From Nitrosopumilus sp. (GTDB taxonomy: Archaea; Thermoproteota; Nitrososphaeria; Nitrososphaerales; Nitrosopumilaceae): a stretch of DNA of 64,000 nucleotides. The DNA is taken from positions 896,001 to 960,000 of the forward strand of contig OZ245040.1 in NCBI GenBank assembly GCA_965224195.1. The letters are read 5' to 3'. Position numbers and translations under genes: made by a program. Below are positions 1-64,000 of this stretch, piece by piece; within the stretch, counting starts at the first letter, position 1, and every line of letters begins with the position of its first letter. Below the pieces are notes generated by a model, which saw nothing but the letters and a program-made list of their open reading frames with translations, was not told where the DNA came from and ran no database searches.

Positions 1-588
1 CGGTAAATCTGGCTTTCATAATGTTGGATTGATTTTGATCCCTTTAAACTAGCCTCATTATGATATACTGGTAAAATCATCCAAAAAATATCGAGATCTT
101 ATCAAAAATAATATGTCTATTCCCTTTAGAGTTAGTTGTTAGGAGAAATGGTGATTATAATTGCTTAGTGAAGAGGATCTTATTGCACGTATTTTGAAAA
201 TAAAACAACTCAAAGAAAATTGCTTCAAATATCTTGAAGAAAGTTCAAACCAATTATTAACTCAAAAAATCCTTTTTGCAATTTCAGAATTAACTGCTGA
301 AGAAATGGGTCCTGTAAAACTATCTCAAATTGCTCAAAAGACAACTGGTGAGAAGGACAAATTAAAACAAGATTTAGTTCGATTGACAATTGAAAAGTCT
401 CTTTTAAAATGTAGTCTAGTTGAGAAATTAAAATATGCATCAAATGATGTGAGGTATATTCTAACAGCATATCAATTTCAGAAAATTAAAGAAATTGATA
501 GTTTTAGAGATGAGAGTTCTCAGCCTTTGGGTGATGTATTTCAAATATCTAAAAACACTTGGCCAATCTCTGATAATTTTTATCTACT

Positions 589-1656
589 AGATAAGTTGTG
601 CAATTAGTCCAATTTGAGTATAATCTCAACATTTTCTAATCATAAGATCCAAAGCTAAGGCTGAATTATTTTCAATTCATGTTTAATTGCACAAACTGGC
701 AAAAAAACCAAAGCAATTCCTGCCAATAGCAGGACTGACTGTTCCACAGTTTGATTCCCTATACAAGGAAACAAAGAAAAATTGCAAAACTGCAGAACAA
801 AAGGGACTGTCCAAAAACAGAGAAAGGGACATTGGTGCAGGACACAAGTTTGACTTGTCCTTCAAAGGCAGAATTCTAATGTTTTTCATGTACTACAGAA
901 TGTACACAACATATGACATGCCAGGGATGACATTTGATTTGGACAAACCAAACGTAATGAGAAACATCGGATGTTTGGAGCCTGCAGTGAAGCAGTCCAT
1001 TGTAATTGCTGCCAAAAAATATGCAGACTCAAAAGAGATTAACGGCATGCAGGAACTGCAAGAATTCTTTCCGGAATTAATTGCAATCACTGATGGCACA
1101 GAACAGCCCATCCCAAGACCAAAAAACAAAAAGAAAAGAAAGGCACACCATTCAGGCAAAAAGAAAAAGCATGCAGTACAAAATCAAATCGCCATAAATC
1201 TTGATGGGATAACAATCCACAAATCTGCACATTCGCCTGGCAGCCATCATGATTACAGAATTTACAAATCAAAGCATCCAACATTATCTGAAGGGTTGCT
1301 GCAGTTTTATGATCCTGGATATTTGGGGATGGAAAAAGACTTTCCAGAACAGGCAAGTGTTTTGCCATACAAGAAAAAGAAAGGAAAAAAATTGACTGTT
1401 ACTCAAAAGGAGTGGAACAAGATGCAGTCAAAAATTAGAATAAAAGTTGAACGTGCTATTGCACAAGTCAGGCAATTTCGGATAAATCGCGATGTGTTTA
1501 GAAACAAATTATGCAGATATGATGTGACAAGTGAAATTGTTTGTGGGACTGTCAGTTTCAAGATTAAATGGAAAGAAGAATTCATTGCAATTCCATAAAA
1601 TTAAAAATTAAATGATAGAAAAGTTAGATTTTTGTTTGTAATTACGCAACTCATCT
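589..1656 (+). mobile_element. IS5-family (ISL2-like) insertion sequence
   Basis: Imperfect terminal inverted repeats agataagttgtgcaat / attacgcaactcatct with a short target duplication (ACT, boundary ambiguous by 1-2 nt). It encloses the transposase ORF. Confidence 0.8.
687..1598 (+). CDS. DDE transposase (HTH_Tnp_4 + DDE_Tnp_4 type)
   Basis: Motifs ITDGTEQPIPRP, HSGKKKKH, GSHHDY, DPGYLG and RIKVERAI. Confidence 0.9.
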   Translation: MHKLAKKPKQFLPIAGLTVPQFDSLYKETKKNCKTAEQKGLSKNRERDIGAGHKFDLSFKGRILMFFMYYRMYTTYDMPGMTFDLDKPNVMRNIGCLEPAVKQSIVIAAKKYADSKEINGMQELQEFFPELIAITDGTEQPIPRPKNKKKRKAHHSGKKKKHAVQNQIAINLDGITIHKSAHSPGSHHDYRIYKSKHPTLSEGLLQFYDPGYLGMEKDFPEQASVLPYKKKKGKKLTVTQKEWNKMQSKIRIKVERAIAQVRQFRINRDVFRNKLCRYDVTSEIVCGTVSFKIKWKEEFIAIP

Positions 1657-1839
1657 ACTATTAGCTAAAAAACATGGATATGAACAATCTTTAAAAAAAT
1701 TACATTCAGATTTTAATGGAGATATAATTCCACGTGGAAAATATGAAACTCTAAACAGTGAATATGCCAAATATTTGGATCAAATAAATGAAAAATTAGA
1801 TTCTACTTATTCTGGACTAGAAACATTGGTGATGACTGA

Positions 1840-3020
1840 ATGAAATTACTAGTAATTCTTGGTTTAGTTTTGCTTAGTTTTGTTTTGATGAATTATTCTA
1901 ATGATTTGGTGTATGCTCAATTTTCAAATCAGAATACTCTCAATGTAATCTTTGAAAATAATGTTTCTCCTTCATATGAAATGCCTCTAGTTCCAGGACA
2001 AACATTCACTCTAACTCAAAATCACTCTTGGGTTAATGATGAAACAAGTAGGTATAATCTTGAATCATATACTCTTGATGGTGAGAAAGTAAAAATTTCT
2101 AGAACTGCATGAGGAGATTTCACATTGAATATCTCAACTGATTCATCTCATGAAGTAGTCCTTTCAGCTGTACAACAATATGCCCTAAGTGTAGAGGGAA
2201 CAAATGATTCCTCTTTTCTTCCATCTTCTCCAACTAATGATAACTGGTTTGATGCAGGCTCTGAAGTATCATCATGTAAGAATCGAATAACAATTTTTTT
2301 TGTTTTAAATGATAACTGGTTTGATGCAGGCTCTGAAGTATCAGTTAACGTGCAAAAAACAACAGAAATTGAACCAAACAAGGTAGGACAAGAGATAACT
2401 GGCTGGTCATTAGACAAGGCAGAGTTTTGGGAAATAGATGATAATGGAAATACATCATTTACCACTCCTCCTGTATCTCTAAATGAATATCATTAGGTGA
2501 TTTCTTTGTTGCATATCAATACAAACTCAATGTAATTTCTGAATCTGGTGAAACTACTGGAAGTGGTTGGTATGAGCAGGGAATTACTGTCCCAATTGGA
2601 ATTGATGCAGGTGGAGATGGATTGGTGTTAAATTCTGTATCTGGATGGGATGGTGCAGATGTGACATATGATGGAAATATTGTCCAAGTGTTCATTGATG
2701 GTTCCGTAACTGTTTCAGCTAAAGTTGAAAAAAATTATTCTCTAATAATTGGAATGATTGTTATTCCAATATTGGTTATTGGTGTTGTTGGGTATAGAAA
2801 ATTCAAGAATAGACCTCCTATAGTAATTGAGAAGCCTGTTGAGCGAATTGTAGAAAAAGTCATAGAAAGAGTAGAGGCTCCGGAGAAAAAATATGAAGAT
2901 GGGTATGATAACAAACTCTCAGAATATTTATCAGAACAAATTCAATCAAAACTAGATGAGATGCTTTCATCTAAAATTATCTCTGAAACAAAATATTCAA
3001 AGATTAAAGAAACTCTATGA
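1840..3020 (+). pseudogene. Fragmented secreted, membrane-anchored protein
   Basis: Three consecutive ORFs (signal peptide, beta-rich repeats, C-terminal TM) broken by a TGA at 2110 and a frameshift near 2496. Contains the duplication+insert scar at 2236-2343. Confidence 0.75.
2236..2343. repeat. 36-bp direct duplication flanking a 36-bp insert
   Basis: aatgataactggtttgatgcaggctctgaagtatca at 2236-2271 and 2308-2343. Confidence 0.95.
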
Positions 3021-3077
3021 TCTCTTAAAAAATATCTGCAAAAATTTAAAATAAATTTAAGTTGGTATTTTTTTCTA

Positions 3078-4216
3078 CTACCAACATGAGTTCTGAGTAC
3101 CAGTTACCAATCCAGATGTAATACTACATGTTCCTGTGTTGGTTCCTATGAGCAATAGATCTCCACTTATCGAATTTGCAAGACCATCTATCAAAACATT
3201 TTGAGAATCTGTAATCTTAACAGTACTGCCAAATGTGTTGCCCGTAATGGTTATGTTTTGAGAATCAAAAATTTCCATTCCACTATCAATATCACTATTG
3301 GTAATTATCACTGGGTTTGAACTTGTTTCATCATTAACCTTGACAGCTCCATCAATGTCTGCACCGTTGATAGTAATTGAATTACTTCCACTCTCTGTAA
3401 TAACGTCGGATGAAACTCGTGAACCACTTTCCATTACAAGAGTTCCGCCTTGCATTTTGACGCTGCCAGTAACTGTACCGGTTCCTGTAATTAACCATGA
3501 TTGACCACTTGGAATATTCAAATCGCCACTGTGGGTTCCTGAAACAGTACCATCATATGCAGAATTTGTCGTAATACTTACTTGATCAGTATTCTGCAAT
3601 CCAGGAGTGCCATCATCAGTAACCGTTAATTCAAATACGTATGTCTTTGTGCTACCTGGAGTTGGGGAATCAAATGATGAATTTACAGTATCGTCATTGT
3701 TTAGTGTAAGGGTTTCTCCGTCAGCATCAATTATAGCCCAAGAGTATGTTGCAATTGCACTATCATCAGATGAACCTGTACCATCAAGATTCACAGTTAC
3801 TCCTTCTGTAACTGATTGATCAGGACCTGCATCTGCAGTTGGTGCATTATTTACACCTACATCATTTACTGTAATATCTACTGTATCTGCAGTAGATGAA
3901 TCACCATCATCATCAGTAACTATTAGTGAGAATGTCAAGGTTTCAGCATCTGCACCATTAGCTGGTGCAGTAAAGCTTGGGTGTGATGCGGTATTATCAG
4001 GAGATAATGTTACTGTAGTTCCTGCAGTTTGACTCCATGCATATGTGTCAACTGTTCCATCTGAATCACTTGATCCTAAACCAGTAAGATTGACAGCATC
4101 TCCTTCTGTAACTGATTGATCAGGACCTGCGTTTGAAGTTGGTGCATTATTTGCAGGAGGTGCACAGCCTGATAATTCATTACTTCCACTAATTTGATTT
4201 CCAGATACACCAAAGT
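3078..4216 (-). pseudogene. 5'-truncated PKD-domain surface protein
   Basis: Two PKD repeats (NNAPT.AGPDQSVTEG). The frame is open from ~4216 but has no start codon or signal peptide and is cut at the 42-bp repeat. Confidence 0.8.
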
Positions 4217-4258
4217 TTGATATTTAGAATACTGCATGTTCATAACAGATGCAACAGC
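4217..4258. repeat. 42-bp exact repeat, second copy at 30104-30145
   Basis: ttgatatttagaatactgcatgttcataacagatgcaacagc at both sites. Confidence 0.9.
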
Positions 4259-4315
4259 GCATGAAAAGTCAAAGTCCCAGATTATGCTGAAAATCGTAGT
4301 TTTAAGATCGGTTAA

Positions 4316-4423
4316 TTATAAGCGATCTAATACAATAACAAAAAATACTCGCACTGTATCAATGTGGTATAATACTTGCGATTTAAGATCAGATATATCA
4401 AAGATATATCATACTATAATATT
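4316..4423 (+). promoter_or_regulatory. Conserved upstream element shared with ~23006-23114
   Basis: attataagcgatctaata...tataatacttgcgat...agatatatcaaag...atatcatactataatatt-ATG AAACCTCAT occurs at both loci. Confidence 0.65.
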
Positions 4424-6496
4424 ATGAAACCTCATCTCTTGGCAGCAGTAGTATTGTTTTCTGCTGTATTGCTATTCCCTGCCAATGCATTTGCAAATAA
4501 TTATCTGCCAGGAGATGATAATACTGATACGTTTACTGGAAACAACGAGTTTGCAGATGACCATCCAGATTATACAAAGGATGGCAACTGGGAGACAAAT
4601 GAGACCGCCCTCAAAGAAGCTCACTCTGAAATAACAAATCTAATGACAACCCAAAACGATACCCCACTAGAACAGTATACGGGGCCTGACATCCCACTTA
4701 CAATGGTGTACATCGACGATGATACGCTGGTTGTGGGTCTTGACACGATGGCTGCATACTTTGATGTTCCAATAGAGCCAGAATATCTGCAGTTCTTTTT
4801 GGGCATAGATGAGCCAGTTGAGATAAAATATGTAGAGTTTCAGCCAGAGTCACATTCATCCCAAGACAGGATAAAACAATGGCAGGACAGGTACAAAACC
4901 TCCTGTATGCCAGTAAAGGCTGGATACCAAAAGGTATGTGAGATATACAAAAGAACTATGATGCAACTTCATGTGCCAATACCTGCTACTACAACTACTA
5001 CACCTACCACACCTGTAGTTGCACCTCCTACACAAACCACAACACCTTGTGATGACAGCCCAAAAAGCAATACATGCTATTACTACAAGCTGTACCAGGA
5101 CAGATGTACTGAGGGCAAAACGTACAAGCGATGTGGCACGTATGCAACTATGATCAAAAACGCAGGATATGATCTGCCTACTAGTAGCGGAACTGTACCA
5201 ACACCAGTACCAACACCAGTACCAACATACGAACTACAAAATATTAAAACGATAAAGTCTGGTGATTCCATAAGGGTATCCTGGGATGCGCCATCTGACT
5301 TTACCGTAAAATACTACAAGATGTATGTATCTGAGAATGGTGGATATGCTGCATACAAGGGTAAGATAACAAACACTGCCACATCTTACACGCTATCTGG
5401 TGTGCAAGAAGGTAAAGAGTACAAGTTTAAGATAAAAATGTACTATACTAATCAGCAAGGCAGTACAAGCATCAAGTATTTCTACTCTGATGTTGTTAGT
5501 GTACCGGTAACCACACCAACATGTACTGGCTCGCAAATACTGCAAGGTAACGTATGTGTTGATAGATGTCCAGCTAGTAATGAGGAGTGGCGCAACGGCA
5601 TGTGTATTGTGGTGTCATGTCCTATAGGCCAAGTGATACAGAACAATGTTTGTATAACAGTACTAAAGCCAGTTGTGATTACACCACCTATACAACAATG
5701 TAATGTACCCTCTAATGGAACACAGACACAATCTGGTCTAAGCTGTTTATTGGGTATGAGTAGTGGTATATTACGTGGTGGAGAACCAATTCAAATAACA
5801 GGTAATGATGTCGGTTCACCTTCAATATTAAACTTACCTGCTGAAGGTACAGTTGGTATTGTTTTAGAACACAACAACACAAATGTAATGCTCACAAACT
5901 CACATGTAGTACATGCATTTAGAAACGTTGATAGTATATGGTTTTCTGCATTAGAGTTTCCATTTGGAAAAGAAATTGGTGATGTAATTGCAGATTCAAA
6001 TTACCATCTATTAAATACAATGTATACTGATGCAGCACTTGTATCCATTACTGATGATACCATAGTTGCACATGCTAACGAGATAAGATATAATGATGAT
6101 ATTCTCAATGTCACAGATTATGGCAATTACCATGATCTAGATATTGGTCATGAGTTATACATTGCTGGCAGACATAATGATGGTTTTGGTGGACTAGCAT
6201 ATTACAATGCGACTATTGTAATTGCTGTAGAGAATAAACCCAATACACATGTAACCCTTAAAAATATGGGTGTAGGTTCCTATCCTAGTCAAGGTGGAGA
6301 TAGTGGTGCACCTATATTCACTAATAATACTGATGGTACTGCTACCTTTATGGGCATGCATGTAGGACAAGGATGTGCAATAATGTTAGAAAAACAAAAT
6401 GATCGACTAATAGATTTTGGCAACTGTGCTGAACCACCGTTTAAGTTATTTACCCCTTGGGTGAATATTAAAGCAGAGTTTGGACTACAAAACTAA
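4424..6496 (+). CDS. Secreted multidomain protein: FN3, Cys-rich linker, C-terminal chymotrypsin-like (S1) serine protease
   Basis: Signal peptide MKPHLLAAVVLF..AFA, Thr/Pro linkers, FN3 (IRVSWDAPS..YTLSGVQEGKEYKFKI), and triad motifs TNSHV, TDAALV and GGDSGAP. Confidence 0.85.
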   Translation: MKPHLLAAVVLFSAVLLFPANAFANNYLPGDDNTDTFTGNNEFADDHPDYTKDGNWETNETALKEAHSEITNLMTTQNDTPLEQYTGPDIPLTMVYIDDDTLVVGLDTMAAYFDVPIEPEYLQFFLGIDEPVEIKYVEFQPESHSSQDRIKQWQDRYKTSCMPVKAGYQKVCEIYKRTMMQLHVPIPATTTTTPTTPVVAPPTQTTTPCDDSPKSNTCYYYKLYQDRCTEGKTYKRCGTYATMIKNAGYDLPTSSGTVPTPVPTPVPTYELQNIKTIKSGDSIRVSWDAPSDFTVKYYKMYVSENGGYAAYKGKITNTATSYTLSGVQEGKEYKFKIKMYYTNQQGSTSIKYFYSDVVSVPVTTPTCTGSQILQGNVCVDRCPASNEEWRNGMCIVVSCPIGQVIQNNVCITVLKPVVITPPIQQCNVPSNGTQTQSGLSCLLGMSSGILRGGEPIQITGNDVGSPSILNLPAEGTVGIVLEHNNTNVMLTNSHVVHAFRNVDSIWFSALEFPFGKEIGDVIADSNYHLLNTMYTDAALVSITDDTIVAHANEIRYNDDILNVTDYGNYHDLDIGHELYIAGRHNDGFGGLAYYNATIVIAVENKPNTHVTLKNMGVGSYPSQGGDSGAPIFTNNTDGTATFMGMHVGQGCAIMLEKQNDRLIDFGNCAEPPFKLFTPWVNIKAEFGLQN

Positions 6497-6776
6497 AAAG
6501 ATCATTATTCCTCTTTTTTCTTTGTATGTAGTTTTGTCATTATTAATTATAATATGGTTTTACGATGATAAAGACTTGTCTAAATGGTTGCCTGAACTAC
6601 AGAATTTTTACACTGCAATAAACAAGGATGAACAATTTATGTCGCATTGTTGTGAAGATGATAACCTATGTATAATACATCCACCTCCACATTATAATTC
6701 TATAACTGTGGATGCTGAAATTTGTGAGTTTATTGAAAAAAAACGATATGAAATGACACCTACAAAGTTACAGTGA
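6480..6776 (+). CDS. Small N-terminally anchored Cys-containing protein
   Basis: Hydrophobic N-terminus; overlaps the protease stop codon. Confidence 0.5.
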   Translation: MDYKTKKIIIPLFSLYVVLSLLIIIWFYDDKDLSKWLPELQNFYTAINKDEQFMSHCCEDDNLCIIHPPPHYNSITVDAEICEFIEKKRYEMTPTKLQ

Positions 6777-6800
6777 TCATACTATACCGTACACCTTGGC

Positions 6801-7424
6801 ATGATAACATCAGGCCATGCTGTAATACTTGAGGTTGATCAAAGACTACGCCATTATAGTCTTGGCAATTCAACCCATATCACAATGTTTACTGATGCAG
6901 TTGCAACAGCTATAGACTCTGGTAATGTTGATGCGGCATTTACGTCGGTAACTGATCCTGACATTGTTATTAATAATGATAAGATTGAAACTGCCAATGG
7001 CACACTAATCGATGTAATTGAAGGCTCTCTATTTGATGTTGACATTGAACAACCTTTGTCTGTATTTGGCATATATAGTGAGACTACTAATGGTATGTTG
7101 TTGTTTAACAACGCATCATTTAGTTTCATTCATAATGATGGTACAAGTGATATGTTTTTCAACATGGGTATTGGTTACTACAACAGTACTGGTGGTGATA
7201 GTGGGGCTCCTGTGATTTATAATGCAGAGAACGGTACAAACTATTTGATAGGTATACATAAAGGAACAATGTGTAATTTTGATCACAATCTCTTAAATGA
7301 CCAACTTATTCCCCCTATCACTACTACTCTTTGTAATGGTAATGATGTTGATGATGCTGTCAACGACGTCTATAGAGTGTTTAGCGCATGGGAAAATGTA
7401 AAGACTGCGTTTAGTCTACGATAA
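6801..7424 (+). CDS. Stand-alone S1 serine protease domain without a signal peptide
   Basis: TSGHAV, VDAAF, GGDSGAP, IGIHKG and a C-terminal WENVK paralleling WVNIK of 4424..6496. Confidence 0.8.
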   Translation: MITSGHAVILEVDQRLRHYSLGNSTHITMFTDAVATAIDSGNVDAAFTSVTDPDIVINNDKIETANGTLIDVIEGSLFDVDIEQPLSVFGIYSETTNGMLLFNNASFSFIHNDGTSDMFFNMGIGYYNSTGGDSGAPVIYNAENGTNYLIGIHKGTMCNFDHNLLNDQLIPPITTTLCNGNDVDDAVNDVYRVFSAWENVKTAFSLR

Positions 7425-7430
7425 TATAAT

Positions 7431-8003
7431 ATGTATTATAAAATACCATTAATTGCATCCCTAATCATATTAATTATAATTATTGTAGTATTATTTGCAT
7501 ATATTGAGAATAATTATCAGAAGACGTCTGAAGATCTAGTGCCACAAACATGTGCCACAATACAACCTGTAATGACGGCGTTGTATGATGAAAATTATGG
7601 GCAAGGACTTGATATAGCATGTAGTTATGAGGATCCAACAAGACCATTAAACATGACAATTTGTCAGTATGATCATACCTTATCCAAACGGATCTGTGGT
7701 GTAGAAATAACTGGTACCATGGTGCCAACATCATGTCCTGAAAACGATCTTACAACATATATCACACCACCACCATATGAAATTTGCTATAAAACCCCTA
7801 GTGGTGATGATGCACTAAAACATGCAGACATGATTTACCAAGAATGTCTGTCTGAGTGGTATGATTATTACATACCAGAATTCAAAGATGCATATTTGGA
7901 ATTAAGACGTACTGCCACAATAGATGTACGTGTTGATCATGCAAATTTTACAACACTTGAGGATTATTTGAAAGGACATTGTGAATTATTATATGGTGAG
8001 TAA
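7431..8003 (+). CDS. Membrane-anchored Cys-rich hypothetical protein
   Basis: N-terminal TM and eight Cys; starts 6 nt after the protease stop. Confidence 0.65.
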   Translation: MYYKIPLIASLIILIIIIVVLFAYIENNYQKTSEDLVPQTCATIQPVMTALYDENYGQGLDIACSYEDPTRPLNMTICQYDHTLSKRICGVEITGTMVPTSCPENDLTTYITPPPYEICYKTPSGDDALKHADMIYQECLSEWYDYYIPEFKDAYLELRRTATIDVRVDHANFTTLEDYLKGHCELLYGE

Positions 8004-8299
8004 TATACAGTGAAAAATTAAAAAATCCTATTTAATTAGTTTGGTGATTATTATCCTCTCCCAGCCCAATTAATATTGATAGTTATTTCTATATTTTTTC
8101 TATCCATATCAGTACTGATGTCTTTTGCAATTAAAAAAAGTTGTAGGTTCTATCCTTGGAAAAACATTATATCAGAGTTGGATCTTGAGCCTTAGTACAC
8201 TACAAGCTTCATTAATCGTTGGTCTTTCTGTTTATTTTGGATCTATAACAATAACTGTTTTTATTGCATATCTATACATACATCTACAACTGATTGCAT

Positions 8300-8416
8300 A
8301 TGAATAAAAAAATCGTTATTGCTGTTGGGATGGGTTCGTTTCTTTTGTACTGCCTTACCCTTTATGCATGGAGTTTGATAGTTGAGGAGGTTAGTCAGAA
8401 CCCAAGATTTGATTAA
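8300..8416 (+). CDS. Small hydrophobic peptide (MNKKIVIAVG...)
   Basis: 38-aa ORF with a paralogous start at 8558. Confidence 0.45.
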   Translation: MNKKIVIAVGMGSFLLYCLTLYAWSLIVEEVSQNPRFD

Positions 8417-8458
8417 CAATACCTAAGAATATTATAATCTCGATAAAGGAGTTAAGTA

Positions 8459-8554
8459 ATGCCCATTAGTACTGTAAAAGCATCTATATTAGTTGGTGTT
8501 TTGGTATTTGTTGCATCTTTTGGGTTGTTAATGCTAATTTCATATATCTCTTAA
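8459..8554 (+). CDS. Small single-TM peptide
   Basis: 31-aa hydrophobic ORF MPISTVKASILVGVLVFVASFGLLMLISYIS. Confidence 0.4.
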   Translation: MPISTVKASILVGVLVFVASFGLLMLISYIS

Positions 8555-8998
8555 ATCATGAATAAGAAAATTGTAATTATTGTAGGTGTTGTGTTTTTAT
8601 TGCATTTTGGTTAATCGTTATTGGCCTGTTAACAGCTGCAATGTATAACTCTATGCCCACATTTGACATACCGTAACAGCTACAACTGCAACACCAATCA
8701 AAGTCAAAATTTTTGAAGACATAAGCTTCATACAGAAATTATAATGTCTAAGTTATTTAAAATATTATAATTAGAAAACTGAAATAAATCAACGAGGCAT
8801 GAAAATCAAACAATCTTCTTATATGTAATCAAGTGCAAGTATGGATTCACGGGATAGAGACAACTTTTATCAGCTGTTTTCCCACATTAGCACATTCTCA
8901 TGAATCTACTCTTGTCAAGGTGTTGCAAATATATTTTGATATTATAAACCATTAATCTGAAAATACGTTATTATCCAAGATGTAAAACTTGGCATATA

Positions 8999-9277
8999 TT
9001 GCCAAACTTTTATTTTGACATTGAGATTACTGGGCTTGACCCATCAGAACACGAAATCATAACCATACAGTATGTAGAACTAAATGATCAGACAGGCAAG
9101 CGTGAAGGTGACTTGAAGATACTAAAGTCATGGGAGCTTGGCGGTGAGAAAAACCTCCTACAAAAATTCACAGATGACACAGAGATATCCTCAGGAATTA
9201 AAACAATACAAAGAATCTTCATTTACAAATCATGGACCGTATCTTATGGTTTATTCAAACGGTACTGCAATGATTGA
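8999..9277 (+). pseudogene. Truncated RNase H-like / DEDD 3'-5' exonuclease
   Basis: N-terminal FYFDIEITGLDP..EIITIQY motif; only ~65 aa are recognisable. Confidence 0.6.
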
Positions 9278-9442
9278 TGAAAATGGATGTGCACTTTACA
9301 TAGACACTGACCAAGTTTGTCGTCATACAAATTACATGACACAGCTCAGATCTAGCTATCATTTTAATTGGCCTTAAAATTGAATAAAAAAATTGTAATT
9401 ATTATATTAGTAATTTTTCTTACATTTTGGATAGGCAATGTC

Positions 9443-9575
9443 TTAAGATCTTTGCCTTTTAAGAAACCTTGCAGCAATATCCTCAATTTCTGACATGTCT
9501 ATTCTTTCAGACTTTGGGTGATTCACTGCAATGTACTCATCAACTACAGCCCTGCCATTCTCTGGGAAATAATGA
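9443..9575 (-). pseudogene. C-terminal fragment paralogous to 29924..30247
   Basis: VDEYIAVNHPKSERIDMSEIEDIAARFLKRQRS* versus LDKYIAENHPDSERIEISEIKNISARFLKRCQS*. Confidence 0.7.
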
Positions 9576-9589
9576 GATGTCAAGTCTTT

Positions 9590-10481
9590 TGCTCCTGCAA
9601 AGTTATCCAGAATAGACCTCTAGTTATCCATGTAATTGCAGTTGCTGCAAATATTATTAGAACAATTTTTTCATTTCTATTCCAATTTCCAAGATTTTTT
9701 AATTCTTCAGTGATTATGTTTTTGTCTTGGAGTATTGGTTTTTTGTTATCCAATCTTGCAGAAGTTGTCATGTATATCCATAATGCTAAAAGAGAAACAA
9801 CACTAACTGGAACTCCTACTAACATCCAATCAAAGAAAATTATCTCTACTCCTGCAAGCGAATCACCTAGAGAAGCAAAAGTGCATTAGGTGCAGTGCCA
9901 ATCATAGTTGACAACCCTCCCAGACTAGCAGCATATGCAACACTGAGTATCAAACATGTTGCAAATCTTTTTTTCTGTGCAACATCTGTTTGTGATATTA
10001 CTGCAACTGCAATTGGAAGAATTAACAGAGTAGTTGCAGTATTTGTAATCCAGGTACTCATGTATCCTGTAACAATTATGAATCCCAAAATGATATTTTT
10101 TGGTTTTGTTCCAACAATTTTCAGAGTGTTAAATGCAAATCGCTTGTGAAGATTCACTTTTTCTATTGTCTTTGCAAGTAGAAATCCACCCATTAGCAAA
10201 AATACCAACTTGTCACCATATGCAGAAATTACTTTGTCAATATCTGCCACATTAAACAGTGGAAATACAAACAATGGAATTGATGCAGTAACATAAAATG
10301 GAATTGCCTCAGTGGCCCACCAAATTGCCATCCATACAGATAATCCTAAAACAAGCTTTGCCTCAAAGGCTAATCCATCAATAGGGTATGAGATGATAAT
10401 AGAAAATAGAATTGGAGATAGTACAAACCCTATAATTCGTAGTTTACTGTGTAATGGACTCCAATTATTAAAATTAATCAT
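9590..10481 (-). pseudogene. SLC13/DASS Na+/dicarboxylate-sulfate symporter, N-terminal part
   Basis: WWATEAIP, LHKRFA, TNTATT and TMIGTAPNA motifs; frameshift near 9870 and truncation near 9600. Confidence 0.85.
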
Positions 10482-10507
10482 TAAAACAATTCATCTCAGA
10501 ATTTTAT

Positions 10508-11185
10508 CTATCCCAAAATACATGAATTAGATTCAGAATCAAAAACAGTGCCAGCACCACATTTTGAATCAATTTCATCTGAACCTTGTGTGTTCACACT
10601 ACCAATAACACATGCATTTGTTTCAGGATCAAGCACAGTACCAGCACCACATTTTGAATCAAATTCACCATAGAAAATATCTTCATCTTCAATTACAGAT
10701 GTAGAAATTGTATCTGATGAGGAATCTAGCGCATTATCAAAATACCCTAGAGAATATCCAGATCCAAATAGTATCAAGATTAAAACAGGAACTCCAATAA
10801 TAATTGGAATTTTTAGTGGAATTGATTTTGAGAAACTATTAAATTTTGATTCAGGAATAGGTTGTGGATTTGCACCTATTTCAAAAATAGAAGTTCCACA
10901 AAGCATACAAAAGTTAGCACCTAACGGACCTTTTTTTCCACATTTCCAACAATGAATAGTTTCTTCATTTTCAGGTTCGTTTTCAAAAACAATCTCATCA
11001 GTTTGTGTATCAGTAGTGTGTTTAGCCAAATATTTTTGTCGTAAGTTTTTTAGATAATTTTCATCAGTAATCCAGATTTTTTTATTTTGAATAAATGTCT
11101 GTTTGATATGTTCTAATCGATATGGATCACCAACATCCAATTTCAATAAAGTATTAACTTCATCTACAATATCTGTGGAATCCAT
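10508..11185 (-). CDS. Zinc-ribbon membrane protein with DSKCGAGTV repeats
   Basis: CWKCG..CMLCG, one TM helix and two Cys repeats. Confidence 0.75.
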   Translation of the reverse strand: MDSTDIVDEVNTLLKLDVGDPYRLEHIKQTFIQNKKIWITDENYLKNLRQKYLAKHTTDTQTDEIVFENEPENEETIHCWKCGKKGPLGANFCMLCGTSIFEIGANPQPIPESKFNSFSKSIPLKIPIIIGVPVLILILFGSGYSLGYFDNALDSSSDTISTSVIEDEDIFYGEFDSKCGAGTVLDPETNACVIGSVNTQGSDEIDSKCGAGTVFDSESNSCILG

Positions 11186-11221
11186 ATATTTCCTATTATG
11201 TCACGTGTCATTAAAAACTAA

Positions 11222-11601
11222 TTGGATAAGAAGAATGAATTTCAGACAGATTTGAGGGTAGAAATGTCCAAGATGAATAGACCCAAATCCAGAAATCTTT
11301 TAGTTTATGGAAAACCTGGAACAGGCAAGTAGAAATGTCCAAGATGAATAGACCCAAATCCAGTGTAAAACAATAGTAATTATTAAAATCTAGAAAACAA
11401 ACAAAGCATGTGAACGTTTTCCAGATAAAATTAGAAGTTGAAACATCAAAAGAAATTCTATTACAGACAATTTTAGAAAACAAGGAGAATTTGGATACAA
11501 ATATGATTGCAATTGCGATTAAAGATTATGTTAAAAACCATGAAAAATATGATATTGAGAAAAAAAGACTCTTAGATTTTATTTCAGATGTAAAAAAATA
11601 A
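11222..11601 (+). pseudogene. Degraded hypothetical gene
   Basis: Frame MDKKNEFQTDLRVEMSKMNRPKS is broken by the 71-bp scar and by in-frame stops, then continues as 11410..11601. Confidence 0.5.
11258..11363. repeat. 35-bp direct duplication flanking a 36-bp insert
   Basis: gtagaaatgtccaagatgaatagacccaaatccag at 11258-11292 and 11329-11363. Confidence 0.95.
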
Positions 11602-11756
11602 AAAATTAATTTAGTTTTTAGGTTATTTTTGCCAATAGTTATGTGTGACTAGTATAGTTGACTTTGAATCATGCTGGAATTTTGGAGGATAATATTTCTA
11701 CAGTTTGAATATAATCATCAGAACTAAAAGGTCGCTTTTCATAACATTGTTCACAT

Positions 11757-12215
11757 ACAAGCCAGATTCCATGGGAAGTTTTGGTGTTGATTGGAGGAGG
11801 CTTGGCCTTGGCTAGTGGTTTTACTGCTACAGGCCTTGACATGTGGATAGCAGACAAGTTGTTATTTTTGGGGGAATTGGATTATTTTTTGATTGTACTA
11901 GTAATTGTTACAATTACAATGCTTACAAGTGAATTGATGAGTAACACTGCAGTAGATGCATTACTGTTGCCAATTATGGCAGTTTTAGGAGCAACCACAG
12001 AACTTGATCCAATTTTACTGATGGCTCCAGTTGCATTTGCTACAAGTTATGGATTTATGATGCCCGTTGGAACTCCTCCAAACGCAATTGCCATTGGAAG
12101 CGGATATGTATCAATCAAACAGATGGTTCGTTATGGATTACCATTTGATCTTATTTGCATTCCAATTATCACGGTAATGATAGTATTTTTGGTACCTTTG
12201 GTTTGGGGAAGATGA
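11757..12215 (+). pseudogene. SLC13/DASS symporter, C-terminal part
   Basis: QIPWEVLVLIGGGLALA, SELMSNTA and FMMPVGTPPNAI motifs; no N-terminus. Confidence 0.85.
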
Positions 12216-12330
12216 CAAATCTCTTTGAACAATGTAGCTGCTCACATTGAACCTGAATAGTATCATCTTACATCAAGCCTTTTTCTTGAGATAAGGTATC
12301 AATATGATTTAGTGAATTTTGTTCAAGAAA

Positions 12331-12594
12331 CTAGCAATTACACAAAAACTCTAGATTGTTTGCTTGACCACTATGTAGATCAGTTGTCAAAAACCAGCCA
12401 GAAAGCCAATTTCTTTTTGGATAGACATACGTCTTGTGTTCACCTTTGAATGTATAGAAATTGTATTTTTTAGTTCGTAACCAATGTACAATGGTCTCAG
12501 AACGAAGTAATCTCCCATTGATTTCTACATGCGTTATGTTTCCAAAAAAATCTTGTTTGACACAAGCGATCTCATATTCTTCCATTCTGTACAA
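12331..12594 (-). CDS. DUF3892-like protein
   Basis: YEIACV...ITHV...FYT...FLTT....ANNLEFL.NC pattern. Confidence 0.65.
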   Translation of the reverse strand: MYRMEEYEIACVKQDFFGNITHVEINGRLLRSETIVHWLRTKKYNFYTFKGEHKTYVYPKRNWLSGWFLTTDLHSGQANNLEFLCNC

Positions 12595-12684
12595 CGTAAT
12601 TCAAATTTATTATAAAAGCAATTGTAACATAATATCCATAAAAATAATCATAATATTTTTAACTAAAATCATTACATTTTTTGC

Positions 12685-12789
12685 ATGAACAAACGTTTTG
12701 GTATGGTAATTGCTACCTTGGGAATCATAGTTACTTTTGCTGTGATAATTGGTTCACCAGCACTTGGTGGCTTTGATGCTATGAGATAA
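12685..12789 (+). CDS. Small single-TM peptide
   Basis: 34 aa, MNKRFGMVIATLGIIVTFAVIIGSPALGGFDAMR. Confidence 0.5.
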   Translation: MNKRFGMVIATLGIIVTFAVIIGSPALGGFDAMR

Positions 12790-12979
12790 TTTAGTAGCAT
12801 AAACTTCATTATTAATTTTTGAAACTAACATTAGTAATAACTCACATCGAGTCTGAATAGAGTAGTATACTTTATGACTATCACAAATAAAGAAAATGAA
12901 AACTAGATATTCTCACAAGGGGACCATCACTTTGGTTAAAGTCTCTGTAGGCTCAATTCTTAAACCATGATGATGTTAT

Positions 12980-13438
12980 TTGGTTATGGATAATGTAACA
13001 ATCCGAGACGTATGCGACAAGGATGTTCCTATACTTCTTGGATTATTGTATGATCTAGGGCGTCCAAAACCCCAAAAAGATTCTGATGTTGAAATATTTC
13101 GTAAATTAGTTACAAAATATGTGAAAGATTCAGACAAAACAATTCTTGTTGCAGAACTTGATGACATGAAAATTGTTGGCATGGTAAGTATTGTGTATTT
13201 GTCAAGATTAAACCAATCAACTTTGGAGATGTATGTTCCCGAATTAGTTGTTCTTCAAAAACATCAAAATCATGGAATTGGAAAAAAACTAATCCATTCT
13301 TGTATTACTCTTGCAAAAGAGAAAAAATGTCACAGAATTAGATTAGAATCTGGTAATCGACGAAAAGATTCTCATGAATTCTACAACCATTTGGGATTTG
13401 AACAATATGCTCTTTCATTTACATTGAATTTAGATTAA
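12980..13438 (+). CDS. GNAT N-acetyltransferase
   Basis: LVV..HQNHGIGKKL and HEFYNHLGF motifs. Confidence 0.9.
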   Translation: MVMDNVTIRDVCDKDVPILLGLLYDLGRPKPQKDSDVEIFRKLVTKYVKDSDKTILVAELDDMKIVGMVSIVYLSRLNQSTLEMYVPELVVLQKHQNHGIGKKLIHSCITLAKEKKCHRIRLESGNRRKDSHEFYNHLGFEQYALSFTLNLD

Positions 13439-13452
13439 CCGACATTTCTCAA

Positions 13453-13635
13453 TTAAGAATCTGAATTTGGAACATAGTCTTTACATGAACATTCACTACA
13501 TACTATGTTTGATTTCAATTTCCCCGAAGGCATTGAAGTTCCTGCTAGGAAATCCCCATCGCCATGACGATCTAACAAAAGTTGATGATCTTCTTTTGAA
13601 TGTGAACAATTTTTGCAATTATCATCTGTTATCAT
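13453..13635 (-). CDS. Small Cys/His-rich metal-binding protein
   Basis: CKNCSH...H and CSECSCKDY. Confidence 0.6.
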   Translation of the reverse strand: MITDDNCKNCSHSKEDHQLLLDRHGDGDFLAGTSMPSGKLKSNIVCSECSCKDYVPNSDS

Positions 13636-15484
13636 GATTTATTTTGTATTTGTAAACTCCTATTTGTGGGTTTCACTAAACAATTCTCACAAGGGGAATT
13701 GTTTGATTGGTTCAAATTTTTACATATTCAACACTGAGATGGATTAATTATTTCAAAAATAAAACTAAAGATCCCATTACAATCAATATGCTTATGAAAA
13801 TTAACAAATTTCTAATGGGATTCCTAACAACATATCTTTCATCATGTTTTCTTAGGTGAAATCAAAGACTTCGCCCCTTTCAATTCTTTCCTTGAACTTC
13901 TCTTTGGATTTTTCATGGGCTATGTCATTTTCACTTTGTAGGGTTTTTTTTGACATGGATAATAATGACAGTTATTGAATTTATTGTAGCTAGTTGGAAT
14001 TCCTAAAACTTGTAAAGAAATTAACAAAAAAATTGAATACGTGTTCAATATGCTTTCCAATTACTTTTTGTTTTATGTTTGGTAATAGTAGTTATGACTA
14101 GAACAGAAAGAAGACGAAATACTGCCCATCCTACACGGGATGGGAAACACAATCCAGTATGTGTTGATCCTAACTGTGAGGATTGTTAATTTGTAGGTGG
14201 TGGACCAAATGGGATTGAAGCCCTGGCAGTCGTGGGTTTATGATACATTCATCAGACGACTTAATGGTTGTTATAAAGGATGTCCTGTAGTGGTATAAGT
14301 AATAATACCATATGACAAGAATATCACTAAAGCGATGCAAACTTTTTGAGAACCTCAACACTAAGGGACTCCTCATGGTATTTTACCCCGTCTTTGTTTT
14401 CACTCTTTGTAATTATTACCCTGGGGCCGAGATCTTCTATCATCCTAACTATCTTCTTTTGTAGGACCATTACCAGGGAGAGTAGGGTATAATATTGTCA
14501 GTTATGATGTACTGGTGTCTTTACTGTTGCCAGTATGAGTATGGGAGAGGATATTTACAATGAGTGTTGAGGGTTTGTCAAAAAAACATCTTATGCAACT
14601 ACGAGAAGCTGGGACCAACTTTTATCCAACAAATAAGGATGGGAGAAAAGAGGGGATTTACAAAGATAAAGTGGTTGCCATAAAAAGAGAGGAGCAAATA
14701 TTTAGGACACTACAATCAACTGAGGAATTTGAGCATGCAATATCACAGCCGAATTTTTGTGCAGTGTTTACTACTAACTCTCTTGCATTTGTAATTGATG
14801 ATGATACTGAAGAAAATATCAAGGTGGCCAGAGACCACACCATATGCACGTACAGAAAAAAGATTGATCGCACAAGCTTCCACTATTTTGTAATTGCAAA
14901 AACCACGAGGATTTTGAAAAGCTTGCAGTAAAAGACGAGTATATCGAGCACCTTGAGGTGTTTACATATCATAAAATGCGCGTACTTGACGTCCAAGGCC
15001 ATTTTAGGCTTGACAACAACAAATCAGATCCCAAAGCATCATGGTTCCTAAAGGGTGGAGACTACCAAAGACTGCGGATATCCCCTCATTACATATGATA
15101 TGGCAAAGAACATACCAGAGTGGGGGTAAGCCTGATTCGTCTGGGGATGGCAAAAGCGTATCCCTGAAAAAATTTCAAGGAGTAGATATTAACAAGCCAC
15201 CAACACCACACATGACAAATACCAGATTTAACAGCATTGCAATAAAGTGTCTAAGTTATGAAGGCTGGAGTGATGAGAAGACATTAAAACACCTAGAGAT
15301 GCTAAATACAAAAAGAGCATATCCTCATACCAACGATCTAAAACAATATATCACCAATGCAAAAAAATACCTGGAGGATTTTAAAGATGATTTTAAGGAT
15401 GGCATCTACCCCATAACACTTGATAACCTAAATGATATAACAAACCCAAAATACGCAGACAAGCTTGTAACTGTTAGGGGAGTA

Positions 15485-15590
15485 GTATCAAGTAATATGA
15501 TATCATACAGCGTTCCATTTGTAAACAAAGCTGAGCTATTGAAGAAAGGTCTAATGGTATCAAGTAATATGATACCATACAGCGTTCCAT
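15485..15590. repeat. 34-bp duplication (1 mismatch) flanking a 38-bp insert
   Basis: gtatcaagtaatatgata[t/c]catacagcgttccat at 15485-15518 and 15557-15590; period 72. Confidence 0.9.
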
Positions 15591-16526
15591 ACAAACTAAA
15601 AGTCAAATGCATCAATGAAGATGAGGGTCACATAACACATGACAATGAAGAAGACAGAACAAAGATTGTGACAATCAGAAAAAAAAACAATGCCTTTATT
15701 TGTTGATGCCAGTTATAGTGGAAAAAATAAAATATTAGGTCCAATATCGAAGATACCTTTTGATTCTAAATGTACCACTTTCTATAAGGAAAAAGAGCAT
15801 CTAACAATAAACAGGATGAAGATAAGGTCCATAATGCACTCACTAATCATTGATGGTAAAGAATTCCTAGATGATGATGAAAACAAATACTCCTCATATG
15901 ACATTTATGTACTGCAAAAGGATGCTGGCAACAATCTCACTGCTGGAAAAGAGATGGAGGTGAATGGATATGTTATTGCAGATCCCAAAAACGCCAAAAT
16001 CACAATCATGGCAGTACACGTAAGGGAACTAAATGAGAATAACTATAACATAGAAAAGATAAAGGAATTGCAGGTGCTTCACGCAGGCAAGTCACTACAA
16101 GAGATAGTGGACTGGTTTGCATCAGAGTTCACAAAATACACAAAGATAGTGAAACGCAAAGATCTCATATTAGGTGTCATCCTCAACATGTTTAGCTCAC
16201 TAGGTTTTGAGTTTGAGTATAAGATTGTACGTGGCTGGGTAAATATAATAGTAATTGGCGACTCTACTACGGGAAAATCTGAGATAGTGCGACTTGTGAT
16301 AAAACTGGCTAAGTCTGGGCAGATAGTAAGTGGTGAGATGGCAACTATCGCAGGAATTGCGGGTGCATCAATTCAGGCAACTGGTGGTCAATGGTTTACT
16401 GATTATGGACTATTACCATTACAGGACCGCAAGGCCTTATGGATAGATGGTGCACACAAGATACCAAAACATGAGATGGACAAGCTAGCAGAAGCTGAGA
16501 GGAGTGGAAAAATAGAGATAAACAAG

Positions 16527-16638
16527 GCATCAAAGGGCTCTGCATGGGCAAGAACCAGACAGCTGAGAGAGAAAGAATTGCAGCTGCCATTGCAGCTAAC
16601 TAGCATCAAAGGGCTCTGCATGGGCAAGAACCAGACAG
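16527..16638. repeat. 36-bp direct duplication flanking a 40-bp insert
   Basis: gcatcaaagggctctgcatgggcaagaaccagacag at 16527-16562 and 16603-16638. Confidence 0.95.
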
Positions 16639-16672
16639 GGTAAAATTATGAACCCCCTTAATGATGAGGGGC

Positions 16673-16768
16673 GTGACACTACCACCATGAACAACTTTAT
16701 TTGAAATGGTGGGACACAACAACCAACGCTGCGATAGTGTGACACTACCACCATGAACAACTTTATTT
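16673..16768. repeat. 30-bp direct duplication flanking a 36-bp insert
   Basis: gtgacactaccaccatgaacaactttattt at 16673-16702 and 16739-16768; period 66. Confidence 0.95.
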
Positions 16769-17160
16769 ATCCTATACAGGCACTTACAAACTCGTTCCAA
16801 TTACAAACAATTGCCCGCTTTGACTTGGTATTATTTGTGCTAGATGATGAGGCCACAAAGTATATTGTCAGTGAAAACCTAGACAAGCACGGTAAAACTG
16901 ATAATTTTGACTTGTCGTATATGGGTCAATAGTAAATATTAAATGCATATTATTTTATACTTTACTAGTAAAATAATAGGGGGTCAGTAAAATAATAAAG
17001 GTTTAGTAGAATAATTAATTATACATTGCAAGCACGTACTAGTATATCTTGATTTTAACATTGTAGGGACATATATCAAAACTACAAGTTAAAGTCAAAC
17101 TATAAAATTATAAAATATAAAACCATAAACTATAACATTGAGAATCACTAATCAAATATC

Positions 17161-17268
17161 ATGTCATATTTCTACAAGAGATGCCCAAAGTGCAATGAGA
17201 TATGTGCTGGTACCATAGAACTGGTAGGGCATTTCCAAGAAAACCCAAGTCATAGGCCAAAGCCATAA
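17161..17268 (+). CDS. Small C2H2 zinc-finger peptide
   Basis: 35 aa with CPKC-x12-H-x6-H. Confidence 0.5.
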   Translation: MSYFYKRCPKCNEICAGTIELVGHFQENPSHRPKP

Positions 17269-17327
17269 TTAAAACTATGATTAAACTTGATCAATAGTAA
17301 AATCAAAAACTGTTATGTACTATTAAC

Positions 17328-18416
17328 CTATTTGAAAAAGAATCCAAACACCTTGCTTATTGCTGATTTTTCATTTATTACACCAAAGGATATTGTAGGT
17401 GTTGGCTTTTCAACAAAGATACCCTGCGGTCTATACAGTAATACTGCAAGCAATATTACACCAAGTAATAAGAAATCAAGCCATACAACATCAAATGGAA
17501 CAAAGCCCTCCATAGAGTCCTTGAAAAATATTATAACCTTACGCAGTACTACAAAGATTAGTGTCCCAACTAGTACTCCCTTGTTGTTTGCCAACCCGCC
17601 AATGAGTATCATTAAAAATGGCCAAAATGTCCAGCTAGCCCTGTCGTATGCAAATGCAATTGTCCCGCCCACGTAAAATGCGTATAGTGCTCCACCAATA
17701 GCTGCAAGTGCAGCTGATATCATGATAATTTTTATCCTAACTTGTGTTGCATCTTTCCCCAAAGAGTTAGCTGCTACCTCATTATCCCTTACTGCCCGCA
17801 GCATTCTTCCCAGCGGTGAGCGAATCATCTTTTCACTATATATAAAAACTGCCATGGCAATTAGCACCAAACCAAATGTGGCTATAGGAAAACGCATCTC
17901 ATCAGGTAAAAACGATAACGGATCAGGAACCTGCACTCCCAAGGTTCCACCAACTAGCGGTGTGAAATTACTCCCAATTATACGGATACTCTCACCAAAG
18001 GCTAGCAATGTAATTGCCAGATAATCCCCACGCAGCCTGATTGCAGGGTATGATGTTATAATGCCCAAAGCCCCGCCAACTGCAGCAGCTACCCCCAATG
18101 TCAAAAAGAACACTGCAAACCCTACTCCAATATTATCTACCAACCATACATTAACTTGGGATATTATTGCTATGTTATCTGCAATATAATCACCTTCAAT
18201 GCCTGCCATGTTTACAAAAATCCTTCCTGGAACTGATGCTGCAACAAACGCACCAGCACCAACTGCTAGAACTTTACCAAAGTTTGGAATGCCTGTATAT
18301 CCAAACTCCATGTTTAAGCTAAGATTGACAATGGCATAGATTGCAAAGATTGCAAGCAAGTCTACAAGAAATATAGTCTCAGATTCTAAAACCATGGTTT
18401 TCTCAACTTTGACCAA
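17328..18416 (-). CDS. livM: Branched-chain amino acid ABC transporter permease
   Basis: RLRGDYLAITLLAFGE and SPLGRMLRAVRDNEVAANSLG motifs. Confidence 0.9.
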   Translation of the reverse strand: MVKVEKTMVLESETIFLVDLLAIFAIYAIVNLSLNMEFGYTGIPNFGKVLAVGAGAFVAASVPGRIFVNMAGIEGDYIADNIAIISQVNVWLVDNIGVGFAVFFLTLGVAAAVGGALGIITSYPAIRLRGDYLAITLLAFGESIRIIGSNFTPLVGGTLGVQVPDPLSFLPDEMRFPIATFGLVLIAMAVFIYSEKMIRSPLGRMLRAVRDNEVAANSLGKDATQVRIKIIMISAALAAIGGALYAFYVGGTIAFAYDRASWTFWPFLMILIGGLANNKGVLVGTLIFVVLRKVIIFFKDSMEGFVPFDVVWLDFLLLGVILLAVLLYRPQGIFVEKPTPTISFGVINEKSAISKVFGFFFK

Positions 18417-19306
18417 TTAATACCTGCAAGTCCACGTGGGGCTAGAAATAGTGTTATAACGATAAATATCAACGGAATTAACGGACGATACGCAATTAGC
18501 CATGCGCCAAACTCTCCTGCAAGTAATCTTGTCCCTAAAACTTCAGTTATACCTATTAGAATCCCGCCAGCTATTGCACCGTATATGCTAAAGAATCCCC
18601 CAACTATACTTGCAGCAAATATAGATGGGATTAATTGTGGTCCAAGATTTGGGTCTCCCTGAAACCATAGTGACATTAGAGCCCCTGCAATGCCTGCCAG
18701 CCCTCCACCTATCAACCACGATATGCCATAGACTAGCTTTACGTTAATCCCAACTATGCTGGCAAGATCAGAGTTTTCAGTAGCTGCCCTCATTGCAATG
18801 CCAAACTTTGTTTTTTTTAATACAATGTGCAGTGATACTGCAAGTACTGCTACAGCAGCTGGTGCAACAAATACTAATAATGGCATATCCATAAACTGCA
18901 CGTCATAACTTCGCAGGGTAAACTCCCTTGATGTTATCTGGTATGTCCTTACAATGTAATCAGCTGAGATGTTTAATATTGCAATTATGATCAAGTCAAA
19001 TGCCAGTGTAGCAATCATCTGTATTGCCTGTGATGCGCCTTTACGGATTAGAGGCTTTAGGATTAAACTGTATAGTGATATGGCAACTACTCCTGATATT
19101 ACAAAGGCAATTGGTATTGCAATGTATGGGGTAGAATCCCATATACGACAAGCAATTAGGGCAATGTATACGCCAATTGTAGCAAAGGATGCATGAGCAA
19201 AGTTTGGTACTCGTGTTGTAAGGTATGTGAGTGTGAGGCCAATTGATAGTAAAGCAAGAAGACTTGCAAAAATTATTGCATCTGAAAATATGGGATCAAT
19301 AATCAA
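18386..19306 (-). CDS. livH: Branched-chain amino acid ABC transporter permease
   Basis: GLTL..VPNFAH and TKFGIAMRAATEN motifs. Confidence 0.9.
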   Translation of the reverse strand: MIIDPIFSDAIIFASLLALLSIGLTLTYLTTRVPNFAHASFATIGVYIALIACRIWDSTPYIAIPIAFVISGVVAISLYSLILKPLIRKGASQAIQMIATLAFDLIIIAILNISADYIVRTYQITSREFTLRSYDVQFMDMPLLVFVAPAAVAVLAVSLHIVLKKTKFGIAMRAATENSDLASIVGINVKLVYGISWLIGGGLAGIAGALMSLWFQGDPNLGPQLIPSIFAASIVGGFFSIYGAIAGGILIGITEVLGTRLLAGEFGAWLIAYRPLIPLIFIVITLFLAPRGLAGINWSKLRKPWF

Positions 19307-19360
19307 AACTGTTAATGTTGCCCAGAAAACCCTTTATTTCTTTGTACCTTTGTACCTTTA

Positions 19361-20116
19361 ATGGCAATTTTATCAATATCTGGCATAAGCAAGCACTTTG
19401 GAGGGTATACTGCACTTGATGGCATTGATATACGGTTGGAAAAAGGCAAGATGTATCAGATGATAGGCCCAAACGGCTGCGGTAAAACCACACTGATAAA
19501 TGTAATATCAGGACTGTTAAAACCAGATGCTGGAAAAATTATATTTGATGGAGATGACATTACAAAAAAAGGACTATACAATACTTTTAAGCTAGGCCTA
19601 GTAAGAACCTGGCAAATACCCCAGCCATTTGCTAGCTTGACTGTAATGGAGAACTTTATGTTATCAGGGGTAGGCAACACTGGTGAATCATTTTTGTATG
19701 CCCCAGTAAAATCAAAGTGGGAAACTGACGAGCAAAGAATTTCAGACAAAGCACTGGACATAATGGAGATGGTAAACTTGTCTGAAAAAAAAGACATTGC
19801 AGGCAATAGTCTTAGCGGTGGCCAACAAAAACTGTTGGAGCTTGGACGTGCCATGATGTCCGGTGCTAAAATGATTTTAATGGATGAGCCAATAGCAGGA
19901 GTTAACCCCACTCTGGCACAAGAGATTTTTGAAAAGATTTCTGAGATTTGTAAAAAACAAAAAATTACATTTTTAATTGTAGAGCACAGATTGGATATTG
20001 CACTGCAGTATGTGCAGCATGTCTTTGCAATGGATAGTGGGCAAATAATTACAGAGGGCACACCTGATGAGATTGTAAAGAATCCTAAAGTATTAGAGTC
20101 ATATTTGGGGAAATAA
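19361..20116 (+). CDS. livG: Branched-chain amino acid ABC transporter ATPase
   Basis: GPNGCGKTT, GLVRTWQ, LSGGQQKLLELGRA, MDEPIAGVNP and ESYLG motifs. Confidence 0.9.
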   Translation: MAILSISGISKHFGGYTALDGIDIRLEKGKMYQMIGPNGCGKTTLINVISGLLKPDAGKIIFDGDDITKKGLYNTFKLGLVRTWQIPQPFASLTVMENFMLSGVGNTGESFLYAPVKSKWETDEQRISDKALDIMEMVNLSEKKDIAGNSLSGGQQKLLELGRAMMSGAKMILMDEPIAGVNPTLAQEIFEKISEICKKQKITFLIVEHRLDIALQYVQHVFAMDSGQIITEGTPDEIVKNPKVLESYLGK

Positions 20117-20117
20117 A

Positions 20118-20834
20118 ATGGCACAGGCTGTAATTAAAGTAGATAAACTAAACTCAGGATATGCAAATGCCCATGTGTTGTTTGATGTGGATTTTGAGGC
20201 AAGAAAGCAAAAAATTACCATAATTGTGGGACCCAACGGCAGTGGAAAATCCACGCTACTCAAAAGCATCTTTGGGTTGTGTTCTGTATATTTTGGAAAA
20301 ATTACCTACAATGAAGATATCATTACAAAGCTAGCGCCACATGAGATTGCCCGCAGAAAAATTGCATACCTGCCACAGATAAATAATGTGTTTGCAAATC
20401 TTACCATACATGAAAATCTCTTAATGGCAAGTTACACTTTGGATGCAAAAACCATACAGACAAAATTGCCTGAAACATTTGAGACATTTCCAATCCTTGA
20501 GCAATACAAAAATGCAAAAGCTGACATCCTAAGTGGCGGGCAACGTCAAATGCTTGCAATGGCAATGGCACTTGTACGTCAACCAAAAGTAATGCTCTTT
20601 GATGAGCCAACAGCCAGTCTCTCACCCAAACTAGCTGATGAGGTACTAGCAAAAATAAAGCAGATAAGAGAAAAGTATAATATTACAGTAATACTAGTAG
20701 AGCAAAACGTCAAGCGGGCACTAAATATGGGGGATTATGTGTATTTGCTGGCTAATGGCAAAAAGATATTTTGTGGGAAACCAGACAAACTCTTAGAGCA
20801 CCAAGAGCTTGGAAAACTATACCTTGGTATCTAG
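20118..20834 (+). CDS. livF: Branched-chain amino acid ABC transporter ATPase
   Basis: GPNGSGKST, LSGGQRQMLAMAMAL and LVEQN motifs. Confidence 0.9.
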   Translation: MAQAVIKVDKLNSGYANAHVLFDVDFEARKQKITIIVGPNGSGKSTLLKSIFGLCSVYFGKITYNEDIITKLAPHEIARRKIAYLPQINNVFANLTIHENLLMASYTLDAKTIQTKLPETFETFPILEQYKNAKADILSGGQRQMLAMAMALVRQPKVMLFDEPTASLSPKLADEVLAKIKQIREKYNITVILVEQNVKRALNMGDYVYLLANGKKIFCGKPDKLLEHQELGKLYLGI

Positions 20835-20967
20835 ATAAAAAGATATGGGGATATTTTATTGGCATACCAGATAGTGTAATATCAAAATTATCTCTAGTTC
20901 TTTTGATAAGAGATCCCCAGAAAAAAGACAATTCATTTAATAGTGGTGTTATTAGCGTGATCATAAA

Positions 20968-22242
20968 TTGCGATTTAAAAACACTAAAACTGGGATTTTA
21001 TTTGGTTTAATTATTGCTGCAGTAATAATTGTTGCATTTGCCATATCAAACACATTACAAACCACAACTGATAGTACAGATAATACCACAACTGATACTA
21101 TAACTGGTTTATCAGGTGAGGTAAAAATTGGACTAATTACCCCGCTAACAGGGGATTTATCCACACATGGCAATGAAAACTATGAGGCATCAAAGCTTGC
21201 AGTATCTGATTTTAATGAACATCTAAAGGAGATAGGGGAGCCTTGGCATATTACCATGATATCTGAAGACTCTGCAACAAACCCTGTACTTGCCCTAGAA
21301 AAACTAGCATCCCTTAACGCAAAGGGAATAAAAGCAGTACTAGGACCTGAAACCAGCTCCAATGTGCGCAATATTATAGGATATGCAGATTATAATAATA
21401 TGCTACTGGTAAGCTGTTGCTCTACTGCTCCTGCACTTGCCATACCAAATGACAGTGTATACAGACTGGTACCAGATGACACAAACCAAGGAGCAGCACT
21501 TGCAAAACTCTTAGATAGTCAGGGTATAGATGTGGTAATACCTGTGTATAGGGGAGATACTTGGGGTGATGGCCTAAAGGATGCGACAGCACAATCTTTC
21601 TTATCTGGGGATAAAATAGTAGATGATGGTATTAGGTATAATCCAGAGTCCCCTGAATTTTCAGCCTCTACTTCCTTACTATCTAAAAAGGTACAAGAGT
21701 ACGTTGATAAATATGGTACAGACAAAGTTGCAGTTTTATATTTGGGCTTTGCTGAAGTGTTACAGTTTATGCAGTCATCATCACAGCATGATATATTAGA
21801 TGATGTGAGATGGTTTGGTCCTGGTGCTACTACAAAAGAGTACAGTTTGATAAATGATCCAATTGGTTTAGAGTTTTCAAATACAATAAAGTTTACCACA
21901 GTCCAGATGGCAGTATCTGCAAACCCAACTTACCAGCACGTGCAGGACTATCTGGTGGATTCTTTTGGCAGGGCACCTAGTACATTTGCACACTCGTCTT
22001 ATGATGCAGTGTGGGTTGTAGGGCTATCAATTTTGGAATCCCAGAGTTCTGATATATCTGATATTAAAAATATACTCCCCTCTGTTGCAGATAATTATAG
22101 TGGTGCAATAGGAAATACAAAGCTAAATGACGCAGGAGACTTGGCAAATGCCGACTATGAGGTGTGGGGCATTAGAGATGGGGCTTGGGTGTTGTTAGGT
22201 CAGTATGATTATGCTGATGGTACTATAACTTTAATAAAATAA
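20968..22242 (+). CDS. livK: Branched-chain amino acid ABC substrate-binding protein
   Basis: N-terminal anchor, KIGLITPLTGDLS and YDAVW motifs. Confidence 0.85.
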   Translation: MRFKNTKTGILFGLIIAAVIIVAFAISNTLQTTTDSTDNTTTDTITGLSGEVKIGLITPLTGDLSTHGNENYEASKLAVSDFNEHLKEIGEPWHITMISEDSATNPVLALEKLASLNAKGIKAVLGPETSSNVRNIIGYADYNNMLLVSCCSTAPALAIPNDSVYRLVPDDTNQGAALAKLLDSQGIDVVIPVYRGDTWGDGLKDATAQSFLSGDKIVDDGIRYNPESPEFSASTSLLSKKVQEYVDKYGTDKVAVLYLGFAEVLQFMQSSSQHDILDDVRWFGPGATTKEYSLINDPIGLEFSNTIKFTTVQMAVSANPTYQHVQDYLVDSFGRAPSTFAHSSYDAVWVVGLSILESQSSDISDIKNILPSVADNYSGAIGNTKLNDAGDLANADYEVWGIRDGAWVLLGQYDYADGTITLIK

Positions 22243-22294
22243 TATCATACTGTTTTATTAAAAGTATTTATTTGTAATAATTACCGATCATACT

Positions 22295-22495
22295 ATGCGG
22301 CTGCCTAGTATGATGACAATGTTTTTGGTATTGTTTTTTGGTCCAATTGCAGGTATTGTTTTTAGATATAAATACAATAAAACCAATGACAGACAGATGG
22401 CCACATTTTTGTGGTATGTATCTTGGTTGTCTTTATTGGTTGGTGTAATATGTGCGGGATTTTATTATCCAGAATATTTTGATATGCCGTATTAG
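22295..22495 (+). CDS. Small two-TM protein
   Basis: Two hydrophobic segments. Confidence 0.45.
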   Translation: MRLPSMMTMFLVLFFGPIAGIVFRYKYNKTNDRQMATFLWYVSWLSLLVGVICAGFYYPEYFDMPY

Positions 22496-22682
22496 ATGGT
22501 AATGGTTATTTTACAATGCTAGTCCAACATATGACCAGCTAGCATCCCCACAATTATCACACATTAAACTATCCAAACACTTTATGTTACATTGCTCCTC
22601 TGTAATTGTAATCTTTTTGCCACAACTGCCGCACTTAATTTTCCACATAATAGATAATAGGATCACTATAGTATTATATCAT

Positions 22683-22943
22683 ATGGTATCCCCTACAACA
22701 CTCCAGGACAAATACATATACTTTGAGATTTCCCTAAATGAAAGCTGGAAAGAGATTAAAAATGATGATACAAAGTACAAGGCCTATCATGTTATAATTA
22801 CTGCAAGCAAGACTCCAACTATAACCCTCATGGATAAAAAAGGAAAAACAGCAAAACTGTGTTTTGATATGGGTGCAACTATCCTGTTAGAGGGTCCAGA
22901 TACCATATGGTATGATATAGATAATTTGATAGAGTGCTCCTAA
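22683..22943 (+). CDS. Hypothetical protein
   Basis: ORF track 22584..22943; ATG at 22683 is the more plausible start. Confidence 0.4.
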   Translation: MVSPTTLQDKYIYFEISLNESWKEIKNDDTKYKAYHVIITASKTPTITLMDKKGKTAKLCFDMGATILLEGPDTIWYDIDNLIECS

Positions 22944-23114
22944 CTATACCCATAACTGATGAAGGCTTGTACAAAAAAATAAGCAATTCAATTTAGTATT
23001 GTACATTATAAGCGATCTAATATTATTATAATAAAATACTCATATTATATTAATGTTATATAATACTTGCGATCTGAAGATTAGATATATCAAAGTATAT
23101 CATACTATAATATT

Positions 23115-24172
23115 ATGAAACCTCATCTTTTGGCAGCAACAGTAGTCTTTTCATAATACTGCTTGTACCTGGCGGAGCATTTGCAAACCAGCTGCCAGGA
23201 GATGGCATTTTATCAATACTAAAACAATATGCAAGTGGTGTTCCACTAGATAACATACAGTGCAAAAACCCAGAACATTTTGTAGCGTTGCGTGATAATG
23301 GCAAGCCAATATGCGCCACAGAAAGAACACTTGAGCATCTGGGGCTGGACATGACCTATTACAATCCCAAACCAATTTTAAAAAATACTAAACTAATCAT
23401 TAATCCTACCAACCTTACAGGTATAATCCCACAAGACATTACTTTTGATTATGTTTTAAAAATGCCTCCTGATGATCCTGATGCATTTGCCCAAAGAATG
23501 GCTGAATTTTTTGACGATGAAATTATATCTTCAAGTCATGAAAGAAAAGAGCCAAGCCATCATGGACTGGATAAATACACTACAAAAAGAGGTTGGATTA
23601 AGATTGATAAGGAGTCTCTTTATGGTTTTCCTTTCACATATACTTTCTTTGGACCAGGCAGAATTCCACCTGCACAAGCAGAATCTGTTACAACGTCATT
23701 ACTAGATGAATTGGGAATAAAATTAGATGGAACAGAATATTTTGATAAAGGGGGCATGGCTTCAAATTATGATTATAAATATATGCAAACAATTGGAGAT
23801 TTTATAATCCCAACCAACGTGATAATTACTGATTTTGATCCAGGTTACACTTTTATCCATATTGGAAGTTGGAACTATAATTTATCAGAGATGGATTTTT
23901 TTGACATAAAACAAGCAAAACAAAACGGCAGAGAACATATTCTCAAATATCCAGAACTAACTGGACCTAACTGTGATGTTTTTTTTAGCACTATACCTAC
24001 CGGTATTGAAGATGAAAAGGTTTTGTACATTCTACATGAAAGACCCGTCTATAAGGTGTTTAGTGGCGCATGCAGTATACCATATATGACGGGACATTCT
24101 CAGATGTTTGACACGTTTGTTGATGCAATAACTGGTGAGCCTTTATACGTGCTAAGTAAGTGGATGTTCTAA
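23115..24172 (+). pseudogene. Secreted protein with a 1-nt frameshift in the signal peptide
   Basis: ATG at 23115 (MKPHLLAATVVF). Adding one T in the T-run near 23148 gives IILLVPGGAFANQLPGDG..LKQYASGVPLDNIQC, in frame with 23288..24172. Confidence 0.75.
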
Positions 24173-24183
24173 TGTCTGTTGTT

Positions 24184-25177
24184 ACTCTGTCAAACAAATC
24201 ATTTCTAACTAATGATTAATTTCATTTCCCTCAAACACTTGCAAATAAATTATACAGCTCGACTTTTAATTCCAATTCCTTTATCATGTATTTTCTTTTG
24301 TGAGCCATGACATACTCACCAAACATCCTTTTGAATGTAGAAAAGACACACTCTACAATCCATCTATTCCCATAGCTAACGCTGCGCTTCCACAAATCCA
24401 AATTATACATTTGAGCCAAAACTGATTTCTTTCGGGGATAACATTTTGTTTTGATAGATGATGTTTTTCTAACTTTAACTGCAGGCAGTGCATTTGTGTT
24501 GTGGTACAGATATGAAAAGTTGTTTTCTGAATCATATGCGCCATCAGCTAGAGCCTTGATTACATTTCCTTTGTACAATGCTTGTTGTACTAGTTCTGGC
24601 AGATGTGCAGGCATCATGGGATGAATCATCAATTATTTTCAGTGAAACTATTTTCTTTGATTTCACATCTGCACCAACATGGATTTTCAAGAATCCTTTT
24701 CTCATGTGCCATTTCTGTCGCATCCATTCACCTCTGTTTGCAACCTTGATTCCTGTACTGTCAATTGCTAAAATGATTTCATTGTTATCTCCAAGGAATT
24801 ATCAATTTTGATGTCAAGCTTGTTTATTCTCTTGTGGACTGGTGTAAAATCAGGAACTGATGGAATTCTATTACAATATGCACGAATCATTCCTTTCTGT
24901 TTGTCTGAATGGTAATCCAAAATAGATTCTGGCATAACCTGGCAATTTCATAAACGAGTCAGGATAGCCTGGACTTTCTACCTCTTTTGTTGTGATTCAT
25001 GACCTCTAGTTCTTTATGCCAGTTCTCAATAACATCAAATGACATGATGATCTTCACCTCTTCGGACTAGTTTTTCATTGTATTGACTCCAGTTAACCAT
25101 GAAAATAATCAGAATGTGAGATCCAAAGCTATTGTGGTGTAATGATATTGATCAGATTGTTATTTGTTCGACAAAGT
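24184..25177 (-). mobile_element. Degraded IS5-family element
   Basis: Inverted ends actctgtcaaacaaat / atttgttcgacaaagt; frameshifted transposase with AIDSTGIKV, LADGAYDS and YGNRWIVECVFSTFKRMFGE. Confidence 0.85.
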
Positions 25178-25420
25178 AAATCTAAATCCTTCACTATTCA
25201 TATTTTTTTCCTAAACCGTTCTGTTTGGGTTTTTTGCACTTACAAGATGCAGTCTATCTTGTTCCATCTTCTCCTCGAATTGGTTTTTAATTTTTTCATC
25301 TGCTTCTCCCCATTCAGGAAGTTCTGATTTTGAAATCAACTCTAAAGACATATGCGATGGATATGTTTTTGCCTTTAATTTATTTTTCTATTACAAGGTT
25401 TTGTTAAATTGCGTAACATA

Positions 25421-25684
25421 TCAACAGATGCATCCCGTGCTATGATCAACTCGTCTCAAAACCATACAATACATCAAAAGTGATGCAATATTAACAAATG
25501 CCAGATAATTTTCTGCTACTCTTTCATATCTGATTGTTGTTCTTTTGAATCCATTTTTGAGCCAAGCAAAGAATCTCTCCACAACATGACGAATTTTATT
25601 GTATTTTTTGTATGATTTATTTTTTGTTGCTTTATTGTTATTTTTTCTAAATGGAATGCATGGATTGATATTTCTATTTTTCAA
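25421..25684 (-). pseudogene. IS5-family transposase C-terminal fragment
   Basis: RHVVERFFAWLKN..RTTIRYER motif. Confidence 0.85.
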
Positions 25685-25689
25685 AATTC

Positions 25690-26154
25690 AAACATAATGC
25701 ACAAAGCCTTCTAAAGATGGGAAAAGATGTAGCAAAGAAGGTTCCCCGTGTCTTTGTAACAGATGGCTTATCAGTTTACAATGATGCCTTCAAAAAGGAA
25801 TATGCACCAAAAAATTTCTTACACAAGCCATCAAAACACGTTAGTGACATACATTTTAAGAACCAGCTAGCAAACAACAACATACAGGAAAGACTAAACG
25901 GTGAGTTTCGTGACCGTGAAAAGGTCTTTAGATGTCTTAAGAAAGTTGACAGTCCAGCAATTACAGGAATCAAATTACATCACAATTACATAAAACCACA
26001 CATGAGTTTAGATGAGCATACACCAGCTTTTAGAGCTGAAATTGAGATTAAGGGTGATAACAAGTGGTTGACAATCATTCAAAATGCCTCAAAAACTCCC
26101 GACACTTGACACGAAGAAAATTTTGATCTCATCTCCAGATTACTTGACAGAACC
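25690..26154 (+). mobile_element. IS6-family transposase 3' fragment with right end
   Basis: FVTDGL, NNIQERLNGEFRDR and HNYIKPH motifs; terminal gacagaacc (reverse complement GGTTCTGTC). Confidence 0.8.
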
Positions 26155-26188
26155 TAGATAAGTAAGGCATACCAGTGTTATTCAATAT

Positions 26189-27013
26189 ATGAAAAAGACA
26201 ATAATATTTGCAATAATATTTACAATAATATTTACAATAATAGCTGGGATCTCAGTTTTGGTATTGGGACCTTTTGGAACATCTCATGTAGATACCATAG
26301 AGATGACAGATGCAGAAAAGACATGGCTTGGGACAAGACAAACTATAAGGGTGGCATATGACCCTGCTTGGTATCCATTTGAGTACATGGACAAAGAGTC
26401 CGGCAAGACAGGGGGACTTTCAGGCAAGTACTTTGCAGAGATAGAGTCATCTACAGGAGCAGACCTTGTTGCAATAGAGATATCTGACTGGGCAGATGCA
26501 TTAGAGTCAGTTAAAGACGGCAGGGCAGACATATTGCTCATGGTAGCTGACACTGAGCAGAGAAGAGAGTTTTTGGGATTTACAGAACCACACAGCAGAA
26601 TATCAGTGGACATGATCACAGTTGGAACGCAGACACTTGATGTAAAAGAGCTAGCAGAGCTCAGAGTTGCCACCGTAAAGGATTATGCAGTAGAGTCATG
26701 GCTTGATCAGAACAAGCCAGAGGTAAGGTATACATCATTTGAAAATGCCGCTGCTGCACTTGAGGCCCTGGAGGCAAAGAGCATGGATGTCTTTCTTGAA
26801 AATGAGCATGTGGCATCAATTACAGCTGCAAAGGCAGGCATAAGTGGAGTGTTTAATGCAGGCCCATCAGGATACGAGTATGTTCTGTCCATAGGCTTTG
26901 CAAAAGAGTCCGGTGAGCTTGGCACCATACTGCAAAAGGCCATTGATGCAATTCCGCAAGACCAAAAAGCACAGATGCTCAAAGACGTACTGGCAGAGAA
27001 CGACGGCATCTGA
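26189..27013 (+). CDS. Family 3 extracellular solute-binding protein
   Basis: N-terminal anchor, IRVAYDPAWYPFEY and QRREFLGFTEP; resembles the periplasmic domains of BvgS-type sensors. Confidence 0.8.
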   Translation: MKKTIIFAIIFTIIFTIIAGISVLVLGPFGTSHVDTIEMTDAEKTWLGTRQTIRVAYDPAWYPFEYMDKESGKTGGLSGKYFAEIESSTGADLVAIEISDWADALESVKDGRADILLMVADTEQRREFLGFTEPHSRISVDMITVGTQTLDVKELAELRVATVKDYAVESWLDQNKPEVRYTSFENAAAALEALEAKSMDVFLENEHVASITAAKAGISGVFNAGPSGYEYVLSIGFAKESGELGTILQKAIDAIPQDQKAQMLKDVLAENDGI

Positions 27014-27060
27014 GCGCAGAGACAACTACTGCAGAGATTTGTATGAAAGGCAACTTGTTG

Positions 27061-27186
27061 CAGGTTTGATGCCACACATACAACTGATAAACTATCCATT
27101 TTCAATTTAACACCGTATCGCACAATAACTGACAAGGCAACAGGTTTGATGCCACACATACAACTGATAAACTATCCATTTTCAAT
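27061..27186. repeat. 46-bp direct duplication flanking a 34-bp insert
   Basis: caggtttgatgccacacatacaactgataaactatccattttcaat at 27061-27106 and 27141-27186. Confidence 0.95.
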
Positions 27187-27262
27187 AGGAATAAGATCTG
27201 TATTTGAGCTCCCGATAACTTGACAGTTCCCAAATATATTAAAATATATATGATATATTATT

Positions 27263-28450
27263 ATGGCAATACACATAATGACTACAAAAACAATATCTAT
27301 TGCAGCTTTTGTGGCTGTAATGGCAATATTAATGACTTCAAACATTGCATACGCTGACAATGCGCCGCAAGGCGTAGAACTGGCACGTAACGGTGATGGC
27401 ACGGCCACACTGTCATGGGCTGCACAAGATGGTATTAAAAAATACATCATAAAGAGTGCCTGTCTGGCTACCACAAATGATGATGGTAGTAAATTAAAGG
27501 GCAAAATAGCACTGGACGGTGATGTACAATCACATACCTTTGTTGTTGCAGATGACAAACTTTGCAAGGTTAGTATCCGTACATTAGATGAAAATAATGT
27601 CAGATCAGTCAATGTAAAGATAGTCATGGCAAGTAACGAGTCCACTGGAGAGATAGTACAGGATGTCAACAACAGAACACATCGTGCAACTGATGCTGCT
27701 CTTGGTCTAATTCCAACCTCTGTAACTGCTACGGCATGGGCTGATGATACAGCAACTGTAACATGGGCTGCACCTTCAAACACTGGTAGTAGAACCGTCG
27801 ATTCATACGTTGTAACGGAGATAAATGACTGCTTTAACAACTTGGCACATTCTGAACCAACATATGAAGAAAGTGTTGATGGCAATACCTTGAGCATTGA
27901 GACTGGTCCAGCATCACCAAACGCTGATGACTGTTCATTTAAGGTTCGCGCAGTCTTTACTGACGGCGACAAATCTGTCTGGTCTGCAAACGCAGACACT
28001 GATGTCTCATACCATACTGCATATGGCGGCGGCAAGCTAGGAAAAGTCACAAACTTTTCTGCCACAGCAGTAAAGGATAGTAACGGTGCAGACTTTACAG
28101 TAGAGTGGAGTCCACCTGCAAACGTTAGTGACGTTCCAGTAGACAGATACCATGTCAATTTATGTGTAGAGTCTAGCAAGTCAAAATACAGTCAGATCCT
28201 CTCAGGAGGTGATGCCTCGTACACTGCTACAATAAGTGACGTGTCCAAAGACGAATTCCACCAAACCAAGTTCTATTCTTCTGGCACGGATTTCACGAAT
28301 GCGGAAAAAACCAAACGTGGTGAGGTAATTCTCGACGCCAACGATCCTTTTGTGTGTACTGTTGCAGTAACTGCAGTAGGTGAAGGCAACTATAGGCAAA
28401 CTGCCGTAGTGTATGAGAATGTCGTCTGGAATAGTATACCAGCGTCTTAA
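27263..28450 (+). CDS. Secreted fibronectin type III repeat protein
   Basis: Signal peptide and three FN3-like units (ATLSWAA, ATVTWAAPSNTG..VDSYVV, FTVEWSPP..VDRYHV). Confidence 0.8.
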   Translation: MAIHIMTTKTISIAAFVAVMAILMTSNIAYADNAPQGVELARNGDGTATLSWAAQDGIKKYIIKSACLATTNDDGSKLKGKIALDGDVQSHTFVVADDKLCKVSIRTLDENNVRSVNVKIVMASNESTGEIVQDVNNRTHRATDAALGLIPTSVTATAWADDTATVTWAAPSNTGSRTVDSYVVTEINDCFNNLAHSEPTYEESVDGNTLSIETGPASPNADDCSFKVRAVFTDGDKSVWSANADTDVSYHTAYGGGKLGKVTNFSATAVKDSNGADFTVEWSPPANVSDVPVDRYHVNLCVESSKSKYSQILSGGDASYTATISDVSKDEFHQTKFYSSGTDFTNAEKTKRGEVILDANDPFVCTVAVTAVGEGNYRQTAVVYENVVWNSIPAS

Positions 28451-28531
28451 CATTGCAAAGCTGACAGCAAACAACACCCCCACCTTTTTTTATTTTAAAA
28501 TGTTAAAATACAACTATACTAAATTATTATT

Positions 28532-28675
28532 ATGGCATCAAAGCGCATAACCATAATGATTGATGAGAAAAATTACTCCAAAATACACAAAATTCAGGCC
28601 AAGAGAATTCTAAATGAGAATCGCGCTGTCAGCTTTTCTCGAGTTATTAATGATCAATTAGAAAAAAGTTTCTAA
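28532..28675 (+). CDS. Small ribbon-helix-helix-like regulator
   Basis: MASKRITIMIDE...VSFSRVINDQL, 47 aa. Confidence 0.65.
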   Translation: MASKRITIMIDEKNYSKIHKIQAKRILNENRAVSFSRVINDQLEKSF

Positions 28676-29172
28676 AAATCTAGTTTCTGTGTATGGTATA
28701 ATCCATACACTTTTTGTAAAATACCTAAGGTCGTCCTAGCTTTATGTTTGGAGGCATTGGACAGCTTTTGGTTTTTACACCAGGTGCTCATTTGCCTTAT
28801 AGATGGTATCGCCTTTTTTGATGGATATCTTACAGTGCTTGCCAGGTACTATCAAACTTTGACTGCATTGTATTTGGTATGATTACAGTATTATTTTATG
28901 ATTATTAAATACTGTCTTTGTATCTATATTATTAACTAGGAGTTATCATTGGATCTTTATAGATTGGAGATAACAATTAGAGATGCAACTAGTAAGGATA
29001 TACCCATTCTCTTGGAGTTACTATACTTTAAAATGATGACCAAGAATTATGAAGCATAGTAGATGATCGCATATATGATCAAAGTCAATAATTATCTGAA
29101 AATAAGCAATAATTCCAAAGTATGACATGATAAGTAGGATTTATGTTAATTGTATTGTAGGAAGTTTGTGAG

Positions 29173-29262
29173 ATGACCGAAAAAGAAGTTGAAGAATTAC
29201 AGGAAATTGTAGAAAAAGCAATAGATGATAATCTAGAGTTCTTTGATGAACTTGCAGATTAA
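29173..29262 (+). CDS. Short acidic putative antitoxin for Doc
   Basis: 29 aa MTEKEVEELQEIVEKAIDDNLEFFDELAD, directly upstream of the Doc gene. Confidence 0.55.
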   Translation: MTEKEVEELQEIVEKAIDDNLEFFDELAD

Positions 29263-29680
29263 TTCTATTCTTTTACTTATGGAGTTACAAGGTGTTTTAG
29301 GAATACATGAAATAATTAAGCAAAAATCTCCAAGACCAGTTACAGTTGGACCAATAGATGAAGGGATAATTATAGGAGTACTTGACAAAGCAATCACGAC
29401 TCTTTATGGTCATGAAAAATACATTACACCATATCAAAAAGCAGCTTGTATTTTAGAAGGTATTTGTAGACTACATCCATTCACAGATGGAAACAAAAGA
29501 ACAGCATTTTATTCAGCTTATGCATATCTACAAAGTCAAGGGTATTATTTAGATATGAAGTTAGTAGAATCTAGTTTTCTTGTGTATGTTGCATCAGTTA
29601 AAGAACTAACTACAGAAGACGAAATTGATATGTTGATAAATGAAATTGCGGATTGGTTAGAACATCGAATTAAAAAATAG
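29243..29680 (+). CDS. doc: Death-on-curing (Fic/Doc) toxin
   Basis: HPFTDGNKRTA motif. Confidence 0.9.
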   Translation: MMNLQINSILLLMELQGVLGIHEIIKQKSPRPVTVGPIDEGIIIGVLDKAITTLYGHEKYITPYQKAACILEGICRLHPFTDGNKRTAFYSAYAYLQSQGYYLDMKLVESSFLVYVASVKELTTEDEIDMLINEIADWLEHRIKK

Positions 29681-29923
29681 TAAATATCAATAATACATAT
29701 GAATTATTTCAAATCAAGTGTTGTGATCCCGTTCTTTCAGAAATTGAAAATTTTAAAAGAATAAAAGGTAATCCAACTCTTAAAAAAAAACAGTCCTAAA
29801 GTTTGATTTGCAGCAGACACGTTGCAAGTTTTTTGAATTTATAAAGATGTAAAAAAAACGAAAACCCCTGCCGCAGGCTTTATCACGGCATGTGTGTTTT
29901 TCAGCCTCTGTAATTTACTGCCC

Positions 29924-30247
29924 TCAAGACTGGCATCTTTTCAGAAACCTTGCAGAGATATTTTTTATTTCTGATATCTCTATCCTTTCAGAGTCTGGGT
30001 GATTCTCTGCAATGTACTTATCCAGTGCGTCTTTTGCTGATTCTAAAAAATAACACAACGTCAAATCCCGACAAGTTCCATAGTTATCCATGTAGGCCAG
30101 AGATTGATATTTAGAATACTGCATGTTCATAACAGATGCAACAGCACAGGCAAAATCCTCTCCCTTGATGAGACAAATATCCCAGCAGATACAGTCTCGT
30201 AGATATGTGCCGTATAATTCTAAAACTCTACATCGTATATAGAACAC
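29924..30247 (-). CDS. Hypothetical protein of a locally multicopy family, possibly partial
   Basis: Paralogous fragments at 4217-4290 and 9443-9575. Confidence 0.45.
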   Translation of the reverse strand: MFYIRCRVLELYGTYLRDCICWDICLIKGEDFACAVASVMNMQYSKYQSLAYMDNYGTCRDLTLCYFLESAKDALDKYIAENHPDSERIEISEIKNISARFLKRCQS

Positions 30248-30611
30248 ATTACAAGGTCATTTATTTTCTCATTGTGAATGTCATATTTGATTCTGCATTT
30301 CTTGCCAAAGTACTCAAGGTTCAATCTGTTATTTTTATTTATTGCCGTTTATGAATTTGTTGGGGGATCTTGTTGCATACAATAAGGATTCACTCTTTTT
30401 GGTGAATATTTGCGTGAATTTGTAAAAATTTTCTGAAAAATGCAATTTTCATTCATATACTAAAATTATATAAACATTGGTTATACTTACTATATTGTTG
30501 TATTGTATATGATATGACAATTTATCCATTGATCTAAAAAAGGTTAATAAAAAATTGCCGTTTTTCATAATGTTAATAACAATTAACTAGCACCAAATAT
30601 TGTAAATCACT

Positions 30612-30704
30612 ATGCCAATGAGAAAAAAAAATAAACACATGAGACATGCTGATCAAAGGGCTGATACTCGCAAAAAAAAGAAAGCCGGCAAACCACGTTC
30701 TTGA
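30612..30704 (+). CDS. Small basic peptide
   Basis: 30 aa MPMRKKNKHMRHADQRADTRKKKKAGKPRS. Confidence 0.5.
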   Translation: MPMRKKNKHMRHADQRADTRKKKKAGKPRS

Positions 30705-30746
30705 TCTAATCAACCTTTTTACATTCAAAACTGACGAGGGGTAATA

Positions 30747-31454
30747 TTGGATCCGCTAGTACGCTTCAAAAATGCACATTCTAAGGGAATTATTCCTGAT
30801 GATGTTTTTGATTTAACAATGAAACGATTTCCATTAGCTATTGAAGGAATTAATCGAATTGAAAAAGCATCTGGAATTAGATACCCTATTGCATACGTTG
30901 AACCATCCCTTGTAATTTCATCCCCAAATCCAAATTCATACGAATTTGGAATCTTATTTGCAAGAACCATTCCTATAATGTTTGAAGAAAAATTTCAAGT
31001 TGTTATTCAAATTTCTGCACCTTTGATTGCATATGGTCTAAAGGGAACAATCCATGCAATTTTGGCTCATGAGTTTTTACATTTCTTGGATTTAATGAGA
31101 AAAATCTCCAAAATGGAGTTGTTATCTGATGAAGTTTCTGGAAATTTATTTGAAAATGTTTACAGTGATGAAACTAGGTTGTTTGAACCCCGTGTTGTCT
31201 TTAAAGATCGTACCTTACTAAATCATATTACAAAAAAATTCCCTGCTGGATTTCGTGACTTTAAGCTTGAAGATAAGGTAATGAAATTCTGGGCTGAAAA
31301 AAATCTCCCAAAGACCAATATTTCTTTAGATACTAACACTGTCAAACTATCTGCTGAATCTCTTTCAAAAATAAAACTTGATCCTGCGTTTATTTCAAAA
31401 ATGGAATTATTGAAAGAAAAAAGTTCTAAAATTCATAAAAAACAACTTTACTAA
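30747..31454 (+). CDS. Conserved hypothetical protein with HExxH motif
   Basis: AHEFLH motif; intact 235-aa ORF. Confidence 0.75.
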   Translation: MDPLVRFKNAHSKGIIPDDVFDLTMKRFPLAIEGINRIEKASGIRYPIAYVEPSLVISSPNPNSYEFGILFARTIPIMFEEKFQVVIQISAPLIAYGLKGTIHAILAHEFLHFLDLMRKISKMELLSDEVSGNLFENVYSDETRLFEPRVVFKDRTLLNHITKKFPAGFRDFKLEDKVMKFWAEKNLPKTNISLDTNTVKLSAESLSKIKLDPAFISKMELLKEKSSKIHKKQLY

Positions 31455-31485
31455 AATATTTTATAGGTAATTTTAAAATAATTTT

Positions 31486-31671
31486 TCATTGATTAAATTC
31501 GGTTAAACCACATTTACCGCATGTGTTTCTATCTTTGTGTTGAGCCATGAAAGTTCCTTTACCGCATCTAGAACATACTTTTTTAGTTCTTGATGTTTTG
31601 TCACCTTCAATTTTGTAATAAGATGCAATGCTGGGACTGGAACCTTTTTTACCTTTTTTCTCTACAGGCAT
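31486..31671 (-). CDS. rps27ae: 30S ribosomal protein S27ae
   Basis: CSRCGKGTFMAQHKDRNTCGKCG. Confidence 0.95.
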   Translation of the reverse strand: MPVEKKGKKGSSPSIASYYKIEGDKTSRTKKVCSRCGKGTFMAQHKDRNTCGKCGLTEFNQ

Positions 31672-32087
31672 TATTCAGATTTCTCCTCTTTTTTAGCTTC
31701 TTCAGCTGGTGCTTCTGCTTTAACTTCAGCAGGTGTTTCCTCTTTAGCTTCTTCAGCTGGCGCTTCTGCTTCCTTTGCAGCTGCATCAGCTTCTGCAAGT
31801 TTTGCTTTGGCTTTTTCTAGTCTTGAAAATATTGTTGGATTGATGTGTTTTTTAGCTAATACTTCATCATCATAAACATAGAATGTTCCTGTTATGAGAG
31901 ATTTACCGACTTGAGTTTTTAATCTCATTGGGATGACAACTTTGCCATCTAGTTTGAACTCTTTTGTAATCATATCTACAGCTTCAAGACTTTTGAGTTT
32001 ACCACCTAAACCTGCAAAATTACAAGTTAACTCTCTTCTAGATAGGAAAGAGTTACTGACGTCTGTAATTGTCTCGATTATGGACAT
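31671..32087 (-). CDS. rps24e: 30S ribosomal protein S24e
   Basis: NSFLSRREL motif, adjacency to S27ae and an Ala/Glu tail. Confidence 0.85.
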   Translation of the reverse strand: MSIIETITDVSNSFLSRRELTCNFAGLGGKLKSLEAVDMITKEFKLDGKVVIPMRLKTQVGKSLITGTFYVYDDEVLAKKHINPTIFSRLEKAKAKLAEADAAAKEAEAPAEEAKEETPAEVKAEAPAEEAKKEEKSE

Positions 32088-32124
32088 GTATCAAAAATCT
32101 CTGGATATTTCATATAAACCTTGA

Positions 32125-32730
32125 TTGAAATTGCAGAAGAAATTTAAGAAATTCCCTCAACAGTATATTGTGGAACGCTATTTGTTGCATTTAAAAAATG
32201 AGAAATATTTGCCTCAAAATTGTAGAGAACTAGCACATCTGGCTCGAGATCTTGCATCTGACATGGATGTTTCAGTTAGACTTGCCAGGGTTGCTTCTAA
32301 ATTTATTGAGTTTGATGTTGCTTCAGAAAAAGCAGATCTAGATTCTCTTGTAGAAAGATTGTCCTCAATTGGAGAAATTGATAATGTACGACATGTTGTT
32401 GAAGAACACATAGATAAAGACAAAGGAATCAAGGATGGAATATTTTACTATAACAATGAACGATTTTGGGAATGCCATGAAGCATTTGAAGGTGTTTGGA
32501 ATCAATGTTATGGACGAGAAAAAGAACTTGTTCAGGGGATTATTCTAGTTGCCGTTGCTTTTGCACATCAACAAGAAAATGAAGAAAGTATAGGTATTGG
32601 AATGTTGAAACGAGCTTTGGAAAAACTAGGCACTTCTCCATCTATGTATTATTCAATAGATGTTGATAGGATTAGAAAAAAAGTCGTTGAAATGCAGCAA
32701 GCAAAAAAACTGACTAGATTTGAGATTTAA
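32125..32730 (+). CDS. DUF309 domain protein
   Basis: FWECHEAFEGVW...QGII..A motif. Confidence 0.85.
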   Translation: MKLQKKFKKFPQQYIVERYLLHLKNEKYLPQNCRELAHLARDLASDMDVSVRLARVASKFIEFDVASEKADLDSLVERLSSIGEIDNVRHVVEEHIDKDKGIKDGIFYYNNERFWECHEAFEGVWNQCYGREKELVQGIILVAVAFAHQQENEESIGIGMLKRALEKLGTSPSMYYSIDVDRIRKKVVEMQQAKKLTRFEI

Positions 32731-34000
32731 TCAATTCTAAAGCTTTTGAAACAACTTCGGCTCCTTGAAGCAATCCTATGTTTCCTTTTTTGGCTTGTTC
32801 CTCTGTCATTCTAGTTGTTCCATCGTTTTTGATAAAATCACCTGAAACAAGAACTGGAACTGGATCATCACTATGTCCTTTGTTAATACATGGAGTTGAG
32901 TGATCTGCAGAAATTATTATTGCAACTTTGCTAGAGTCAATATTATCTACAAGTGTTTTAAAGAATCTTTGATCAATTTCTTCAATATTTTTCATTTTTC
33001 CAATTGCGTCCCCGTCGTGACCAAATTCATCTGGCCCTTTAAGGTGCACATAAATTGAATTTTGAGTTTCCATTGCCTTTGCAGCGACTTTTGCTTTTTC
33101 TTCATAATCTGTTAATCCTCCAGCTTCAAATGCTTTCATTTTTAGAACTTCTGAAATTCCAAGTTCTACTGGCATATCTACTATACATGAAAAATTCATT
33201 CCATATTTTTCATTAATTGGAATAACGTCTGGATATTTGTTTCCTGCATCTCTTAACAAAATACAACTAAGTTGTTTTTTATTTTCCTCTTGTCTTTTTT
33301 TGTTAATTTGACTGTTCTTCATAATTTCAATTGATTTTTCTGAAAATTCATTTACTAAATTTGCAGTAAATTTTGAATCTTCAGTATCTTCTAATGGCAA
33401 ACATTTTTCAATTTTAAGAAAGTCTCCAACAGCTTTTGCAACCCCCATGCCTCCGATATTACTATAGGCTGGATCTGTGTTAGTGATTTTTGAAGATAAT
33501 TTTTGAGATTCTTTTCTAATTCTTACTGTTACTCTATGCCCTATTGTTGGTGCTACTACTACTGAAATGTCTGGAGATGCTAATTTGATTTTTTCTTCAA
33601 TTTCTTTTGCAATTCCATCTGCATCTTCTTTTTCAATATGTCTTCCTGCTCTTCTATCGATAATTATCTCTTCATCATTTAATGTAGAATAATTTCCTCG
33701 AAGAGCCAAGTCGCCATCTTTAAAATTAATACCTACACCTATTGCCTCAATTACTCCCCTGCCTGCATAGTCTGCATGTCTGAATTTGTATCCTAACATA
33801 TTGAATACTGCAATATCTGATTCTGGAGCAATTCCTTTTCCAACTGAAATGACTTCTCCAATAGTACCATTACTGGCAATTTTGTCTAATGTTGGAGTAT
33901 TTGCAGCCTGTAATGGTGTTTTTCCATCTAAATCAGGATGTGGAAGATCTCCTACTCCGTCTAAAAGAACATAGATCATATGAACATCAGAATTATCCAA
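32714..34000 (-). CDS. apgM: 2,3-bisphosphoglycerate-independent phosphoglycerate mutase
   Basis: LDGVGD, PESDIA, KGPDEFGHDGD and ADHSTP motifs. Confidence 0.93.
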   Translation of the reverse strand: MDNSDVHMIYVLLDGVGDLPHPDLDGKTPLQAANTPTLDKIASNGTIGEVISVGKGIAPESDIAVFNMLGYKFRHADYAGRGVIEAIGVGINFKDGDLALRGNYSTLNDEEIIIDRRAGRHIEKEDADGIAKEIEEKIKLASPDISVVVAPTIGHRVTVRIRKESQKLSSKITNTDPAYSNIGGMGVAKAVGDFLKIEKCLPLEDTEDSKFTANLVNEFSEKSIEIMKNSQINKKRQEENKKQLSCILLRDAGNKYPDVIPINEKYGMNFSCIVDMPVELGISEVLKMKAFEAGGLTDYEEKAKVAAKAMETQNSIYVHLKGPDEFGHDGDAIGKMKNIEEIDQRFFKTLVDNIDSSKVAIIISADHSTPCINKGHSDDPVPVLVSGDFIKNDGTTRMTEEQAKKGNIGLLQGAEVVSKALELIKSQI

Positions 34001-34232
34001 AACAGTCTCTGTTTATTCAAAATCCGATGCTCTGTTTTAAATCTTGCAACAAATTTTGCGATCAAAATAAAACAACAGTTCATGAAATTTTTAACTAAAC
34101 TTTTTCATTAGATTTTTTGATGAAAATGGGATTTTCTTAATTTTTTAAAATAAAATTGAATAATTATTTTTAAAATTAATTTGTATAGATTTAGTAAACG
34201 TTTTAACATACATTTTACTTCAATTAACCATT

Positions 34233-35249
34233 ATGGGGGACATGCGCAAAGATTATGTTTCTGAGCGTTTTATGATTGTCTCAAAAAAAGGCGACAAAGT
34301 CATTGATCATAAAAAATCCCCATTTGCCCTTGGCAACGAAGCTATGACAAATCCTTCTGTTTTGTCTCTCGTTGAAAAAGACGGAATGTTGCAACGTCTT
34401 CAAGATAGTGATGATGATTATGTTAAAAATTGGGCTATACGCGTTTTTGAAAGTAAAAACCCTATTGTCTCAATTGAAACAGAAAATTCTTACAGTGATA
34501 AACCGTTTTACAGTGAACCTGCATATGGCTACCATTACATTGTAGTTGCATCTCCAAATGAAAAAGATTCATTTGCAACAATAGATCCTGAACAGTGGTC
34601 CAATGTACTAGTTGTCGTTCAAGATAGATTACGGTGGCTTTACACGCAAAAAGGTGTAACTTATGTTGCAATTTACGGTGATCATGGTGATTTAGCAGGT
34701 GATTCAAACCCTCATCCTCACCTTAACCTTCTGACCTTTTCAACCATTCCTCCTGTGATTGAGTCTGAGGCAGAAGCGTCTCATAAAATACTGAATGAAA
34801 AAGGCGTTTGCCCAATGTGCCAGACCATAAATGAAGAAATCGGTGGTCCGAGACAGGTTCTTCAAACTGAAGGATTTATTGCATATTGTCCATGGGCTCC
34901 TTCATATCCTTATGAATTCTGGATTTCTCCAAAAAAACATAATACTAGTTTCTCAAAAATAAGTCAAAAAGACATTAATGATTTATCATTAATTTTAAGA
35001 TCAACTCTTGGGGGATTATCAAAAACCGTAAAGAACGTATCATACAATTTGGTTTTTCATCTTTCTCCTGAAAAGAAAAATAGCCGACAAATTCATTGGC
35101 ATATTGAAATTTATCCAATTACAAAATCTTGGTCTGGATTAGAACGTGGGTATGGTATTTTCTTAAATGATGTGTCCCCTGAACAATCTGCAGAAAAACT
35201 TGGAGCAGCTTGCAGAAAAGAATTAGCCAGCCTAGTTGGCATTATATGA
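34233..35249 (+). CDS. galT: Galactose-1-phosphate uridylyltransferase family protein
   Basis: HPH motif, CPMC and HWHIEIYP..GLERG. Confidence 0.8.
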   Translation: MGDMRKDYVSERFMIVSKKGDKVIDHKKSPFALGNEAMTNPSVLSLVEKDGMLQRLQDSDDDYVKNWAIRVFESKNPIVSIETENSYSDKPFYSEPAYGYHYIVVASPNEKDSFATIDPEQWSNVLVVVQDRLRWLYTQKGVTYVAIYGDHGDLAGDSNPHPHLNLLTFSTIPPVIESEAEASHKILNEKGVCPMCQTINEEIGGPRQVLQTEGFIAYCPWAPSYPYEFWISPKKHNTSFSKISQKDINDLSLILRSTLGGLSKTVKNVSYNLVFHLSPEKKNSRQIHWHIEIYPITKSWSGLERGYGIFLNDVSPEQSAEKLGAACRKELASLVGII

Positions 35250-35291
35250 TTTTTTGAATGGTTTATTTATCAACTAAAATCTGTTAAATTT

Positions 35292-35732
35292 ATGGCAATA
35301 GAAAAATGGCTTGCAGTCACCAGTCTTGGATTATTTGCAATGTTTGCTGGTGAAATGATTTCTGTTTATTATTTTATGACTGATGTTCCTGAAGCTATAG
35401 AGTTTTCAATAATATTTGATGCTGATCCAAAAATATTTCAATTCATTTCCATTGGTGTTGCACCAGCTGCAATACTAGCTGCTGTTCCTTATATTATGAC
35501 AAGACACTATGGCTCTAAGCCTATAGGTGGATTGATTGCTGCAGGTGGAGTGATTATGTTGATAGGAATGTTTGTCACTTATTCTCTAATTGATAAAATT
35601 GATGCCGCCTATATCACAGATGTTGTAAAGTATTCTCCTATACTGTTCATGATATTGTCAATCCCCGTGATTGCTGTTGGTGTATACCTAACAAAAGAAA
35701 AAAAGCGACGCCCAAAAAGAGAATTTTTCTAA
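35292..35732 (+). CDS. Four-TM hypothetical membrane protein
   Basis: Four hydrophobic segments. Confidence 0.7.
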   Translation: MAIEKWLAVTSLGLFAMFAGEMISVYYFMTDVPEAIEFSIIFDADPKIFQFISIGVAPAAILAAVPYIMTRHYGSKPIGGLIAAGGVIMLIGMFVTYSLIDKIDAAYITDVVKYSPILFMILSIPVIAVGVYLTKEKKRRPKREFF

Positions 35733-36166
35733 ACATTATCTAATCTTAATTCATTAGCTACTTGTTTAAAACCTAATTTTTCATAAAATGGTTTCACATC
35801 GTCTGTACAATCCAAAATTGTCTTGTAACAGCCACGATTTTTCGCAATTTCGATAAGATAGTTCATTATTTTCTCACCAATTTTTTGACCATGATGTTCT
35901 TTATTCACTACTACATCCTCAATATGGCCAACCAAGCCTCCATCATGAATGAATTTAGTTTCTATGAGCAGTGTCGTGGACCCTACAATTTTCCCATCTA
36001 ATTCTGCAACTGCTATGATATGATCTGGATTGGCATTAATTTTTTCAAAAATCTCTTTTGCTTTAGATTTTTCAATATTGCTTGCTTGTTTTAATGAGTC
36101 AAGTGATTTTAGGAAACCATTCCAAAGGTCTGCTTCTTTTAATTCTCTAATTATTACATCGCTCAT
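35729..36166 (-). CDS. GNAT acetyltransferase, glucosamine-6-phosphate N-acetyltransferase-like
   Basis: KFIH.GG.VGHIEDVVV and GCYKTILDC motifs. Confidence 0.88.
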   Translation of the reverse strand: MSDVIIRELKEADLWNGFLKSLDSLKQASNIEKSKAKEIFEKINANPDHIIAVAELDGKIVGSTTLLIETKFIHDGGLVGHIEDVVVNKEHHGQKIGEKIMNYLIEIAKNRGCYKTILDCTDDVKPFYEKLGFKQVANELRLDNV

Positions 36167-36864
36167 TTTTTTCCTCGTTTTTGAGTATGTTCTTTAGATG
36201 CTTTTTCATATGATGCTTTGTTTCCTATGTCTGTAAATTCATTTTTTGTAATGAAACTGCTAACTAATTTTTTATTGGTCATGGCCTTTTTAATAACGTC
36301 ATCCATCCCATATGGTTTATTTTTTGGAATTAGACTGAACACCCTTGGCTCCATTACATAACAACCCATGTTTACATTTGCCTTTATCTCTGGCTTTTCT
36401 TTCCAACTTAACACCTTACCTGTTTTTGACACATCTATTACTCCGTATTCTAAATTAGTTTTGTATTCGTTCAGACTCATAGTAACAAATGCTCTTTTTG
36501 CTTTGTGTTGCTTTATCATGTTTCTCAGACTAAAATCAAATATTGAATCTCCATACATGCAAACAAAAGTATCATCAATGAATTCTTCTGCAGTTTTTAG
36601 TTGACCTGCAGTAGCAAGTGGTTTATTTGAAATTGCATATTCTATGTTTACTCCAAAATTTTCTCCGTCCCCAAAATAATCCTCAATTGTTTTTCGAAGA
36701 TGACTTACACACAAAACAATTGATTTTACTCCGTTTTTTTTATTCCAATCAATGAGATGCTCTAAAATTGGTTTTTTACCTAATGGTAACATGGGTTTTG
36801 GAGTTTTCTTTGTCAATGGAAGTAATCTGGTACCTAGTCCTCCTGCTAAAATTACTGCCTTCAC
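36163..36864 (-). CDS. Sugar-phosphate nucleotidyltransferase
   Basis: ILAGGLGTRLLPLT..PKPML motif. Confidence 0.9.
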   Translation of the reverse strand: MKAVILAGGLGTRLLPLTKKTPKPMLPLGKKPILEHLIDWNKKNGVKSIVLCVSHLRKTIEDYFGDGENFGVNIEYAISNKPLATAGQLKTAEEFIDDTFVCMYGDSIFDFSLRNMIKQHKAKRAFVTMSLNEYKTNLEYGVIDVSKTGKVLSWKEKPEIKANVNMGCYVMEPRVFSLIPKNKPYGMDDVIKKAMTNKKLVSSFITKNEFTDIGNKASYEKASKEHTQKRGKK

Positions 36865-36919
36865 AAATGCTATTTGAGATGTGACTATTTATGTTCGAGG
36901 ATGTTTTTAGACTAGAATT

Positions 36920-38221
36920 TTATCCTACAATTTTTGATAATTTTTTTAAAATACTTTTTGGTTTATCTCCAAAAATTATTATCATGGGCTCTTTCCCAAA
37001 ATCCCCCTTGTGAAAAATTATGTCTGGAGGTAATTTTAAATTTTTTATTGCATTACTAATTCCCCACTCTACTGATGATCCTTTAATTTTCACATCGCTG
37101 GGTTCTTTAACTCTGTCATAACTAGATGCTGAAAATTTTGATTTTTTAATTTTAGAAATTATTGATCTTTCATATTTTAAATTTATTGCAGATTGAATAT
37201 TTGGGAATTTTTTATTTACAACAAGTAATGCTGTGGCAACATGTTTTGATCCTCCATACGTTAGATTGCCTGCAACTATGACTTCTTTTCCTGCTTTCAC
37301 GATTCTTCCTGATAATCCTAAAATATCTTTTGTAGATTTGGGTTTTGGTTTTGAATATACAAAATTTGTCTGACATTCAGGAATGTTTTTGTATATATTT
37401 TTTATTTTTACAAATTCGTTAATTGACTGAGATAACTCTGAATTTATCATGTCTTTTTTCTGAATGTTTGTTATCCTGATTCCCTTTCCAACTTTTATTG
37501 AATTTTTAATTGAGTCTTGAGCAAATTCTTTTGCAAATTTTACTGATTCACGAATTGTTTTTTTGTTTGAAATTGCAAAGATTATTGCGGCTGAATAATT
37601 ACACCCACTTCCATGGTTTGTACTACTAATTTTGTCTCCTGAAATCAGATATTTTGCATTTTTTTCTAGGACAAAATCTATTATCTTGTTATTTTTTCCT
37701 TCAATTCCTGTAATCACCACATTTTTTGCTCCCATTTTTTGGATATTTTTCGCAATTTTTTCTATTGTATTTTTAGAATTAACCTTTGATTTTGATAATA
37801 TTTCAGCCTCAAATTTGTTCGGAGTGATAACTGTTGCAAGTGGAATTATATATTTTTGAAAATCTTTAATTGCCTTATTTTCTATCAGTGCCCCACCTGT
37901 TGTTGATTTAATAACTGGGTCTACAACAATTGGGATTTTTAATTTTTTTAATTGTTGATACAGTGTTTTAATTATTTCAGAATTAAACACCATTCCAATT
38001 TTTATCCCATCAATTTTAAAATCGGTAAATACTGATTCAAGTTGGTTTTTCAGTATTCTTTTTGACACTGCTTCAATCATTCCAAAGCTAGAAGTATTTT
38101 GTCCTGTGATTGCAGTGATAACTGTTAACCCATATGCGCCAAACTCTGAAAATGATTTCACATCACTTTGAATTCCAGCGCCTGATGATGGATCAGAACC
38201 TCCGATTGAAAGTAGATTCAT
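36920..38221 (-). CDS. thiD: Phosphomethylpyrimidine kinase / thiamine-phosphate synthase fusion (ThiDN)
   Basis: GSDPSSGAGIQSD and HGSGC motifs; ThiN domain IPECQTNF..GGSKHVA..GKEPM. Confidence 0.92.
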   Translation of the reverse strand: MNLLSIGGSDPSSGAGIQSDVKSFSEFGAYGLTVITAITGQNTSSFGMIEAVSKRILKNQLESVFTDFKIDGIKIGMVFNSEIIKTLYQQLKKLKIPIVVDPVIKSTTGGALIENKAIKDFQKYIIPLATVITPNKFEAEILSKSKVNSKNTIEKIAKNIQKMGAKNVVITGIEGKNNKIIDFVLEKNAKYLISGDKISSTNHGSGCNYSAAIIFAISNKKTIRESVKFAKEFAQDSIKNSIKVGKGIRITNIQKKDMINSELSQSINEFVKIKNIYKNIPECQTNFVYSKPKPKSTKDILGLSGRIVKAGKEVIVAGNLTYGGSKHVATALLVVNKKFPNIQSAINLKYERSIISKIKKSKFSASSYDRVKEPSDVKIKGSSVEWGISNAIKNLKLPPDIIFHKGDFGKEPMIIIFGDKPKSILKKLSKIVG

Positions 38222-38330
38222 TATATTTTCTTATTTCATAGCACTAATCTGTATTTCCATTTTAGGTATGTTTTTTCTAATATCTATTTTATACTTGAAC
38301 TCCTATCTTTTTTTGATGACAAAAATTTTC

Positions 38331-38507
38331 ATGGCAGATGATGTTACCCCTGATACTTTACAGTGTACCACTTGCTTGTTGCCAATGCAGTATCAAACAA
38401 TTAAGGATGATAAATTTCTCTGGCAATGTTTCAAATGTGGAAAGCAGTATCTTATTTCAAAAAATATGGATGACACCATGGAGGAGAGTTGGAGTCCGCC
38501 GAGATAA
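38331..38507 (+). CDS. Small zinc-finger protein
   Basis: CTTC...WQCFKCG. Confidence 0.5.
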   Translation: MADDVTPDTLQCTTCLLPMQYQTIKDDKFLWQCFKCGKQYLISKNMDDTMEESWSPPR

Positions 38508-38607
38508 TGGATGTATCTGAATTAGATTCTTTAAAATCTGAAAACCAAAAACTTTGAAATTACATCACTTTAGTTTGATCAATTCGATAAAAAATTCCTT
38601 TTTGATG

Positions 38608-41232
38608 TTAGGTAGGAATTTTGAATGACTTTCCATCCAGCTGTGCACGATCTATCCCTTCCTCGTTTGAATAATATTCATTTTTTAGTAACGGAATCCC
38701 GTTATCAAAATTAAGAATATCAGACAACTTTGCAGAGCCATGAGAATTTTTAATGTTTACTGTAAACTTGGAAAGTATACTACTCCAAATCTTGGTATTA
38801 ATTTTCTTATCAATATGTCCTCCTTGAAAGTTCTTAAGAAATTCATTATACATTTTCCAGATCTGCCTACCTGAAACTTTCTCGCAGGATTGACCTTTAT
38901 GTTGAATAAATTTTAATTCAGATTCTGTAAAATTATCTTCATCTTTTGGAACATCAGCATCAATAATTAAAGAGATTGAATCTTGTTTTATGACATCCAC
39001 CTTGTTAAGTTCTTCAAAATCTAAATGTCGTATGCCTTTTTTAACAACACCAAGTGAAGATGCTTTTATCATGTCGTTGTCTCGGGTTTTTATATGCTCC
39101 AATACTTTGTTGTAATAATCATCAAAATTTCTTTTTTCTAGAAAACCTTGCACCAGTTTAGGCGTATTAAAATCGTCTCCAAGGATTGTTTTCCAGCGGT
39201 GAGAGTCTGCATAAATGAAGCTTGCTGCTTGCTTTTGCCCTTCCTTTAAATTGGTAACAATCAGTTTTGCAGTGTTTTTTTGATTATTCGAATTGCGATT
39301 GATTCTACCTGCAATTTGTTCAATAGAATCAAAAATTGCAAAATCCCTAATTCCGAAATCACAGTCTATGTCTACTCCTGCCTCCACACTTTGTGTGGAA
39401 ATTAAAATTACCTTACCACTAGCATTCATTTTTCCTATGATCTCTTTTCGTCTATGTGGCAGAATTGTTGAATTTAGAAGATATGGATAAAAGCCCATAC
39501 TTGATATTTTTTTGTCTTTTTTTATTTTTTTGTACAATTCCAGAGAAGTTTGAATGGTGTTAACAACCAACAGTATCTTGTTCATGTCATCATTGAGTTC
39601 ATCATTTAATACATTCAATAATTGTTCCAGATCATTAACATTCTGTCTGTATTGAATGGATACGCGATTTTTAAATAATGGAAGATCAGAGTATCTGTTA
39701 GAGTTAATCAGATTCAAGGCAAGGTCAGACTCTTTTGTATCAGATAAAGCATCAAGTCTTGGTAGTGTTGCACTCATGATAATAAAGTAAATGTTAAGAT
39801 ATTTGGAACCATACATTATAAGATCGTTGAAGAGTGTCCAATCCTTGTCATTTAGGCTCTGAATTTCATCTATGACCACAATAGAGTTGGCCAAATTAAC
39901 AAGACGGTAATTACTAGTTTTTCCTGATTTTACAAAGGTGTTAAAAAAATTCACATTACTCATAACAACAAATTCATGATTAAGAAACTCATTATCAATT
40001 ACATATTGTAGACGTTCCTCGTCTTTTTCTGATTCAACATTCCAAGCAGATGAGGAATAGATAGATGATAATTCCTTATCCAAACAAAATGTTTTTTTTA
40101 TCACATCGTGGTTTTGCTCAATTATATTGATGAATGGAAATATGTAAAAGACTCTCTTTATGTTATTCTTTGATTTTAGCAAGGTAAGAGCAAGTTTAAG
40201 GGAAATGTTTGTCTTGCCACCACCTGTAGGAATATTTAGATAAAATACCTTTTGCTCTGGGTGGTTTGATATGGCATTCTCAAGTTCGCAGTCAGTTTCT
40301 AAAAGTATTCTTGTCCTTAATTCATTCAAATCATCAATATCAGAAATATTTGAATCAATTGTATTTTTGGAATGTTTGCTAGTGCGTAGATTTTTATTGA
40401 AATCATAATTGTAAAAGTTCTTTTCACATCTTTTAACCAAGTCTGATGTTATCACAGAGATTTTATCAAAGTAAGAAATATTTTGTATAAAATCACTAGT
40501 AGCATAATAATCACTTGTAATCAAAAGGGAGTAAACTGTTTTGTAAAGATAAAACAGGGATTCTTGTTTTTCTTCAGTATCATAAACATTTCGAATATCA
40601 TCTTTATTTTTATTTTTGAAATTATAAGCATCACAAAAATTTTTTACGGGTGGAAGGTCTTGACAGTCAATGAAAAAAGTATGAGAAATTGTGTTTAAAT
40701 CATCTAATTCTTTTTGAATTGTGTTGTAAGAGATTGTATTGGCACACATTTTTTTGTAAAGAAAGTCAATATCTCTTAATGCTGTATGGTGTCTATCTAT
40801 TGTTTGGGACAAAAGAAAAAAAAGAATTTGACATTTTGTGTCATGGAATTTGTCGTAAAAATCCTTAAAAAATAAATGATCAAATAATATTTTACCATAA
40901 AAAGAATGATTAGAATTGAGATTTTCTATATTGATACATAAATCATTTCTCATCTTTTCTTTCTGAAAAATAGGATTAATCTTACCTAGATCATGATAAT
41001 AAATAATAGACCTAATCAACTCAAGAATATCGGATGTTGGGGTGTCAGGTACTAGCTTTGACAAAATACCATTAAAATTTTCTTTTAGTGATAACGTGTC
41101 AATTAAATGATTACAGTATTTCAATGTCTTCTCCGAATGTTCAATTAGTGTTTCCGAATTTTTGTTACTTGAAGTATGTGCAAAAATTTTGTTGCAATAT
41201 TCAGGTTTTAATATCTGGTTGTATGTTTTCAT
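38608..41232 (-). CDS. cas3: CRISPR-associated HD nuclease/helicase Cas3
   Basis: ETLIEHS, YYHDLGK, PTGGGKT, IDEIQ, MSAT and QIAGRINR motifs. Confidence 0.95.
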   Translation of the reverse strand: MKTYNQILKPEYCNKIFAHTSSNKNSETLIEHSEKTLKYCNHLIDTLSLKENFNGILSKLVPDTPTSDILELIRSIIYYHDLGKINPIFQKEKMRNDLCINIENLNSNHSFYGKILFDHLFFKDFYDKFHDTKCQILFFLLSQTIDRHHTALRDIDFLYKKMCANTISYNTIQKELDDLNTISHTFFIDCQDLPPVKNFCDAYNFKNKNKDDIRNVYDTEEKQESLFYLYKTVYSLLITSDYYATSDFIQNISYFDKISVITSDLVKRCEKNFYNYDFNKNLRTSKHSKNTIDSNISDIDDLNELRTRILLETDCELENAISNHPEQKVFYLNIPTGGGKTNISLKLALTLLKSKNNIKRVFYIFPFINIIEQNHDVIKKTFCLDKELSSIYSSSAWNVESEKDEERLQYVIDNEFLNHEFVVMSNVNFFNTFVKSGKTSNYRLVNLANSIVVIDEIQSLNDKDWTLFNDLIMYGSKYLNIYFIIMSATLPRLDALSDTKESDLALNLINSNRYSDLPLFKNRVSIQYRQNVNDLEQLLNVLNDELNDDMNKILLVVNTIQTSLELYKKIKKDKKISSMGFYPYLLNSTILPHRRKEIIGKMNASGKVILISTQSVEAGVDIDCDFGIRDFAIFDSIEQIAGRINRNSNNQKNTAKLIVTNLKEGQKQAASFIYADSHRWKTILGDDFNTPKLVQGFLEKRNFDDYYNKVLEHIKTRDNDMIKASSLGVVKKGIRHLDFEELNKVDVIKQDSISLIIDADVPKDEDNFTESELKFIQHKGQSCEKVSGRQIWKMYNEFLKNFQGGHIDKKINTKIWSSILSKFTVNIKNSHGSAKLSDILNFDNGIPLLKNEYYSNEEGIDRAQLDGKSFKIPT

Positions 41233-41239
41233 TGTTGTA

Positions 41240-42244
41240 TTAGAAGAGGTATATTATATATCCATCTATCTCAAGAAGACTCCCTTTCTCCAAGTCTATT
41301 GAAGACAGGTCACAGCTTTCTGCAAATTGTACAACTTGAAGTTTGTAGTGCATGTCTTGAGAATAACTTGTCGGATAATTTTCAATAAATCTAAATCCAG
41401 TAGGAAGGCCTTCTATTGTACAAGAATCATTGTTTTTTTCAAGAGGATTTGATCTGCTATTTTTTTCATCGCTATTACCAATACTTTTTCTATTTGTGAT
41501 GAATACAGATGATACATGTTCTGTATTTTTTATCTGTCTAACATTATCTATTGTTTGAATGTTATCAAAAGATACAATAAACTCGTTTTTTCCAAGATAT
41601 GGCATAAAAATCGGATTGTTGTCCTCTATCCTTTTTGACAGCTCATCAATTAGCTCTTCTTTGGTGTCGTCATACACGTAAATCCTGTAGGATGGTTTTA
41701 TCAGAAGCTGCTCGTCACAAATTATGTTTTCATACTTGCCGCCACCAAAATAGCTGTTGCGGCTGTTATATCTATTCACTATTTTGTTAAACGGAAAATT
41801 GCCGTTTGGTTTTATTCCAATCTTAAGATGTTTGAGTCTTTTATAATATTCAGGATACTGGATCTCAGATTCTAACTCTTCTATGATTTTATAGTACTCG
41901 TCGCCGTGGTCAAAGTTGCCTTTTTTTATATCTTTTAGGGTGTTTAGTAATTCAAGCAATCTATCACGTGCCTTGAACTTTAATCTTTCAAGTATGATCT
42001 GAATTAAATCGATATCAATTTTATCTTGTTTTTTTGTTGACTTTAACGATTCCAATTGAAGATACTCCAAATTTTCATATTGCTTGTTTATTCCACCCAT
42101 CCCCAATATGCTACCGATTATTCCCAAAATTGCAGGTTTTGGAGGCAGATTGTATGTTAGGCTTATTTTGTTGATATCAGGTTTCTTAAAAAAGCCAAAA
42201 TCCGAACTAATATCAAAGGAGATAAGACTTGTCATCAGAATCAC
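41240..42244 (-). CDS. cas5: Type I-B Cas5 with an internal insertion
   Basis: DFGFFKKPD..LTY..PKPAILGIIGSILG and PYLGKNEF motifs. Confidence 0.88.
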   Translation of the reverse strand: MILMTSLISFDISSDFGFFKKPDINKISLTYNLPPKPAILGIIGSILGMGGINKQYENLEYLQLESLKSTKKQDKIDIDLIQIILERLKFKARDRLLELLNTLKDIKKGNFDHGDEYYKIIEELESEIQYPEYYKRLKHLKIGIKPNGNFPFNKIVNRYNSRNSYFGGGKYENIICDEQLLIKPSYRIYVYDDTKEELIDELSKRIEDNNPIFMPYLGKNEFIVSFDNIQTIDNVRQIKNTEHVSSVFITNRKSIGNSDEKNSRSNPLEKNNDSCTIEGLPTGFRFIENYPTSYSQDMHYKLQVVQFAESCDLSSIDLEKGSLLEIDGYIIYLF

Positions 42245-42255
42245 ACCTAGTTGAT

Positions 42256-43236
42256 TTACTTGTTGTGGATTTCTTCTAAGGTAACAATATGTCTTTTTTT
42301 AACAGGGAACATTTCTATTCCACTTAATTCAGTTTCATTATCATCATAATACAGTTCCACACTTGAAATATATTTTTTATAATTTTTTTCAAATATAATA
42401 AAAAGATCTTCTAAATCTATTTGAGTTTTTCCATTGCTCTTGTTTATTTTGACATGATCTTTCATCATAGGCAGTATATGGGATTCTATTTTTTCATCTT
42501 TTTCATCAGCATTCATTTCAATGAACATGAACAATTCAGAATCAGATCCAATTTTGGAAGCAGATGTAGTATGGCTAACACTACGGCACATTGCTTCTTT
42601 GAACAGTTCTACATCTAATTCTGACAAAAGTGATTCGTTAGTTTTTTTGTCACTATATACTAGCGAATTAATCAAATTATTGGGATTGATCACAAAATCA
42701 TATACATAGTGAGCCTCTAGTGTCTTTGTTTCATTTCCAAGAGTTTGTTGTTTTGCCTCTTTCTTTTTTTCACTTGCCTTTAGATCTGCATATGGAGAAA
42801 GTATTTGATTGTTAAAAAACAGATTTTCATCAAGTTTGTTAATGCCATAAGAAATCTGTGTTGTTCCGGTTAGTGAAACATTAGTTTTTCCAGCATATGT
42901 GGCACCAAATAATCTAACATCAAGTGCAGATGACAATTTGTCAATTGTGTCTGGTTTATTATCAGATGGTTTTGAATTAAAAACCGATTCATAGTTGTCA
43001 TCTATATTGCATGGATTGCCATCTTTTTTGTATCTCCTCCAAACAAACACTTTCTTGCCTTTGTCATGCAAATATTTTCTAACACAATATTTTAGTGCCT
43101 TATCTGTAGCATATATTGTTCCATTGTTATCAGGCAATCTTCGTGGTAATCCGCTAAAATCACTGTTAAAAGAGCTGTTTTGTGTCCTTACAATCAATAG
43201 GCCTTGTGCAAATTTCTTAAAATGTTTGCTTGTCAT
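42256..43236 (-). CDS. cas7: Type I-B Cas7 (Csh2-like)
   Basis: NSDFSGLPR, ATDKALKY.VR, DVRLFG and QQTLG motifs. Confidence 0.9.
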   Translation of the reverse strand: MTSKHFKKFAQGLLIVRTQNSSFNSDFSGLPRRLPDNNGTIYATDKALKYCVRKYLHDKGKKVFVWRRYKKDGNPCNIDDNYESVFNSKPSDNKPDTIDKLSSALDVRLFGATYAGKTNVSLTGTTQISYGINKLDENLFFNNQILSPYADLKASEKKKEAKQQTLGNETKTLEAHYVYDFVINPNNLINSLVYSDKKTNESLLSELDVELFKEAMCRSVSHTTSASKIGSDSELFMFIEMNADEKDEKIESHILPMMKDHVKINKSNGKTQIDLEDLFIIFEKNYKKYISSVELYYDDNETELSGIEMFPVKKRHIVTLEEIHNK

Positions 43237-43261
43237 AGACACATCATTCCTTTTTCTTGTA

Positions 43262-44953
43262 TTAAATAATGTTTTCGTCAAATGCTCCAACATAAAATGG
43301 GATCTTTAATGGTATAAACGAACTGTCAGTTTCGTATGAAAGAACACATGATGCAATCTTTCTAAAACGCATATTGCTAAGATTTATCTCATGTCTATAT
43401 TGCTCTATAAGTTGTTCAATTGTTTTCTTGACTAGTTGTGTAGTAGACTTGTTGGTAAACGGTTCAAGAAGCCCATAGGTTTTGTCTTTTGATTTGGACA
43501 AAGACACCAAGTAGTAAGCTATTTGACCTGTAAAGTATGCCCATGCCTCATGACTAGCAATCTCAAATTTTTCAATCTCATTGGATGTAATCTTTTCTTT
43601 TGCATCTTTGATATGGTCTAAAACACAGTTAGTCTTATCTTTATTCTGCAATAACAAATGTCTGTTAAAAAACAAATTAAAGGTTTCCCTATAGTAGAAT
43701 GTAGTGTTATTTCTTATACTTTTTTCCACCCTAAACAAAATGATGTTTTGCAAATCTCTGTCAGTTAGCGTACGCTGATTTCTATAGACAAAATCAAATA
43801 CCTTTTGTCTTAGAGAATAAGTCAAGGTGGTCTGCTGCTGATCTTTTGCACTTATTATTTTACCAAAATATTGAATGTGGGGTTTATCAGTTAATGCTTT
43901 AGATATCTCTGATTCAATTTGAATACGAGTAACGGAATATGACTGTCTATCCTCATCAAAAAAATCTACATATTCACCAATTTCCCATTTATATCCCGTG
44001 ACATAATCAAAGAAATAATAATCATCGTGGGTAATTACAACAAGATAAAAATCAAATATTTTCTTGTCTTGTTTGAGTTGTTTAAAAATAAAATCAAATT
44101 TATTTTCATCTTTTTCTAGGTTAGATCCTAATAATTTGATTTCTGCATTTAGTTCATCAGGTACAATGAACAAAGGAAAAATTTTGATTTTGTAATGTTT
44201 TAGTATTTTATCAAATTTATCTAATTTTAGTACACAATCCCTGCATGCTCTAAGTGGAATACCTTTACCATTTTTACTAAACTTGGTAACATGTTTTAAA
44301 AAAATTTTCTTTTCATCATAGTTGGTCAAAAAATTAGGATTTGAAATTGTAGTGTTTTTGTTACATACAAAACACTCCCCATCAATGACAAGAGATGCCT
44401 TTCCTTGTGCTGTTTTCTTATTAATAGAATCAGATGCAATTTTTTCCCATTGAACAAATCTTTCTTCACCAGTATGAATCAATACATAAAAATTCAGATA
44501 CTTGAAAGTGTTATCGTTTTTTTCTTTCAAATCATCCGCCGCATCTTTTAGAATTTTGTGAATGTTTTTGATTAGTGTTTCATGTTCATTCTTTGAGAAT
44601 TTTGTTTGGCTTATTTTTTTCAAAAAACAGTTGAGGTTTTTGTCTGAAAGTTTGAAGGCAAAAAAAGAGTATGTTGCTAATCCACTCATACTGCCCAATG
44701 CTTTCTGTAGCATAGACGGCAAAATATAACCATCAAAGTTCTTTATTATTTTTTCATAATACTTGTTTTTATCAATCCATTCTTTGATTTTAGAATCATC
44801 ATCTAATATTTCAAGCTCATCATATTCAAGGAAGTTATTCTTTTCTTTGGTTTTAACTATGATAATTTTTTTTCCTGCATAATCTTTTTCAAATTTTTGT
44901 TCTGGTTTGTTTTTGTCATATGTATCAATAAACACGATTATCTCTTTTAGCAT
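43262..44953 (-). CDS. cas8b: Type I-B large subunit Cas8b
   Basis: Lies between cas6 and cas7; CFVC..CRDC Zn finger; C-terminal Cas11-like AYFTGQIAYYL. Confidence 0.75.
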   Translation of the reverse strand: MLKEIIVFIDTYDKNKPEQKFEKDYAGKKIIIVKTKEKNNFLEYDELEILDDDSKIKEWIDKNKYYEKIIKNFDGYILPSMLQKALGSMSGLATYSFFAFKLSDKNLNCFLKKISQTKFSKNEHETLIKNIHKILKDAADDLKEKNDNTFKYLNFYVLIHTGEERFVQWEKIASDSINKKTAQGKASLVIDGECFVCNKNTTISNPNFLTNYDEKKIFLKHVTKFSKNGKGIPLRACRDCVLKLDKFDKILKHYKIKIFPLFIVPDELNAEIKLLGSNLEKDENKFDFIFKQLKQDKKIFDFYLVVITHDDYYFFDYVTGYKWEIGEYVDFFDEDRQSYSVTRIQIESEISKALTDKPHIQYFGKIISAKDQQQTTLTYSLRQKVFDFVYRNQRTLTDRDLQNIILFRVEKSIRNNTTFYYRETFNLFFNRHLLLQNKDKTNCVLDHIKDAKEKITSNEIEKFEIASHEAWAYFTGQIAYYLVSLSKSKDKTYGLLEPFTNKSTTQLVKKTIEQLIEQYRHEINLSNMRFRKIASCVLSYETDSSFIPLKIPFYVGAFDENII

Positions 44954-44993
44954 CTATCACACAACATTGTAATCAATAATTCTAAATTATATA

Positions 44994-45743
44994 TCATTTT
45001 AAAATTATCTTTTTAATAACAGGATTCACAAAACCAAAACCAAGTGAATTTCGTTCCCCTAATCCACAATCAAGAGCAAACTTTTGAATTTTAGGCGAAA
45101 TACCAGATGAAAACTCTATATTCCATAATGACCCAATAATTGGAATTTTTGACGTTCCCTGCTCAATTTTAGTTGATACCTGTTTTTTGAATTCATATCG
45201 CTCAAAGATTCTTTTTTTAATTTGTAATCCAGTAAACTCGGTATATTTTTTTCGCATATTGGCCTCAAGTGCATCAATGAACAGGTCAACTGGATGATCA
45301 GATCTCCACAGGACTGACTTGTAAGGAGCAGTATTCGTTATTTTCCCATAATATTTTTCAATAGGTATACGCACAATTATCGGAGATTGGGTAACTATTT
45401 TTAATGGAAATACTAAATTTTTTTCAGGTACTTTTGTTACCTTAATTATCTTAAATAAACTTCCAATTGATATTAGTACATGATTGTCAATGATTTTGTT
45501 TAATTGATCATGTATCTGGTTTATGAGTTCTTTATCAGGTGAAGATATAATCAAATGGTAATGCTTATAATTTGTTGATTTGAATATGTTTGAAAAGCAA
45601 AAGAACTTGTATCCTTTTTTATCATGTAGTTGATCAAAGCTGCTATTTCGAAGAAAAGAGTAGATAAATCCTTGGATTTTTCCATGATATTCAAAATTAA
45701 TTTGATAATTTTGTAATGGTTTTATGAAAAGCAGTATACGCAT
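44994..45743 (-). CDS. cas6: CRISPR endoribonuclease Cas6
   Basis: LHDKKGYKFFCFS and GLGERNSLGFG motifs. Confidence 0.95.
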   Translation of the reverse strand: MRILLFIKPLQNYQINFEYHGKIQGFIYSFLRNSSFDQLHDKKGYKFFCFSNIFKSTNYKHYHLIISSPDKELINQIHDQLNKIIDNHVLISIGSLFKIIKVTKVPEKNLVFPLKIVTQSPIIVRIPIEKYYGKITNTAPYKSVLWRSDHPVDLFIDALEANMRKKYTEFTGLQIKKRIFERYEFKKQVSTKIEQGTSKIPIIGSLWNIEFSSGISPKIQKFALDCGLGERNSLGFGFVNPVIKKIILK

Positions 45744-45811
45744 ACTATAATTGATTGAGTTTGCTTATTTCATCTTTTAGTTGAAAAATATGTTTAAGGA
45801 GGTCTTCTCCA

Positions 45812-48800
45812 ATTTCAATCCTCAGTAGTTGGGAAAGTAAAATCTAATTACTTGAGTTTCGGTTATTCCACATCGATTTTATGATGATATTTCTATTAAT
45901 CCTATAATTTGAGCCCGATATTTGTCTAGGCACAAAAATCAATATGGAAAATTTAGTGAAAATCGCCCTCTCACAAGTTACTTTCCCAAGTACTGATCCT
46001 ATAATAGTTCGATTCAAACGAGCCATAATGATGTAGCAACTTTGAAAGATTGGTAATTTCAATCCTATAATAGTTCGATTCAAACTGGGATTTTACTTGT
46101 TGCAGGACAGAGTACCTGGTACATTTCAATCCTATAATAGTTCGATTCAAACCCTTGTCGTCGGTTATGCCAAGGTAAGTTCGTACATAATTTCAATCCT
46201 ATAATAGTTCGATTCAAACTGTCTCGGCCTGGAGGCTTTGGAAACGTTTCCTGGCATTTCAATCCTATAATAGTTCGATTCAAACTGGAAAGCGATGCGG
46301 GATGTGCGACATATATCTGACTATTTCAATCCTATAATAGTTCGATTCAAACGAGCAATGAGGATCTATATAAAAAGATAAATTCACAATTTCAATCCTA
46401 TAATAGTTCGATTCAAACTTGATGAAATTAGAACATCATCTGAGATGTTCTCCGATTTCAATCCTATAATAGTTCGATTCAAACCTAATCGCAAAATCGA
46501 CAACAAGATATTTCCATTCAATTTCAATCCTATAATAGTTCGATTCAAACGTATAGCTCTGAAACATGATATCCTGCTGTGATGCCTATTTCAATCCTAT
46601 AATAGTTCGATTCAAACTAATCAAACCTCCGATCCAGATGTGAATACTTCATCATTTCAATCCTATAATAGTTCGATTCAAACGATCCTGCGTCCTTTAC
46701 CTCGCCGGAAAACGAGTCAAATTTCAATCCTATAATAGTTCGATTCAAACGACGACAATATTAACATGTGAGCGTATGTTAGTTTCATTTCAATCCTATA
46801 ATAGTTCGATTCAAACTCGTAACATAGGCACAAATGCGGCAGGAGTTGGGGTATTTCAATCCTATAATAGTTCGATTCAAACCAGCTGTTACAGCATAAC
46901 AAACATGCTAAATTCCCAATTTCAATCCTATAATAGTTCGATTCAAACTGGTATTGAATCCTATAATAACATCTCAAACGCATAATTTCAATCCTATAAT
47001 AGTTCGATTCAAACACGAAAGCGATGCGGGATGTGTGCCATATACCTGGTGATTTCAATCCTATAATAGTTCGATTCAAACAAGACATGAACAGACTGCT
47101 AAACGCTCAAATTTGTGATTTCAATCCTATAATAGTTCGATTCAAACATGCGCGCTTGATGTATACGCCTACTGTAGATACATCCCATTTCAATCCTATA
47201 ATAGTTCGATTCAAACAGTTCCAAACGATTATAATTATATCGTGATGGCATAATTTCAATCCTATAATAGTTCGATTCAAACATGGCAATCGCCAAGTTC
47301 TAAGACACATTGTAATTTAATTTCAATCCTATAATAGTTCGATTCAAACAATCCATGTCAGCACCTGTCCGTCTGGCGTTATCGTATTTCAATCCTATAA
47401 TAGTTCGATTCAAACCGACAGCAAACGCGCATTCTGCAGGTGTCGCGGCAATATTTCAATCCTATAATAGTTCGATTCAAACCCACGATCAGAGACAGAA
47501 GGAAAAGGGAAACGGATTCATTTCAATCCTATAATAGTTCGATTCAAACCTTGATCCAATAGAATGGGAAACAAGGCATAATACCATTTCAATCCTATAA
47601 TAGTTCGATTCAAACGACAGATCATACTGTTGATATGCCGCGTATATCATGCATTTCAATCCTATAATAGTTCGATTCAAACGCGCACATTTGTATCGTG
47701 AACACTATAAGAGTATTCAATTTCAATCCTATAATAGTTCGATTCAAACTATTGTAATCTGTCATGTAAGCGGTCATTGCGTATTCATTTCAATCCTATA
47801 ATAGTTCGATTCAAACCTTGATCCAATAGAATGGGAAACAAGGCATAATACCATTTCAATCCTATAATAGTTCGATTCAAACGACAGATCATACTGTTGA
47901 TATGCCGCGTATATCATGCATTTCAATCCTATAATAGTTCGATTCAAACCTCAACAGACAAGACGGCAGCGGGGTCAGTGACCTCATTTCAATCCTATAA
48001 TAGTTCGATTCAAACGGCAAACACTCCCCTCCATGTATCACTGCAGCAAAAATTTCAATCCTATAATAGTTCGATTCAAACCGCAGAATATGATAGTGTT
48101 AACAATGTCTACAACAAATTTCAATCCTATAATAGTTCGATTCAAACACGGCACATGGGCAATCAGATCAGCCGGCACCTGATTTCAATCCTATAATAGT
48201 TCGATTCAAACTTTATTCTGTCAGCCATTGTTAAATAAGTTTAATTGTATTTCAATCCTATAATAGTTCGATTCAAACAGTCCGGCGCCACAATACACGT
48301 CTCACCCGCTATTACATTTCAATCCTATAATAGTTCGATTCAAACCAATTCTGGAAATGGATCATCCTCGTCAAACTCGTCATTTCAATCCTATAATAGT
48401 TCGATTCAAACCAGAAATGGAAAAAATACCATCAAACTCTGTAGACCATTTCAATCCTATAATAGTTCGATTCAAACCGCCTTGGGGCAGAGGTATTAAC
48501 ATATTAGATTCTCATTTCAATCCTATAATAGTTCGATTCAAACTTGATACGAATTGCAATGATGGAGGATTCTCTGCAAATTTCAATCCTATAATAGTTC
48601 GATTCAAACCTGTATCAGAATTCATATTCAAACTGAACTTTATGCATTTCAATCCTATAATAGTTCGATTCAAACAATTTGCAAAAATCTTCATTGCAAC
48701 TGTGGGATAAGATTTCAATCCTATAATAGTTCGATTCAAACTGTTCTGTCATATCCGCTAAAATCATGATCCGAATAAATTTCAATCCTATAATAGTTCG

Positions 48801-50529
48801 ATTCAAACTAATTTGCCACTGGACATCATACCCCACTTCATCAAATTTCAATCCTATAATAGTTCGATTCAAACACGAAGATAGAAGCGAGTGCTACACC
48901 GACTACTACATTTCAATCCTATAATAGTTCGATTCAAACGGGTCTGATACAGCCCAAAGAACGCAAAATGCAGAATTTCAATCCTATAATAGTTCGATTC
49001 AAACCGGCAAAGATACAACCGCTAGTGGCTTACACCCCCTATTTCAATCCTATAATAGTTCGATTCAAACGCATTTTTTACACCGTTTGAATCGTTTACC
49101 AGCTTCAATTTCAATCCTATAATAGTTCGATTCAAACGCGGCACATACACAAACGCTGTATCAAGGGGTTGGATTTCAATCCTATAATAGTTCGATTCAA
49201 ACCCAGCTGATGGCAGTGACTTTCAATTATTATAATTTCAATCCTATAATAGTTCGATTCAAACTTATTTCCTGGCCTTGGCTATGATACAGCCTATAAG
49301 ATTTCAATCCTATAATAGTTCGATTCAAACTTTGTCTAGCAAATCTTGCAATCCACCATAAGTTAATTTCAATCCTATAATAGTTCGATTCAAACAAGTC
49401 TGAATTATTGACAATGCCATATACCCATAGAATTTCAATCCTATAATAGTTCGATTCAAACAAAGAATTGCACACATTCACATGTCCGACATCACACATT
49501 TCAATCCTATAATAGTTCGATTCAAACTAAGCGATGACCTAGATGATGCAAAGGTCGATTACGAATTTCAATCCTATAATAGTTCGATTCAAACAAGTAA
49601 CAGATCCTTCTAGTTGTGCTATGTAATCATATTTCAATCCTATAATAGTTCGATTCAAACGAACAACACTTAGGCGTTAAATCCTTCGAGGTTCTAATTT
49701 CAATCCTATAATAGTTCGATTCAAACCTATTACTTTGGTCTTTGATTCTCACTTTGCTCTGAAATTTCAATCCTATAATAGTTCGATTCAAACCAAAAAC
49801 TAGGCTCCTGGATAAAATGCGATGAAGAAGAATTTCAATCCTATAATAGTTCGATTCAAACTTTGCTCGTAAGAGATATCACGGTATGAGAATGACCTAC
49901 ATTTCAATCCTATAATAGTTCGATTCAAACGAGATAACTGATGATGATCTCTGGCAAAGAATACAGTCATTTCAATCCTATAATAGTTCGATTCAAACGT
50001 CTCTAACAGAACAGCAACACGACAGTCATACCACTATTTCAATCCTATAATAGTTCGATTCAAACATGCAACTGATGCGCTGTATTATGTTACAGTTGAT
50101 GATTTCAATCCTATAATAGTTCGATTCAAACAAATTACTATGGCACTATATCCAGGATCGGTAAATGATTTCAATCCTATAATAGTTCGATTCAAACGTT
50201 CCGAAGAGACCGGGATGAGGATGAGGATAAGAATTTCAATCCTATAATAGTTCGATTCAAACTGGAATTGGTGAATCCTGTGAATTTCTGAATTCTTGAA
50301 ATTTCAATCCTATAATAGTTCGATTCAAACTTTGACCGAATTAGCTATGAATCTAGATTTGCATCAATTTCAATCCTATAATAGTTCGATTCAAACTATA
50401 TCAGAATCGTTATAGCAGCGAGGGCAAAGATGAATTTCAATCCTATAATAGTTCGATTCAAACCAGAACTGCCACTAGTGCTATTGTTCCCTATTGGTTA
50501 TTTCAATCCTATAATAGTTCGATTCAAAC
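45812..50529 (-). CRISPR. CRISPR array, about 69 repeats / 68 spacers of ~32-39 nt
   Basis: Invariant 30-bp repeat GTTTGAATCGAACTATTATAGGATTGAAAT on the minus strand. Count is manual; orientation inferred from the ATTGAAAT 3' end and cas4 adjacency. Confidence 0.98.
45823..45995. mobile_element. 173-bp MITE (ISH3-like ends) inside the trailer CRISPR repeat
   Basis: TIRs cagtagttgggaaagtaa / ttactttcccaagtactg; 5-bp TSD atcct at 45818-45822 and 45996-46000. Removal restores a perfect repeat. Confidence 0.9.
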
Positions 50530-50679
50530 CCCGCCGTATTTGTGCGTAAGTACTTGTCCTAGCCCATTCTTTATTATTCTATCCCAAGTGCTGCATATGC
50601 TATATAATGGCAGCGATGCAATGTCGTAACTCTCCTTTAGCTGGTTTAATATGGCACCTATTTTTATTATATTTTCCAA
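50530..50679 (-). promoter_or_regulatory. CRISPR leader and divergent cas4 promoter region
   Basis: Non-coding stretch between the first repeat and cas4, with TATA-like tatataa (~50601) and tttaata (~50645). Confidence 0.6.
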
Positions 50680-51171
50680 ATGGCAGATCCCCCCAATCTT
50701 ACTGGAACACAGATAAACTACTATTTTGTGTGCAAGAGAAAGCTCTGGCTGTCCTCACATAACATTGCCTTTGAGTCAAGCTCTGATCTGGTAAAAATTG
50801 GCAGTCTAATAGACAAGGACTCTTTTAAGAGAAAGAAAAAAAACATCCGGATAGGAGACATATCAATAGACCATATTGACAAGGGGGTAATACACGAGGT
50901 CAAAAAATCCGACAAGATTCATGATGCCCATGAATACCAGCTGCTCTACTACATCTACTATCTCAAAAAACTAGGAATAAGGACGACTGGCATACTCAAC
51001 TATCCAAAGCTGAAAAAAACGGTAAAGGTAGTCCTGACAAAACAGAAGCAGGCCTTTTTGGATAACATAGTCCGTGATGCTGCCAAGATAATCTCTGAGA
51101 AAAAGCCTCAAGCTGCAGAATACAAGCCAATATGTGACAAGTGCGCCTATGCGGAGTACTGCTGGTCATGA
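50680..51171 (+). CDS. cas4: Cas4
   Basis: GTQINYYFVCKRKLW, HEVKKS, QLLYY and CDKCAYAEYCW motifs. Confidence 0.95.
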   Translation: MADPPNLTGTQINYYFVCKRKLWLSSHNIAFESSSDLVKIGSLIDKDSFKRKKKNIRIGDISIDHIDKGVIHEVKKSDKIHDAHEYQLLYYIYYLKKLGIRTTGILNYPKLKKTVKVVLTKQKQAFLDNIVRDAAKIISEKKPQAAEYKPICDKCAYAEYCWS

Positions 51172-52154
51172 ACGATTACTACATATTCAAGGGAGGACGG
51201 GTCAAGCGTACTCAAAACACCATACAGATAATATCTGCTGACGATGAGAAAAAATCAATATCTGTAATGGATGTCAGGGCACTGCACATATTTGGCCAGT
51301 GTGACTTTAATTCGGCGTTGATAGTTTTTTTAAACACAAAGGGGATTGCGGTACATTTTTACAACTATTATGGAAATTATGCAGGAAGCTACTATCCGCG
51401 TGAGAAGCTCCTGTCTGGTCTGGTGACAGTACGGCAGGTACAGCATTATCTGAATCAGCAAAAAAGAATGTATCTTGCATCTGAATTCATACGTGCAGCT
51501 ACGCACAACATGCTTGCAAACCTGCGCTATTACAAGTCAAAGAAAAAGGACGTCTCTGTCCACATTGAAAAAATACAGCAACTGCAACAGAAGATGCCCT
51601 CATGCAGTAATATTGATGAGCTGATGGGAATAGAGGGAAACTGCAGAAACATATACTATGATTCATTTGACAGTTTTCTGAGGGATGACTTTAAGATGGA
51701 AAAAAGAACCAGAATGCCGCCACAAAACATGCTTAACTCGCTGATATCGTTTGGAAACAGCATGATGTATGGAAGTGCCGTAACTGAGATATATCACTCA
51801 CAGTTGGATCCTACCGTAAGCTATCTGCACGAGCCTGGATACAGAAGATTTTCATTGTCTTTGGACATCGCCGAGGTGTTCAAACCCGTAATCGTGGACA
51901 AGACAATATTTAAGATCGTAAACAGCAGGATGCTTGGTTCTGGAGACTTTGATGACTCTATGAATGGCTGTTACCTTGGAGAATCTGGGAGGAAGACGTT
52001 TGTCAAAGAGTATGATGAAAGACTGGACAGTACCGTCTATGTCTCTTCATTGAAAAAAAATGTGAGTTACAGGCGACTGTTGAGGATGGAATGCCACAAG
52101 ATAGTCAAGCACATTGTGGAGGATGCACGCTATGTCGGATTCAGACAGAGATAA
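51168..52154 (+). CDS. cas1: Cas1 (type I-B)
   Basis: YYGNYAGSYYPRE, LMGIEG, NSLISFGNS, SYLHEP and SLDIAEVFKP motifs. Confidence 0.97.
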   Translation: MNDYYIFKGGRVKRTQNTIQIISADDEKKSISVMDVRALHIFGQCDFNSALIVFLNTKGIAVHFYNYYGNYAGSYYPREKLLSGLVTVRQVQHYLNQQKRMYLASEFIRAATHNMLANLRYYKSKKKDVSVHIEKIQQLQQKMPSCSNIDELMGIEGNCRNIYYDSFDSFLRDDFKMEKRTRMPPQNMLNSLISFGNSMMYGSAVTEIYHSQLDPTVSYLHEPGYRRFSLSLDIAEVFKPVIVDKTIFKIVNSRMLGSGDFDDSMNGCYLGESGRKTFVKEYDERLDSTVYVSSLKKNVSYRRLLRMECHKIVKHIVEDARYVGFRQR

Positions 52155-52417
52155 TGTATTGCATAATAACGTATGACATTGGCACAGAGCGGATTGACGC
52201 AGTGCGTATAATGATCAAGCAATACCTCAACTGGATTCAAAATTCGGTCTTTGAAGGAGACATATCTGTGTCAAACTTGGCAGAGTTAAAGTCCAGAGTA
52301 TCTGACCTGATAAATGATGGCGAGGATTCGGTTCTTGTATTTACTGTAAACAATCCTGCATGGATAAAAAAAGAGGTGGTGGGAATTGATAAAAATAACC
52401 TGGATAACATAATATAG
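52154..52417 (+). CDS. cas2: Cas2
   Basis: MYCIITYDI...WIQNSVFEG motif. Confidence 0.95.
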   Translation: MYCIITYDIGTERIDAVRIMIKQYLNWIQNSVFEGDISVSNLAELKSRVSDLINDGEDSVLVFTVNNPAWIKKEVVGIDKNNLDNII

Positions 52418-52820
52418 TTGTGACATCTTGTCTGGCAAGCCGTTATGGATGGCCTTATCTTTGCAGTTGGCTTGTTATCTGATCTGGCAGCAACATCCAA
52501 AGCAGCTTTTGCAACTGTTTTTGGATGGTCTGAAGAATGTTTTTTTATTTTATTTCTAGAAAATGAACTCAATCTTATCTAATCTAAATTATTATGCTGA
52601 TGTTTGAGTAACACAATCATTGGAGCAAAACTCGTCTTTCATACTGTGAAATTCTCTTCCGCAATGTCTGCACTCCCTGATTGTTCTCATATGCTCTATA
52701 CGCAATTATGACATAAAAGATCTATCCTTTTTCTTAATATATAATATGACATTTTCTTGCGATCATAACTTTTTGTGATTTTCACGATTGTTTAAATCAG
52801 GTAAAAACATAGAATATGTT

Positions 52821-54149
52821 ATGGCAACTCAAATGACTTCCGCAAGACGTGGAGTGGCAACTGATGAAATGAAACAAGTTGCAAAAGATGAAGACGTTTC
52901 ACTTGAATGGCTAATCCCTAAAATTGCAAAAGGCTCGATAATTATTCCAAGCAATAATGTAAGACCGCAAAAAATTCACAATGTTGGAATTGGTAAGGGT
53001 CTGAAAACCAAAGTTAATGTCAACATTGGAACTTCTACATTAAATGTAAACATTGAGGAAGAAGTAGAAAAAGCTAAAGTTGCAATAAAATATCATGCAG
53101 ATACTATTATGGACCTCAGTGATGGTGGCGATGTTAAAAAAATACGTCAAATACTAATGGATGCTGCACCAATTACTTTTGGAACTGTTCCGATTTATGA
53201 GGCTTACAACTATGGAGTTGAAGTCCACAAGAATCCTTTGAATTTAATTGAAGATGATTATATCAAAGCATTTGAAAATAATGCAAAAGATGGAGTTGAC
53301 TATACAACAGTTCACTGTGGAATCACAAAAGATATCGCTAAAAGGATTCTCAAAGTTCAACGATATGGTGGTGTTGTGAGTAAAGGTGGTACAATCACTG
53401 CTGCATGGATGTTAAAACACGATAAAGAAAATCCATACATCACTCATTATGATTACATGATGGAAATTGCCAAAAAATATGATGTCACATTTAGCCTCGG
53501 AGATGCATTAAGACCAGGCTCAATTTTAGATTCCCATGATGAATTACAGGTTCAAGAGATGATCAACATATCTAGATTAACAAAACGTGCACATGAACAT
53601 GATATCCAAGTAATGGTTGAAGGTCCCGGCCACGTTCCATTAAACGAAGTTGCTGCAAATGTAAGATTGGCAAAATCCCTAATTGGCGATGTTCCATACT
53701 ATGTTCTAGGTCCATTGGTTACAGATGTTGCATCTGGACATGATCATATTGCTAGTGCAATTGGTGCTGCAATCTCTGCCAGTGAAGGTGTGGATCTTCT
53801 ATGTTATCTTACACCTTCTGAACATTTAGCATTACCAAACGCTGATGAAGTAAAGGCTGGATTAATTGCATATAGAATTGCAGCTCATGCAGGAGATCTT
53901 GTAAAAATTCGTGATAAAGTGATAAAATGGGATATGGAGATGACTGAAGCTCGACGTACATTGGATTGGGAGAAGCAACTAGCATTGTCTATTGATCCTG
54001 AAGAGGCTGCAAAAATTCATAGTAGAACAGGACAACATCCTGGCAATAATGTTCCTTGCACTATGTGTGGTGGTGCTTGTGTTTACATGATGTTGCCACA
54101 ACAGAAAAAATATGATAAAGAAAATGAAAATTTACAACAAGTTGAATAA
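52821..54149 (+). CDS. thiC: Phosphomethylpyrimidine synthase
   Basis: KVNVNIGTS, MVEGPGHVP and CTMCGGAC motifs. Confidence 0.97.
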   Translation: MATQMTSARRGVATDEMKQVAKDEDVSLEWLIPKIAKGSIIIPSNNVRPQKIHNVGIGKGLKTKVNVNIGTSTLNVNIEEEVEKAKVAIKYHADTIMDLSDGGDVKKIRQILMDAAPITFGTVPIYEAYNYGVEVHKNPLNLIEDDYIKAFENNAKDGVDYTTVHCGITKDIAKRILKVQRYGGVVSKGGTITAAWMLKHDKENPYITHYDYMMEIAKKYDVTFSLGDALRPGSILDSHDELQVQEMINISRLTKRAHEHDIQVMVEGPGHVPLNEVAANVRLAKSLIGDVPYYVLGPLVTDVASGHDHIASAIGAAISASEGVDLLCYLTPSEHLALPNADEVKAGLIAYRIAAHAGDLVKIRDKVIKWDMEMTEARRTLDWEKQLALSIDPEEAAKIHSRTGQHPGNNVPCTMCGGACVYMMLPQQKKYDKENENLQQVE

Positions 54150-54536
54150 TACTTTTTGAAGACTAGGTACTGTTTCATATTTTTCTAATTCTTCGATGCT
54201 AATCCATTTAAAATCTGAATTCTCCCAGTTTAGTTTGATTGTGGGTTTACTTGATTCAAACAAAAATGGGAATATTTCCCATTCGTGATTTTTGTACTGT
54301 GGTGAATGAATTTTCATTTCTTCACTTGCTTTAATTAATGTGATTTTATCTTCTGTAATTCCAGATTCTTCAAAAATTTCAATTTTTGCCCTAGAAAGAG
54401 GCTCTTCATTATTTTCAATAATTCCACTAATTCCTGCCCATAATCCCTTCATAGATTTTACTTTATCACTCCGTTTGAGAATTAGTAATTTTTCATTATC
54501 TCTAATGAACGATGTAACGATCTTTGTATAACGCAT
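54132..54536 (-). CDS. NUDIX hydrolase
   Basis: Nudix box G.IE.NEEP..RA..EI.EESG. Confidence 0.88.
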   Translation of the reverse strand: MRYTKIVTSFIRDNEKLLILKRSDKVKSMKGLWAGISGIIENNEEPLSRAKIEIFEESGITEDKITLIKASEEMKIHSPQYKNHEWEIFPFLFESSKPTIKLNWENSDFKWISIEELEKYETVPSLQKVLFNLL

Positions 54537-54541
54537 GTCGG

Positions 54542-55393
54542 CTATTTTTCGACTGCTTTTGCCATTTTTGCCATTCTTTTGTGGGATTCAGTAACATCCG
54601 TATGTTTTGCAAGTCTCTCTTGGCATTCTTTGATGTAATTTACAACCTCTTCTGTTTTTGATTCTTGAACAGCTGTTAGCAGTCTGCCAATATCTTTCCA
54701 AAGCTCTTCTGCAACTCTTCGAATCTCTGGGTTTGCAATGATAGTCTCAATTAGTTCTGGAGATTCTGTCATGATACTTTCTGCCAATGTTTTTTGAACT
54801 CTGAAAGTTGTACCTGACATTTTTTCTGTGAGATTCATTTTTTCATCTTTTGAAATGATGTTTGCAAAAACTAAATTCATCAAGTGTGTTAATCCTAAAA
54901 TCACTGCTATCTTTTTGTCATGTTCTGCTGCATCTATTGTTACAAAGTTAGCTCCACTGAACAATGATTTTGTAACAGTCAGTTCTTTTTTGGCATCTTT
55001 GATTGGAACTGAAATAATATTTTGGCCTTTGATTGTTTTTGTTCCTGGACCAAACATTGGATGAATACAAATAGGATTAATTTTTGCTGGCATTTTTGAT
55101 AATGATGATACCACTTTGGATTTTTCTGATGATATTTCAATAAGATATGTATCTCGTTTCATCTCTTTGGCAATCAATCTGATAATTTCAGGTGTTCTTC
55201 TTGTAGGTGTACAAAGAACAACATAATCTGCTTTTAAAATCCCCCCTACTAGTGATTCTGATATTTTAATGTCTTTTCCAGATACTTTATTTTCAGAGTC
55301 GTATCCAGTTACTTCGAATCCTTCGCTTGCAAAATATTTTACAAACCATCGTCCCATTTGACCTCCTGCGCCAATTATTGTAATCTTTTTCAT
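54542..55393 (-). CDS. tyrA: Prephenate/arogenate dehydrogenase
   Basis: IIGAGGQMG, IHPMFGP and EHDK motifs. Confidence 0.9.
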   Translation of the reverse strand: MKKITIIGAGGQMGRWFVKYFASEGFEVTGYDSENKVSGKDIKISESLVGGILKADYVVLCTPTRRTPEIIRLIAKEMKRDTYLIEISSEKSKVVSSLSKMPAKINPICIHPMFGPGTKTIKGQNIISVPIKDAKKELTVTKSLFSGANFVTIDAAEHDKKIAVILGLTHLMNLVFANIISKDEKMNLTEKMSGTTFRVQKTLAESIMTESPELIETIIANPEIRRVAEELWKDIGRLLTAVQESKTEEVVNYIKECQERLAKHTDVTESHKRMAKMAKAVEK

Positions 55394-56760
55394 TGGTTAC
55401 TCCTCATGATGTTACTTAGTATTTTCATTCCTTCTACTAATGTCTCTTCGTCTTGACATGCAGATAATCTGATAAAGTTCTTGTAATCTCCAAACCCTTC
55501 TCCTGGTGCTACTGCCAAACCTTTCTCTAGTGCACTATTGGCAAATTCAACTCCATCGAAACCCTCTTGATTAATTCTTGCAAAAATGTACATTGCACCA
55601 TCAGGGGTGATGAAATCTAATCCCATCTTACTTGCTTTTTCTGCCAACACATCTAGTCGGGTTTGTACTGTATTAGTATTATTGGATGTGTCTGCTTCAA
55701 GGGCTTTCATGGCTACATATTGGATTGGTTCAGAGACATTTGTAAGACACAAGGCTTCCAGTTTTGCCATTTTTTCAATTATTTTTGAATCTGCAATACC
55801 GTATCCAATTCTAAACCCTGTCATTGCATGTGATTTTGAAAATGATTGGGTAACGATACTTTTATCATAATTATAACTTAGAATGCTTTTCCAATTACTC
55901 TTTGCATATTGCGAATAAATTTCATCACTTAGTACATAGAGATTATTTTTCTTTGCAATTTCAATAATGTCATCTTGTAATTTCTCATCTAGGATTTTTC
56001 CTGTAGGGTTATTTGGATAGTTTAGAACAATCATTTTTGTATTTGAATTAATTGTATTTTTGATCTGCTCTAAGGATGGTTCCCACTTGTCTTCAAAAGT
56101 TGTATTGATGGTTCTAACTTTAATCCCAGAATTTAATGCGCAATCTTTGTAGGCAGGCCATGCAGGCTCAATTACTATCATTTCATCTCCTGGATTCAGA
56201 AGAGTTGTAATTGCTGTGAAAATTGAAAATCTTGCACCTGGACTTACAATTATGTTGTCTTGTTGAATATTTACGTTGAACTTTTTTGATACGTATTTTG
56301 CAAGAGCCTCTATAAAGACTGGCATTCCTTTTGCTTGACCATATTTTAGAAATCCTTTATCAAATACTTCTTCTAATGCATCTTTGACAATTTTTGGTGG
56401 CAAAAAGTCTGGTTCCCCTACTTCCATGCGAATAATTTTTTTCCCTTGTGCTTCAAGTGATTTTGCCTTTAAGAAGATTGAAAGGTGTGTTTGTTTATTT
56501 GTAGTTTGAACTTTAACTGATTCATTTAAAAGAAAATTTAGAAACTTTGTGGCCATGGTTTCATCTAATTCTATGTTGTTACATAGTGAAATTACTTTTC
56601 CACGTAAACTGTCTTCTCTTATTTCATCTGTAACTCCTTTTCCAATATTTTTTTTAATTTCTCCAATCTCTTTTGCGATATTTGTTCTGGTCTTTAGTAG
56701 CTCTATCATTTTTAGAGTAACCTCATCCATTTTATTTCGTAGTTCGTTGATATCTGACAT
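55390..56760 (-). CDS. Chorismate mutase-like domain fused to a class I/II aminotransferase
   Basis: N-terminal INELRNKMDEV..R..IA.EIG..K; NYPNNPTG, SDEIY and SFSKSHAMTGFRIG motifs. Confidence 0.9.
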   Translation of the reverse strand: MSDINELRNKMDEVTLKMIELLKTRTNIAKEIGEIKKNIGKGVTDEIREDSLRGKVISLCNNIELDETMATKFLNFLLNESVKVQTTNKQTHLSIFLKAKSLEAQGKKIIRMEVGEPDFLPPKIVKDALEEVFDKGFLKYGQAKGMPVFIEALAKYVSKKFNVNIQQDNIIVSPGARFSIFTAITTLLNPGDEMIVIEPAWPAYKDCALNSGIKVRTINTTFEDKWEPSLEQIKNTINSNTKMIVLNYPNNPTGKILDEKLQDDIIEIAKKNNLYVLSDEIYSQYAKSNWKSILSYNYDKSIVTQSFSKSHAMTGFRIGYGIADSKIIEKMAKLEALCLTNVSEPIQYVAMKALEADTSNNTNTVQTRLDVLAEKASKMGLDFITPDGAMYIFARINQEGFDGVEFANSALEKGLAVAPGEGFGDYKNFIRLSACQDEETLVEGMKILSNIMRSNQ

Positions 56761-56764
56761 TTTC

Positions 56765-57862
56765 TTATAGGACTGGTTTGATTGCTCCTGAAAGGAGTGC
56801 ATGGTCTGCAATTGTTAATGCAACAAGTGAATCAACTACTGGTGGGGCTCTAGGTACTACACATGGGTCATGTCTTCCTTTAACTTGAAGAATAGTTTCT
56901 TTTTTTGTTTTAATATCTATAGTTTTTTGTTTTTGAGCAATTGATGATGCTGGCTTGAAAGCAATTCTCATGGTGATTGGCATTCCATTTGAAATCCCTC
57001 CTAGAATTCCACCAGATCTGTTTGTTTCGGTAACGATTTTTCCTCTCTTTACTGTATACAAGTCATTATTTTCAGAACCATAAAGTTCTGAGCCTTGAAA
57101 TCCTGAACCAAATTCAATTCCTTTTACTGATGGAATGGAAAAAATTGCTTTGCTTAAATCTGATTCCAATGAACCAAAAATTGGCTCCCCTAATCCTACT
57201 GGAACATTTGTTGTAACTGATTCAATTATTCCTCCAAGTGAGTCTCCTTTCTTTCTTGCATCTAGAATGTTCTCTCTCATGATTTTTGCTGTTTTAGTTT
57301 CAGGACATCTTACTTCATTTTTATAAATTGAATTAATCATTTTATCATTAAATTCTCTTTCCATCTTTATTTTTCCAATCTGTGATGTGAATGAGTTTGT
57401 TTCAACCTCTAATGCTACTTTAAGTAATTTTCTTGCAATGGCTCCTCCCATAACATGAGTTGCTGTTAATCTTCCAGAAAACCTTCCTCCTCCTCGATGA
57501 TCATTATAGTGATTATATTTTACCATGGCTGGATAATCTGAATGACCTGGTCTTAGATTTGTTTTCAAATTTTCATAATCTTTTGATTTTTGATCACTAT
57601 TCCAAATTACCATTGTAATTGGTGCACCTGTTGTGTGACCTCTGAATACCCCTGAAATTATTTCAACAACATCTCCTTCTTTTCTCTGAGTTGAAATTAG
57701 ATTTTGACCTGGTCTTCTAAGATCTAACATTTTTTGAATATCTTTTTCATCAATCTCTAATCCTGCAGGACAACCATCTAAAACTGCCCCGATTGATTTT
57801 CCATGACTTTCACCAAAACTTGTTAAAACAAGACGCTGACCTATAGAACTTCCCGGCAACAT
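56765..57862 (-). CDS. aroC: Chorismate synthase
   Basis: FGESHG, RPGHSD, GGGRFSGR and GRHDPC motifs. Confidence 0.97.
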   Translation of the reverse strand: MLPGSSIGQRLVLTSFGESHGKSIGAVLDGCPAGLEIDEKDIQKMLDLRRPGQNLISTQRKEGDVVEIISGVFRGHTTGAPITMVIWNSDQKSKDYENLKTNLRPGHSDYPAMVKYNHYNDHRGGGRFSGRLTATHVMGGAIARKLLKVALEVETNSFTSQIGKIKMEREFNDKMINSIYKNEVRCPETKTAKIMRENILDARKKGDSLGGIIESVTTNVPVGLGEPIFGSLESDLSKAIFSIPSVKGIEFGSGFQGSELYGSENNDLYTVKRGKIVTETNRSGGILGGISNGMPITMRIAFKPASSIAQKQKTIDIKTKKETILQVKGRHDPCVVPRAPPVVDSLVALTIADHALLSGAIKPVL

Positions 57863-58071
57863 ACTATCAAAGTTAATCGATGTTTATAATTCCTCATTCT
57901 GAAACTTGCAGAATTTTTTTCTTATAATTCACTATTTTTTAATAACGTTTCACACCTGTTTAAAAATTATATAATTATTGGATAAAACATGAAATAATTA
58001 TAATCTATTCTTAAATATCATGATAACATATATGATATATGCAAAATAGTGTAAATTATAACGAATAATTT

Positions 58072-58155
58072 GCGCGACTCTGCGAAAAATACATGTTATC
58101 TACGCAAAAGCGTTGTGGGTGAGGAGAATGCTTTTCACTCTATACAGGGTCGTGC
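58072..58155 (+). ncRNA. Candidate structured RNA in the aroA-aroC intergenic region
   Basis: Nested stems gcgcgactctg/cagggtcgtgc and aaaagcgtt/aatgctttt whose only non-Watson-Crick pairs are G-U on the + strand; followed by a T-run. Confidence 0.4.
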
Positions 58156-58192
58156 CTTTTATCTCCCGGAATAATTTTTTTGAAAAATGATT

Positions 58193-59461
58193 TTAATAGA
58201 TTAAGATTTTTGCACCCATGCGATTCATCTCCTCTACAAAATTTGGATATGAAACTTTGACTGATTCAGGATCTGTAACGGTACAATTTCCAACATACAT
58301 TCCTGCAATACAAAACGACATGAATAGTCTGTGGTCTTCTTCTGATATCAAATCCGCACCAGAAATGTTTCCTGATGATTCTAAAATCATACCATCTTCT
58401 TTTTCTTGAATGTTAATCCCGAGTTTTACTAATTCTCTTGAAATAATTGCAATTCTGTCTGTCTCTTTTAATCTTGCATGTTTTACATTGAATATTTCAA
58501 TTGGGGCTGATGAACACAATGCCAAAATTGCAAGTGGTGGAAGTAGATCTGGTGAATTACTCAAATCAAATTTCCCACCAATTAATTTTTCAGGGGATTT
58601 AATTTTAATTTGTTCATCATTCATAATAATTTCAACCCCTAATTGTTCTAAAATATCAATAAATACTTCGTCTCCTTGAGGTAAATTTCCGATGTTTCCC
58701 TTTATTGTAACGTCTTCTCCGTTTAGAACAGTTGCAGAAAGAAGAAGAGCAAGACTAGAAAAATCTATTGGAATCATAAATGTAGTTTTTTTATATATTT
58801 GTGGAGATATATTGTATCTTTTGTATGGGATTAATGTTTGCACTGTTACTCCAAACTTTCGCATTGTAGCAATTGTGGCATCAAGATATGGTTTTGATAC
58901 TAGATTTCCTTCTATGATTAGATTGATTCCTTTCTCAGTTAGTGGTGCACAAATTAATAATGCAGAAATAAATTGGCTGGAAAAATTCCCTGGTATTTTT
59001 ACTTCTCCTCCTGCGATTTTCCCTTTAATTTTGATTGGCGGTTTCCCATCCGTTGAACTACATTGTGCGCCTATCCTTGACAATGCATCTAAGAGTGGCT
59101 GCATTGGTCTTTTCTGTAAACTTGAATCTCCAGTTAGAATAATTTCATCCGAATACAAACTAGCAATCCCTGATGCAATTCTAATTGTGGTACCTGAGTT
59201 TTCAGTGTTAATTTCAGGCACTTTTGTGCCTATTTTTATTGGATTTTTAACGATTATTGATGAATCTGCGGTTTCAATTTCTGCTCCAAATTTCTTACAA
59301 GCTTCAATTGTTGCTTTTGTATCTGCTGAAAGTAAGACATTCTCCACTTTACTATTATTCCCAGCAAGAGATGCAAGGAAAATTGCTCTATGTGAATAAC
59401 TCTTGTTTGGAGGACAAATTATTTGTCCTGAAATTTTTGATTTTTCAATTTTACACTTCAT
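58193..59461 (-). CDS. aroA: EPSP synthase
   Basis: KSYSHRA, NSGTTIR, SSQFIS, RLKETDR and DHR motifs. Confidence 0.96.
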   Translation of the reverse strand: MKCKIEKSKISGQIICPPNKSYSHRAIFLASLAGNNSKVENVLLSADTKATIEACKKFGAEIETADSSIIVKNPIKIGTKVPEINTENSGTTIRIASGIASLYSDEIILTGDSSLQKRPMQPLLDALSRIGAQCSSTDGKPPIKIKGKIAGGEVKIPGNFSSQFISALLICAPLTEKGINLIIEGNLVSKPYLDATIATMRKFGVTVQTLIPYKRYNISPQIYKKTTFMIPIDFSSLALLLSATVLNGEDVTIKGNIGNLPQGDEVFIDILEQLGVEIIMNDEQIKIKSPEKLIGGKFDLSNSPDLLPPLAILALCSSAPIEIFNVKHARLKETDRIAIISRELVKLGINIQEKEDGMILESSGNISGADLISEEDHRLFMSFCIAGMYVGNCTVTDPESVKVSYPNFVEEMNRMGAKILIY

Positions 59462-60308
59462 GAACTTCTGCCTTTTTGTTACTAATTTTTGAAATGATAA
59501 TGTTCCCTTCTAATGCCGAAAATACTTTTTTAATTGCAGATTCATTTTCTTTTTTTATAATTGCTGCAATTGATGGTCCATTGCCTGAAACTGATGCCCC
59601 CAGTGCTCCTTTTTCAATTAAATCTGAAATTATTTTAGGATCTGAATTTAATATTGCTGAAGTAGCTAATCCATTAATTATCATTGCATCCCAATAATTT
59701 GCTTTCTTAGATAATTCCCATGCGTTTTCGAAAGTAGATGATAAAATCTTGAGTTTTTTTAGATTACCTCTCTTTCTATTTTTTGGAATAAAAATTACTG
59801 CTATTAAATTGGATGGGGCTTTTTCAAATTGAATTCTTTTCTTTTTTGCATTATCTGTAACATTGAATCCACCATAGTAACAAGAACATGCATCATCATA
59901 TGCTCCCGTGATACTAACTTTGGATTCAATTGATGCCTCTACTCCTGCAAGTAATATTTGTTGATCGGTGAATTTTGGTTTGAATATTTTTGCACATGCT
60001 AGAGCAATAGCTGAAGAAATGGCACTAGAGCTTTTTAATCCATACCCTGTAGGGATTTCTGAATCTAATGTAATTGAAATTTTATTTTGTTCTAAATCTT
60101 TCTTTGAAATTATTTTTTCTATTGTTTTGTTAATTAACCGAGAACTTAGGCTCTTATTTTCAGACTGTATTGAAATTCCTTTTCCAGGACTAGTCTCCAC
60201 GGTTGCCTCTACTTTTAATTCAATTCCTAAGGTGGCTCCTTTTTGGTTTGCAATTGCATTTACTAATGAGACTGCCCCGTGGACTGTAGCCTTTGCTTTT
60301 GCCATCAA
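59451..60308 (-). CDS. aroK: Archaeal (GHMP) shikimate kinase
   Basis: IPTGYGLKSSSA, TGAYDDA and SGNGP motifs. Confidence 0.93.
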   Translation of the reverse strand: MMAKAKATVHGAVSLVNAIANQKGATLGIELKVEATVETSPGKGISIQSENKSLSSRLINKTIEKIISKKDLEQNKISITLDSEIPTGYGLKSSSAISSAIALACAKIFKPKFTDQQILLAGVEASIESKVSITGAYDDACSCYYGGFNVTDNAKKKRIQFEKAPSNLIAVIFIPKNRKRGNLKKLKILSSTFENAWELSKKANYWDAMIINGLATSAILNSDPKIISDLIEKGALGASVSGNGPSIAAIIKKENESAIKKVFSALEGNIIISKISNKKAEVHEV

Positions 60309-61126
60309 AATCCTCCTAGCAATGCTTTTTTCATGGCATTATAAGGTGCTTCTATACCGTGCCAAATTTCAAAAGCCCTAACTGCTTGGCCTAGAAGCAT
60401 TTCATAACCATAAATTATGATTGCTTTCTCTTCTTTTGCTTTTTTAATAAAATCTGTATTCATTGGCATGTATACGATATCATATACAATTGTTTTTTCA
60501 TTAATTCCTTTTAATTCAATAACACTGGATTCATTTTTGAGACCAACTGATGTAGCATTAACGATGATGTCGTAATCTTTTACTGTATCTTTAATGTCTT
60601 CAATCTCTATTGCATTTGCATCTAGTCCAATTGTTTTTGCAAATTTTGAAAGATTAGTTGCTTTTTCTAATGTTTTATTTGCAATAATGATGCTTTTTGC
60701 TTTCTCTTTTGCAAATCCTGCAACTATTGCCCTTGCAGCCCCACCAGCTCCAATTAAAAGAACTTTGGTTCCGTTGATGTTTAATTCTTTTTTCTTAAAT
60801 GGTTCCAAAAATCCGTCCATGTCTGTGTTGTATCCTTTTAGAATTCCGTCTTTGCTTGATACTGTATTGACTGCACCAATCAAACTACACGATTCATCAA
60901 TTTTATCTAAATATTTCATCATCTCTATTTTGTGTGGAATTGTAATGTTAAAGCCGTCAATCTTTATTTTTTTCAATCCTTCAATGCCTCCCTCTAATTC
61001 TCCTTTTGGAATTCTATATGCAATGTATGATGAATCTAAATCTAATTCTCTAAATGCTGCACTGTGAATATTTGGTGATAATGAATGATCAATAGGATCC
61101 CCAATTACTGCAAATGATTTACCCAT
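60305..61126 (-). CDS. aroE: Shikimate dehydrogenase
   Basis: HSLSP, NITIPHK, NTD and GAGGAARA motifs. Confidence 0.96.
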   Translation of the reverse strand: MGKSFAVIGDPIDHSLSPNIHSAAFRELDLDSSYIAYRIPKGELEGGIEGLKKIKIDGFNITIPHKIEMMKYLDKIDESCSLIGAVNTVSSKDGILKGYNTDMDGFLEPFKKKELNINGTKVLLIGAGGAARAIVAGFAKEKAKSIIIANKTLEKATNLSKFAKTIGLDANAIEIEDIKDTVKDYDIIVNATSVGLKNESSVIELKGINEKTIVYDIVYMPMNTDFIKKAKEEKAIIIYGYEMLLGQAVRAFEIWHGIEAPYNAMKKALLGGF

Positions 61127-61176
61127 CTTATTTTCTTGAGTATTATGATTGATTTAAACTCTCAACTATTATGATA

Positions 61177-61848
61177 TCATTTTTTTAAATTAGTAATTTT
61201 TTTCACTTCGTTCACACTAAATTGTCCTGGGGCTATTGCTTTTCCGAGTGAGACATATGTATATGGACTGCCAAGATATAGGCACAAAATCCTTGAAATC
61301 CTGCCATGATCTCCCATGGCAAAAGAAATTAGATTATTTTTCCCTTTTTTACTATACAATTCCAACATTCTAGTTGAATCATCTGCTGATTTTGCAGTGC
61401 TCACTATTTTTACATTTGATGAAAATTTACTCATTTGAGCAACCTTCTTTTTTAATTCTGCAGAACTTGGGGTCTTTTTAAAATCGTGCCAAGAAACAAG
61501 TAATTTTGTTTTTGTTGATTTCAAATATTTTGCTAACGCTGAATTTTTCCTTAAGGTGTTAAACTCTACATCCAACAGAAATGGGTTATATTCTGCAATT
61601 AATTTTAGAATTGCAATTCTTTCTTTTTCATTTCCTGAAAATTTTCCACCTTCATTTGTAGGTCTTAACGTACATACTATTTTGTTAAGATCCTTCTTTA
61701 TCATTTCTAATGTTTCTGGAATTTGTCCAACTTTAAGAAAATCAAATCTCACTTCTACAAAATCTGATTTTGCAAGAGCAATTTTTAATATTTTTTTAGT
61801 TTTTGCTGGTGTTATTTCTGCAATAGAAACACATGTTTTGTATTTCAT
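61177..61848 (-). CDS. aroD: Type I 3-dehydroquinate dehydratase
   Basis: EVRFD, TLR..EGG, SWHDF and APGQ motifs. Confidence 0.94.
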   Translation of the reverse strand: MKYKTCVSIAEITPAKTKKILKIALAKSDFVEVRFDFLKVGQIPETLEMIKKDLNKIVCTLRPTNEGGKFSGNEKERIAILKLIAEYNPFLLDVEFNTLRKNSALAKYLKSTKTKLLVSWHDFKKTPSSAELKKKVAQMSKFSSNVKIVSTAKSADDSTRMLELYSKKGKNNLISFAMGDHGRISRILCLYLGSPYTYVSLGKAIAPGQFSVNEVKKITNLKK

Positions 61849-62903
61849 TTTTCTAAAATATATTCATCCGAAACTTCCATTCCAAAGTGTCTGCCTGTTG
61901 CAGGCTTTGAATGCACCATTACTGTGTCCCCTTTCTTTAGGTGTGTAACTGAAACTAGTTGTCCATTTGATTTTACAAAGCGAATTGTTTCTGCATCTTG
62001 TGCAATAATTCCGCCTGTTTCTCCTCCTACTGTAGCTTTTATCATCAACATTGGCCTGCGTTCGATCTTTGATCTTCCCACAGTAGCTCTTCTTGCCTTC
62101 CCTTTTGAATTAAGAATTAAAACTTCCGAACCTGTCTCTACTTCTGAGAGATAATTTGTTGTTCCATCTGGGGATAATGTGTAACAATGAACTGCACCTG
62201 CGTTTACTCTAAATGGTCTTGGTGATGTAAATGATGATCCTACTGATTCATTATGAACTAGAAACAAAAAGTTTGATCTACTGCCAATCAACATGCCTTC
62301 TCCTTTGTGAAGCATAGATGCTGTATCTACACAAACTCGTTCTCCATCTCCTACTTCTTTAATCTCTGTAATCTTTGCTGGCTTCATGTCGAAACTCTTT
62401 GTTCCCAAGTATACCATGACTTCACGAATTTCATTAATTGATGAAGTGTTAAAGATTACTCCATCTGCTCCTACTTCTAAAATTGAAAACATCTTCCTAA
62501 CTTCTTCAGGAGTTTTAGCTATGGCAAAGATCTTAGTGTGAATTTTATGTAATTTTGCAATAATATTTTCTAGTGGAATGATTTTCCAGTCTTTTACTTC
62601 TATAATTACAAAGTCTAATCCTTTTTTGGCTATGCTGAGAACATTTTCAATATCTGTGTTTGATAGAATTTGGAATTTTTTCCCAACTTTCTTACCCTTT
62701 GGTTTTGGACCATCTTTTTCTAATACGACATAATTTGCTGCACTAGAAGGAAATACTGTTTGAAGTTTGATTTTCCCCTTGCCTATCTTTTTTGGGTCAA
62801 GATACACCATTTTGATTCCTTCATTTATCAATTGAGGAAGAAGTTTAGCTAATTGTGCTTGTGACCCTTTGGGTGAAATTATTAATTCTCTTGATTTACT
62901 CAA
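61845..62903 (-). CDS. aroB': 3-dehydroquinate synthase II
   Basis: DWKIIPLEN, RVCVDT, RPFRVNAG and GRHFG motifs. Confidence 0.93.
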   Translation of the reverse strand: MSKSRELIISPKGSQAQLAKLLPQLINEGIKMVYLDPKKIGKGKIKLQTVFPSSAANYVVLEKDGPKPKGKKVGKKFQILSNTDIENVLSIAKKGLDFVIIEVKDWKIIPLENIIAKLHKIHTKIFAIAKTPEEVRKMFSILEVGADGVIFNTSSINEIREVMVYLGTKSFDMKPAKITEIKEVGDGERVCVDTASMLHKGEGMLIGSRSNFLFLVHNESVGSSFTSPRPFRVNAGAVHCYTLSPDGTTNYLSEVETGSEVLILNSKGKARRATVGRSKIERRPMLMIKATVGGETGGIIAQDAETIRFVKSNGQLVSVTHLKKGDTVMVHSKPATGRHFGMEVSDEYILEK

Positions 62904-63678
62904 TTTTTTTCATTGCTTCCTTTGCTGTTCCTTTTCTGAAAATTATTTCGGCTAGTGCTTCTACCATTTTTTCAGGTGTTTTATGTGCAAAGATATTTCT
63001 ACCATATGTGACTCCTTTAGCTCCTGCAGTCATTGCATCTTCAGTCATTTGAAGAATATCTAAATCTGTTTTAGCTTTTGGTCCGCCAGCAATTACAATT
63101 GGAACTGGTGTGCTTTTTACAATTTTTGCAAATGAATCAATATCACCTGTGTAGAATGTTTTTACAATATCTGCACCACACTCTGCTCCTATTCTTGCAA
63201 CATGTGCAACAACTTCTGGATCATGCGGGTTTTTGATATTTTCCCCTCTTGGATACATCATTGCTAAAAGTGGCATTCCCCATTTGTGACATTGATCTGC
63301 AGTCATTCCGAGCTGCTCTAACATCTCTGGTTCTTCCTTACCTCCGATATTGATGTGTAATGAAACTCCATCAGCTCCCATAGCTGCTGCTTCTTTTACT
63401 GTTCCAGTTAACATTTTGCGATTTGGTGCTAGTGATAATGATGTACTACTTGAAAAATGAACTAAAATTCCTATTTTGGTTGGTTTTGGTAATGCTTTGA
63501 TAATCCCTTTGTTGATAATTACACTTGTAAGTCCGTGTCCTTCACATTTGTAAATTGCTGATATTGGATCTTCAAGGCCTTCAATAGGTCCGTTAGAAAT
63601 ACCGTGATCCATTGGAATACAAAGCATTCTTCCTTTTCTAAGAATTCGATTAAGTCTAATTTGATTTCCTGATACCAT
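62896..63678 (-). CDS. aroA': 2-amino-3,7-dideoxy-D-threo-hept-6-ulosonate synthase (DhnA-type aldolase)
   Basis: PMDHG, MMYPRG, GADIVKT and IAGGPK motifs; directly upstream of aroB'. Confidence 0.9.
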
Positions 63679-63835
63679 GATTTGATCTGATTTTTGTGCC
63701 CTACTTAAAAATAACGTGAATCTTTGAACTCATATTTCTCAAAAATTGCGCACAAATCACTCATTTTTCTAATTTCTTTTTTTGTTTATCATTTCTATCA
63801 AGGATTAAATAGAAATTCTAAAGGATTATGATTAC

Positions 63836-64000
63836 TTGAGTCAGACAACTGAGCAGATACAAAAAAGCGATATTAAAGATATTTTGGATAATTCTCTTCA
63901 TAGCAAGAGACCTGGTCCTGAAGATATCTTGAGATTATTGGAATCAGATGATGTTCATTTTATGGGTCTTACTGCTGGCCATATTACAAGAAAACAATTT
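63836..64000 (+). CDS. Partial N-terminus, probably an MqnC/CofH-like radical SAM protein
   Basis: Open frame from TTG to the window end (SQTTEQIQKSDIKDILDNSL..RLLESDDVHFMGL); the SAM motif is not within the window. Confidence 0.5.
   Translation, partial: MSQTTEQIQKSDIKDILDNSLHSKRPGPEDILRLLESDDVHFMGLTAGHITRKQF

What the first reader, a model, noticed from the sequence alone, without database searches (positions are those of the whole stretch)
2236..27186. Six repeat-spacer-repeat scars outside the CRISPR array: candidate natural off-target Cas1-Cas2 integrations acting as a genome mutagen
Seen: six unrelated loci where local sequence is directly duplicated around a foreign insert. Duplication/insert lengths are 2236 (36/36), 11258 (35/36), 15485 (34/38), 16527 (36/40), 16673 (30/36) and 27061 (46/34). 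Insert sizes closely match this array's spacer range (~32-39 nt). Five scars lie inside pseudogenes, and I saw none in the core genes from 30.6 to 64 kb. Established: Cas1-Cas2 integrates a spacer by staggered attack and duplicates a repeat-length target, and off-target integration has been shown experimentally in E. coli type I-E. Inference: the adaptation machinery here has repeatedly written spacer-sized DNA into ordinary genes, and these events became fixed where selection was relaxed (about one per 5 kb). That would make it an insertional mutagen, a route to new arrays, and a dispersed record of captured DNA.
Basis: partly seen in the sequence, partly recalled or inferred. Interest (0 to 1): 0.92.

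Follow-up and report, generated by a model that had tools for sequence, protein, structure and literature searches.

The report
Stray CRISPR spacer insertions across genome
An ammonia-oxidising archaeon (Nitrosopumilus) carries about 38 small insertions that look like CRISPR spacers written into ordinary DNA instead of the CRISPR array, which shows that this immune machinery misfires in nature and breaks genes.

Summary
All six structures are real. They belong to a genome-wide set of 38 repeat-insert-repeat scars (duplication mode 36-37 nt, insert mode 34-37 nt, sum mode 73). These lengths fit the 36/37-nt repeats of two other CRISPR loci in this 2.06-Mb Nitrosopumilus genome, above all a type I-G locus with a Cas4/Cas1 fusion. 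They do not fit the window's own 30-nt type I-B array; only scar 16673 does. A motif found de novo at one edge of the duplications (G-T-T-R-C-A-A-T-G-G) resembles the spacer-side end of the I-G repeat. Inserts are unrelated to each other and to nearby DNA and have the GC content of array spacers (41% against 34% for the genome). Seven were copied, with sharp ends, from distant chromosomal genes. Relatives or paralogues hold the empty site for 12 scars. Another study's reads carry one scar and also an empty allele of another. Scars are enriched in repeated DNA and short open frames. Against this reading: the donors share no PAM, a few duplications have odd lengths, one or two look-alikes occur in Cas1-less relatives, and no scar has grown into an array. 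Verdict: natural off-target Cas1-Cas2 integration, a known mechanism seen here at unusual scale.

The parts
2236..2343 (.). Scar 1: 36-nt duplication (2236-2271, 2308-2343) around a 36-nt insert (2272-2307).
   Evidence: The insert matches C1:207965-207998, 35 of 36. The site is empty in G012, G003 and G007. An empty allele, a contig joining 2235 to 2308, is present in run X4.
11258..11363 (.). Scar 2: 35-nt duplication around a 36-nt insert (11293-11328).
   Evidence: The insert matches the orc1/cdc6-like gene at C1:195937-195966, 34 of 36 over the full length. The relatives G012, G015 and G003 lack about 71-75 nt here. The duplication edge reads GTAGAAATGT, motif score 7.3 bits.
15485..15590 (.). 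Scar 3: 34-nt duplication (one mismatch) around a 38-nt insert (15519-15556), in a degraded MCM-like gene region.
   Evidence: The insert is identical (38 of 38) to the shared segment of two hsdS-like genes at C1:1093513-1093550 and C1:1101298-1101335. No orthologous site was found in 150 other genomes of the genus.
16527..16638 (.). Scar 4: 36-nt duplication around a 40-nt insert (16563-16602), at the end of the frame with an MCM P-loop domain.
   Evidence: Unitigs of runs X1 and X4 both end at 16556, as expected if the 36-nt repeat is duplicated in both. After excision the region is colinear with the G062 homologue.
16673..16768 (.). Scar 5: 30-nt duplication around a 36-nt insert (16703-16738). 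Its sum of 66 nt is the period of the window's own type I-B array.
   Evidence: It lies whole inside a 6278-nt contig of run X2. Excising scars 4 and 5 together lengthens the frame from 323 to 372 aa and gives one 213-aa match to G062 instead of three pieces.
27061..27186 (.). Scar 6, atypical: 46-nt duplication around a 34-nt insert (27107-27140), sum 80 nt.
   Evidence: Homology to the paralogue C1:795429-796479 stops at the end of the first repeat copy. It may therefore have a different history, and its membership in the set is uncertain.
45990..50529 (+). CRISPR array of the window: 30-nt repeat, 68 exact copies plus one degenerate copy, spacers mostly 36-37 nt.
38608..45743 (-). Type I-B effector genes: cas3 (38608-41232), cas5b (41240-42244), cas7 (42256-43293), an unassigned 563-aa frame (43262-44953; cas8b by position, inferred) and cas6 (44994-45743).
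   Evidence: NCBIfam matches; frames.
50680..52417 (+). Adaptation genes of the window's type I-B locus: cas4 (50680-51171), cas1b (51141-52154) and cas2 (52091-52417).
28226..28263 (.). Single-copy (empty) paralogous site of the scar at C1:1363425.
   Evidence: window 27187+ aligns to C1:1362546-1363462 and C1:1363498-1363664, with a 38-nt overlap in the query; a spanning paralogue at 95.6% identity.
24458..24994 (.). Paralogue that spans, uninterrupted, the site of the scar at C1:1692970.
   Evidence: C1:920458-920994, 94.8% identity.

Best explanation
The scars are full-site, off-target integrations of prespacers by the genome's own CRISPR adaptation complexes. Most are probably the work of the type I-G Cas4/Cas1-Cas2 module (36-nt repeat, C1:707-715 kb), and a minority of the type I-B module in the window (30-nt repeat). 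Cas1-Cas2 loaded with a DNA fragment of about 36 nt attacks the two strands of a chromosomal site about 36 bp apart. Gap filling then duplicates those 36 bp on both sides of the fragment. Sites are chosen because one end mimics the spacer-side end of the CRISPR repeat (5'-G-Y-T-N-C-A-A-T-G-G on the attacked strand; the repeat reads GCTTCAATGG). Events persist mainly in repeated, mobile or already decaying DNA, where an insertion of about 73 nt costs little.

Shown here: the anatomy, the length match, the edge motif, the foreign or distant origin of the inserts, their derived state (empty sites exist), and their bias towards dispensable DNA. Inferred: that Cas1-Cas2 is the enzyme, which of the three modules acted, and the order of the two strand attacks.
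For: 1. Lengths. Among 38 scars the duplication mode is 36-37 nt (19 of 38), the insert mode 34-37 nt (29 of 38) and the sum mode 73 nt, with 31 of 38 sums at 70-76. The genome's arrays have a 36-nt repeat with 36-37-nt spacers, a 37-nt repeat with 35-36-nt spacers, and a 30-nt repeat with 36-37-nt spacers.
2. Motif. An expectation-maximisation search with no prior motif finds G-T-T-G/A-C-A-A-T-G-G at one duplication edge. Its log-likelihood is 71.3, against 27.1 +/- 3.9 (maximum 36.2) in 30 sets of random sites. Fourteen held-out scars from relatives score 2.93 bits against 1.06 for random sites, p = 0.004. Measured from the motif start, the duplication mode is 36 nt, in 8 of 22.
3. Inserts. 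Their GC is 41.1% against 33.6% for the genome (p = 1.5e-6), and array spacers have 42.3, 42.1 and 40.4%. They share no word longer than 11 nt with each other. Local matches are no longer than for random 36-mers, 8.4 against 8.3 nt. The bias in terminal bases resembles that of array spacers: last base A in 0.53 of inserts against 0.40-0.45, first base G in 0.13 against 0.02-0.22.
4. Donors. Seven inserts match distant chromosomal loci over their full length (34-38 nt, 0-2 mismatches), and the homology stops at the insert ends.
5. Empty sites. They are seen for scar 2236, scar 11258, scars 16527 and 16673 and 8 further scars through paralogues. An empty allele of scar 2236 is present in run X4.
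6. Not an assembly error. Runs X1 and X2 hold 0.99 and 0.96 of the sampled words. A unitig of X4, from another study, ends at 16556 like that of X1.
7. Three Cas1 genes each lie beside an array, and no casposase is present in this genome.
8. Relatives. There are 3 scars within 21-kb loci around I-G cas genes of other Nitrosopumilus records. Samples of 400 kb each give 8 scars in three Cas1-bearing relatives against 1-3 in four Cas1-less ones.
9. Selection. 19 of 38 scars lie in multi-copy DNA against 95 of 400 random sites (p = 4e-4), and the median open frame is 150 aa against 316 aa (p = 7e-6).
10. Literature. Off-target sites that resemble repeats, with repeat-length spacing and a G at the attacked base, are described for P. 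furiosus Cas1-Cas2 in vitro (PMC6698737, passages). A Cas4/1 fusion of this system type (there called I-U) inserts mostly 36-bp spacers (PMC6547450, passages).
Against: 1. The seven donors share no PAM. TTN, the PAM of the G. sulfurreducens Cas4/1 system, stands at 0 of 7 in either orientation by my reading of the flanks (PAM). The PAM of this organism's arrays is unknown, because no array spacer found a target.
2. The motif is not the repeat. Position 4 is a purine where all three repeats have T. The other duplication end prefers a purine (16 of 18), where the I-G repeat has T. Similarity to the whole repeat is weak, p = 0.02.
3. Eight of 38 duplications lie outside 34-39 nt (25, 30, 30, 42, 43, 46, 49, 54 nt).
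4. Cas1-less relatives are not clean. G002 has one good look-alike (35/38) and G018 has 1-2 doubtful ones in 400 kb each, both with low motif scores.
5. None of the tried foreign inserts was found in virus or metagenome collections, and no insert equals an array spacer.
6. Scar 27061 coincides with a paralogy breakpoint.
7. Everything here is comparative and in silico; no enzyme was tested.
Confidence: 0.85

Rival explanations
1. An unknown integrase or mobile system other than CRISPR Cas1-Cas2 (for example a casposase-like enzyme supplied by a mobile element) inserts short DNA with a target duplication of about 36 bp.
For: Casposase-like Cas1 frames of 400-440 aa occur in other genomes of the genus. 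One or two look-alike scars occur in relatives with no Cas1 match at all. No PAM is seen at the donors.
Against: This genome has only three Cas1 genes and all are CRISPR-linked. The inserts share no sequence and no terminal inverted repeats, with a longest shared word of 11 nt and 2.4 of 8 terminal matches against 1.9 for random 36-mers. Insert length and GC equal those of array spacers. The edge motif matches the CRISPR repeat end. From recall, known casposon duplications are about 14-15 bp.
Confidence: 0.05
2. The scars are by-products of replication or repair: a tandem duplication of about 73 nt whose middle part was replaced, or a templated insertion during break repair.
For: Some duplications are long or irregular (42-54 nt). 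Scar 27061 sits at a recombination boundary. One candidate in G018 (L094:6709) looks like a diverged tandem duplication.
Against: Inserts show no local template, 8.4 against 8.3 nt. Donors lie hundreds of kilobases away and show no microhomology at the junctions. Such processes predict neither the sharp length peaks nor the specific edge motif.
Confidence: 0.04
3. The scars are assembly or sequencing artefacts of this metagenome-assembled genome.
For: The best holders X1 and X2 may be the samples the genome was assembled from, so they are not independent support.
Against: Contigs built from reads hold 0.99 and 0.96 of the sampled words. An X2 contig contains scar 16673 whole. Run X4, from another study, breaks at the same repeat-defined position as X1 and also carries an empty allele of scar 2236. 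Similar scars occur in other assemblies. Artefacts would not carry a repeat-like motif.
Confidence: 0.01

Closest known systems
Non-canonical (off-target) spacer integration and 'neo-CRISPR' loci in E. coli type I-E (Nivala, Shipman and Church 2018, Nat Microbiol)
   Same: A spacer-sized insert is flanked by a duplication of repeat length at non-CRISPR sites in the chromosome. Citing papers describe the events as rare genome-wide integrations when Cas1-Cas2 is overproduced (PMC7054753, PMC11788318, passages). One adds 'circumstantial evidence' for two other species (bioRxiv 10.1101/148544, passages).
   Different: Here the events are natural and are present in the assembled genome, with 38 in one genome and more in relatives. 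The system is archaeal type I-G or I-B, with a 36-nt ruler. None of the 38 has become a multi-spacer array. The paper itself is not held; I know its content only from citing papers and from recall.
Non-CRISPR integration sites of Pyrococcus furiosus Cas1-Cas2 in vitro (Grainy et al. 2019, PMC6698737)
   Same: Off-target sites resemble the repeat in size and in a few conserved positions. The paired attacks are one repeat length apart, with G preferred at the attacked base (passages). Here 23 of 38 scars have G at a duplication edge against 31% expected.
   Different: [quoted passage not shown] Here the conserved edge corresponds to the spacer-side end of the repeat, and the events are heritable chromosomal insertions.
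Type I-U (now I-G) Cas4/Cas1 fusion of Geobacter sulfurreducens (Almendros et al. 2019, PMC6547450)
   Same: The adaptation module is of the same kind: a 556-aa frame with Cas4 and Cas1 parts, Cas2, and a neighbouring Csb2. Spacers are predominantly 36 bp, and the repeat ends in ...AGC (passages).
   Different: That system selects a TTN PAM in 50-80% of spacers. None of the 7 donors here has TTN. The word 'off-target' does not occur in that paper's main text.
Casposon integration (family 1 casposase of Nitrosopumilus koreensis, PMC8464041)
   Same: It involves a Cas1-family integrase in the same genus that makes a target-site duplication. I saw only the search listing and the start of the abstract.
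   Different: Casposons are kilobase-sized elements with terminal inverted repeats. The inserts here are unrelated pieces of 34-38 nt, and no casposase is present in this genome.

Membership tests
Off-target full-site Cas1-Cas2 spacer integration | The target duplication has the length of the CRISPR repeat. | tested here: met
   The duplication mode is 36-37 nt (19 of 38), with 30 of 38 at 34-39 nt. Repeats of 36 and 37 nt are present in the genome. Scar 16673 (30 nt) fits the 30-nt repeat. Eight of 38 lie outside 34-39 nt.
Off-target full-site Cas1-Cas2 spacer integration | The insert has the length of a spacer. | tested here: met
   37 of 38 inserts are 32-41 nt with a mode of 35-36. Array spacers have modes of 35-37 nt.
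Off-target full-site Cas1-Cas2 spacer integration | The insert is captured DNA from elsewhere, unrelated to the flanks and to other inserts. | tested here: met
   Seven distant donors have sharp ends. There is no local templating. Inserts are mutually unrelated. Their GC is like that of spacers. The source of the other 31 inserts is unknown.
Off-target full-site Cas1-Cas2 spacer integration | The target site resembles the repeat or its junction. | tested here: met
   The de novo motif GTT(G/A)CAATGG at one edge compares with the repeat end GCTTCAATGG. Only one end resembles the repeat; the other end does not.
Off-target full-site Cas1-Cas2 spacer integration | Donors carry the system's PAM. 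| tested here: not met
   No common flank is seen among the 7 donors, and TTN stands at 0 of 7. The PAM of this organism is unknown, so the test is weak.
Off-target full-site Cas1-Cas2 spacer integration | The insertion is derived: an empty site exists. | tested here: met
   12 of 38 scars have an empty orthologue or paralogue. There is also one empty allele in reads. The other 26 were not tested or had no homologue.
Off-target full-site Cas1-Cas2 spacer integration | The events depend on Cas1-Cas2. | tested here: inconclusive
   Samples of 400 kb each give 8 scars in 3 Cas1-bearing relatives and 1-3 in 4 Cas1-less relatives. This genome has 38 in 2.06 Mb. No genetic or biochemical test is possible with these tools.
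Bona fide CRISPR array or neo-CRISPR array | Three or more copies of one repeat with spacers between them. | tested here: not met
   None of the 38 scars chains to a third copy, and every scar has its own repeat sequence.
Transposon, MITE or casposon with target-site duplication | The inserts share a sequence with terminal inverted repeats. | tested here: not met
   The longest shared word among inserts is 11 nt (random 36-mers: 26). Terminal inverted matches are 2.4 of 8 against 1.9 for random 36-mers.
Tandem duplication or slippage | The intervening DNA is homologous to the flanks. | tested here: not met
   The longest local match is 8.4 nt against 8.3 nt for random 36-mers.

The most novel reading that the evidence does not exclude
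Off-target integration may be more than rare noise. It could be a standing mutational force in wild Nitrosopumilus populations that preferentially disables integrated mobile elements and duplicated genes. Three hits lie within 1.3 kb of one MCM-like helicase gene, and half of all scars are in multi-copy DNA. Cas4/Cas1-Cas2 would then act as a second, crRNA-independent layer of defence, or of genome decay, through insertional inactivation. It would also leave a dispersed archive of captured DNA that is free of the autoimmunity filter acting on true arrays: 7 of 38 inserts are self-derived, against 0 of 287 array spacers.
Probability: 0.12. Interest if true: 0.9.

Novelty: new member of a known kind. 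Interest (0 to 1): 0.8.

Why it matters
Off-target spacer integration has been shown with overproduced Cas1-Cas2 in E. coli and in vitro. For natural genomes, a citing preprint describes only circumstantial evidence. Here one wild archaeal genome holds dozens of such events, with empty sites, donors and a target motif. That gives a natural measure of the fidelity and cost of CRISPR adaptation. It shows a concrete route of gene inactivation by an immune system, and it gives a free read-out of the intrinsic target preference and 36-bp ruler of a type I-G Cas4/Cas1-Cas2 integrase. It also suggests a simple genome-wide signature (duplication = repeat length, insert = spacer length) that could be scanned across all prokaryotes. 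Because scars are not filtered by autoimmunity, they also record what the adaptation machinery samples, including self DNA near orc1/cdc6 and at recombining hsdS genes.

Tried and rejected
Similarity of the duplications to the whole repeats is weak: I-G p = 0.02, the other two not significant. Only the repeat end carries signal. A first Gibbs sampler without positional restraint did not settle on a positioned motif. I replaced it with an expectation-maximisation search anchored at the duplication edges, with a random-site null.

PAM: no shared flank appears among the 7 donors.

Source of the foreign inserts: there was no match for the array or for window 2200-27190 in phage records. There was no exact match for two whole inserts in viral contigs, nor for two 25-nt insert cores in metagenome contigs. 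Exact-match scans miss diverged donors, so these blanks show little. A genus-wide DNA search gave only weak hits to the inserts (best 32 nt at 88%, E = 0.0015).

Array spacers have no targets in the own genome, so the arrays' PAM could not be derived.

No RNA holder was listed for the stretch, so expression and processing of the scars could not be examined.

Scar 15485 has no orthologous or paralogous site. Scar 27061 has no empty site, and its paralogue ends at the repeat.

Neo-arrays: none was found.

From the candidate list (43 rows) I dropped six coding tandem repeats or low-complexity pairs (2505, 2506, 963056, 1073464, 1612384, 1612444). I added three that the filter had missed (911485, 778956, 712241). 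I then dropped 712241 (inside the I-G array) and 1716536 (inside a repeat-protein gene), which leaves 38.

In the relatives' samples I did not count pairs inside repeat-protein genes (five in G002 L066; G018 L102 x2 and L094:15626), tandem duplications (G018 L111 x2, G045 L132), or off-size pairs (G009 L039:2262 and L045:6852). G018 L094:6709 and L095:19676 are doubtful.

The paper by Nivala et al. 2018 is not held.

I found no report of natural, genome-wide off-target integration in Nitrosopumilus or elsewhere in searches of the held library. That library lacks most subscription journals.

Full report
OBSERVATION.
- 2236: 36-nt direct repeat around a 36-nt insert
- 11258: 35/36
- 15485: 34/38, one mismatch between the copies
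- 16527: 36/40
- 16673: 30/36
- 27061: 46/34

No further structure of this kind lies between 27.2 and 64 kb. That stretch holds only a CRISPR array (45990-50529; 30-nt repeat, 69 copies) and one coding tandem repeat.

THE WHOLE GENOME. The window is C1:896001-960000 of a 2.07-Mb genome in two contigs, 33.6% GC. The closest Cas4/Cas1 relatives sit in records titled Nitrosopumilus or Nitrosopumilaceae.

An exact scan and a mismatch-tolerant scan for direct repeats up to 140 nt apart show a very sharp peak. Of 79 two-copy pairs, 25 fall in the single cell 'repeat 36-39 nt, gap 32-39 nt'. After curation, with the dropped rows named under Tried and rejected, 38 scars remain, spread over the chromosome:
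- duplication lengths: 36 nt (9), 37 nt (10), 38 nt (5)
- insert lengths: 34 nt (6), 35 nt (9), 36 nt (8), 37 nt (6)
- sum of the two: 73 nt (10), 72 nt (7), 74 nt (5)
- 30 of 38 duplications are perfect

THE CRISPR LOCI. The genome has three arrays, each beside a Cas1 gene:
- A1 at C1:707205-713740: 36-nt repeat, 90 copies, spacers mostly 36-37 nt
- A2 in the window: 30-nt repeat, spacers 36-37 nt
- A3 at C1:1457181-1466783: 37-nt repeat, 132 copies, spacers 35-36 nt

NCBIfam types the window's locus as I-B, with cas6, cas7, cas5b and cas3 on one side and cas4, cas1b and cas2 on the other. A1 is typed as I-G from Csb2, and a 556-aa frame with Cas4 and Cas1 parts lies next to it, followed by Cas2. 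A3 has cas1, cas2 and cas4 and was not typed further.

The scars therefore fit the 36/37-nt repeats, not the window's own 30-nt repeat. The sum of duplication and insert does not depend on where the boundary is drawn. It peaks at 72-74 nt, the period of A1 and A3. Scar 16673 (30+36 = 66) has the period of A2.

TARGET MOTIF. By eye, one edge of nearly every duplication reads G-Y-T-N-C-A-A-Y. I tested this in three ways.
- An a-priori test used the 8-mer shared by the A1 repeat start and the reverse complement of the A3 repeat end. It gave 13 of 38 scars with at least 6 of 8 matches, against 11% of random sites (p = 1.4e-4). G was the first base of a duplication edge in 23 of 38, against 31% expected.
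- A search without any prior motif (expectation-maximisation, both orientations, offsets 0-3) returned G-T-T-G/A-C-A-A-T-G-G. Its log-likelihood was 71.3, against 27.1 +/- 3.9 (maximum 36.2) for 30 sets of 38 random sites.
- The matrix also scores 14 held-out scars from relatives above random sites: 2.93 against 1.06 bits, p = 0.004.

The A1 repeat on that strand begins GCTTCAATGG. In relatives' loci, and in this genome, the array follows cas4/1-cas2, and in the direction of those genes the repeat ends in ...ATTGAAGC. The conserved edge is therefore the spacer-side end of the repeat. This rests on the usual cas-leader-array order, which is inferred. Measured from the motif start, the duplication mode is 36 nt, in 8 of 22 well-oriented scars.

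The resemblance is one-sided and partial. Motif position 4 is a purine where the repeats have T. The other end prefers a purine, where A1 has T.

THE INSERTS. They are unrelated to each other (longest shared word 11 nt) and have no terminal inverted repeats. They are not templated from DNA within 500 nt (8.4 against 8.3 nt for random 36-mers). Their GC content is 41.1%, against 33.6% for the genome (p = 1.5e-6). That is the value of array spacers, which have 42.3, 42.1 and 40.4%. Their first and last bases show the same mild biases as array spacers.

Seven inserts have full-length matches elsewhere in the chromosome, with homology ending exactly at the insert ends: 35/35, 38/38, 35/36, 34/36, 36/37, 36/37, and a more diverged seventh matching 27 of 28 nt. 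The donors are:
- an orc1/cdc6-like gene, named from its Walker motif by my reading
- two genes 12 and 39 kb from it
- the identical segment shared by two hsdS-like genes
- a gene present in two copies
- two others

None of the 287 array spacers has a self match. That is expected if self-targeting spacers are purged from real arrays but tolerated in inert scars (inference).

DERIVED STATE.
- Scar 2236: G012, G003 and G007 have the duplicated segment once. The insert's donor gene is conserved elsewhere in those genomes.
- Scar 11258: G012, G015 and G003 lack 71-75 nt at the site.
- Scars 16527 and 16673: excising both lengthens the MCM-like frame from 323 to 372 aa. It also turns three overlapping translated matches to G062 into one of 213 aa.
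- Eight further scars have a paralogue in the same genome that runs through the site uninterrupted. Two of those paralogues lie in the window (24458-24994 and about 28226-28263).

READS. Logan contigs of X1 and X2 (one study) hold 0.99 and 0.96 of the sampled words. An X2 contig contains scar 16673 whole. A unitig of X4, from another study, ends at 16556 exactly like that of X1. That is the position where 31-mers enter a duplicated 36-nt repeat. X4 also has a contig that joins 2235 to 2308, which is an empty allele of scar 2236. The scars are thus real and at least one is polymorphic in nature.

WHERE THE SCARS SURVIVE. Nineteen of 38 lie in multi-copy DNA, against 95 of 400 random sites (p = 4e-4). 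The longest open frame across the excised site has a median of 150 aa, against 316 aa at random sites (p = 7e-6). Scars lie somewhat nearer the arrays, at a median of 131 kb against 209 kb (p = 0.01). In seven cases excision restores a clearly longer frame, for example 327+120 to 414 aa at C1:739057. Fourteen of 38 are in-frame. Three scars lie within 1.3 kb of a degraded MCM-like gene.

RELATIVES. Three scars lie within the 21-kb loci around type I-G cas genes of other Nitrosopumilus records (L013 x2, L018). Evenly spaced 400-kb samples gave these counts:
- with Cas1: G009 3, G045 2, G072 3
- without Cas1: G002 1, G063 0, G051 0, G018 1-2 doubtful

This is a trend in the expected direction (about 6.7 against about 1.5 per Mb; this genome has 18 per Mb). 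It is not a clean contrast. Past loss of CRISPR loci could explain the residue (inference).

WHAT SPEAKS AGAINST.
- The 7 donors share no PAM, and TTN, the PAM of the studied Cas4/1 fusion, stands at 0 of 7.
- Eight duplications have odd lengths.
- No foreign donor was found.
- Scar 27061 sits on a paralogy breakpoint beside which the paralogue carries a solitary I-B-like repeat.
- No scar has become an array.

COMPARISON WITH WHAT IS KNOWN. Off-target integration by overproduced Cas1-Cas2 in E. coli is known (Nivala et al. 2018). That paper is not held; I know it through citing papers. One of them says the natural evidence was circumstantial, in two species. My recollection that these were Yersinia pestis and Sulfolobus islandicus comes from memory only.

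P. furiosus Cas1-Cas2 integrates in vitro at non-CRISPR sites that resemble the repeat, with repeat-length spacing and a G at the attacked base (PMC6698737, passages). The G. sulfurreducens Cas4/1 fusion inserts mostly 36-bp spacers (PMC6547450, passages).

Five searches of the held library found no report of a natural genome with many such events.

VERDICT. It is a new natural instance of a known mechanism, at a scale and level of detail that make it useful.

Noticed in passing
G000 C1:1626150-1626320 (outside the window): A degenerate orphan mini-array with three decayed copies of the type I-G repeat and spacer-sized gaps, far from any cas gene.
   Followed up: partly
G000 C1:795268-795435 and C1:796480-796650 (outside the window): Two 92%-identical units of about 170 nt each end in a solitary degenerate copy of the window's type I-B repeat. 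They flank a 1-kb paralogue of window 26080-27105. This may be a leader-repeat remnant carried by a repeated element.
   Followed up: partly
G000 C1:1092856-1094184 and C1:1100748-1102010 (outside the window): Two hsdS-like frames on opposite strands share an identical central segment, which was the donor of the insert in scar 15485. The arrangement looks like an invertible, phase-variable type I restriction specificity system.
   Followed up: no
window 3800-4130: A 31-nt direct repeat pair lies 300 nt apart. A contig of run X4 joins 3799 to 4100, which is a 300-nt presence/absence polymorphism between data sets.
   Followed up: no
window 47386-47950: Inside the type I-B array, two spacers recur 267 nt apart (47519/47786 and 47585/47852). 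This is an internal duplication of four repeat-spacer units.
   Followed up: no
window 15041-16643: Fragments of an MCM-type helicase gene (P-loop domain only) have no orthologue in most of the genus. This is probably the remains of an integrated mobile element, and it was hit by three scars.
   Followed up: partly
other genomes of the genus: Cas1 matches in open frames of about 400-440 aa with lower scores occur in several relatives (for example G040 x3, G058 and G014). They look like casposases rather than CRISPR Cas1. This genome has none.
   Followed up: no
window 4376-6496 and 8670-10000: Summed contig depth is several times higher than in neighbouring bins in runs X1, X2 and X4, and many variant contigs map here. 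The region (an fn3 plus trypsin-like frame) is multi-copy or shared with other organisms in those samples.
   Followed up: no

What the first reader, a model, noticed from the sequence alone, without database searches (positions are those of the whole stretch)
11258..11363. Scar insert encodes a Cdc6/Orc1-type Walker A: apparent self-derived spacer
Seen: the 36-nt insert aaatcttttagtttatggaaaacctggaacaggcaa (11293-11328) reads NLLVYGKPGTG(K), unrelated to the surrounding gene. Established: this is the typical Walker A context of archaeal Cdc6/Orc1, and cdc6 genes often lie next to replication origins. Inference: a host chromosomal fragment was captured and parked ectopically, where it cannot make a self-targeting crRNA. 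This is the best single test case for donor site and PAM.
Basis: partly seen in the sequence, partly recalled or inferred. Interest (0 to 1): 0.8.

Follow-up and report, generated by a model that had tools for sequence, protein, structure and literature searches.

The report
Stray CRISPR spacer copied from cdc6
A spacer-sized piece of a cdc6/orc1 replication gene sits between two divergent genes, flanked by a duplicated 35-base stretch of local DNA; it is most likely a CRISPR spacer inserted at the wrong place, one of about 34 such insertions in this archaeal genome.

Summary
Window 11258-11363 is a perfect 35-nt direct duplication around a 36-nt insert that reads NLLVYGKPGTG(K).

The predicted donor exists. 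The insert matches the host cdc6/orc1 Walker A at C1:195931-195966 (34 of 36), next to ORB-like origin repeats. The donor flanks are unrelated to the duplicated sequence.

Four relatives carry a single short copy at the site and no insert. Read-derived contigs show the scar is fixed.

It is one of 34 solitary scars in the genome. Duplications are mostly 36-38 nt and inserts 34-38 nt. This matches the 36/37-nt repeats and spacers of the host's type I-G and second type I-B-like systems, not the window's 30-nt I-B array. Best reading: off-target Cas1-Cas2 spacer integration.

- The two mismatches are synonymous. The closest relatives share the host allele, and the exact 36-mer was found only in a more distant congener. 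The donor was probably a diverged cdc6 allele, not the present host copy.
- No PAM could be recognised.

7 of 34 scar inserts, but 0 of 288 array spacers, match the host genome. This is a known kind of event (Nivala 2018), but an unusually rich natural record.

The parts
11258..11292 (.). Left copy of the 35-nt target-site duplication (native intergenic sequence)
   Evidence: exact copy; relatives G015, G003, G012 and G019 have one diverged copy of roughly 25-35 nt at this position.
11293..11328 (+). 36-nt spacer-sized insert, a cdc6/orc1 Walker A fragment (NLLVYGKPGTG + AA)
   Evidence: It matches host cdc6 at C1:195931-195966 (-) at 34/36 and G209 cdc6 at 36/36.
11329..11363 (.). Right copy of the 35-nt target-site duplication
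   Evidence: 0 mismatches to the left copy; the 35-mer contig has twice the flank depth.
10508..11185 (-). Flanking gene, 225-aa zinc-ribbon protein; its start codon is 73 nt left of the scar
   Evidence: ORF. (PF13240, E 3e-6); conserved in relatives.
11410..11601 (+). Flanking 63-aa ORF; its start is 47 nt right of the scar. A conserved AT-rich block at about 11373-11400 is probably its promoter (inference).
   Evidence: conserved block AATAGTAATTATTAAAATCTAGAAAAC; no Pfam family.
45990..50529 (-). Window's own CRISPR array B: 69 repeats of 30 nt and 68 spacers of 32-39 nt. Its repeat length does not fit this scar.
38608..45743 (-). Type I-B effector genes: cas3, cas5, cas7, an unassigned 563-aa ORF, and cas6
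   Evidence: NCBIfam.
50680..52417 (+). Type I-B adaptation genes cas4, cas1b and cas2
2236..2343 (.). Sister scar: 36-nt duplication plus 36-nt insert. The insert matches the host gins51 gene (35/36).
15485..15590 (.). Sister scar: 34-nt duplication (1 mismatch) plus 38-nt insert. The insert is identical to both inverted hsdS copies of the host.
16527..16638 (.). Sister scar: 36 + 40 nt; no donor found
16673..16768 (.). Sister scar: 30-nt duplication plus 36-nt insert. The duplication length fits the I-B repeat.
27061..27186 (.). Sister scar: 46 + 34 nt; no donor found

Best explanation
The structure is the product of an off-target (non-CRISPR-site) spacer integration by one of the host's Cas1-Cas2 integrases.

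Proposed mechanism (inferred):
- A 36-nt prespacer was joined by two staggered attacks, 35 nt apart, on opposite strands of an ordinary intergenic sequence.
- Gap repair then duplicated the 35 nt on both sides of the insert. This is the way a CRISPR repeat is duplicated at the leader end of an array.
- The stagger is set by the integrase's repeat-length ruler. It fits the 36-nt repeat of the type I-G system (Cas4/Cas1 fusion, C1:714 kb) or the 37-nt repeat of the second I-B-like system (C1:1455 kb). It does not fit the 30-nt type I-B array in the window.

The prespacer came from the Walker A region of a cdc6/orc1 gene of this genus, which lies next to the replication origin. The donor was more likely a diverged allele (DNA of a related strain or species, or a former host allele since replaced) than the cdc6 copy now in the genome.

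The flanking duplicates are unrelated to any CRISPR repeat, and the scar lies between two divergent genes. It should therefore give no crRNA and be neutral.

Shown: the anatomy, the donor match, the empty site in relatives, fixation in the sequenced population, and the genome-wide class with matching lengths.
Inferred: Cas1-Cas2 as the agent, which of the systems acted, the origin of the donor DNA, and the lack of crRNA.
For: Anatomy: a 35-nt perfect duplication around a 36-nt insert.

Empty site: 4 of the 5 relatives aligned (G015, G003, G012, G019) have conserved flanks, one short copy and no insert. The fifth row (G017) did not align usefully.

Donor: host cdc6 34/36, with unrelated flanks.

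Class:
- 34 solitary scars among 332 candidate repeat pairs.
- Duplications are 36-38 nt in 20 of 34. Inserts are 34-38 nt in 26 of 34.
- An independent scan found 94 solitary exact repeat pairs with spacings of 30-400 nt. 32 fall in the 70-79 bin, and most of the rest have spacings that are multiples of 3, typical of tandem protein repeats.
- Arrays A and C have 36- and 37-nt repeats, with mean spacers of 37.0 and 36.0 nt.
- The genome has three intact cas1-cas2 modules with cas4.

Second empty site: the scar at C1:1639458 lies in a multi-copy element. Paralogues in G000 and copies in G007 align across it with a single copy.

Insert composition: non-self inserts have GC 0.437, like array spacers (0.40-0.42) and unlike random genomic 36-mers (0.335).

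Self matches: 7 of 34 scar inserts match the host genome, against 0 of 288 array spacers (Fisher p 8e-8). This is expected if self spacers are lethal only in a real array.

Other genomes: the same geometry (37+36, 36+38, 37+36, 36+38) was found in 200-kb samples of two congeners, G009 and G311. Their I-G arrays have 36-nt repeats. Their only Cas1 hits are I-G-length (about 570 aa) and I-B-length (about 330 aa) frames.

Donor not the present host allele: G000, G015, G017, G201 and G021 all read ACT GGT. Only G209 reads ACA GGC, an exact match. The scar is absent from G015 and its two 35-nt copies are still identical.
Against: - Cas1-Cas2 dependence is not demonstrated.
- The duplication is 35 nt, not 36 or 37. 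Across the class it ranges from 28 to 49 nt.
- Target sites show no similarity to any of the three repeats beyond random genomic controls. There is only a weak G/C preference at the first duplicated base (24 of 34 at the left boundary, 20 of 34 at the right). In vitro off-target sites of P. furiosus Cas1-Cas2 did share repeat features (PMC6698737, passages).
- No PAM is evident. None of the 7 self-like protospacers has TTN at -3..-1 on either strand, although all three systems encode Cas4.
- The scars cluster 24-65 kb from the I-B locus, whose 30-nt ruler does not fit them.
- 30 of 34 scars have perfect duplicates, so they are all young. This needs either a recent burst or fast loss.
- Donor inference: 36 nt cannot identify a donor lineage, and exact matches were sought only in the genomes sampled.
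Confidence: 0.8

Rival explanations
1. Same off-target integration, but the spacer is truly self-derived. It was cut from the host's own cdc6 near the origin. The two differences arose later, by substitution or by recombinational replacement of the host allele.
For: - The host cdc6 is the best match in the genome (34/36).
- Two other scar inserts map 12 and 39 kb from cdc6, in gins51 and a DUF7482 gene. Three of the 7 self-like donors lie within 39 kb (p about 0.035).
- For those two inserts, the single mismatch is a base where the insert keeps the state seen in relatives and the host copy is derived. This fits capture from the host lineage followed by change in the host copy.
- Three inserts match the host exactly over the matched part: 35/35, 38/38, and 35 of a 45-nt insert.
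Against: - For this scar the polarity is the opposite. The host state ACT GGT is shared with G015, G017, G201 and G021, so by parsimony the host copy did not change after the G000-G015 split. The scar is younger than that split, because G015 has the empty site.
- There are two changes in 36 nt, yet none in the 70 nt of the duplicates.
- Both changes are synonymous and reproduce an allele seen in G209.
Confidence: 0.35
2. A mechanism that does not use Cas, such as replication slippage with templated insertion or another integrase or transposase, creates the duplication plus insert.
For: - No target motif or PAM ties the scars to a particular Cas1.
- Duplication lengths vary from 28 to 49 nt.
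Against: - There is a sharp size peak that coincides with repeat-plus-spacer periods of 72-74 nt.
- The inserts have the GC content of CRISPR spacers.
- The same geometry occurs in two other I-G genomes.
- No fourth Cas1-like gene (casposase) is present in G000.
- From recall: known transposons do not give duplications of about 36 nt with a 36-nt cargo.
Confidence: 0.07
3. A decayed or horizontally acquired orphan mini-CRISPR array of two repeats and one spacer.
For: It has formal repeat-spacer-repeat geometry with CRISPR-like sizes.
Against: - The 'repeat' is native intergenic sequence that is single-copy in relatives.
- It resembles none of the host repeats. The best is 17 of 35 to repeat A, which is within the control range.
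- It has no hairpin or ATTGAA-type handle.
- The 34 scars each have a different 'repeat'.
Confidence: 0.02
4. An assembly or sequencing artefact.
For: None found.
Against: Independent read-derived contigs of X1 and X2 bridge the insert at full depth. A third run, X4, holds 11263-11363 without differences at low depth.
Confidence: 0.01

Closest known systems
Non-canonical (off-target) spacer integration giving 'neo-CRISPR' loci in E. coli type I-E (Nivala, Shipman and Church 2018, Nat Microbiol 3:310)
   Same: A spacer-sized insert at a non-CRISPR site, flanked by a duplication of about repeat length and made by Cas1-Cas2. The citing papers say circumstantial evidence was reported for two other species.
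   Different: - This case is natural and archaeal, with no engineered overexpression.
- The ruler is about 35-38 nt (type I-G or an I-B-like system) rather than the E. coli repeat length.
- Dozens of fixed events occur in one genome, and a fifth of the inserts are self-like.
- I could not read the paper itself (not held). I know it only from passages in 10.1101/148544, PMC7054753 and PMC6698737 and from recall.
In vitro off-target integration by Pyrococcus furiosus Cas1-Cas2 (PMC6698737; passages read)
   Same: An archaeal Cas1-Cas2 can perform full-site integration at non-CRISPR DNA.
   Different: Their off-target sites shared sequence features with the repeat. The 34 target sites here are no more repeat-like than random genomic segments.
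Type I-U/I-G Cas4/Cas1-Cas2 adaptation in Geobacter sulfurreducens (PMC6547450; abstract and result passages read)
   Same: A Cas4-Cas1 fusion with a predominant spacer length of 36 bp, like this insert.
   Different: That system selects an upstream TTN PAM in 50-80% of spacers. The cdc6 protospacer has ATC (or GTT on the other strand), and none of the 7 self-like protospacers has TTN. The PAM of the archaeal system here is unknown.
Self-targeting spacers inside CRISPR arrays (autoimmunity)
   Same: A spacer that matches a chromosomal gene of the host or its close kin.
   Different: This one is not in an array and is not flanked by processable repeats. It has 2 mismatches to the host gene. 0 of 288 true array spacers match the host genome. 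The comparison with the autoimmunity literature is from recall.
Casposon integration (a Cas1-family casposase)
   Same: Cas1-type staggered integration with a target-site duplication.
   Different: Casposons are multi-kilobase elements with terminal inverted repeats and short duplications (about 14-15 bp, recalled). All three Cas1 genes here sit in CRISPR-cas loci.

Membership tests
Off-target Cas1-Cas2 spacer integration (neo-CRISPR) | Insert of spacer length | tested here: met
   The insert is 36 nt. Array spacer modes are 36-37 nt (A), 36 (B) and 35-36 (C).
Off-target Cas1-Cas2 spacer integration (neo-CRISPR) | Direct duplication of the target of about repeat length | tested here: met
   The duplication is 35 nt, against repeats of 36 nt (A) and 37 nt (C). 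The class mode is 37 nt, with 20 of 34 at 36-38 nt. It is off by 1-2 nt and does not fit the 30-nt repeat of array B.
Off-target Cas1-Cas2 spacer integration (neo-CRISPR) | The duplicated sequence is native and single-copy before the event (empty site) | tested here: met
   G015, G003, G012 and G019 have one short copy and no insert.
Off-target Cas1-Cas2 spacer integration (neo-CRISPR) | Insert copied from an identifiable protospacer whose flanks are unrelated to the target | tested here: met
   cdc6: 34/36 in the host and 36/36 in G209. Flank identity is at chance level.
Off-target Cas1-Cas2 spacer integration (neo-CRISPR) | Intact adaptation module present | tested here: met
   Three cas1 and three cas2 genes have uninterrupted frames, plus cas4 or a cas4-cas1 fusion.
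Off-target Cas1-Cas2 spacer integration (neo-CRISPR) | Formation depends on Cas1-Cas2 | not testable with these tools
   This needs biochemistry or genetics.
Functional CRISPR array | Repeats of a recognisable family with a Cas6 or Csb2 processing signal, plus a leader | tested here: not met
   There is no significant similarity to repeats A, B or C. The + strand has no predicted structure (0 kcal/mol), and the - strand has z = -1.2. The scar lies between divergent genes.
Self-targeting spacer | Exact or near-exact match to the host's own genome with a functional PAM, expressed from an array | tested here: inconclusive
   The match is 34/36. The PAM of the host systems is unknown. The spacer is not in an array, and expression was not tested.
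Cdc6/Orc1 (donor gene) | AAA+ domain with Walker A, a Cdc6 lid and a C-terminal winged helix | tested here: met
   PF22703 (E 8e-25), PF09079 (E 1e-19), PF13401 and PF00004. The protospacer encodes ...SNLLVYGKPGTGKT....
Casposon or transposon footprint | Element-encoded casposase or transposase, terminal inverted repeats, short target-site duplication | tested here: not met
   The cargo is 36 nt with no coding capacity. No casposase-type Cas1 is present in G000.

The most novel reading that the evidence does not exclude
The 34 scars are an unselected natural record of what archaeal type I Cas1-Cas2 integrases actually capture. In a real array, self spacers are purged by autoimmunity (0 of 288). 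Off-target copies survive (7 of 34). They reveal capture without an evident PAM and a sampling hot spot beside the replication origin (cdc6, gins51 and a third gene within 39 kb). In the cdc6 case they also reveal capture of chromosomal DNA from a different lineage of the same genus, which would be evidence of inter-lineage DNA entry in these archaea. Cas1-Cas2 would then also be a measurable mutagen, because at least 7 scars interrupt open reading frames.
Probability: 0.3. Interest if true: 0.8.

Novelty: new member of a known kind. Interest (0 to 1): 0.6.

Why it matters
Off-target spacer integration has been shown in E. coli that overproduced Cas1-Cas2. According to the passages I read, natural evidence was only circumstantial.

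This genome gives a natural, archaeal, multi-event data set with an internal control:
- The same cell's arrays hold 288 spacers, none of which matches the host.
- The off-target scars hold 34 inserts, a fifth of which do.

That contrast makes several questions testable without genetics in a slow-growing archaeon:
- the fitness cost of adaptation, since some scars interrupt open reading frames;
- what naive adaptation samples before selection acts;
- the repeat-length ruler of type I-G integrases.

The cdc6 scar is the clearest single case. The donor, the empty site and fixation are all documented. Its two synonymous mismatches raise the question of whether DNA from related lineages enters these cells.

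Tried and rejected
PAM determination failed.
- Megablast of arrays B, A and C, and of window 2200-27199 (six scars), against 50,697 phage records gave no match.
- BLAST of array C against 81 genomes of the genus returned no protospacer: the six best hits re-aligned were all CRISPR repeats and the rest were not examined. My first script for this printed nothing.
- End-base composition of array spacers and scar inserts is similar (G rare at the first base, C rare at the last) but not diagnostic.

Exact-match scans for the 36-mer found nothing in viral contigs, genome contigs or metagenome contigs. G209, which does hold it, is evidently not in those collections or was left out.

A target-site motif was sought and not found. 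No scar class resembles repeats A, B or C more than random genomic segments do. The 17/35 match of this scar to repeat A (p about 0.02 before correction) is not supported by the class.

An empty-site test for the three scars at window 15200-17000 was impossible. No relative among 40 has that region.

I considered and rejected these readings: orphan array, transposon footprint, artefact (see rivals).

Literature: searches listed no paper describing natural mass off-target integration in this archaeal group. That is a statement about those searches only. Supplements were not consulted.

I only assumed a marine ammonia-oxidising archaeon when choosing the search term 'Nitrosopumilus', and this was not tested.

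The ORF beside cdc6 that I took for a DNA polymerase D small subunit was not tested against any family library.

The p-values are rough. The region choices were post hoc.

Full report
WHAT IS THERE

Window 11258-11363 consists of a 35-nt sequence (GTAGAAATG...AATCCAG), a 36-nt insert, and the same 35-nt sequence again with no mismatch. Shuffles of the window give no such match. The copies cannot be extended on either side, so the duplication is exactly 35 nt and the insert exactly 36 nt.

The insert read from 11294 gives NLLVYGKPGTG, followed by the first two bases of a Lys codon. My first attempt used the wrong frame.

The structure is not inside a gene. It lies between a divergent pair: a 225-aa zinc-ribbon protein gene at 10508-11185 on the - strand, and a 63-aa ORF at 11410-11601 on the + strand. 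The alignment with relatives shows conserved AT-rich blocks on either side of the scar, nearer to each gene. I take these to be the two promoters, which is an inference. The scar would then lie upstream of both transcription units.

IT IS REAL AND FIXED

Contigs built from the reads of two runs that hold the stretch (X1, X2) include a 96-nt piece spanning 11263-11358 at the depth of the flanks. The 35-mer forms its own contig at twice that depth. No contig joins across an empty site. A third run (X4) holds 11263-11363 without differences at low depth.

THE DONOR

The 36-mer occurs a second time in the genome, at C1:195931-195966 on the - strand, with 2 mismatches. It lies inside a 402-aa ORF that carries AAA, Cdc6-lid and Cdc6 C-terminal winged-helix domains.

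About 300-500 nt from the protospacer, upstream of the gene, are three copies of an ORB-like element. Two are direct and one is inverted. They lie in a stretch of 27-29% GC. That this is the usual layout of an archaeal origin is established knowledge that I recall.

The sequences flanking the protospacer are unrelated to the duplicated 35-mer.

THE SITE WAS EMPTY BEFORE

A BLAST of window 10900-11700 against 41 genomes (G000 included) found both flanks in synteny in five congeners. In the alignment, G015, G003, G012 and G019 show the conserved flanks separated by one short, diverged copy of the 35-mer region and no insert. In G015 this reads GTAGAATGGCC...AACACA between the same TTGAGG and TGTGAAAC landmarks. 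The G017 row did not align usefully. G015 is the closest of these relatives (90% identity in the left flank, 92.5% in cdc6).

IT IS ONE OF A CLASS

The window itself holds five more two-copy repeats with spacer-sized inserts. A scan of the whole 2.06-Mb chromosome gave 34 solitary scars among 332 candidate pairs. The rest of the candidates belong to three CRISPR arrays or to tandem repeats.

Sizes of the 34 scars:
- Duplications: 36-38 nt in 20 scars, 34-39 nt in 26, 28-31 nt in 5, and 43-49 nt in 3.
- Inserts: 34-38 nt in 26 scars.
- 30 scars have perfect duplicates and 4 have one mismatch.

An independent scan for solitary exact repeats with spacings of 30-400 nt found 94 pairs. Of these, 32 fall in the 70-79 nt bin. 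Most of the others have spacings that are multiples of 3 (120, 150, 153, 321 ...), typical of tandem protein repeats.

A second scar, at C1:1639458, lies in a multi-copy element. Other copies of that element, in G000 and in G007, align across the site with a single copy of the duplicated sequence. This gives a second empty-site confirmation.

Effects on open frames:
- In at least 7 scars, removing one copy plus the insert lengthens the open frame across the site by 37-117 codons.
- 12 of 34 scars add a multiple of 3.

THE LIKELY AGENT

The genome has three CRISPR-cas loci:

| Locus | Type | Evidence for type | Repeat | Repeats in the array (number) | Mean spacer |
|---|---|---|---|---|---|
| A (C1:707-723 kb) | I-G | Cas4g/Cas1g fusion, 715 bits; Cas3g; Csb2; Csb1; Cas2 | 36 nt | 90 | 37.0 nt |
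| B (in the window) | I-B | Cas6, Cas7, Cas5, Cas3, Cas4, Cas1b, Cas2 | 30 nt | 69 | 36.3 nt |
| C (C1:1450-1467 kb) | I-B-like | Cas7/Csh2, Cas5, Cas3, Cas1, Cas2, Cas4 | 37 nt | 132 | 36.0 nt |

The scar period has its mode at 73 nt, which equals repeat plus spacer of A and of C. The five scars with duplications of about 30 nt fit B. No fourth Cas1 (casposase) is present.

I sampled 200 kb around the cas1 genes of two congeners, G009 and G311:
- Their only Cas1 hits are I-G-length and I-B-length frames.
- Their I-G arrays have 36-nt repeats.
- I found scars of 37+36 and 36+38 nt in G009, and 37+36 and 36+38 nt in G311.
- Both G311 scars lie within 6 kb of cas1.
- A comparable 200-kb stretch of G000 holds 9 scars.

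This points to the I-G integrase for the main class. Locus C is not excluded.

Off-target integration by Cas1-Cas2 is a known reaction, according to:
- passages citing Nivala et al. 2018 in 10.1101/148544 and PMC7054753;
- P. furiosus in vitro, PMC6698737 (passages).

The Nivala paper itself was not available.

WHAT THE INSERTS ARE

- Non-self inserts have GC 0.437, like array spacers (0.40-0.42). Random genomic 36-mers have 0.335, and the self-like inserts 0.355.
- 7 of the 34 inserts match the host genome over 33-38 nt with 0-2 mismatches.
- None of the 288 array spacers matches the host outside the arrays (Fisher p 8e-8).
- The donors are cdc6, gins51, a DUF7482 gene, two inverted hsdS copies, two PD-(D/E)XK paralogues, large repeat-protein genes, and a 137-aa ORF.
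- The first three donors lie within 39 kb beside the predicted origin (p about 0.035, post hoc).

This contrast is what one expects if self spacers kill when expressed from a real array but are harmless at a site that yields no crRNA. Two observations fit harmlessness here. The 35-mer has no predicted hairpin on the + strand and no repeat-like handle. It also resembles none of the repeats beyond chance. No RNA data were examined.

SELF OR NOT?

The two mismatches to the host cdc6 are both third-position and synonymous (ACA GGC in the insert, ACT GGT in the host).

- Among 201 genomes of the family (G000 included), 6 hold the 36-mer with 3 or fewer mismatches.
- Only G209 holds it exactly. There it lies in its syntenic cdc6 orthologue (81% identity over 3 kb; 82.8% in the gene).
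- G000's closest relatives G015, G017 and G201, and also G021, all carry the host state.

The scar is absent from G015 and its two 35-nt copies are still identical, so the insertion is recent. By parsimony the host allele was already ACT GGT at that time. I therefore think a diverged allele was the donor: DNA from another lineage of the genus, or a host allele since replaced.

The opposite pattern holds for the gins51 and DUF7482 inserts. There the insert keeps the base seen in relatives and the host copy is the odd one. That fits capture from the host lineage. Self capture of cdc6 remains a serious rival, which I put at about 0.35.

PAM

The protospacer has ATC on its 5' side and AAC on its 3' side (GTT read on the other strand). 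This holds in the host and in G209. None of the 7 self-like protospacers has TTN on either strand. TTN is the PAM of the one I-G system studied (PMC6547450, passages). No shared motif is visible among them.

I could not establish the PAM of any of the three host systems. There were no phage matches and no protospacers in congeners.

OTHER FEATURES OF THE CLASS

The scars are clustered:
- 8 lie within 41 kb (scan statistic p about 1.5e-4).
- 14 lie within 241 kb, between loci A and B (p about 7.5e-4).
- The median distance to the nearest cas1 is 90 kb, against about 201 kb for random placement (p about 0.002).

Part of that region has no counterpart in 40 relatives. Tolerance of insertions in accessory DNA may explain the cluster as well as proximity does. 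Target boundaries show only a weak G/C preference at the first duplicated base.

VERDICT

The assignment to a type I-B PAM and the label 'self-derived' are not supported as stated.

The event is a natural member of a known kind. The genome-wide set of scars is the more interesting result.

Noticed in passing
window 2236-2343, 15485-15590, 16527-16638, 16673-16768, 27061-27186: Five more solitary duplication-plus-insert scars lie in the window (36+36, 34+38, 36+40, 30+36 and 46+34 nt). Two carry host-like inserts, from gins51 and hsdS.
   Followed up: partly
window 47513-47682 and 47780-47949: Array B contains an internal duplication. Spacers 24-25 are identical to spacers 28-29, in a 170-nt block at 99% identity.
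   Followed up: no
L011:6285-6472 (G000 C1:196285-196472): Three ORB-like elements (ACCCCATTATTTCCACTC twice direct, once inverted) lie in an AT-rich stretch just upstream of cdc6. This is the probable replication origin.
   Followed up: partly
L085 and L086 (G000 C1:1092853-1094184 and 1100748-1102013): Two inverted type I restriction-modification specificity (hsdS) genes lie about 7 kb apart and share an identical 38-nt stretch. This may be a phase-variable hsdS system. It is the donor of the insert at window 15519-15556.
   Followed up: no
window 9580-10481 (-) and 11781-12215 (+): ORFs whose translations look like the N-terminal and C-terminal parts of a divalent-anion/sodium symporter-type permease lie on opposite strands on either side of the scar locus. 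This suggests an inversion or two gene remnants. I judged it by eye, with no family search.
   Followed up: no
window 15200-17000: This stretch holds three scars and has no match at E <= 1e-10 in any of 40 relatives. It appears to be strain-specific accessory DNA.
   Followed up: partly
L102 and L103 (G311 C1:643692 and 649261): In congener G311, two scars (37+36 and 36+38 nt) lie within 6 kb of the I-G cas1. One is about 150 nt beyond the end of the array.
   Followed up: partly
L112 (G000 C1:1639058-1639965): The scar at C1:1639458 interrupts a multi-copy element, with 24 matches in G000 and 35 in G009. The element was not identified.
   Followed up: no
window 11294-11328 in run X2: Run X2 also holds a 151-nt contig at depth 4.6 carrying a different cdc6 allele (3 differences to the insert). 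This suggests a second, rarer relative in that sample.
   Followed up: no
window 4200-4461 and 9456-9541 versus 23033-23152 and 29937-30157: Several 41-86-nt segments recur at 83-91% identity about 18.7-25.9 kb apart (families D5, D6, D9 and D15). This hints at duplicated gene neighbourhoods.
   Followed up: no
G000 contig C2 (7434 nt, GC 0.312): There is a small second contig. No array spacer or scar insert matches it. Its nature was not examined.
   Followed up: no

Follow-up and report, generated by a model that had tools for sequence, protein, structure and literature searches.

Putative ectopic CRISPR spacer integrations in a replicase pseudogene and elsewhere in the genome of a Nitrosopumilus species

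Introduction

Off-target integration of spacers by CRISPR adaptation integrases is known from over-expressed Cas1-Cas2 of E. coli and from work in vitro, and the papers that cite this work describe its natural frequency and cost as open. The closest described products are the 'neo-CRISPR' units (Nivala, Shipman and Church, Nat Microbiol 2018, as presented in PMC7054753, PMC11788318, PMC6698737 and bioRxiv 10.1101/148544), in which a spacer-sized insert is flanked by a duplicated non-CRISPR target after the adaptation integrase has acted outside the array. According to these accounts, the units were obtained with the type I-E system of E. coli, over-produced Cas1-Cas2 and supplied oligonucleotides. 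A citing preprint calls the evidence for natural units, reported in two other species, circumstantial. With purified Cas1-Cas2 of Pyrococcus furiosus and plasmids, as summarized in PMC6698737, the off-target sites share features with the CRISPR repeat.

Two type I-G (formerly I-U) systems, of Geobacter sulfurreducens (PMC6547450) and Methanosarcina barkeri (PMC10504553), are described in the sections consulted as having spacers predominantly of 36 bp, a repeat ending in ...ATTGAAGC and a Cas4-Cas1 fusion that adjoins cas2 and the array. Canonical I-G adaptation, in the same accounts, takes place at the leader-repeat junction, uses protospacers flanked by TTN and inserts them in a fixed orientation. 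A search of the literature on CRISPR spacers of Thaumarchaeota and Nitrosopumilus, at the level of titles, found none on ectopic spacers.

The DNA analysed here, called the window, is a stretch of 64 000 nucleotides of the genome of a Nitrosopumilus species. One of its genes carries three structures that we attribute, with a probability of about 0.85 and judging from their sequences, to ectopic (off-target) integration of CRISPR spacers by the host's own adaptation integrases. Most likely, the scars of this genome show an already known reaction as it occurs naturally in an archaeon. Unlike the neo-CRISPR units of E. coli, they are natural, belong to an archaeon and involve type I-G and probably type I-B systems; there are about 41 of them in one genome, with self-derived inserts, polymorphic empty sites and recurrence in congeners. 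Like the off-target sites of the P. furiosus enzymes, the duplication ends may resemble the CRISPR repeat, at its spacer-proximal end, but here the evidence consists of genomic footprints only, and the motif is significant in this genome and not in that of a relative (G009). The spacer size, repeat end and gene order are those of the I-G systems cited above, whereas the targets are chromosomal and TTN flanks none of seven protospacers.

Three scars in one replicase gene

There are three duplication-plus-insert structures, here called scars, within one gene for an MCM-type replicase, which belongs to a mobile element, at the places where a sequence-only reading of the window had seen them:

14560..16932, plus strand: remnant of the PrimPol-MCM replicase gene of an integrated mobile element (PF00493; tblastn with homologues)
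15485..15590, no strand: scar 1; 15485-15518 and 15557-15590 duplicated, insert 15519-15556
16527..16638, no strand: scar 2; 16527-16562 and 16603-16638 duplicated, insert 16563-16602
16673..16768, no strand: scar 3; 16673-16702 and 16739-16768 duplicated, insert 16703-16738

Scar 1 has a 34-nt duplication (33 of 34 positions identical, one mismatch), a 38-nt insert and a period of 72 nt; it is in frame and open, and adds 24 residues. The copies are identical in scar 2 (duplication 36 nt, insert 40 nt, period 76 nt, frame shifted) and in scar 3 (30, 36 and 66 nt, respectively). These frame effects agree with those first described, except that scar 3 contains two in-frame stops, TGA and TAG, where one had been counted. 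The insert of scar 2 can form a hairpin with a 6-bp stem (folding energy -6.2 kcal/mol). The repeats of each scar are local gene sequence and differ from scar to scar; they lack the internal palindrome CCGTAAC...GTTACGG of the I-G repeat. A functional CRISPR (mini-)array was considered and rejected, as the scar repeats have neither the repeat sequence of a host system nor its hairpin for crRNA processing.

The open reading frame 15690-16643 matches the Pfam MCM P-loop domain PF00493 (E 7e-16), and the columns of its motif GDSTTGKS are invariant or nearly so across 21 sequences. Identity to 22 homologues ranges from 42 to 68 per cent; some of these have both PF09250 and PF00493. The region 14560-15706 has no Pfam match, and tblastn with six homologues of about 1000 aa covers only their residues ~206 to ~750. 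The MCM gene is a pseudogene: the full-length frame of about 1000 aa, with its N-terminal PrimPol domain, is absent. In addition to the scars, there is a change of frame at an A10 run (15680-15689), the N-terminal part is fragmented and the gene stops some 250 residues short of the C-terminus of the homologues of about 1000 aa. These further lesions were not listed in the sequence-only reading.

The peptide that this reading had reconstructed by removing the insert and one copy at scars 2 and 3 does align with MCM, at 67 per cent identity to the intact homologue P0001 (1019 aa). Aligned to the unexcised gene, P0001 shows a gap of 24 residues at scar 1 and of 22 residues at scar 3; at scar 2, both copies of the duplication align with its residues 686-697. 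After excision in silico, all 22 intact homologues align as one segment through the three sites, and the segment through scars 2 and 3 has 0-5 gaps in every one of them. None of the 22 homologues has the inserts. The scars are therefore derived insertions into a once continuous gene, as had been proposed.

An alignment-based search for related loci in genome and viral contigs found seven, all of them in the former; a single-protein search found nothing in either. As possible borders of the element, tRNA genes are absent from the window and no integrase was found among the scanned open reading frames.

CRISPR systems of the genome

The genome has two CRISPR systems, and the adaptation genes of both are intact:

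38608..45743, minus strand: type I-B interference genes cas3, cas5b, cas7 and cas6 (NCBIfam matches)
45990..50529, minus strand: type I-B array, 69 repeats of 30 nt, period 66-69
50680..52417, plus strand: type I-B adaptation genes, candidate integrase for scar 3
50680-51171, plus strand: cas4 (TIGR00372, E 5e-22)
51141-52154, plus strand: cas1b (TIGR03641, E 6e-131), open frame of 338 aa
52091-52417, plus strand: cas2 (TIGR01573, E 1e-9)
C1:707205-713740: type I-G array, 90 identical repeats of 36 nt
C1:713912-715876, outside the window: type I-G Cas4/1 (NF049935, E 6e-215, open frame of 557 aa) and Cas2

In the I-B array, 56 of the 68 spacers are 36-37 nt long (mode 36 nt, range 32-39 nt); 61 of the 89 I-G spacers have this length (range 34-42 nt). 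The I-B leader probably lies at the high-coordinate end, since the repeat at the low end is degenerate. A 563-aa reading frame in the cas8 position of the interference genes has no family match.

By their dimensions, scars 1 and 2 fall in the I-G size class (36-nt repeat), and scar 3 has the sizes of the I-B array, including its modal period; judged by size, scar 3 is most likely of type I-B.

Scars across the genome

Of the 46 isolated candidates from the scan of the whole genome, five proved on inspection to be protein tandem repeats; the other 41 are counted as scars. Among isolated repeat pairs of any period from 42 to 126 nt, the periods peak at 71-75 nt (35 of 85), and the duplications of the 41 scars peak at 35-39 nt. 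In 31 scars the duplication measures 33-39 nt; in the other 10 it is 25, 30-32 or 42-49 nt, and the most outlying (five of 42-49 nt and two of 25 nt) are not predicted by a strict ruler. When the genome was shuffled in 1-kb blocks, there were no repeat pairs of at least 20 nt at distances of 40-130 nt, which excludes chance. The 41 inserts have a mean length of 36.0 nt and a GC content of 0.41, compared with 0.42 for the array spacers and 0.336 for the genome. Three further scars of the window are:

2236..2343, no strand: 36-nt duplication, 36-nt insert, period 72
11258..11363, no strand: 35-nt duplication, 36-nt insert, period 71
27061..27186, no strand: 46-nt duplication (atypically long), 34-nt insert, period 80

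The reading frames that flank the scar at 27061..27186 have no Pfam family.

The 41 inserts are mutually unrelated in sequence. This, and the absence of terminal inverted repeats, speaks against tiny transposable elements (MITEs or casposons). Footprints of a Cas1-like casposase are suggested by a third Cas1 homologue (C1:1455224-1456135, E 1.5e-47 to the Cas4/1 model), which could be such an enzyme. The family 1 casposase of Ca. Nitrosopumilus koreensis, of the same genus, is also a Cas1-family protein that inserts short oligonucleotides with target duplication. As described in PMC8464041, however, it duplicates 13 bp at a specific site, and casposase duplications are 13-14 bp, whereas those found here are 30-39 bp at many sites. 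Transposable elements and casposases are both highly improbable sources of the scars.

The longer the duplication, the shorter the insert tends to be (r -0.76 over all scars, -0.55 within the core class), so that the sum of the two lengths varies less than either of them. Such a pattern could come from a CRISPR-independent accident of repair or replication (template switching, microhomology-mediated break repair) that copies a distant stretch and duplicates the flanks, the added length of about 72 nt being equal to the CRISPR period by coincidence. By a rough calculation, boundary ambiguity accounts for the correlation in the core class but not for the outliers: chance extension of the boundaries predicts a covariance of about -1.08 (rough), against a derived -0.99. 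Further evidence against such an accident is that the inserts show no hairpin excess over GC-matched random 36-mers (P 0.71) and that scar 3 has the I-B period of 66 and not 72. With the evidence on insert sources and congeners given below, we find this explanation quite improbable, and return to spacer integration by the host's integrases.

Outside the replicase gene, scars are located in host genes (SDR, MFS transporter, DsbA-like, cupredoxin) and in one IS transposase, and no targeting of invaders is thus evident. The three scars in 2.37 kb of the replicase gene are nevertheless a marked cluster relative to the genome mean (Poisson P 1.7e-5) and to the scar-rich zone at 680-925 kb (P 4.6e-4), less so relative to the local density in window 1-30000 (P 0.0125); the hotspot suggested by the sequence-only reading thus has moderate support. 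Its other suggestion, that insertion inactivated the replication gene of an invader, is conjectural: the gene has its further lesions, which may be older or younger than the scars.

The clustering, and the presence of footprints of two different systems within one gene, might also mean that the adaptation machinery was recruited to an active invader (for instance by primed adaptation), mis-integrated there and helped to inactivate the element. We regard this as unlikely. The array spacers have only chance matches of 13-15 nt to the dead element and the seven related elements, ordinary host genes also carry scars, and the replicase gene is damaged in other ways. No empty allele of scars 1-3, which might have dated them relative to the death of the element, was seen in the sequencing runs described below, in which contigs break around scars 1 and 2.

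Alleles in public sequencing runs

The sequence-only reading had proposed a search for alleles with fewer scars. In public runs, scar-free alleles were found for two of the five scars of window 1-20000, both outside the replicase gene. In run X3, position 2235 joins 2308, with the 72 nt added by the scar at 2236..2343 skipped; in run X4, a contig of 977 nt joins 11257 to 11329, skipping 71 nt of the scar at 11258..11363. Among the contig pieces listed, none has a scar-free allele of scars 1-3, but such an allele may have escaped, since the pieces are broken close to the repeats: the break points around scars 1 and 2 coincide in X1 and X3, and those of X2 lie within 23 nt of them. Scar 3 is spanned by an X2 contig.

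That the scars are artefacts of assembly or sequencing is hardly credible. The window assembly may be based on long reads, and within the pseudogene the runs differ in length by single bases, as at 15075 and 15122. Against this, sampled 31-mers of window 11000-17000 are present at fractions of 0.99 in X1, 0.96 in X2 and 0.70 in X3, which comes from another study; both filled and empty alleles are seen as contigs; and like structures exist in genomes of other species.

When the empty site of one scar locus was sought in 31 genomes by DNA search, the only matches, of 70-79 per cent over 60-160 nt, were off the site. The representatives of other species are too divergent for an empty-site search by DNA.

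Sources of the inserts

Eight of the 41 inserts copy other loci of the same genome, seven of them over their full length at 92-100 per cent identity and one in part. The donor loci are hsdS, orc1/cdc6, gins51, DUF7482, Fn3 proteins and a PD-(D/E)XK gene. The 38-nt insert of scar 1 is identical throughout to two hsdS genes (C1:1093513-1093550 and C1:1101298-1101335). The insert at 2236..2343 matches host gins51 in 34 of 36 nt, and that at 11258..11363 is derived from host orc1/cdc6. No second copy of the scar 2 insert exists in this genome; for scars 2 and 3, no source was found there or in the seven related PrimPol-MCM elements, and the 30-nt core of the scar 3 insert has no exact match among viral or metagenome contigs. 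Neither the other inserts nor the array spacers match these seven elements, and no insert matches an array spacer of this genome over more than 11 nt.

The 157 array spacers have no comparable match to the genome (the longest are 22 and 19 nt). Self-derived inserts in the scars and not in the arrays would be expected if only expressed self-spacers are purged. The copying of the genome's own DNA would also fit a repair accident, but the donors lie hundreds of kilobases away and no microhomology was seen at the inspected junctions.

TTN is found on neither side of any of the seven full-length self protospacers, and no other shared 3-mer is evident in their flanks, so the inserts could not be oriented. 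This lack of an evident PAM counts against spacer integration and likewise fits a repair accident. TTN is, in the part of PMC6547450 consulted, the PAM of a Geobacter I-G Cas4/1, and may not be that of this lineage; prespacers without a PAM can, as PMC10504553 describes, be integrated in vitro.

Possible target-site preference

The duplication of scar 2 starts with GCATCAAAGG, which matches the end of the I-G repeat, GCTTCAATGG, at eight of 10 positions. In a hypothesis-driven test on the whole genome, the duplication ends resemble this repeat end (P 0.0004). The word [TG]CAA[TC] lies at most 10 nt from an end in 14 of the 41 scars, compared with 7.5 per cent of controls (P 8e-7, post hoc).

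An EM search for orientation and motif de novo gave a log-likelihood gain of 174.6, compared with 92.9 +/- 6.8 at random sites. We do not count this signal as evidence, as its orientations disagree with the repeat-end motif and the gain may reflect the higher GC content of the target sites.

Proposed mechanism and implications

In the mechanism that we propose, a spacer-sized fragment of 36-40 bp, taken from a host hsdS gene in the case of scar 1, would be loaded on an adaptation complex. This complex would be the type I-G Cas4/1-Cas2 (C1:713912-715876) for scars 1 and 2, and most likely the type I-B Cas4/Cas1/Cas2 of the window for scar 3. The integrase would attack a chromosomal site instead of the leader-repeat junction of the array, its choice being partly guided by likeness to the spacer-proximal repeat end (...CCATTGAAGC). 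Two strand transfers, one to each strand and separated by roughly the length of a repeat (~36 bp for I-G, 30 bp for I-B), and gap repair that duplicates the target in between would give the order duplication-insert-duplication. The products would be silent two-repeat units that break or lengthen the gene struck, and they would persist only where tolerated, as in an already dispensable mobile-element replicase gene. The data show the footprints and their sizes, the self-derived inserts, the empty alleles and the intact adaptation genes; from these we infer catalysis by Cas1, the sequence of steps and that the units are silent. The sequence-only reading had recognized derived insertions and had not reached a mechanism.

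There are 41 ectopic scars compared with 157 array spacers. More speculatively, CRISPR integrases, chiefly the I-G Cas4/1-Cas2, may be a substantial endogenous mutagen in this lineage, with about one-fifth of the retained integrations being ectopic. The scars would then form an unselected fossil record that reveals heavy sampling of the host's own chromosome, with an orc1/cdc6 (origin) hotspot that two species show independently of each other. Taken furthest, the three hits by two systems in the replicase gene would reflect recruitment of the adaptation machinery to an active invader; mis-integration would then serve CRISPR defence as a second arm, one that acts by insertion, and would seed new arrays. 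It is rather unlikely that all these propositions hold together. Proximity to the origin is judged only by the orc1/cdc6 and gins genes, because cumulative GC skew gave no usable signal for origin mapping, and no growth of scars into arrays of at least three repeats was seen.

If the scars are spacer integrations, about 41 footprints of two co-resident systems, each with its own repeat-length signature, put a number on a hidden cost of adaptation, the disruption of genes. They also provide a natural set of spacers never filtered by autoimmunity (eight of 41 are self-derived, but none of the 157 array spacers), and natural target sites that can reveal the intrinsic sequence preference of the integrase. 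For annotation, they would explain puzzling duplication-plus-insert lesions of 66-76 nt in pseudogenes.

Scars in related genomes

Four relatives, which are related to one another, were sampled over 400 kb each. G009, with I-G and I-B systems, has 11 scars, and G051, with I-G, has one clean and one doubtful scar; G002 and G018, in which no Cas1 match was found, have none. Together with the genome studied here, scars are present in all three sampled genomes with I-G and in neither of the two without a Cas1 match. This correlation argues against a repair accident and for the CRISPR integrases.

The repeat-end motif test in G009 gave P 0.16 for its 11 scars. Two paralogous targets in G009 (29 of 31 nt identical, start GCTGCAAAAG) contain different inserts and were, to judge by these sequences, struck independently.

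The insert of the G009 scar at 1872101 has 35 nt in common with spacer 12 of the I-G array of the same genome, an overlap with a bona fide array spacer that speaks against a repair accident. The insert is offset by 5 nt from the spacer and lies in the opposite orientation, which is reminiscent of PMC10504553, where fully processed prespacers are described as integrating in either orientation.

Scars in the MCM-type replicase pseudogene

The MCM-type replicase pseudogene carries three units, here called scars, in which a direct duplication encloses an insert:

15485–15518 and 15557–15590: scar 1, direct repeats of 34 nt with one mismatch, period 72, insert of 38 nt
16527–16562 and 16603–16638: scar 2, identical direct repeats of 36 nt, period 76, insert of 40 nt
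16673–16702 and 16739–16768: scar 3, identical direct repeats of 30 nt, period 66, insert of 36 nt

An MCM P-loop domain (PF00493, E 7e-16) is found in the open reading frame 15690–16643. When longer proteins were searched, 22 homologues of 736–1032 aa came up at 42–68% identity; some have both PF09250 (PrimPol) and PF00493, and one is labelled Nitrosopumilus. In tblastn, the gaps of the best intact homologue (P0001, 1019 aa, 67% identity) fall exactly on the scars, with 24 residues at scar 1 and 22 at scar 3, and both copies of scar 2 align with its residues 686–697. The insert and one duplication copy were then taken out by script and the homologues realigned. All 22 now run as a single segment with 0–5 gaps across scars 2 and 3, and residues 404–749 of P0001 are continuous at 496 bits, compared with 414 + 94 bits before excision. 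The sequence-only reading, which saw three repeat pairs in one MCM gene, held that excision restores the protein and asked for the reconstructed frame to be set against MCM homologues, is borne out. It was also right that the 66-nt scar adds an in-frame stop, although there are two such stops and not one.

The MCM gene is dead apart from the scars too: an A10 run near 15680 marks a change of frame, and the remnant covers only about residues 206–750 of the ~1000-aa homologues. Single-base indels at 14268, 14472, 15075 and 15122, in the N-terminal part of the pseudogene, set public sequencing run X2, and partly X3, apart from X1; they reflect either variation between strains or wrong homopolymer lengths in one assembly.

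Genome-wide census

Three more units of duplication and insert occur in the window, at 2236, 11258 and 27061. In the source genome (G000, contig C1; 2.06 Mb, 33.6% GC), repeat pairs with a seed of 14 exact bases and a distance of 40–130 nt were sought, with arrays and repeat clusters left out. The 85 isolated pairs obtained have a sharp period peak at 71–75 (35 of 85); the control scan of the genome shuffled in 1-kb blocks gave no pair at all. With scars defined by a period of 62–80, a duplication of 25–50 nt and an insert of 28–46 nt, 46 pairs were retained, and removal of five protein-coding tandem repeats on inspection left 41 scars. The duplications measure 33–39 nt in 31 scars, 30–32 nt in three (scar 3 among them), 25 nt in two and 42–49 nt in five; the copies are identical in 29, differ by one mismatch in 11 and by two in one. 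The inserts have a mean length of 36.0 nt; their GC content of 0.41 is close to the 0.42 of the 157 array spacers and differs from the genome value of 0.336.

For most scars the surrounding ORF has no Pfam family; eight are in ORFs that do have a Pfam hit (TatA-like, SDR, MFS transporter, DsbA-like, cupredoxin, Fn3 protein, SHOCT-domain protein and IS4/5 transposase). No scar was found in the 400 kb of C1:200000–600000, where the genome mean predicts about eight. The 680–925 kb zone, which contains the type I-G array, accounts for 15 of the 41; the type I-B array is just past it, at ~942–947 kb.

The proposal of a hotspot in a dead element stands in part. Three scars in 2.37 kb are improbable relative to the genome mean (P 1.7e-5) and to the scar-rich 680–925 kb zone (P 4.6e-4), but only mildly unusual relative to the local density, which includes the three themselves (P 0.0125). 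Passive retention in dispensable DNA and local sequence preference are therefore enough to account for the MCM cluster, with no need to invoke directed attack on an invader.

CRISPR systems and mechanism

The window contains a complete type I-B CRISPR-Cas locus, and a second system, of type I-G, lies elsewhere in the genome:

window 38608–45743, (−) strand: I-B cas3, cas5, cas7, a large unassigned ORF and cas6
window 45990–50529: I-B array, 69 repeats of 30 nt, period 66–69
window 50680–52417, (+) strand: I-B cas4, cas1b and cas2
C1:707205–713740: I-G array, 90 identical 36-nt repeats, period 72–75

The I-G array is adjoined by cas2, a cas4/cas1 fusion (NF049935, E 6e-215), csb2, cas3g and csb1. 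About 150 kb away from the I-B array lie two isolated, degenerate I-B repeats (C1:790579–790608 and C1:795315–795344; 5–6 mismatches), which may be left over from an array or be single repeat units carried by mobile DNA. A remnant mini-array at C1:1626224–1626333 consists of 1.5 degenerate I-G-like repeats and one spacer and is remote from all cas genes. A third Cas1 homologue (C1:1455224–1456135, open frame of 333 aa, E 1.5e-47 to the Cas4/1 model) is possibly a casposase; the sole partial self matches that array spacers have (22 and 19 nt) are close to it, at C1:1457881 and C1:1465516.

The scars are best read as spacers that the resident adaptation complexes integrated ectopically. The I-G Cas4/1-Cas2 would make the ~36-nt class, to which scars 1 and 2 belong, and the I-B Cas1-Cas2 would make scar 3, an assignment by size alone. 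The structure of duplication and insert is explained by the integration chemistry outlined in PMC10504553 and related papers, in which two strand transfers one repeat length apart are followed by gap repair.

Several features fit this reading less well. Duplication length is variable in 10 of the 41 scars, and the lengths of duplication and insert are negatively correlated; for the core class the derived covariance of ~−0.99 agrees with the ~−1.08 predicted in a rough calculation by chance extension of the repeat boundary, which does not account for the length outliers. No PAM is apparent: the motif TTN, given as the PAM of the Geobacter system in PMC6547450, occurs at none of seven self protospacers.

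The closest known phenomenon, as described in citing papers, is the non-canonical integration of Nivala et al. (2018), for which a citing preprint calls the natural evidence, from two other species, "circumstantial". To this the present genome adds scale, two systems with their own rulers, self donors, empty alleles and congener controls. Casposase footprints, put at 13–14 bp in PMC8464041, do not fit the scar duplications.

Congener comparison

Of 81 genomes of the genus searched with the Cas4/1 model, six scored above the cut-off. Four relatives were sampled at 400 kb each under the same scan criteria. G009, with I-G plus I-B, has 11 scars; G051, with I-G only, has one clean scar and a doubtful one whose insert belongs to a tandem-repeat family; G002 and G018, both without a Cas1 match, have none in their samples. 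The insert of the G009 scar at 1872101 has 35 nt in common with spacer 12 of its own I-G array, in opposite orientation and with a 5-nt shift at the end adjoining the upstream repeat. This single PAM-less, flipped and over-trimmed insert suggests that it is wrongly processed prespacers that end up outside the array.

Origin of the inserts

Eight of the 41 inserts copy other loci of the genome. The scar 1 insert matches, over 38 of 38 nt, both members of an inverted pair of hsdS genes for type I restriction specificity, the donors of the inserts at 11258 and 2236 are orc1/cdc6 and gins51, and further self donors are DUF7482, Fn3 surface proteins and a PD-(D/E)XK gene. None of the 157 array spacers has a comparable self match, the longest being 22 and 19 nt; such a difference is expected if self spacers are lethal in an expressed array and harmless in a silent ectopic unit. 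Searches of the genome and of seven related elements, and for a 30-nt core of the scar 3 insert also of viral and metagenome contigs, found no source for the inserts of scars 2 and 3.

The hsdS genes (C1:1092856–1094184 and C1:1100748–1102010) are inverted, ~7 kb apart and share at least the 38 nt of the insert, a layout typical of phase-variable type I restriction systems. Three of the eight self-derived inserts come from one 40-kb stretch (orc1/cdc6, C1:194940–196151; gins51, C1:207576–208133; and C1:234307–235782). In G009, the insert of the scar at 1800780 is identical over 37 of 37 nt to its own orc1/cdc6 (C1:756496–756532), the same donor gene. The stretch, picked out post hoc, is a possible hotspot of prespacer formation close to the replication origin; the GC skew of the source genome gave no origin signal.

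Target-site choice

In many scars one duplication end, read inward, resembles GCTTCAATGG, the I-G repeat's spacer-proximal end (...CCATTGAAGC when read as the array is transcribed). The mean best match to this repeat end is 5.63, compared with 5.14 at 20 000 random sites (P 0.0004); the same test gave no enrichment for the opposite end of the repeat. Scar 2 starts with GCATCAAAGG, which agrees with the repeat end at 8 of 10 positions. In a post hoc comparison, 14 of the 41 scars and 7.5% of controls have [TG]CAA[TC] no more than 10 nt from an end (P 8e-7). For the 11 scars of G009 the repeat-end test is not significant (P 0.16). Two paralogous targets in that genome (C1:1744491–1744599 and C1:1800780–1800882; 29 of 31 nt identical, opposite orientation, both starting with GCTGCAAAAG) have each acquired a scar, with inserts that differ, and this double use points to a strong site preference of the integrase.

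Filled and empty alleles

The region is present in four public runs (X1–X4), whose contigs were compared over window positions 1–20000. In X3, which comes from a different study, one contig connects 2235 directly with 2308, skipping 72 nt, and a 977-nt contig of X4 joins 11257 to 11329, skipping 71 nt; these are the exact empty sites of the scars at 2236 and 11258. The MCM scars are probably common to these strains, since no empty allele for scars 1–3 is among the contig pieces listed, the X1 and X3 pieces both end around scars 1 and 2 (15561–16556), the X2 piece (15584–16556) starting 23 nt off, and an X2 contig spans scar 3. At 668–2001 the summed contig depth is 10–100 times that of neighbouring bins, with many variant positions, which suggests a multi-copy or widely shared element.
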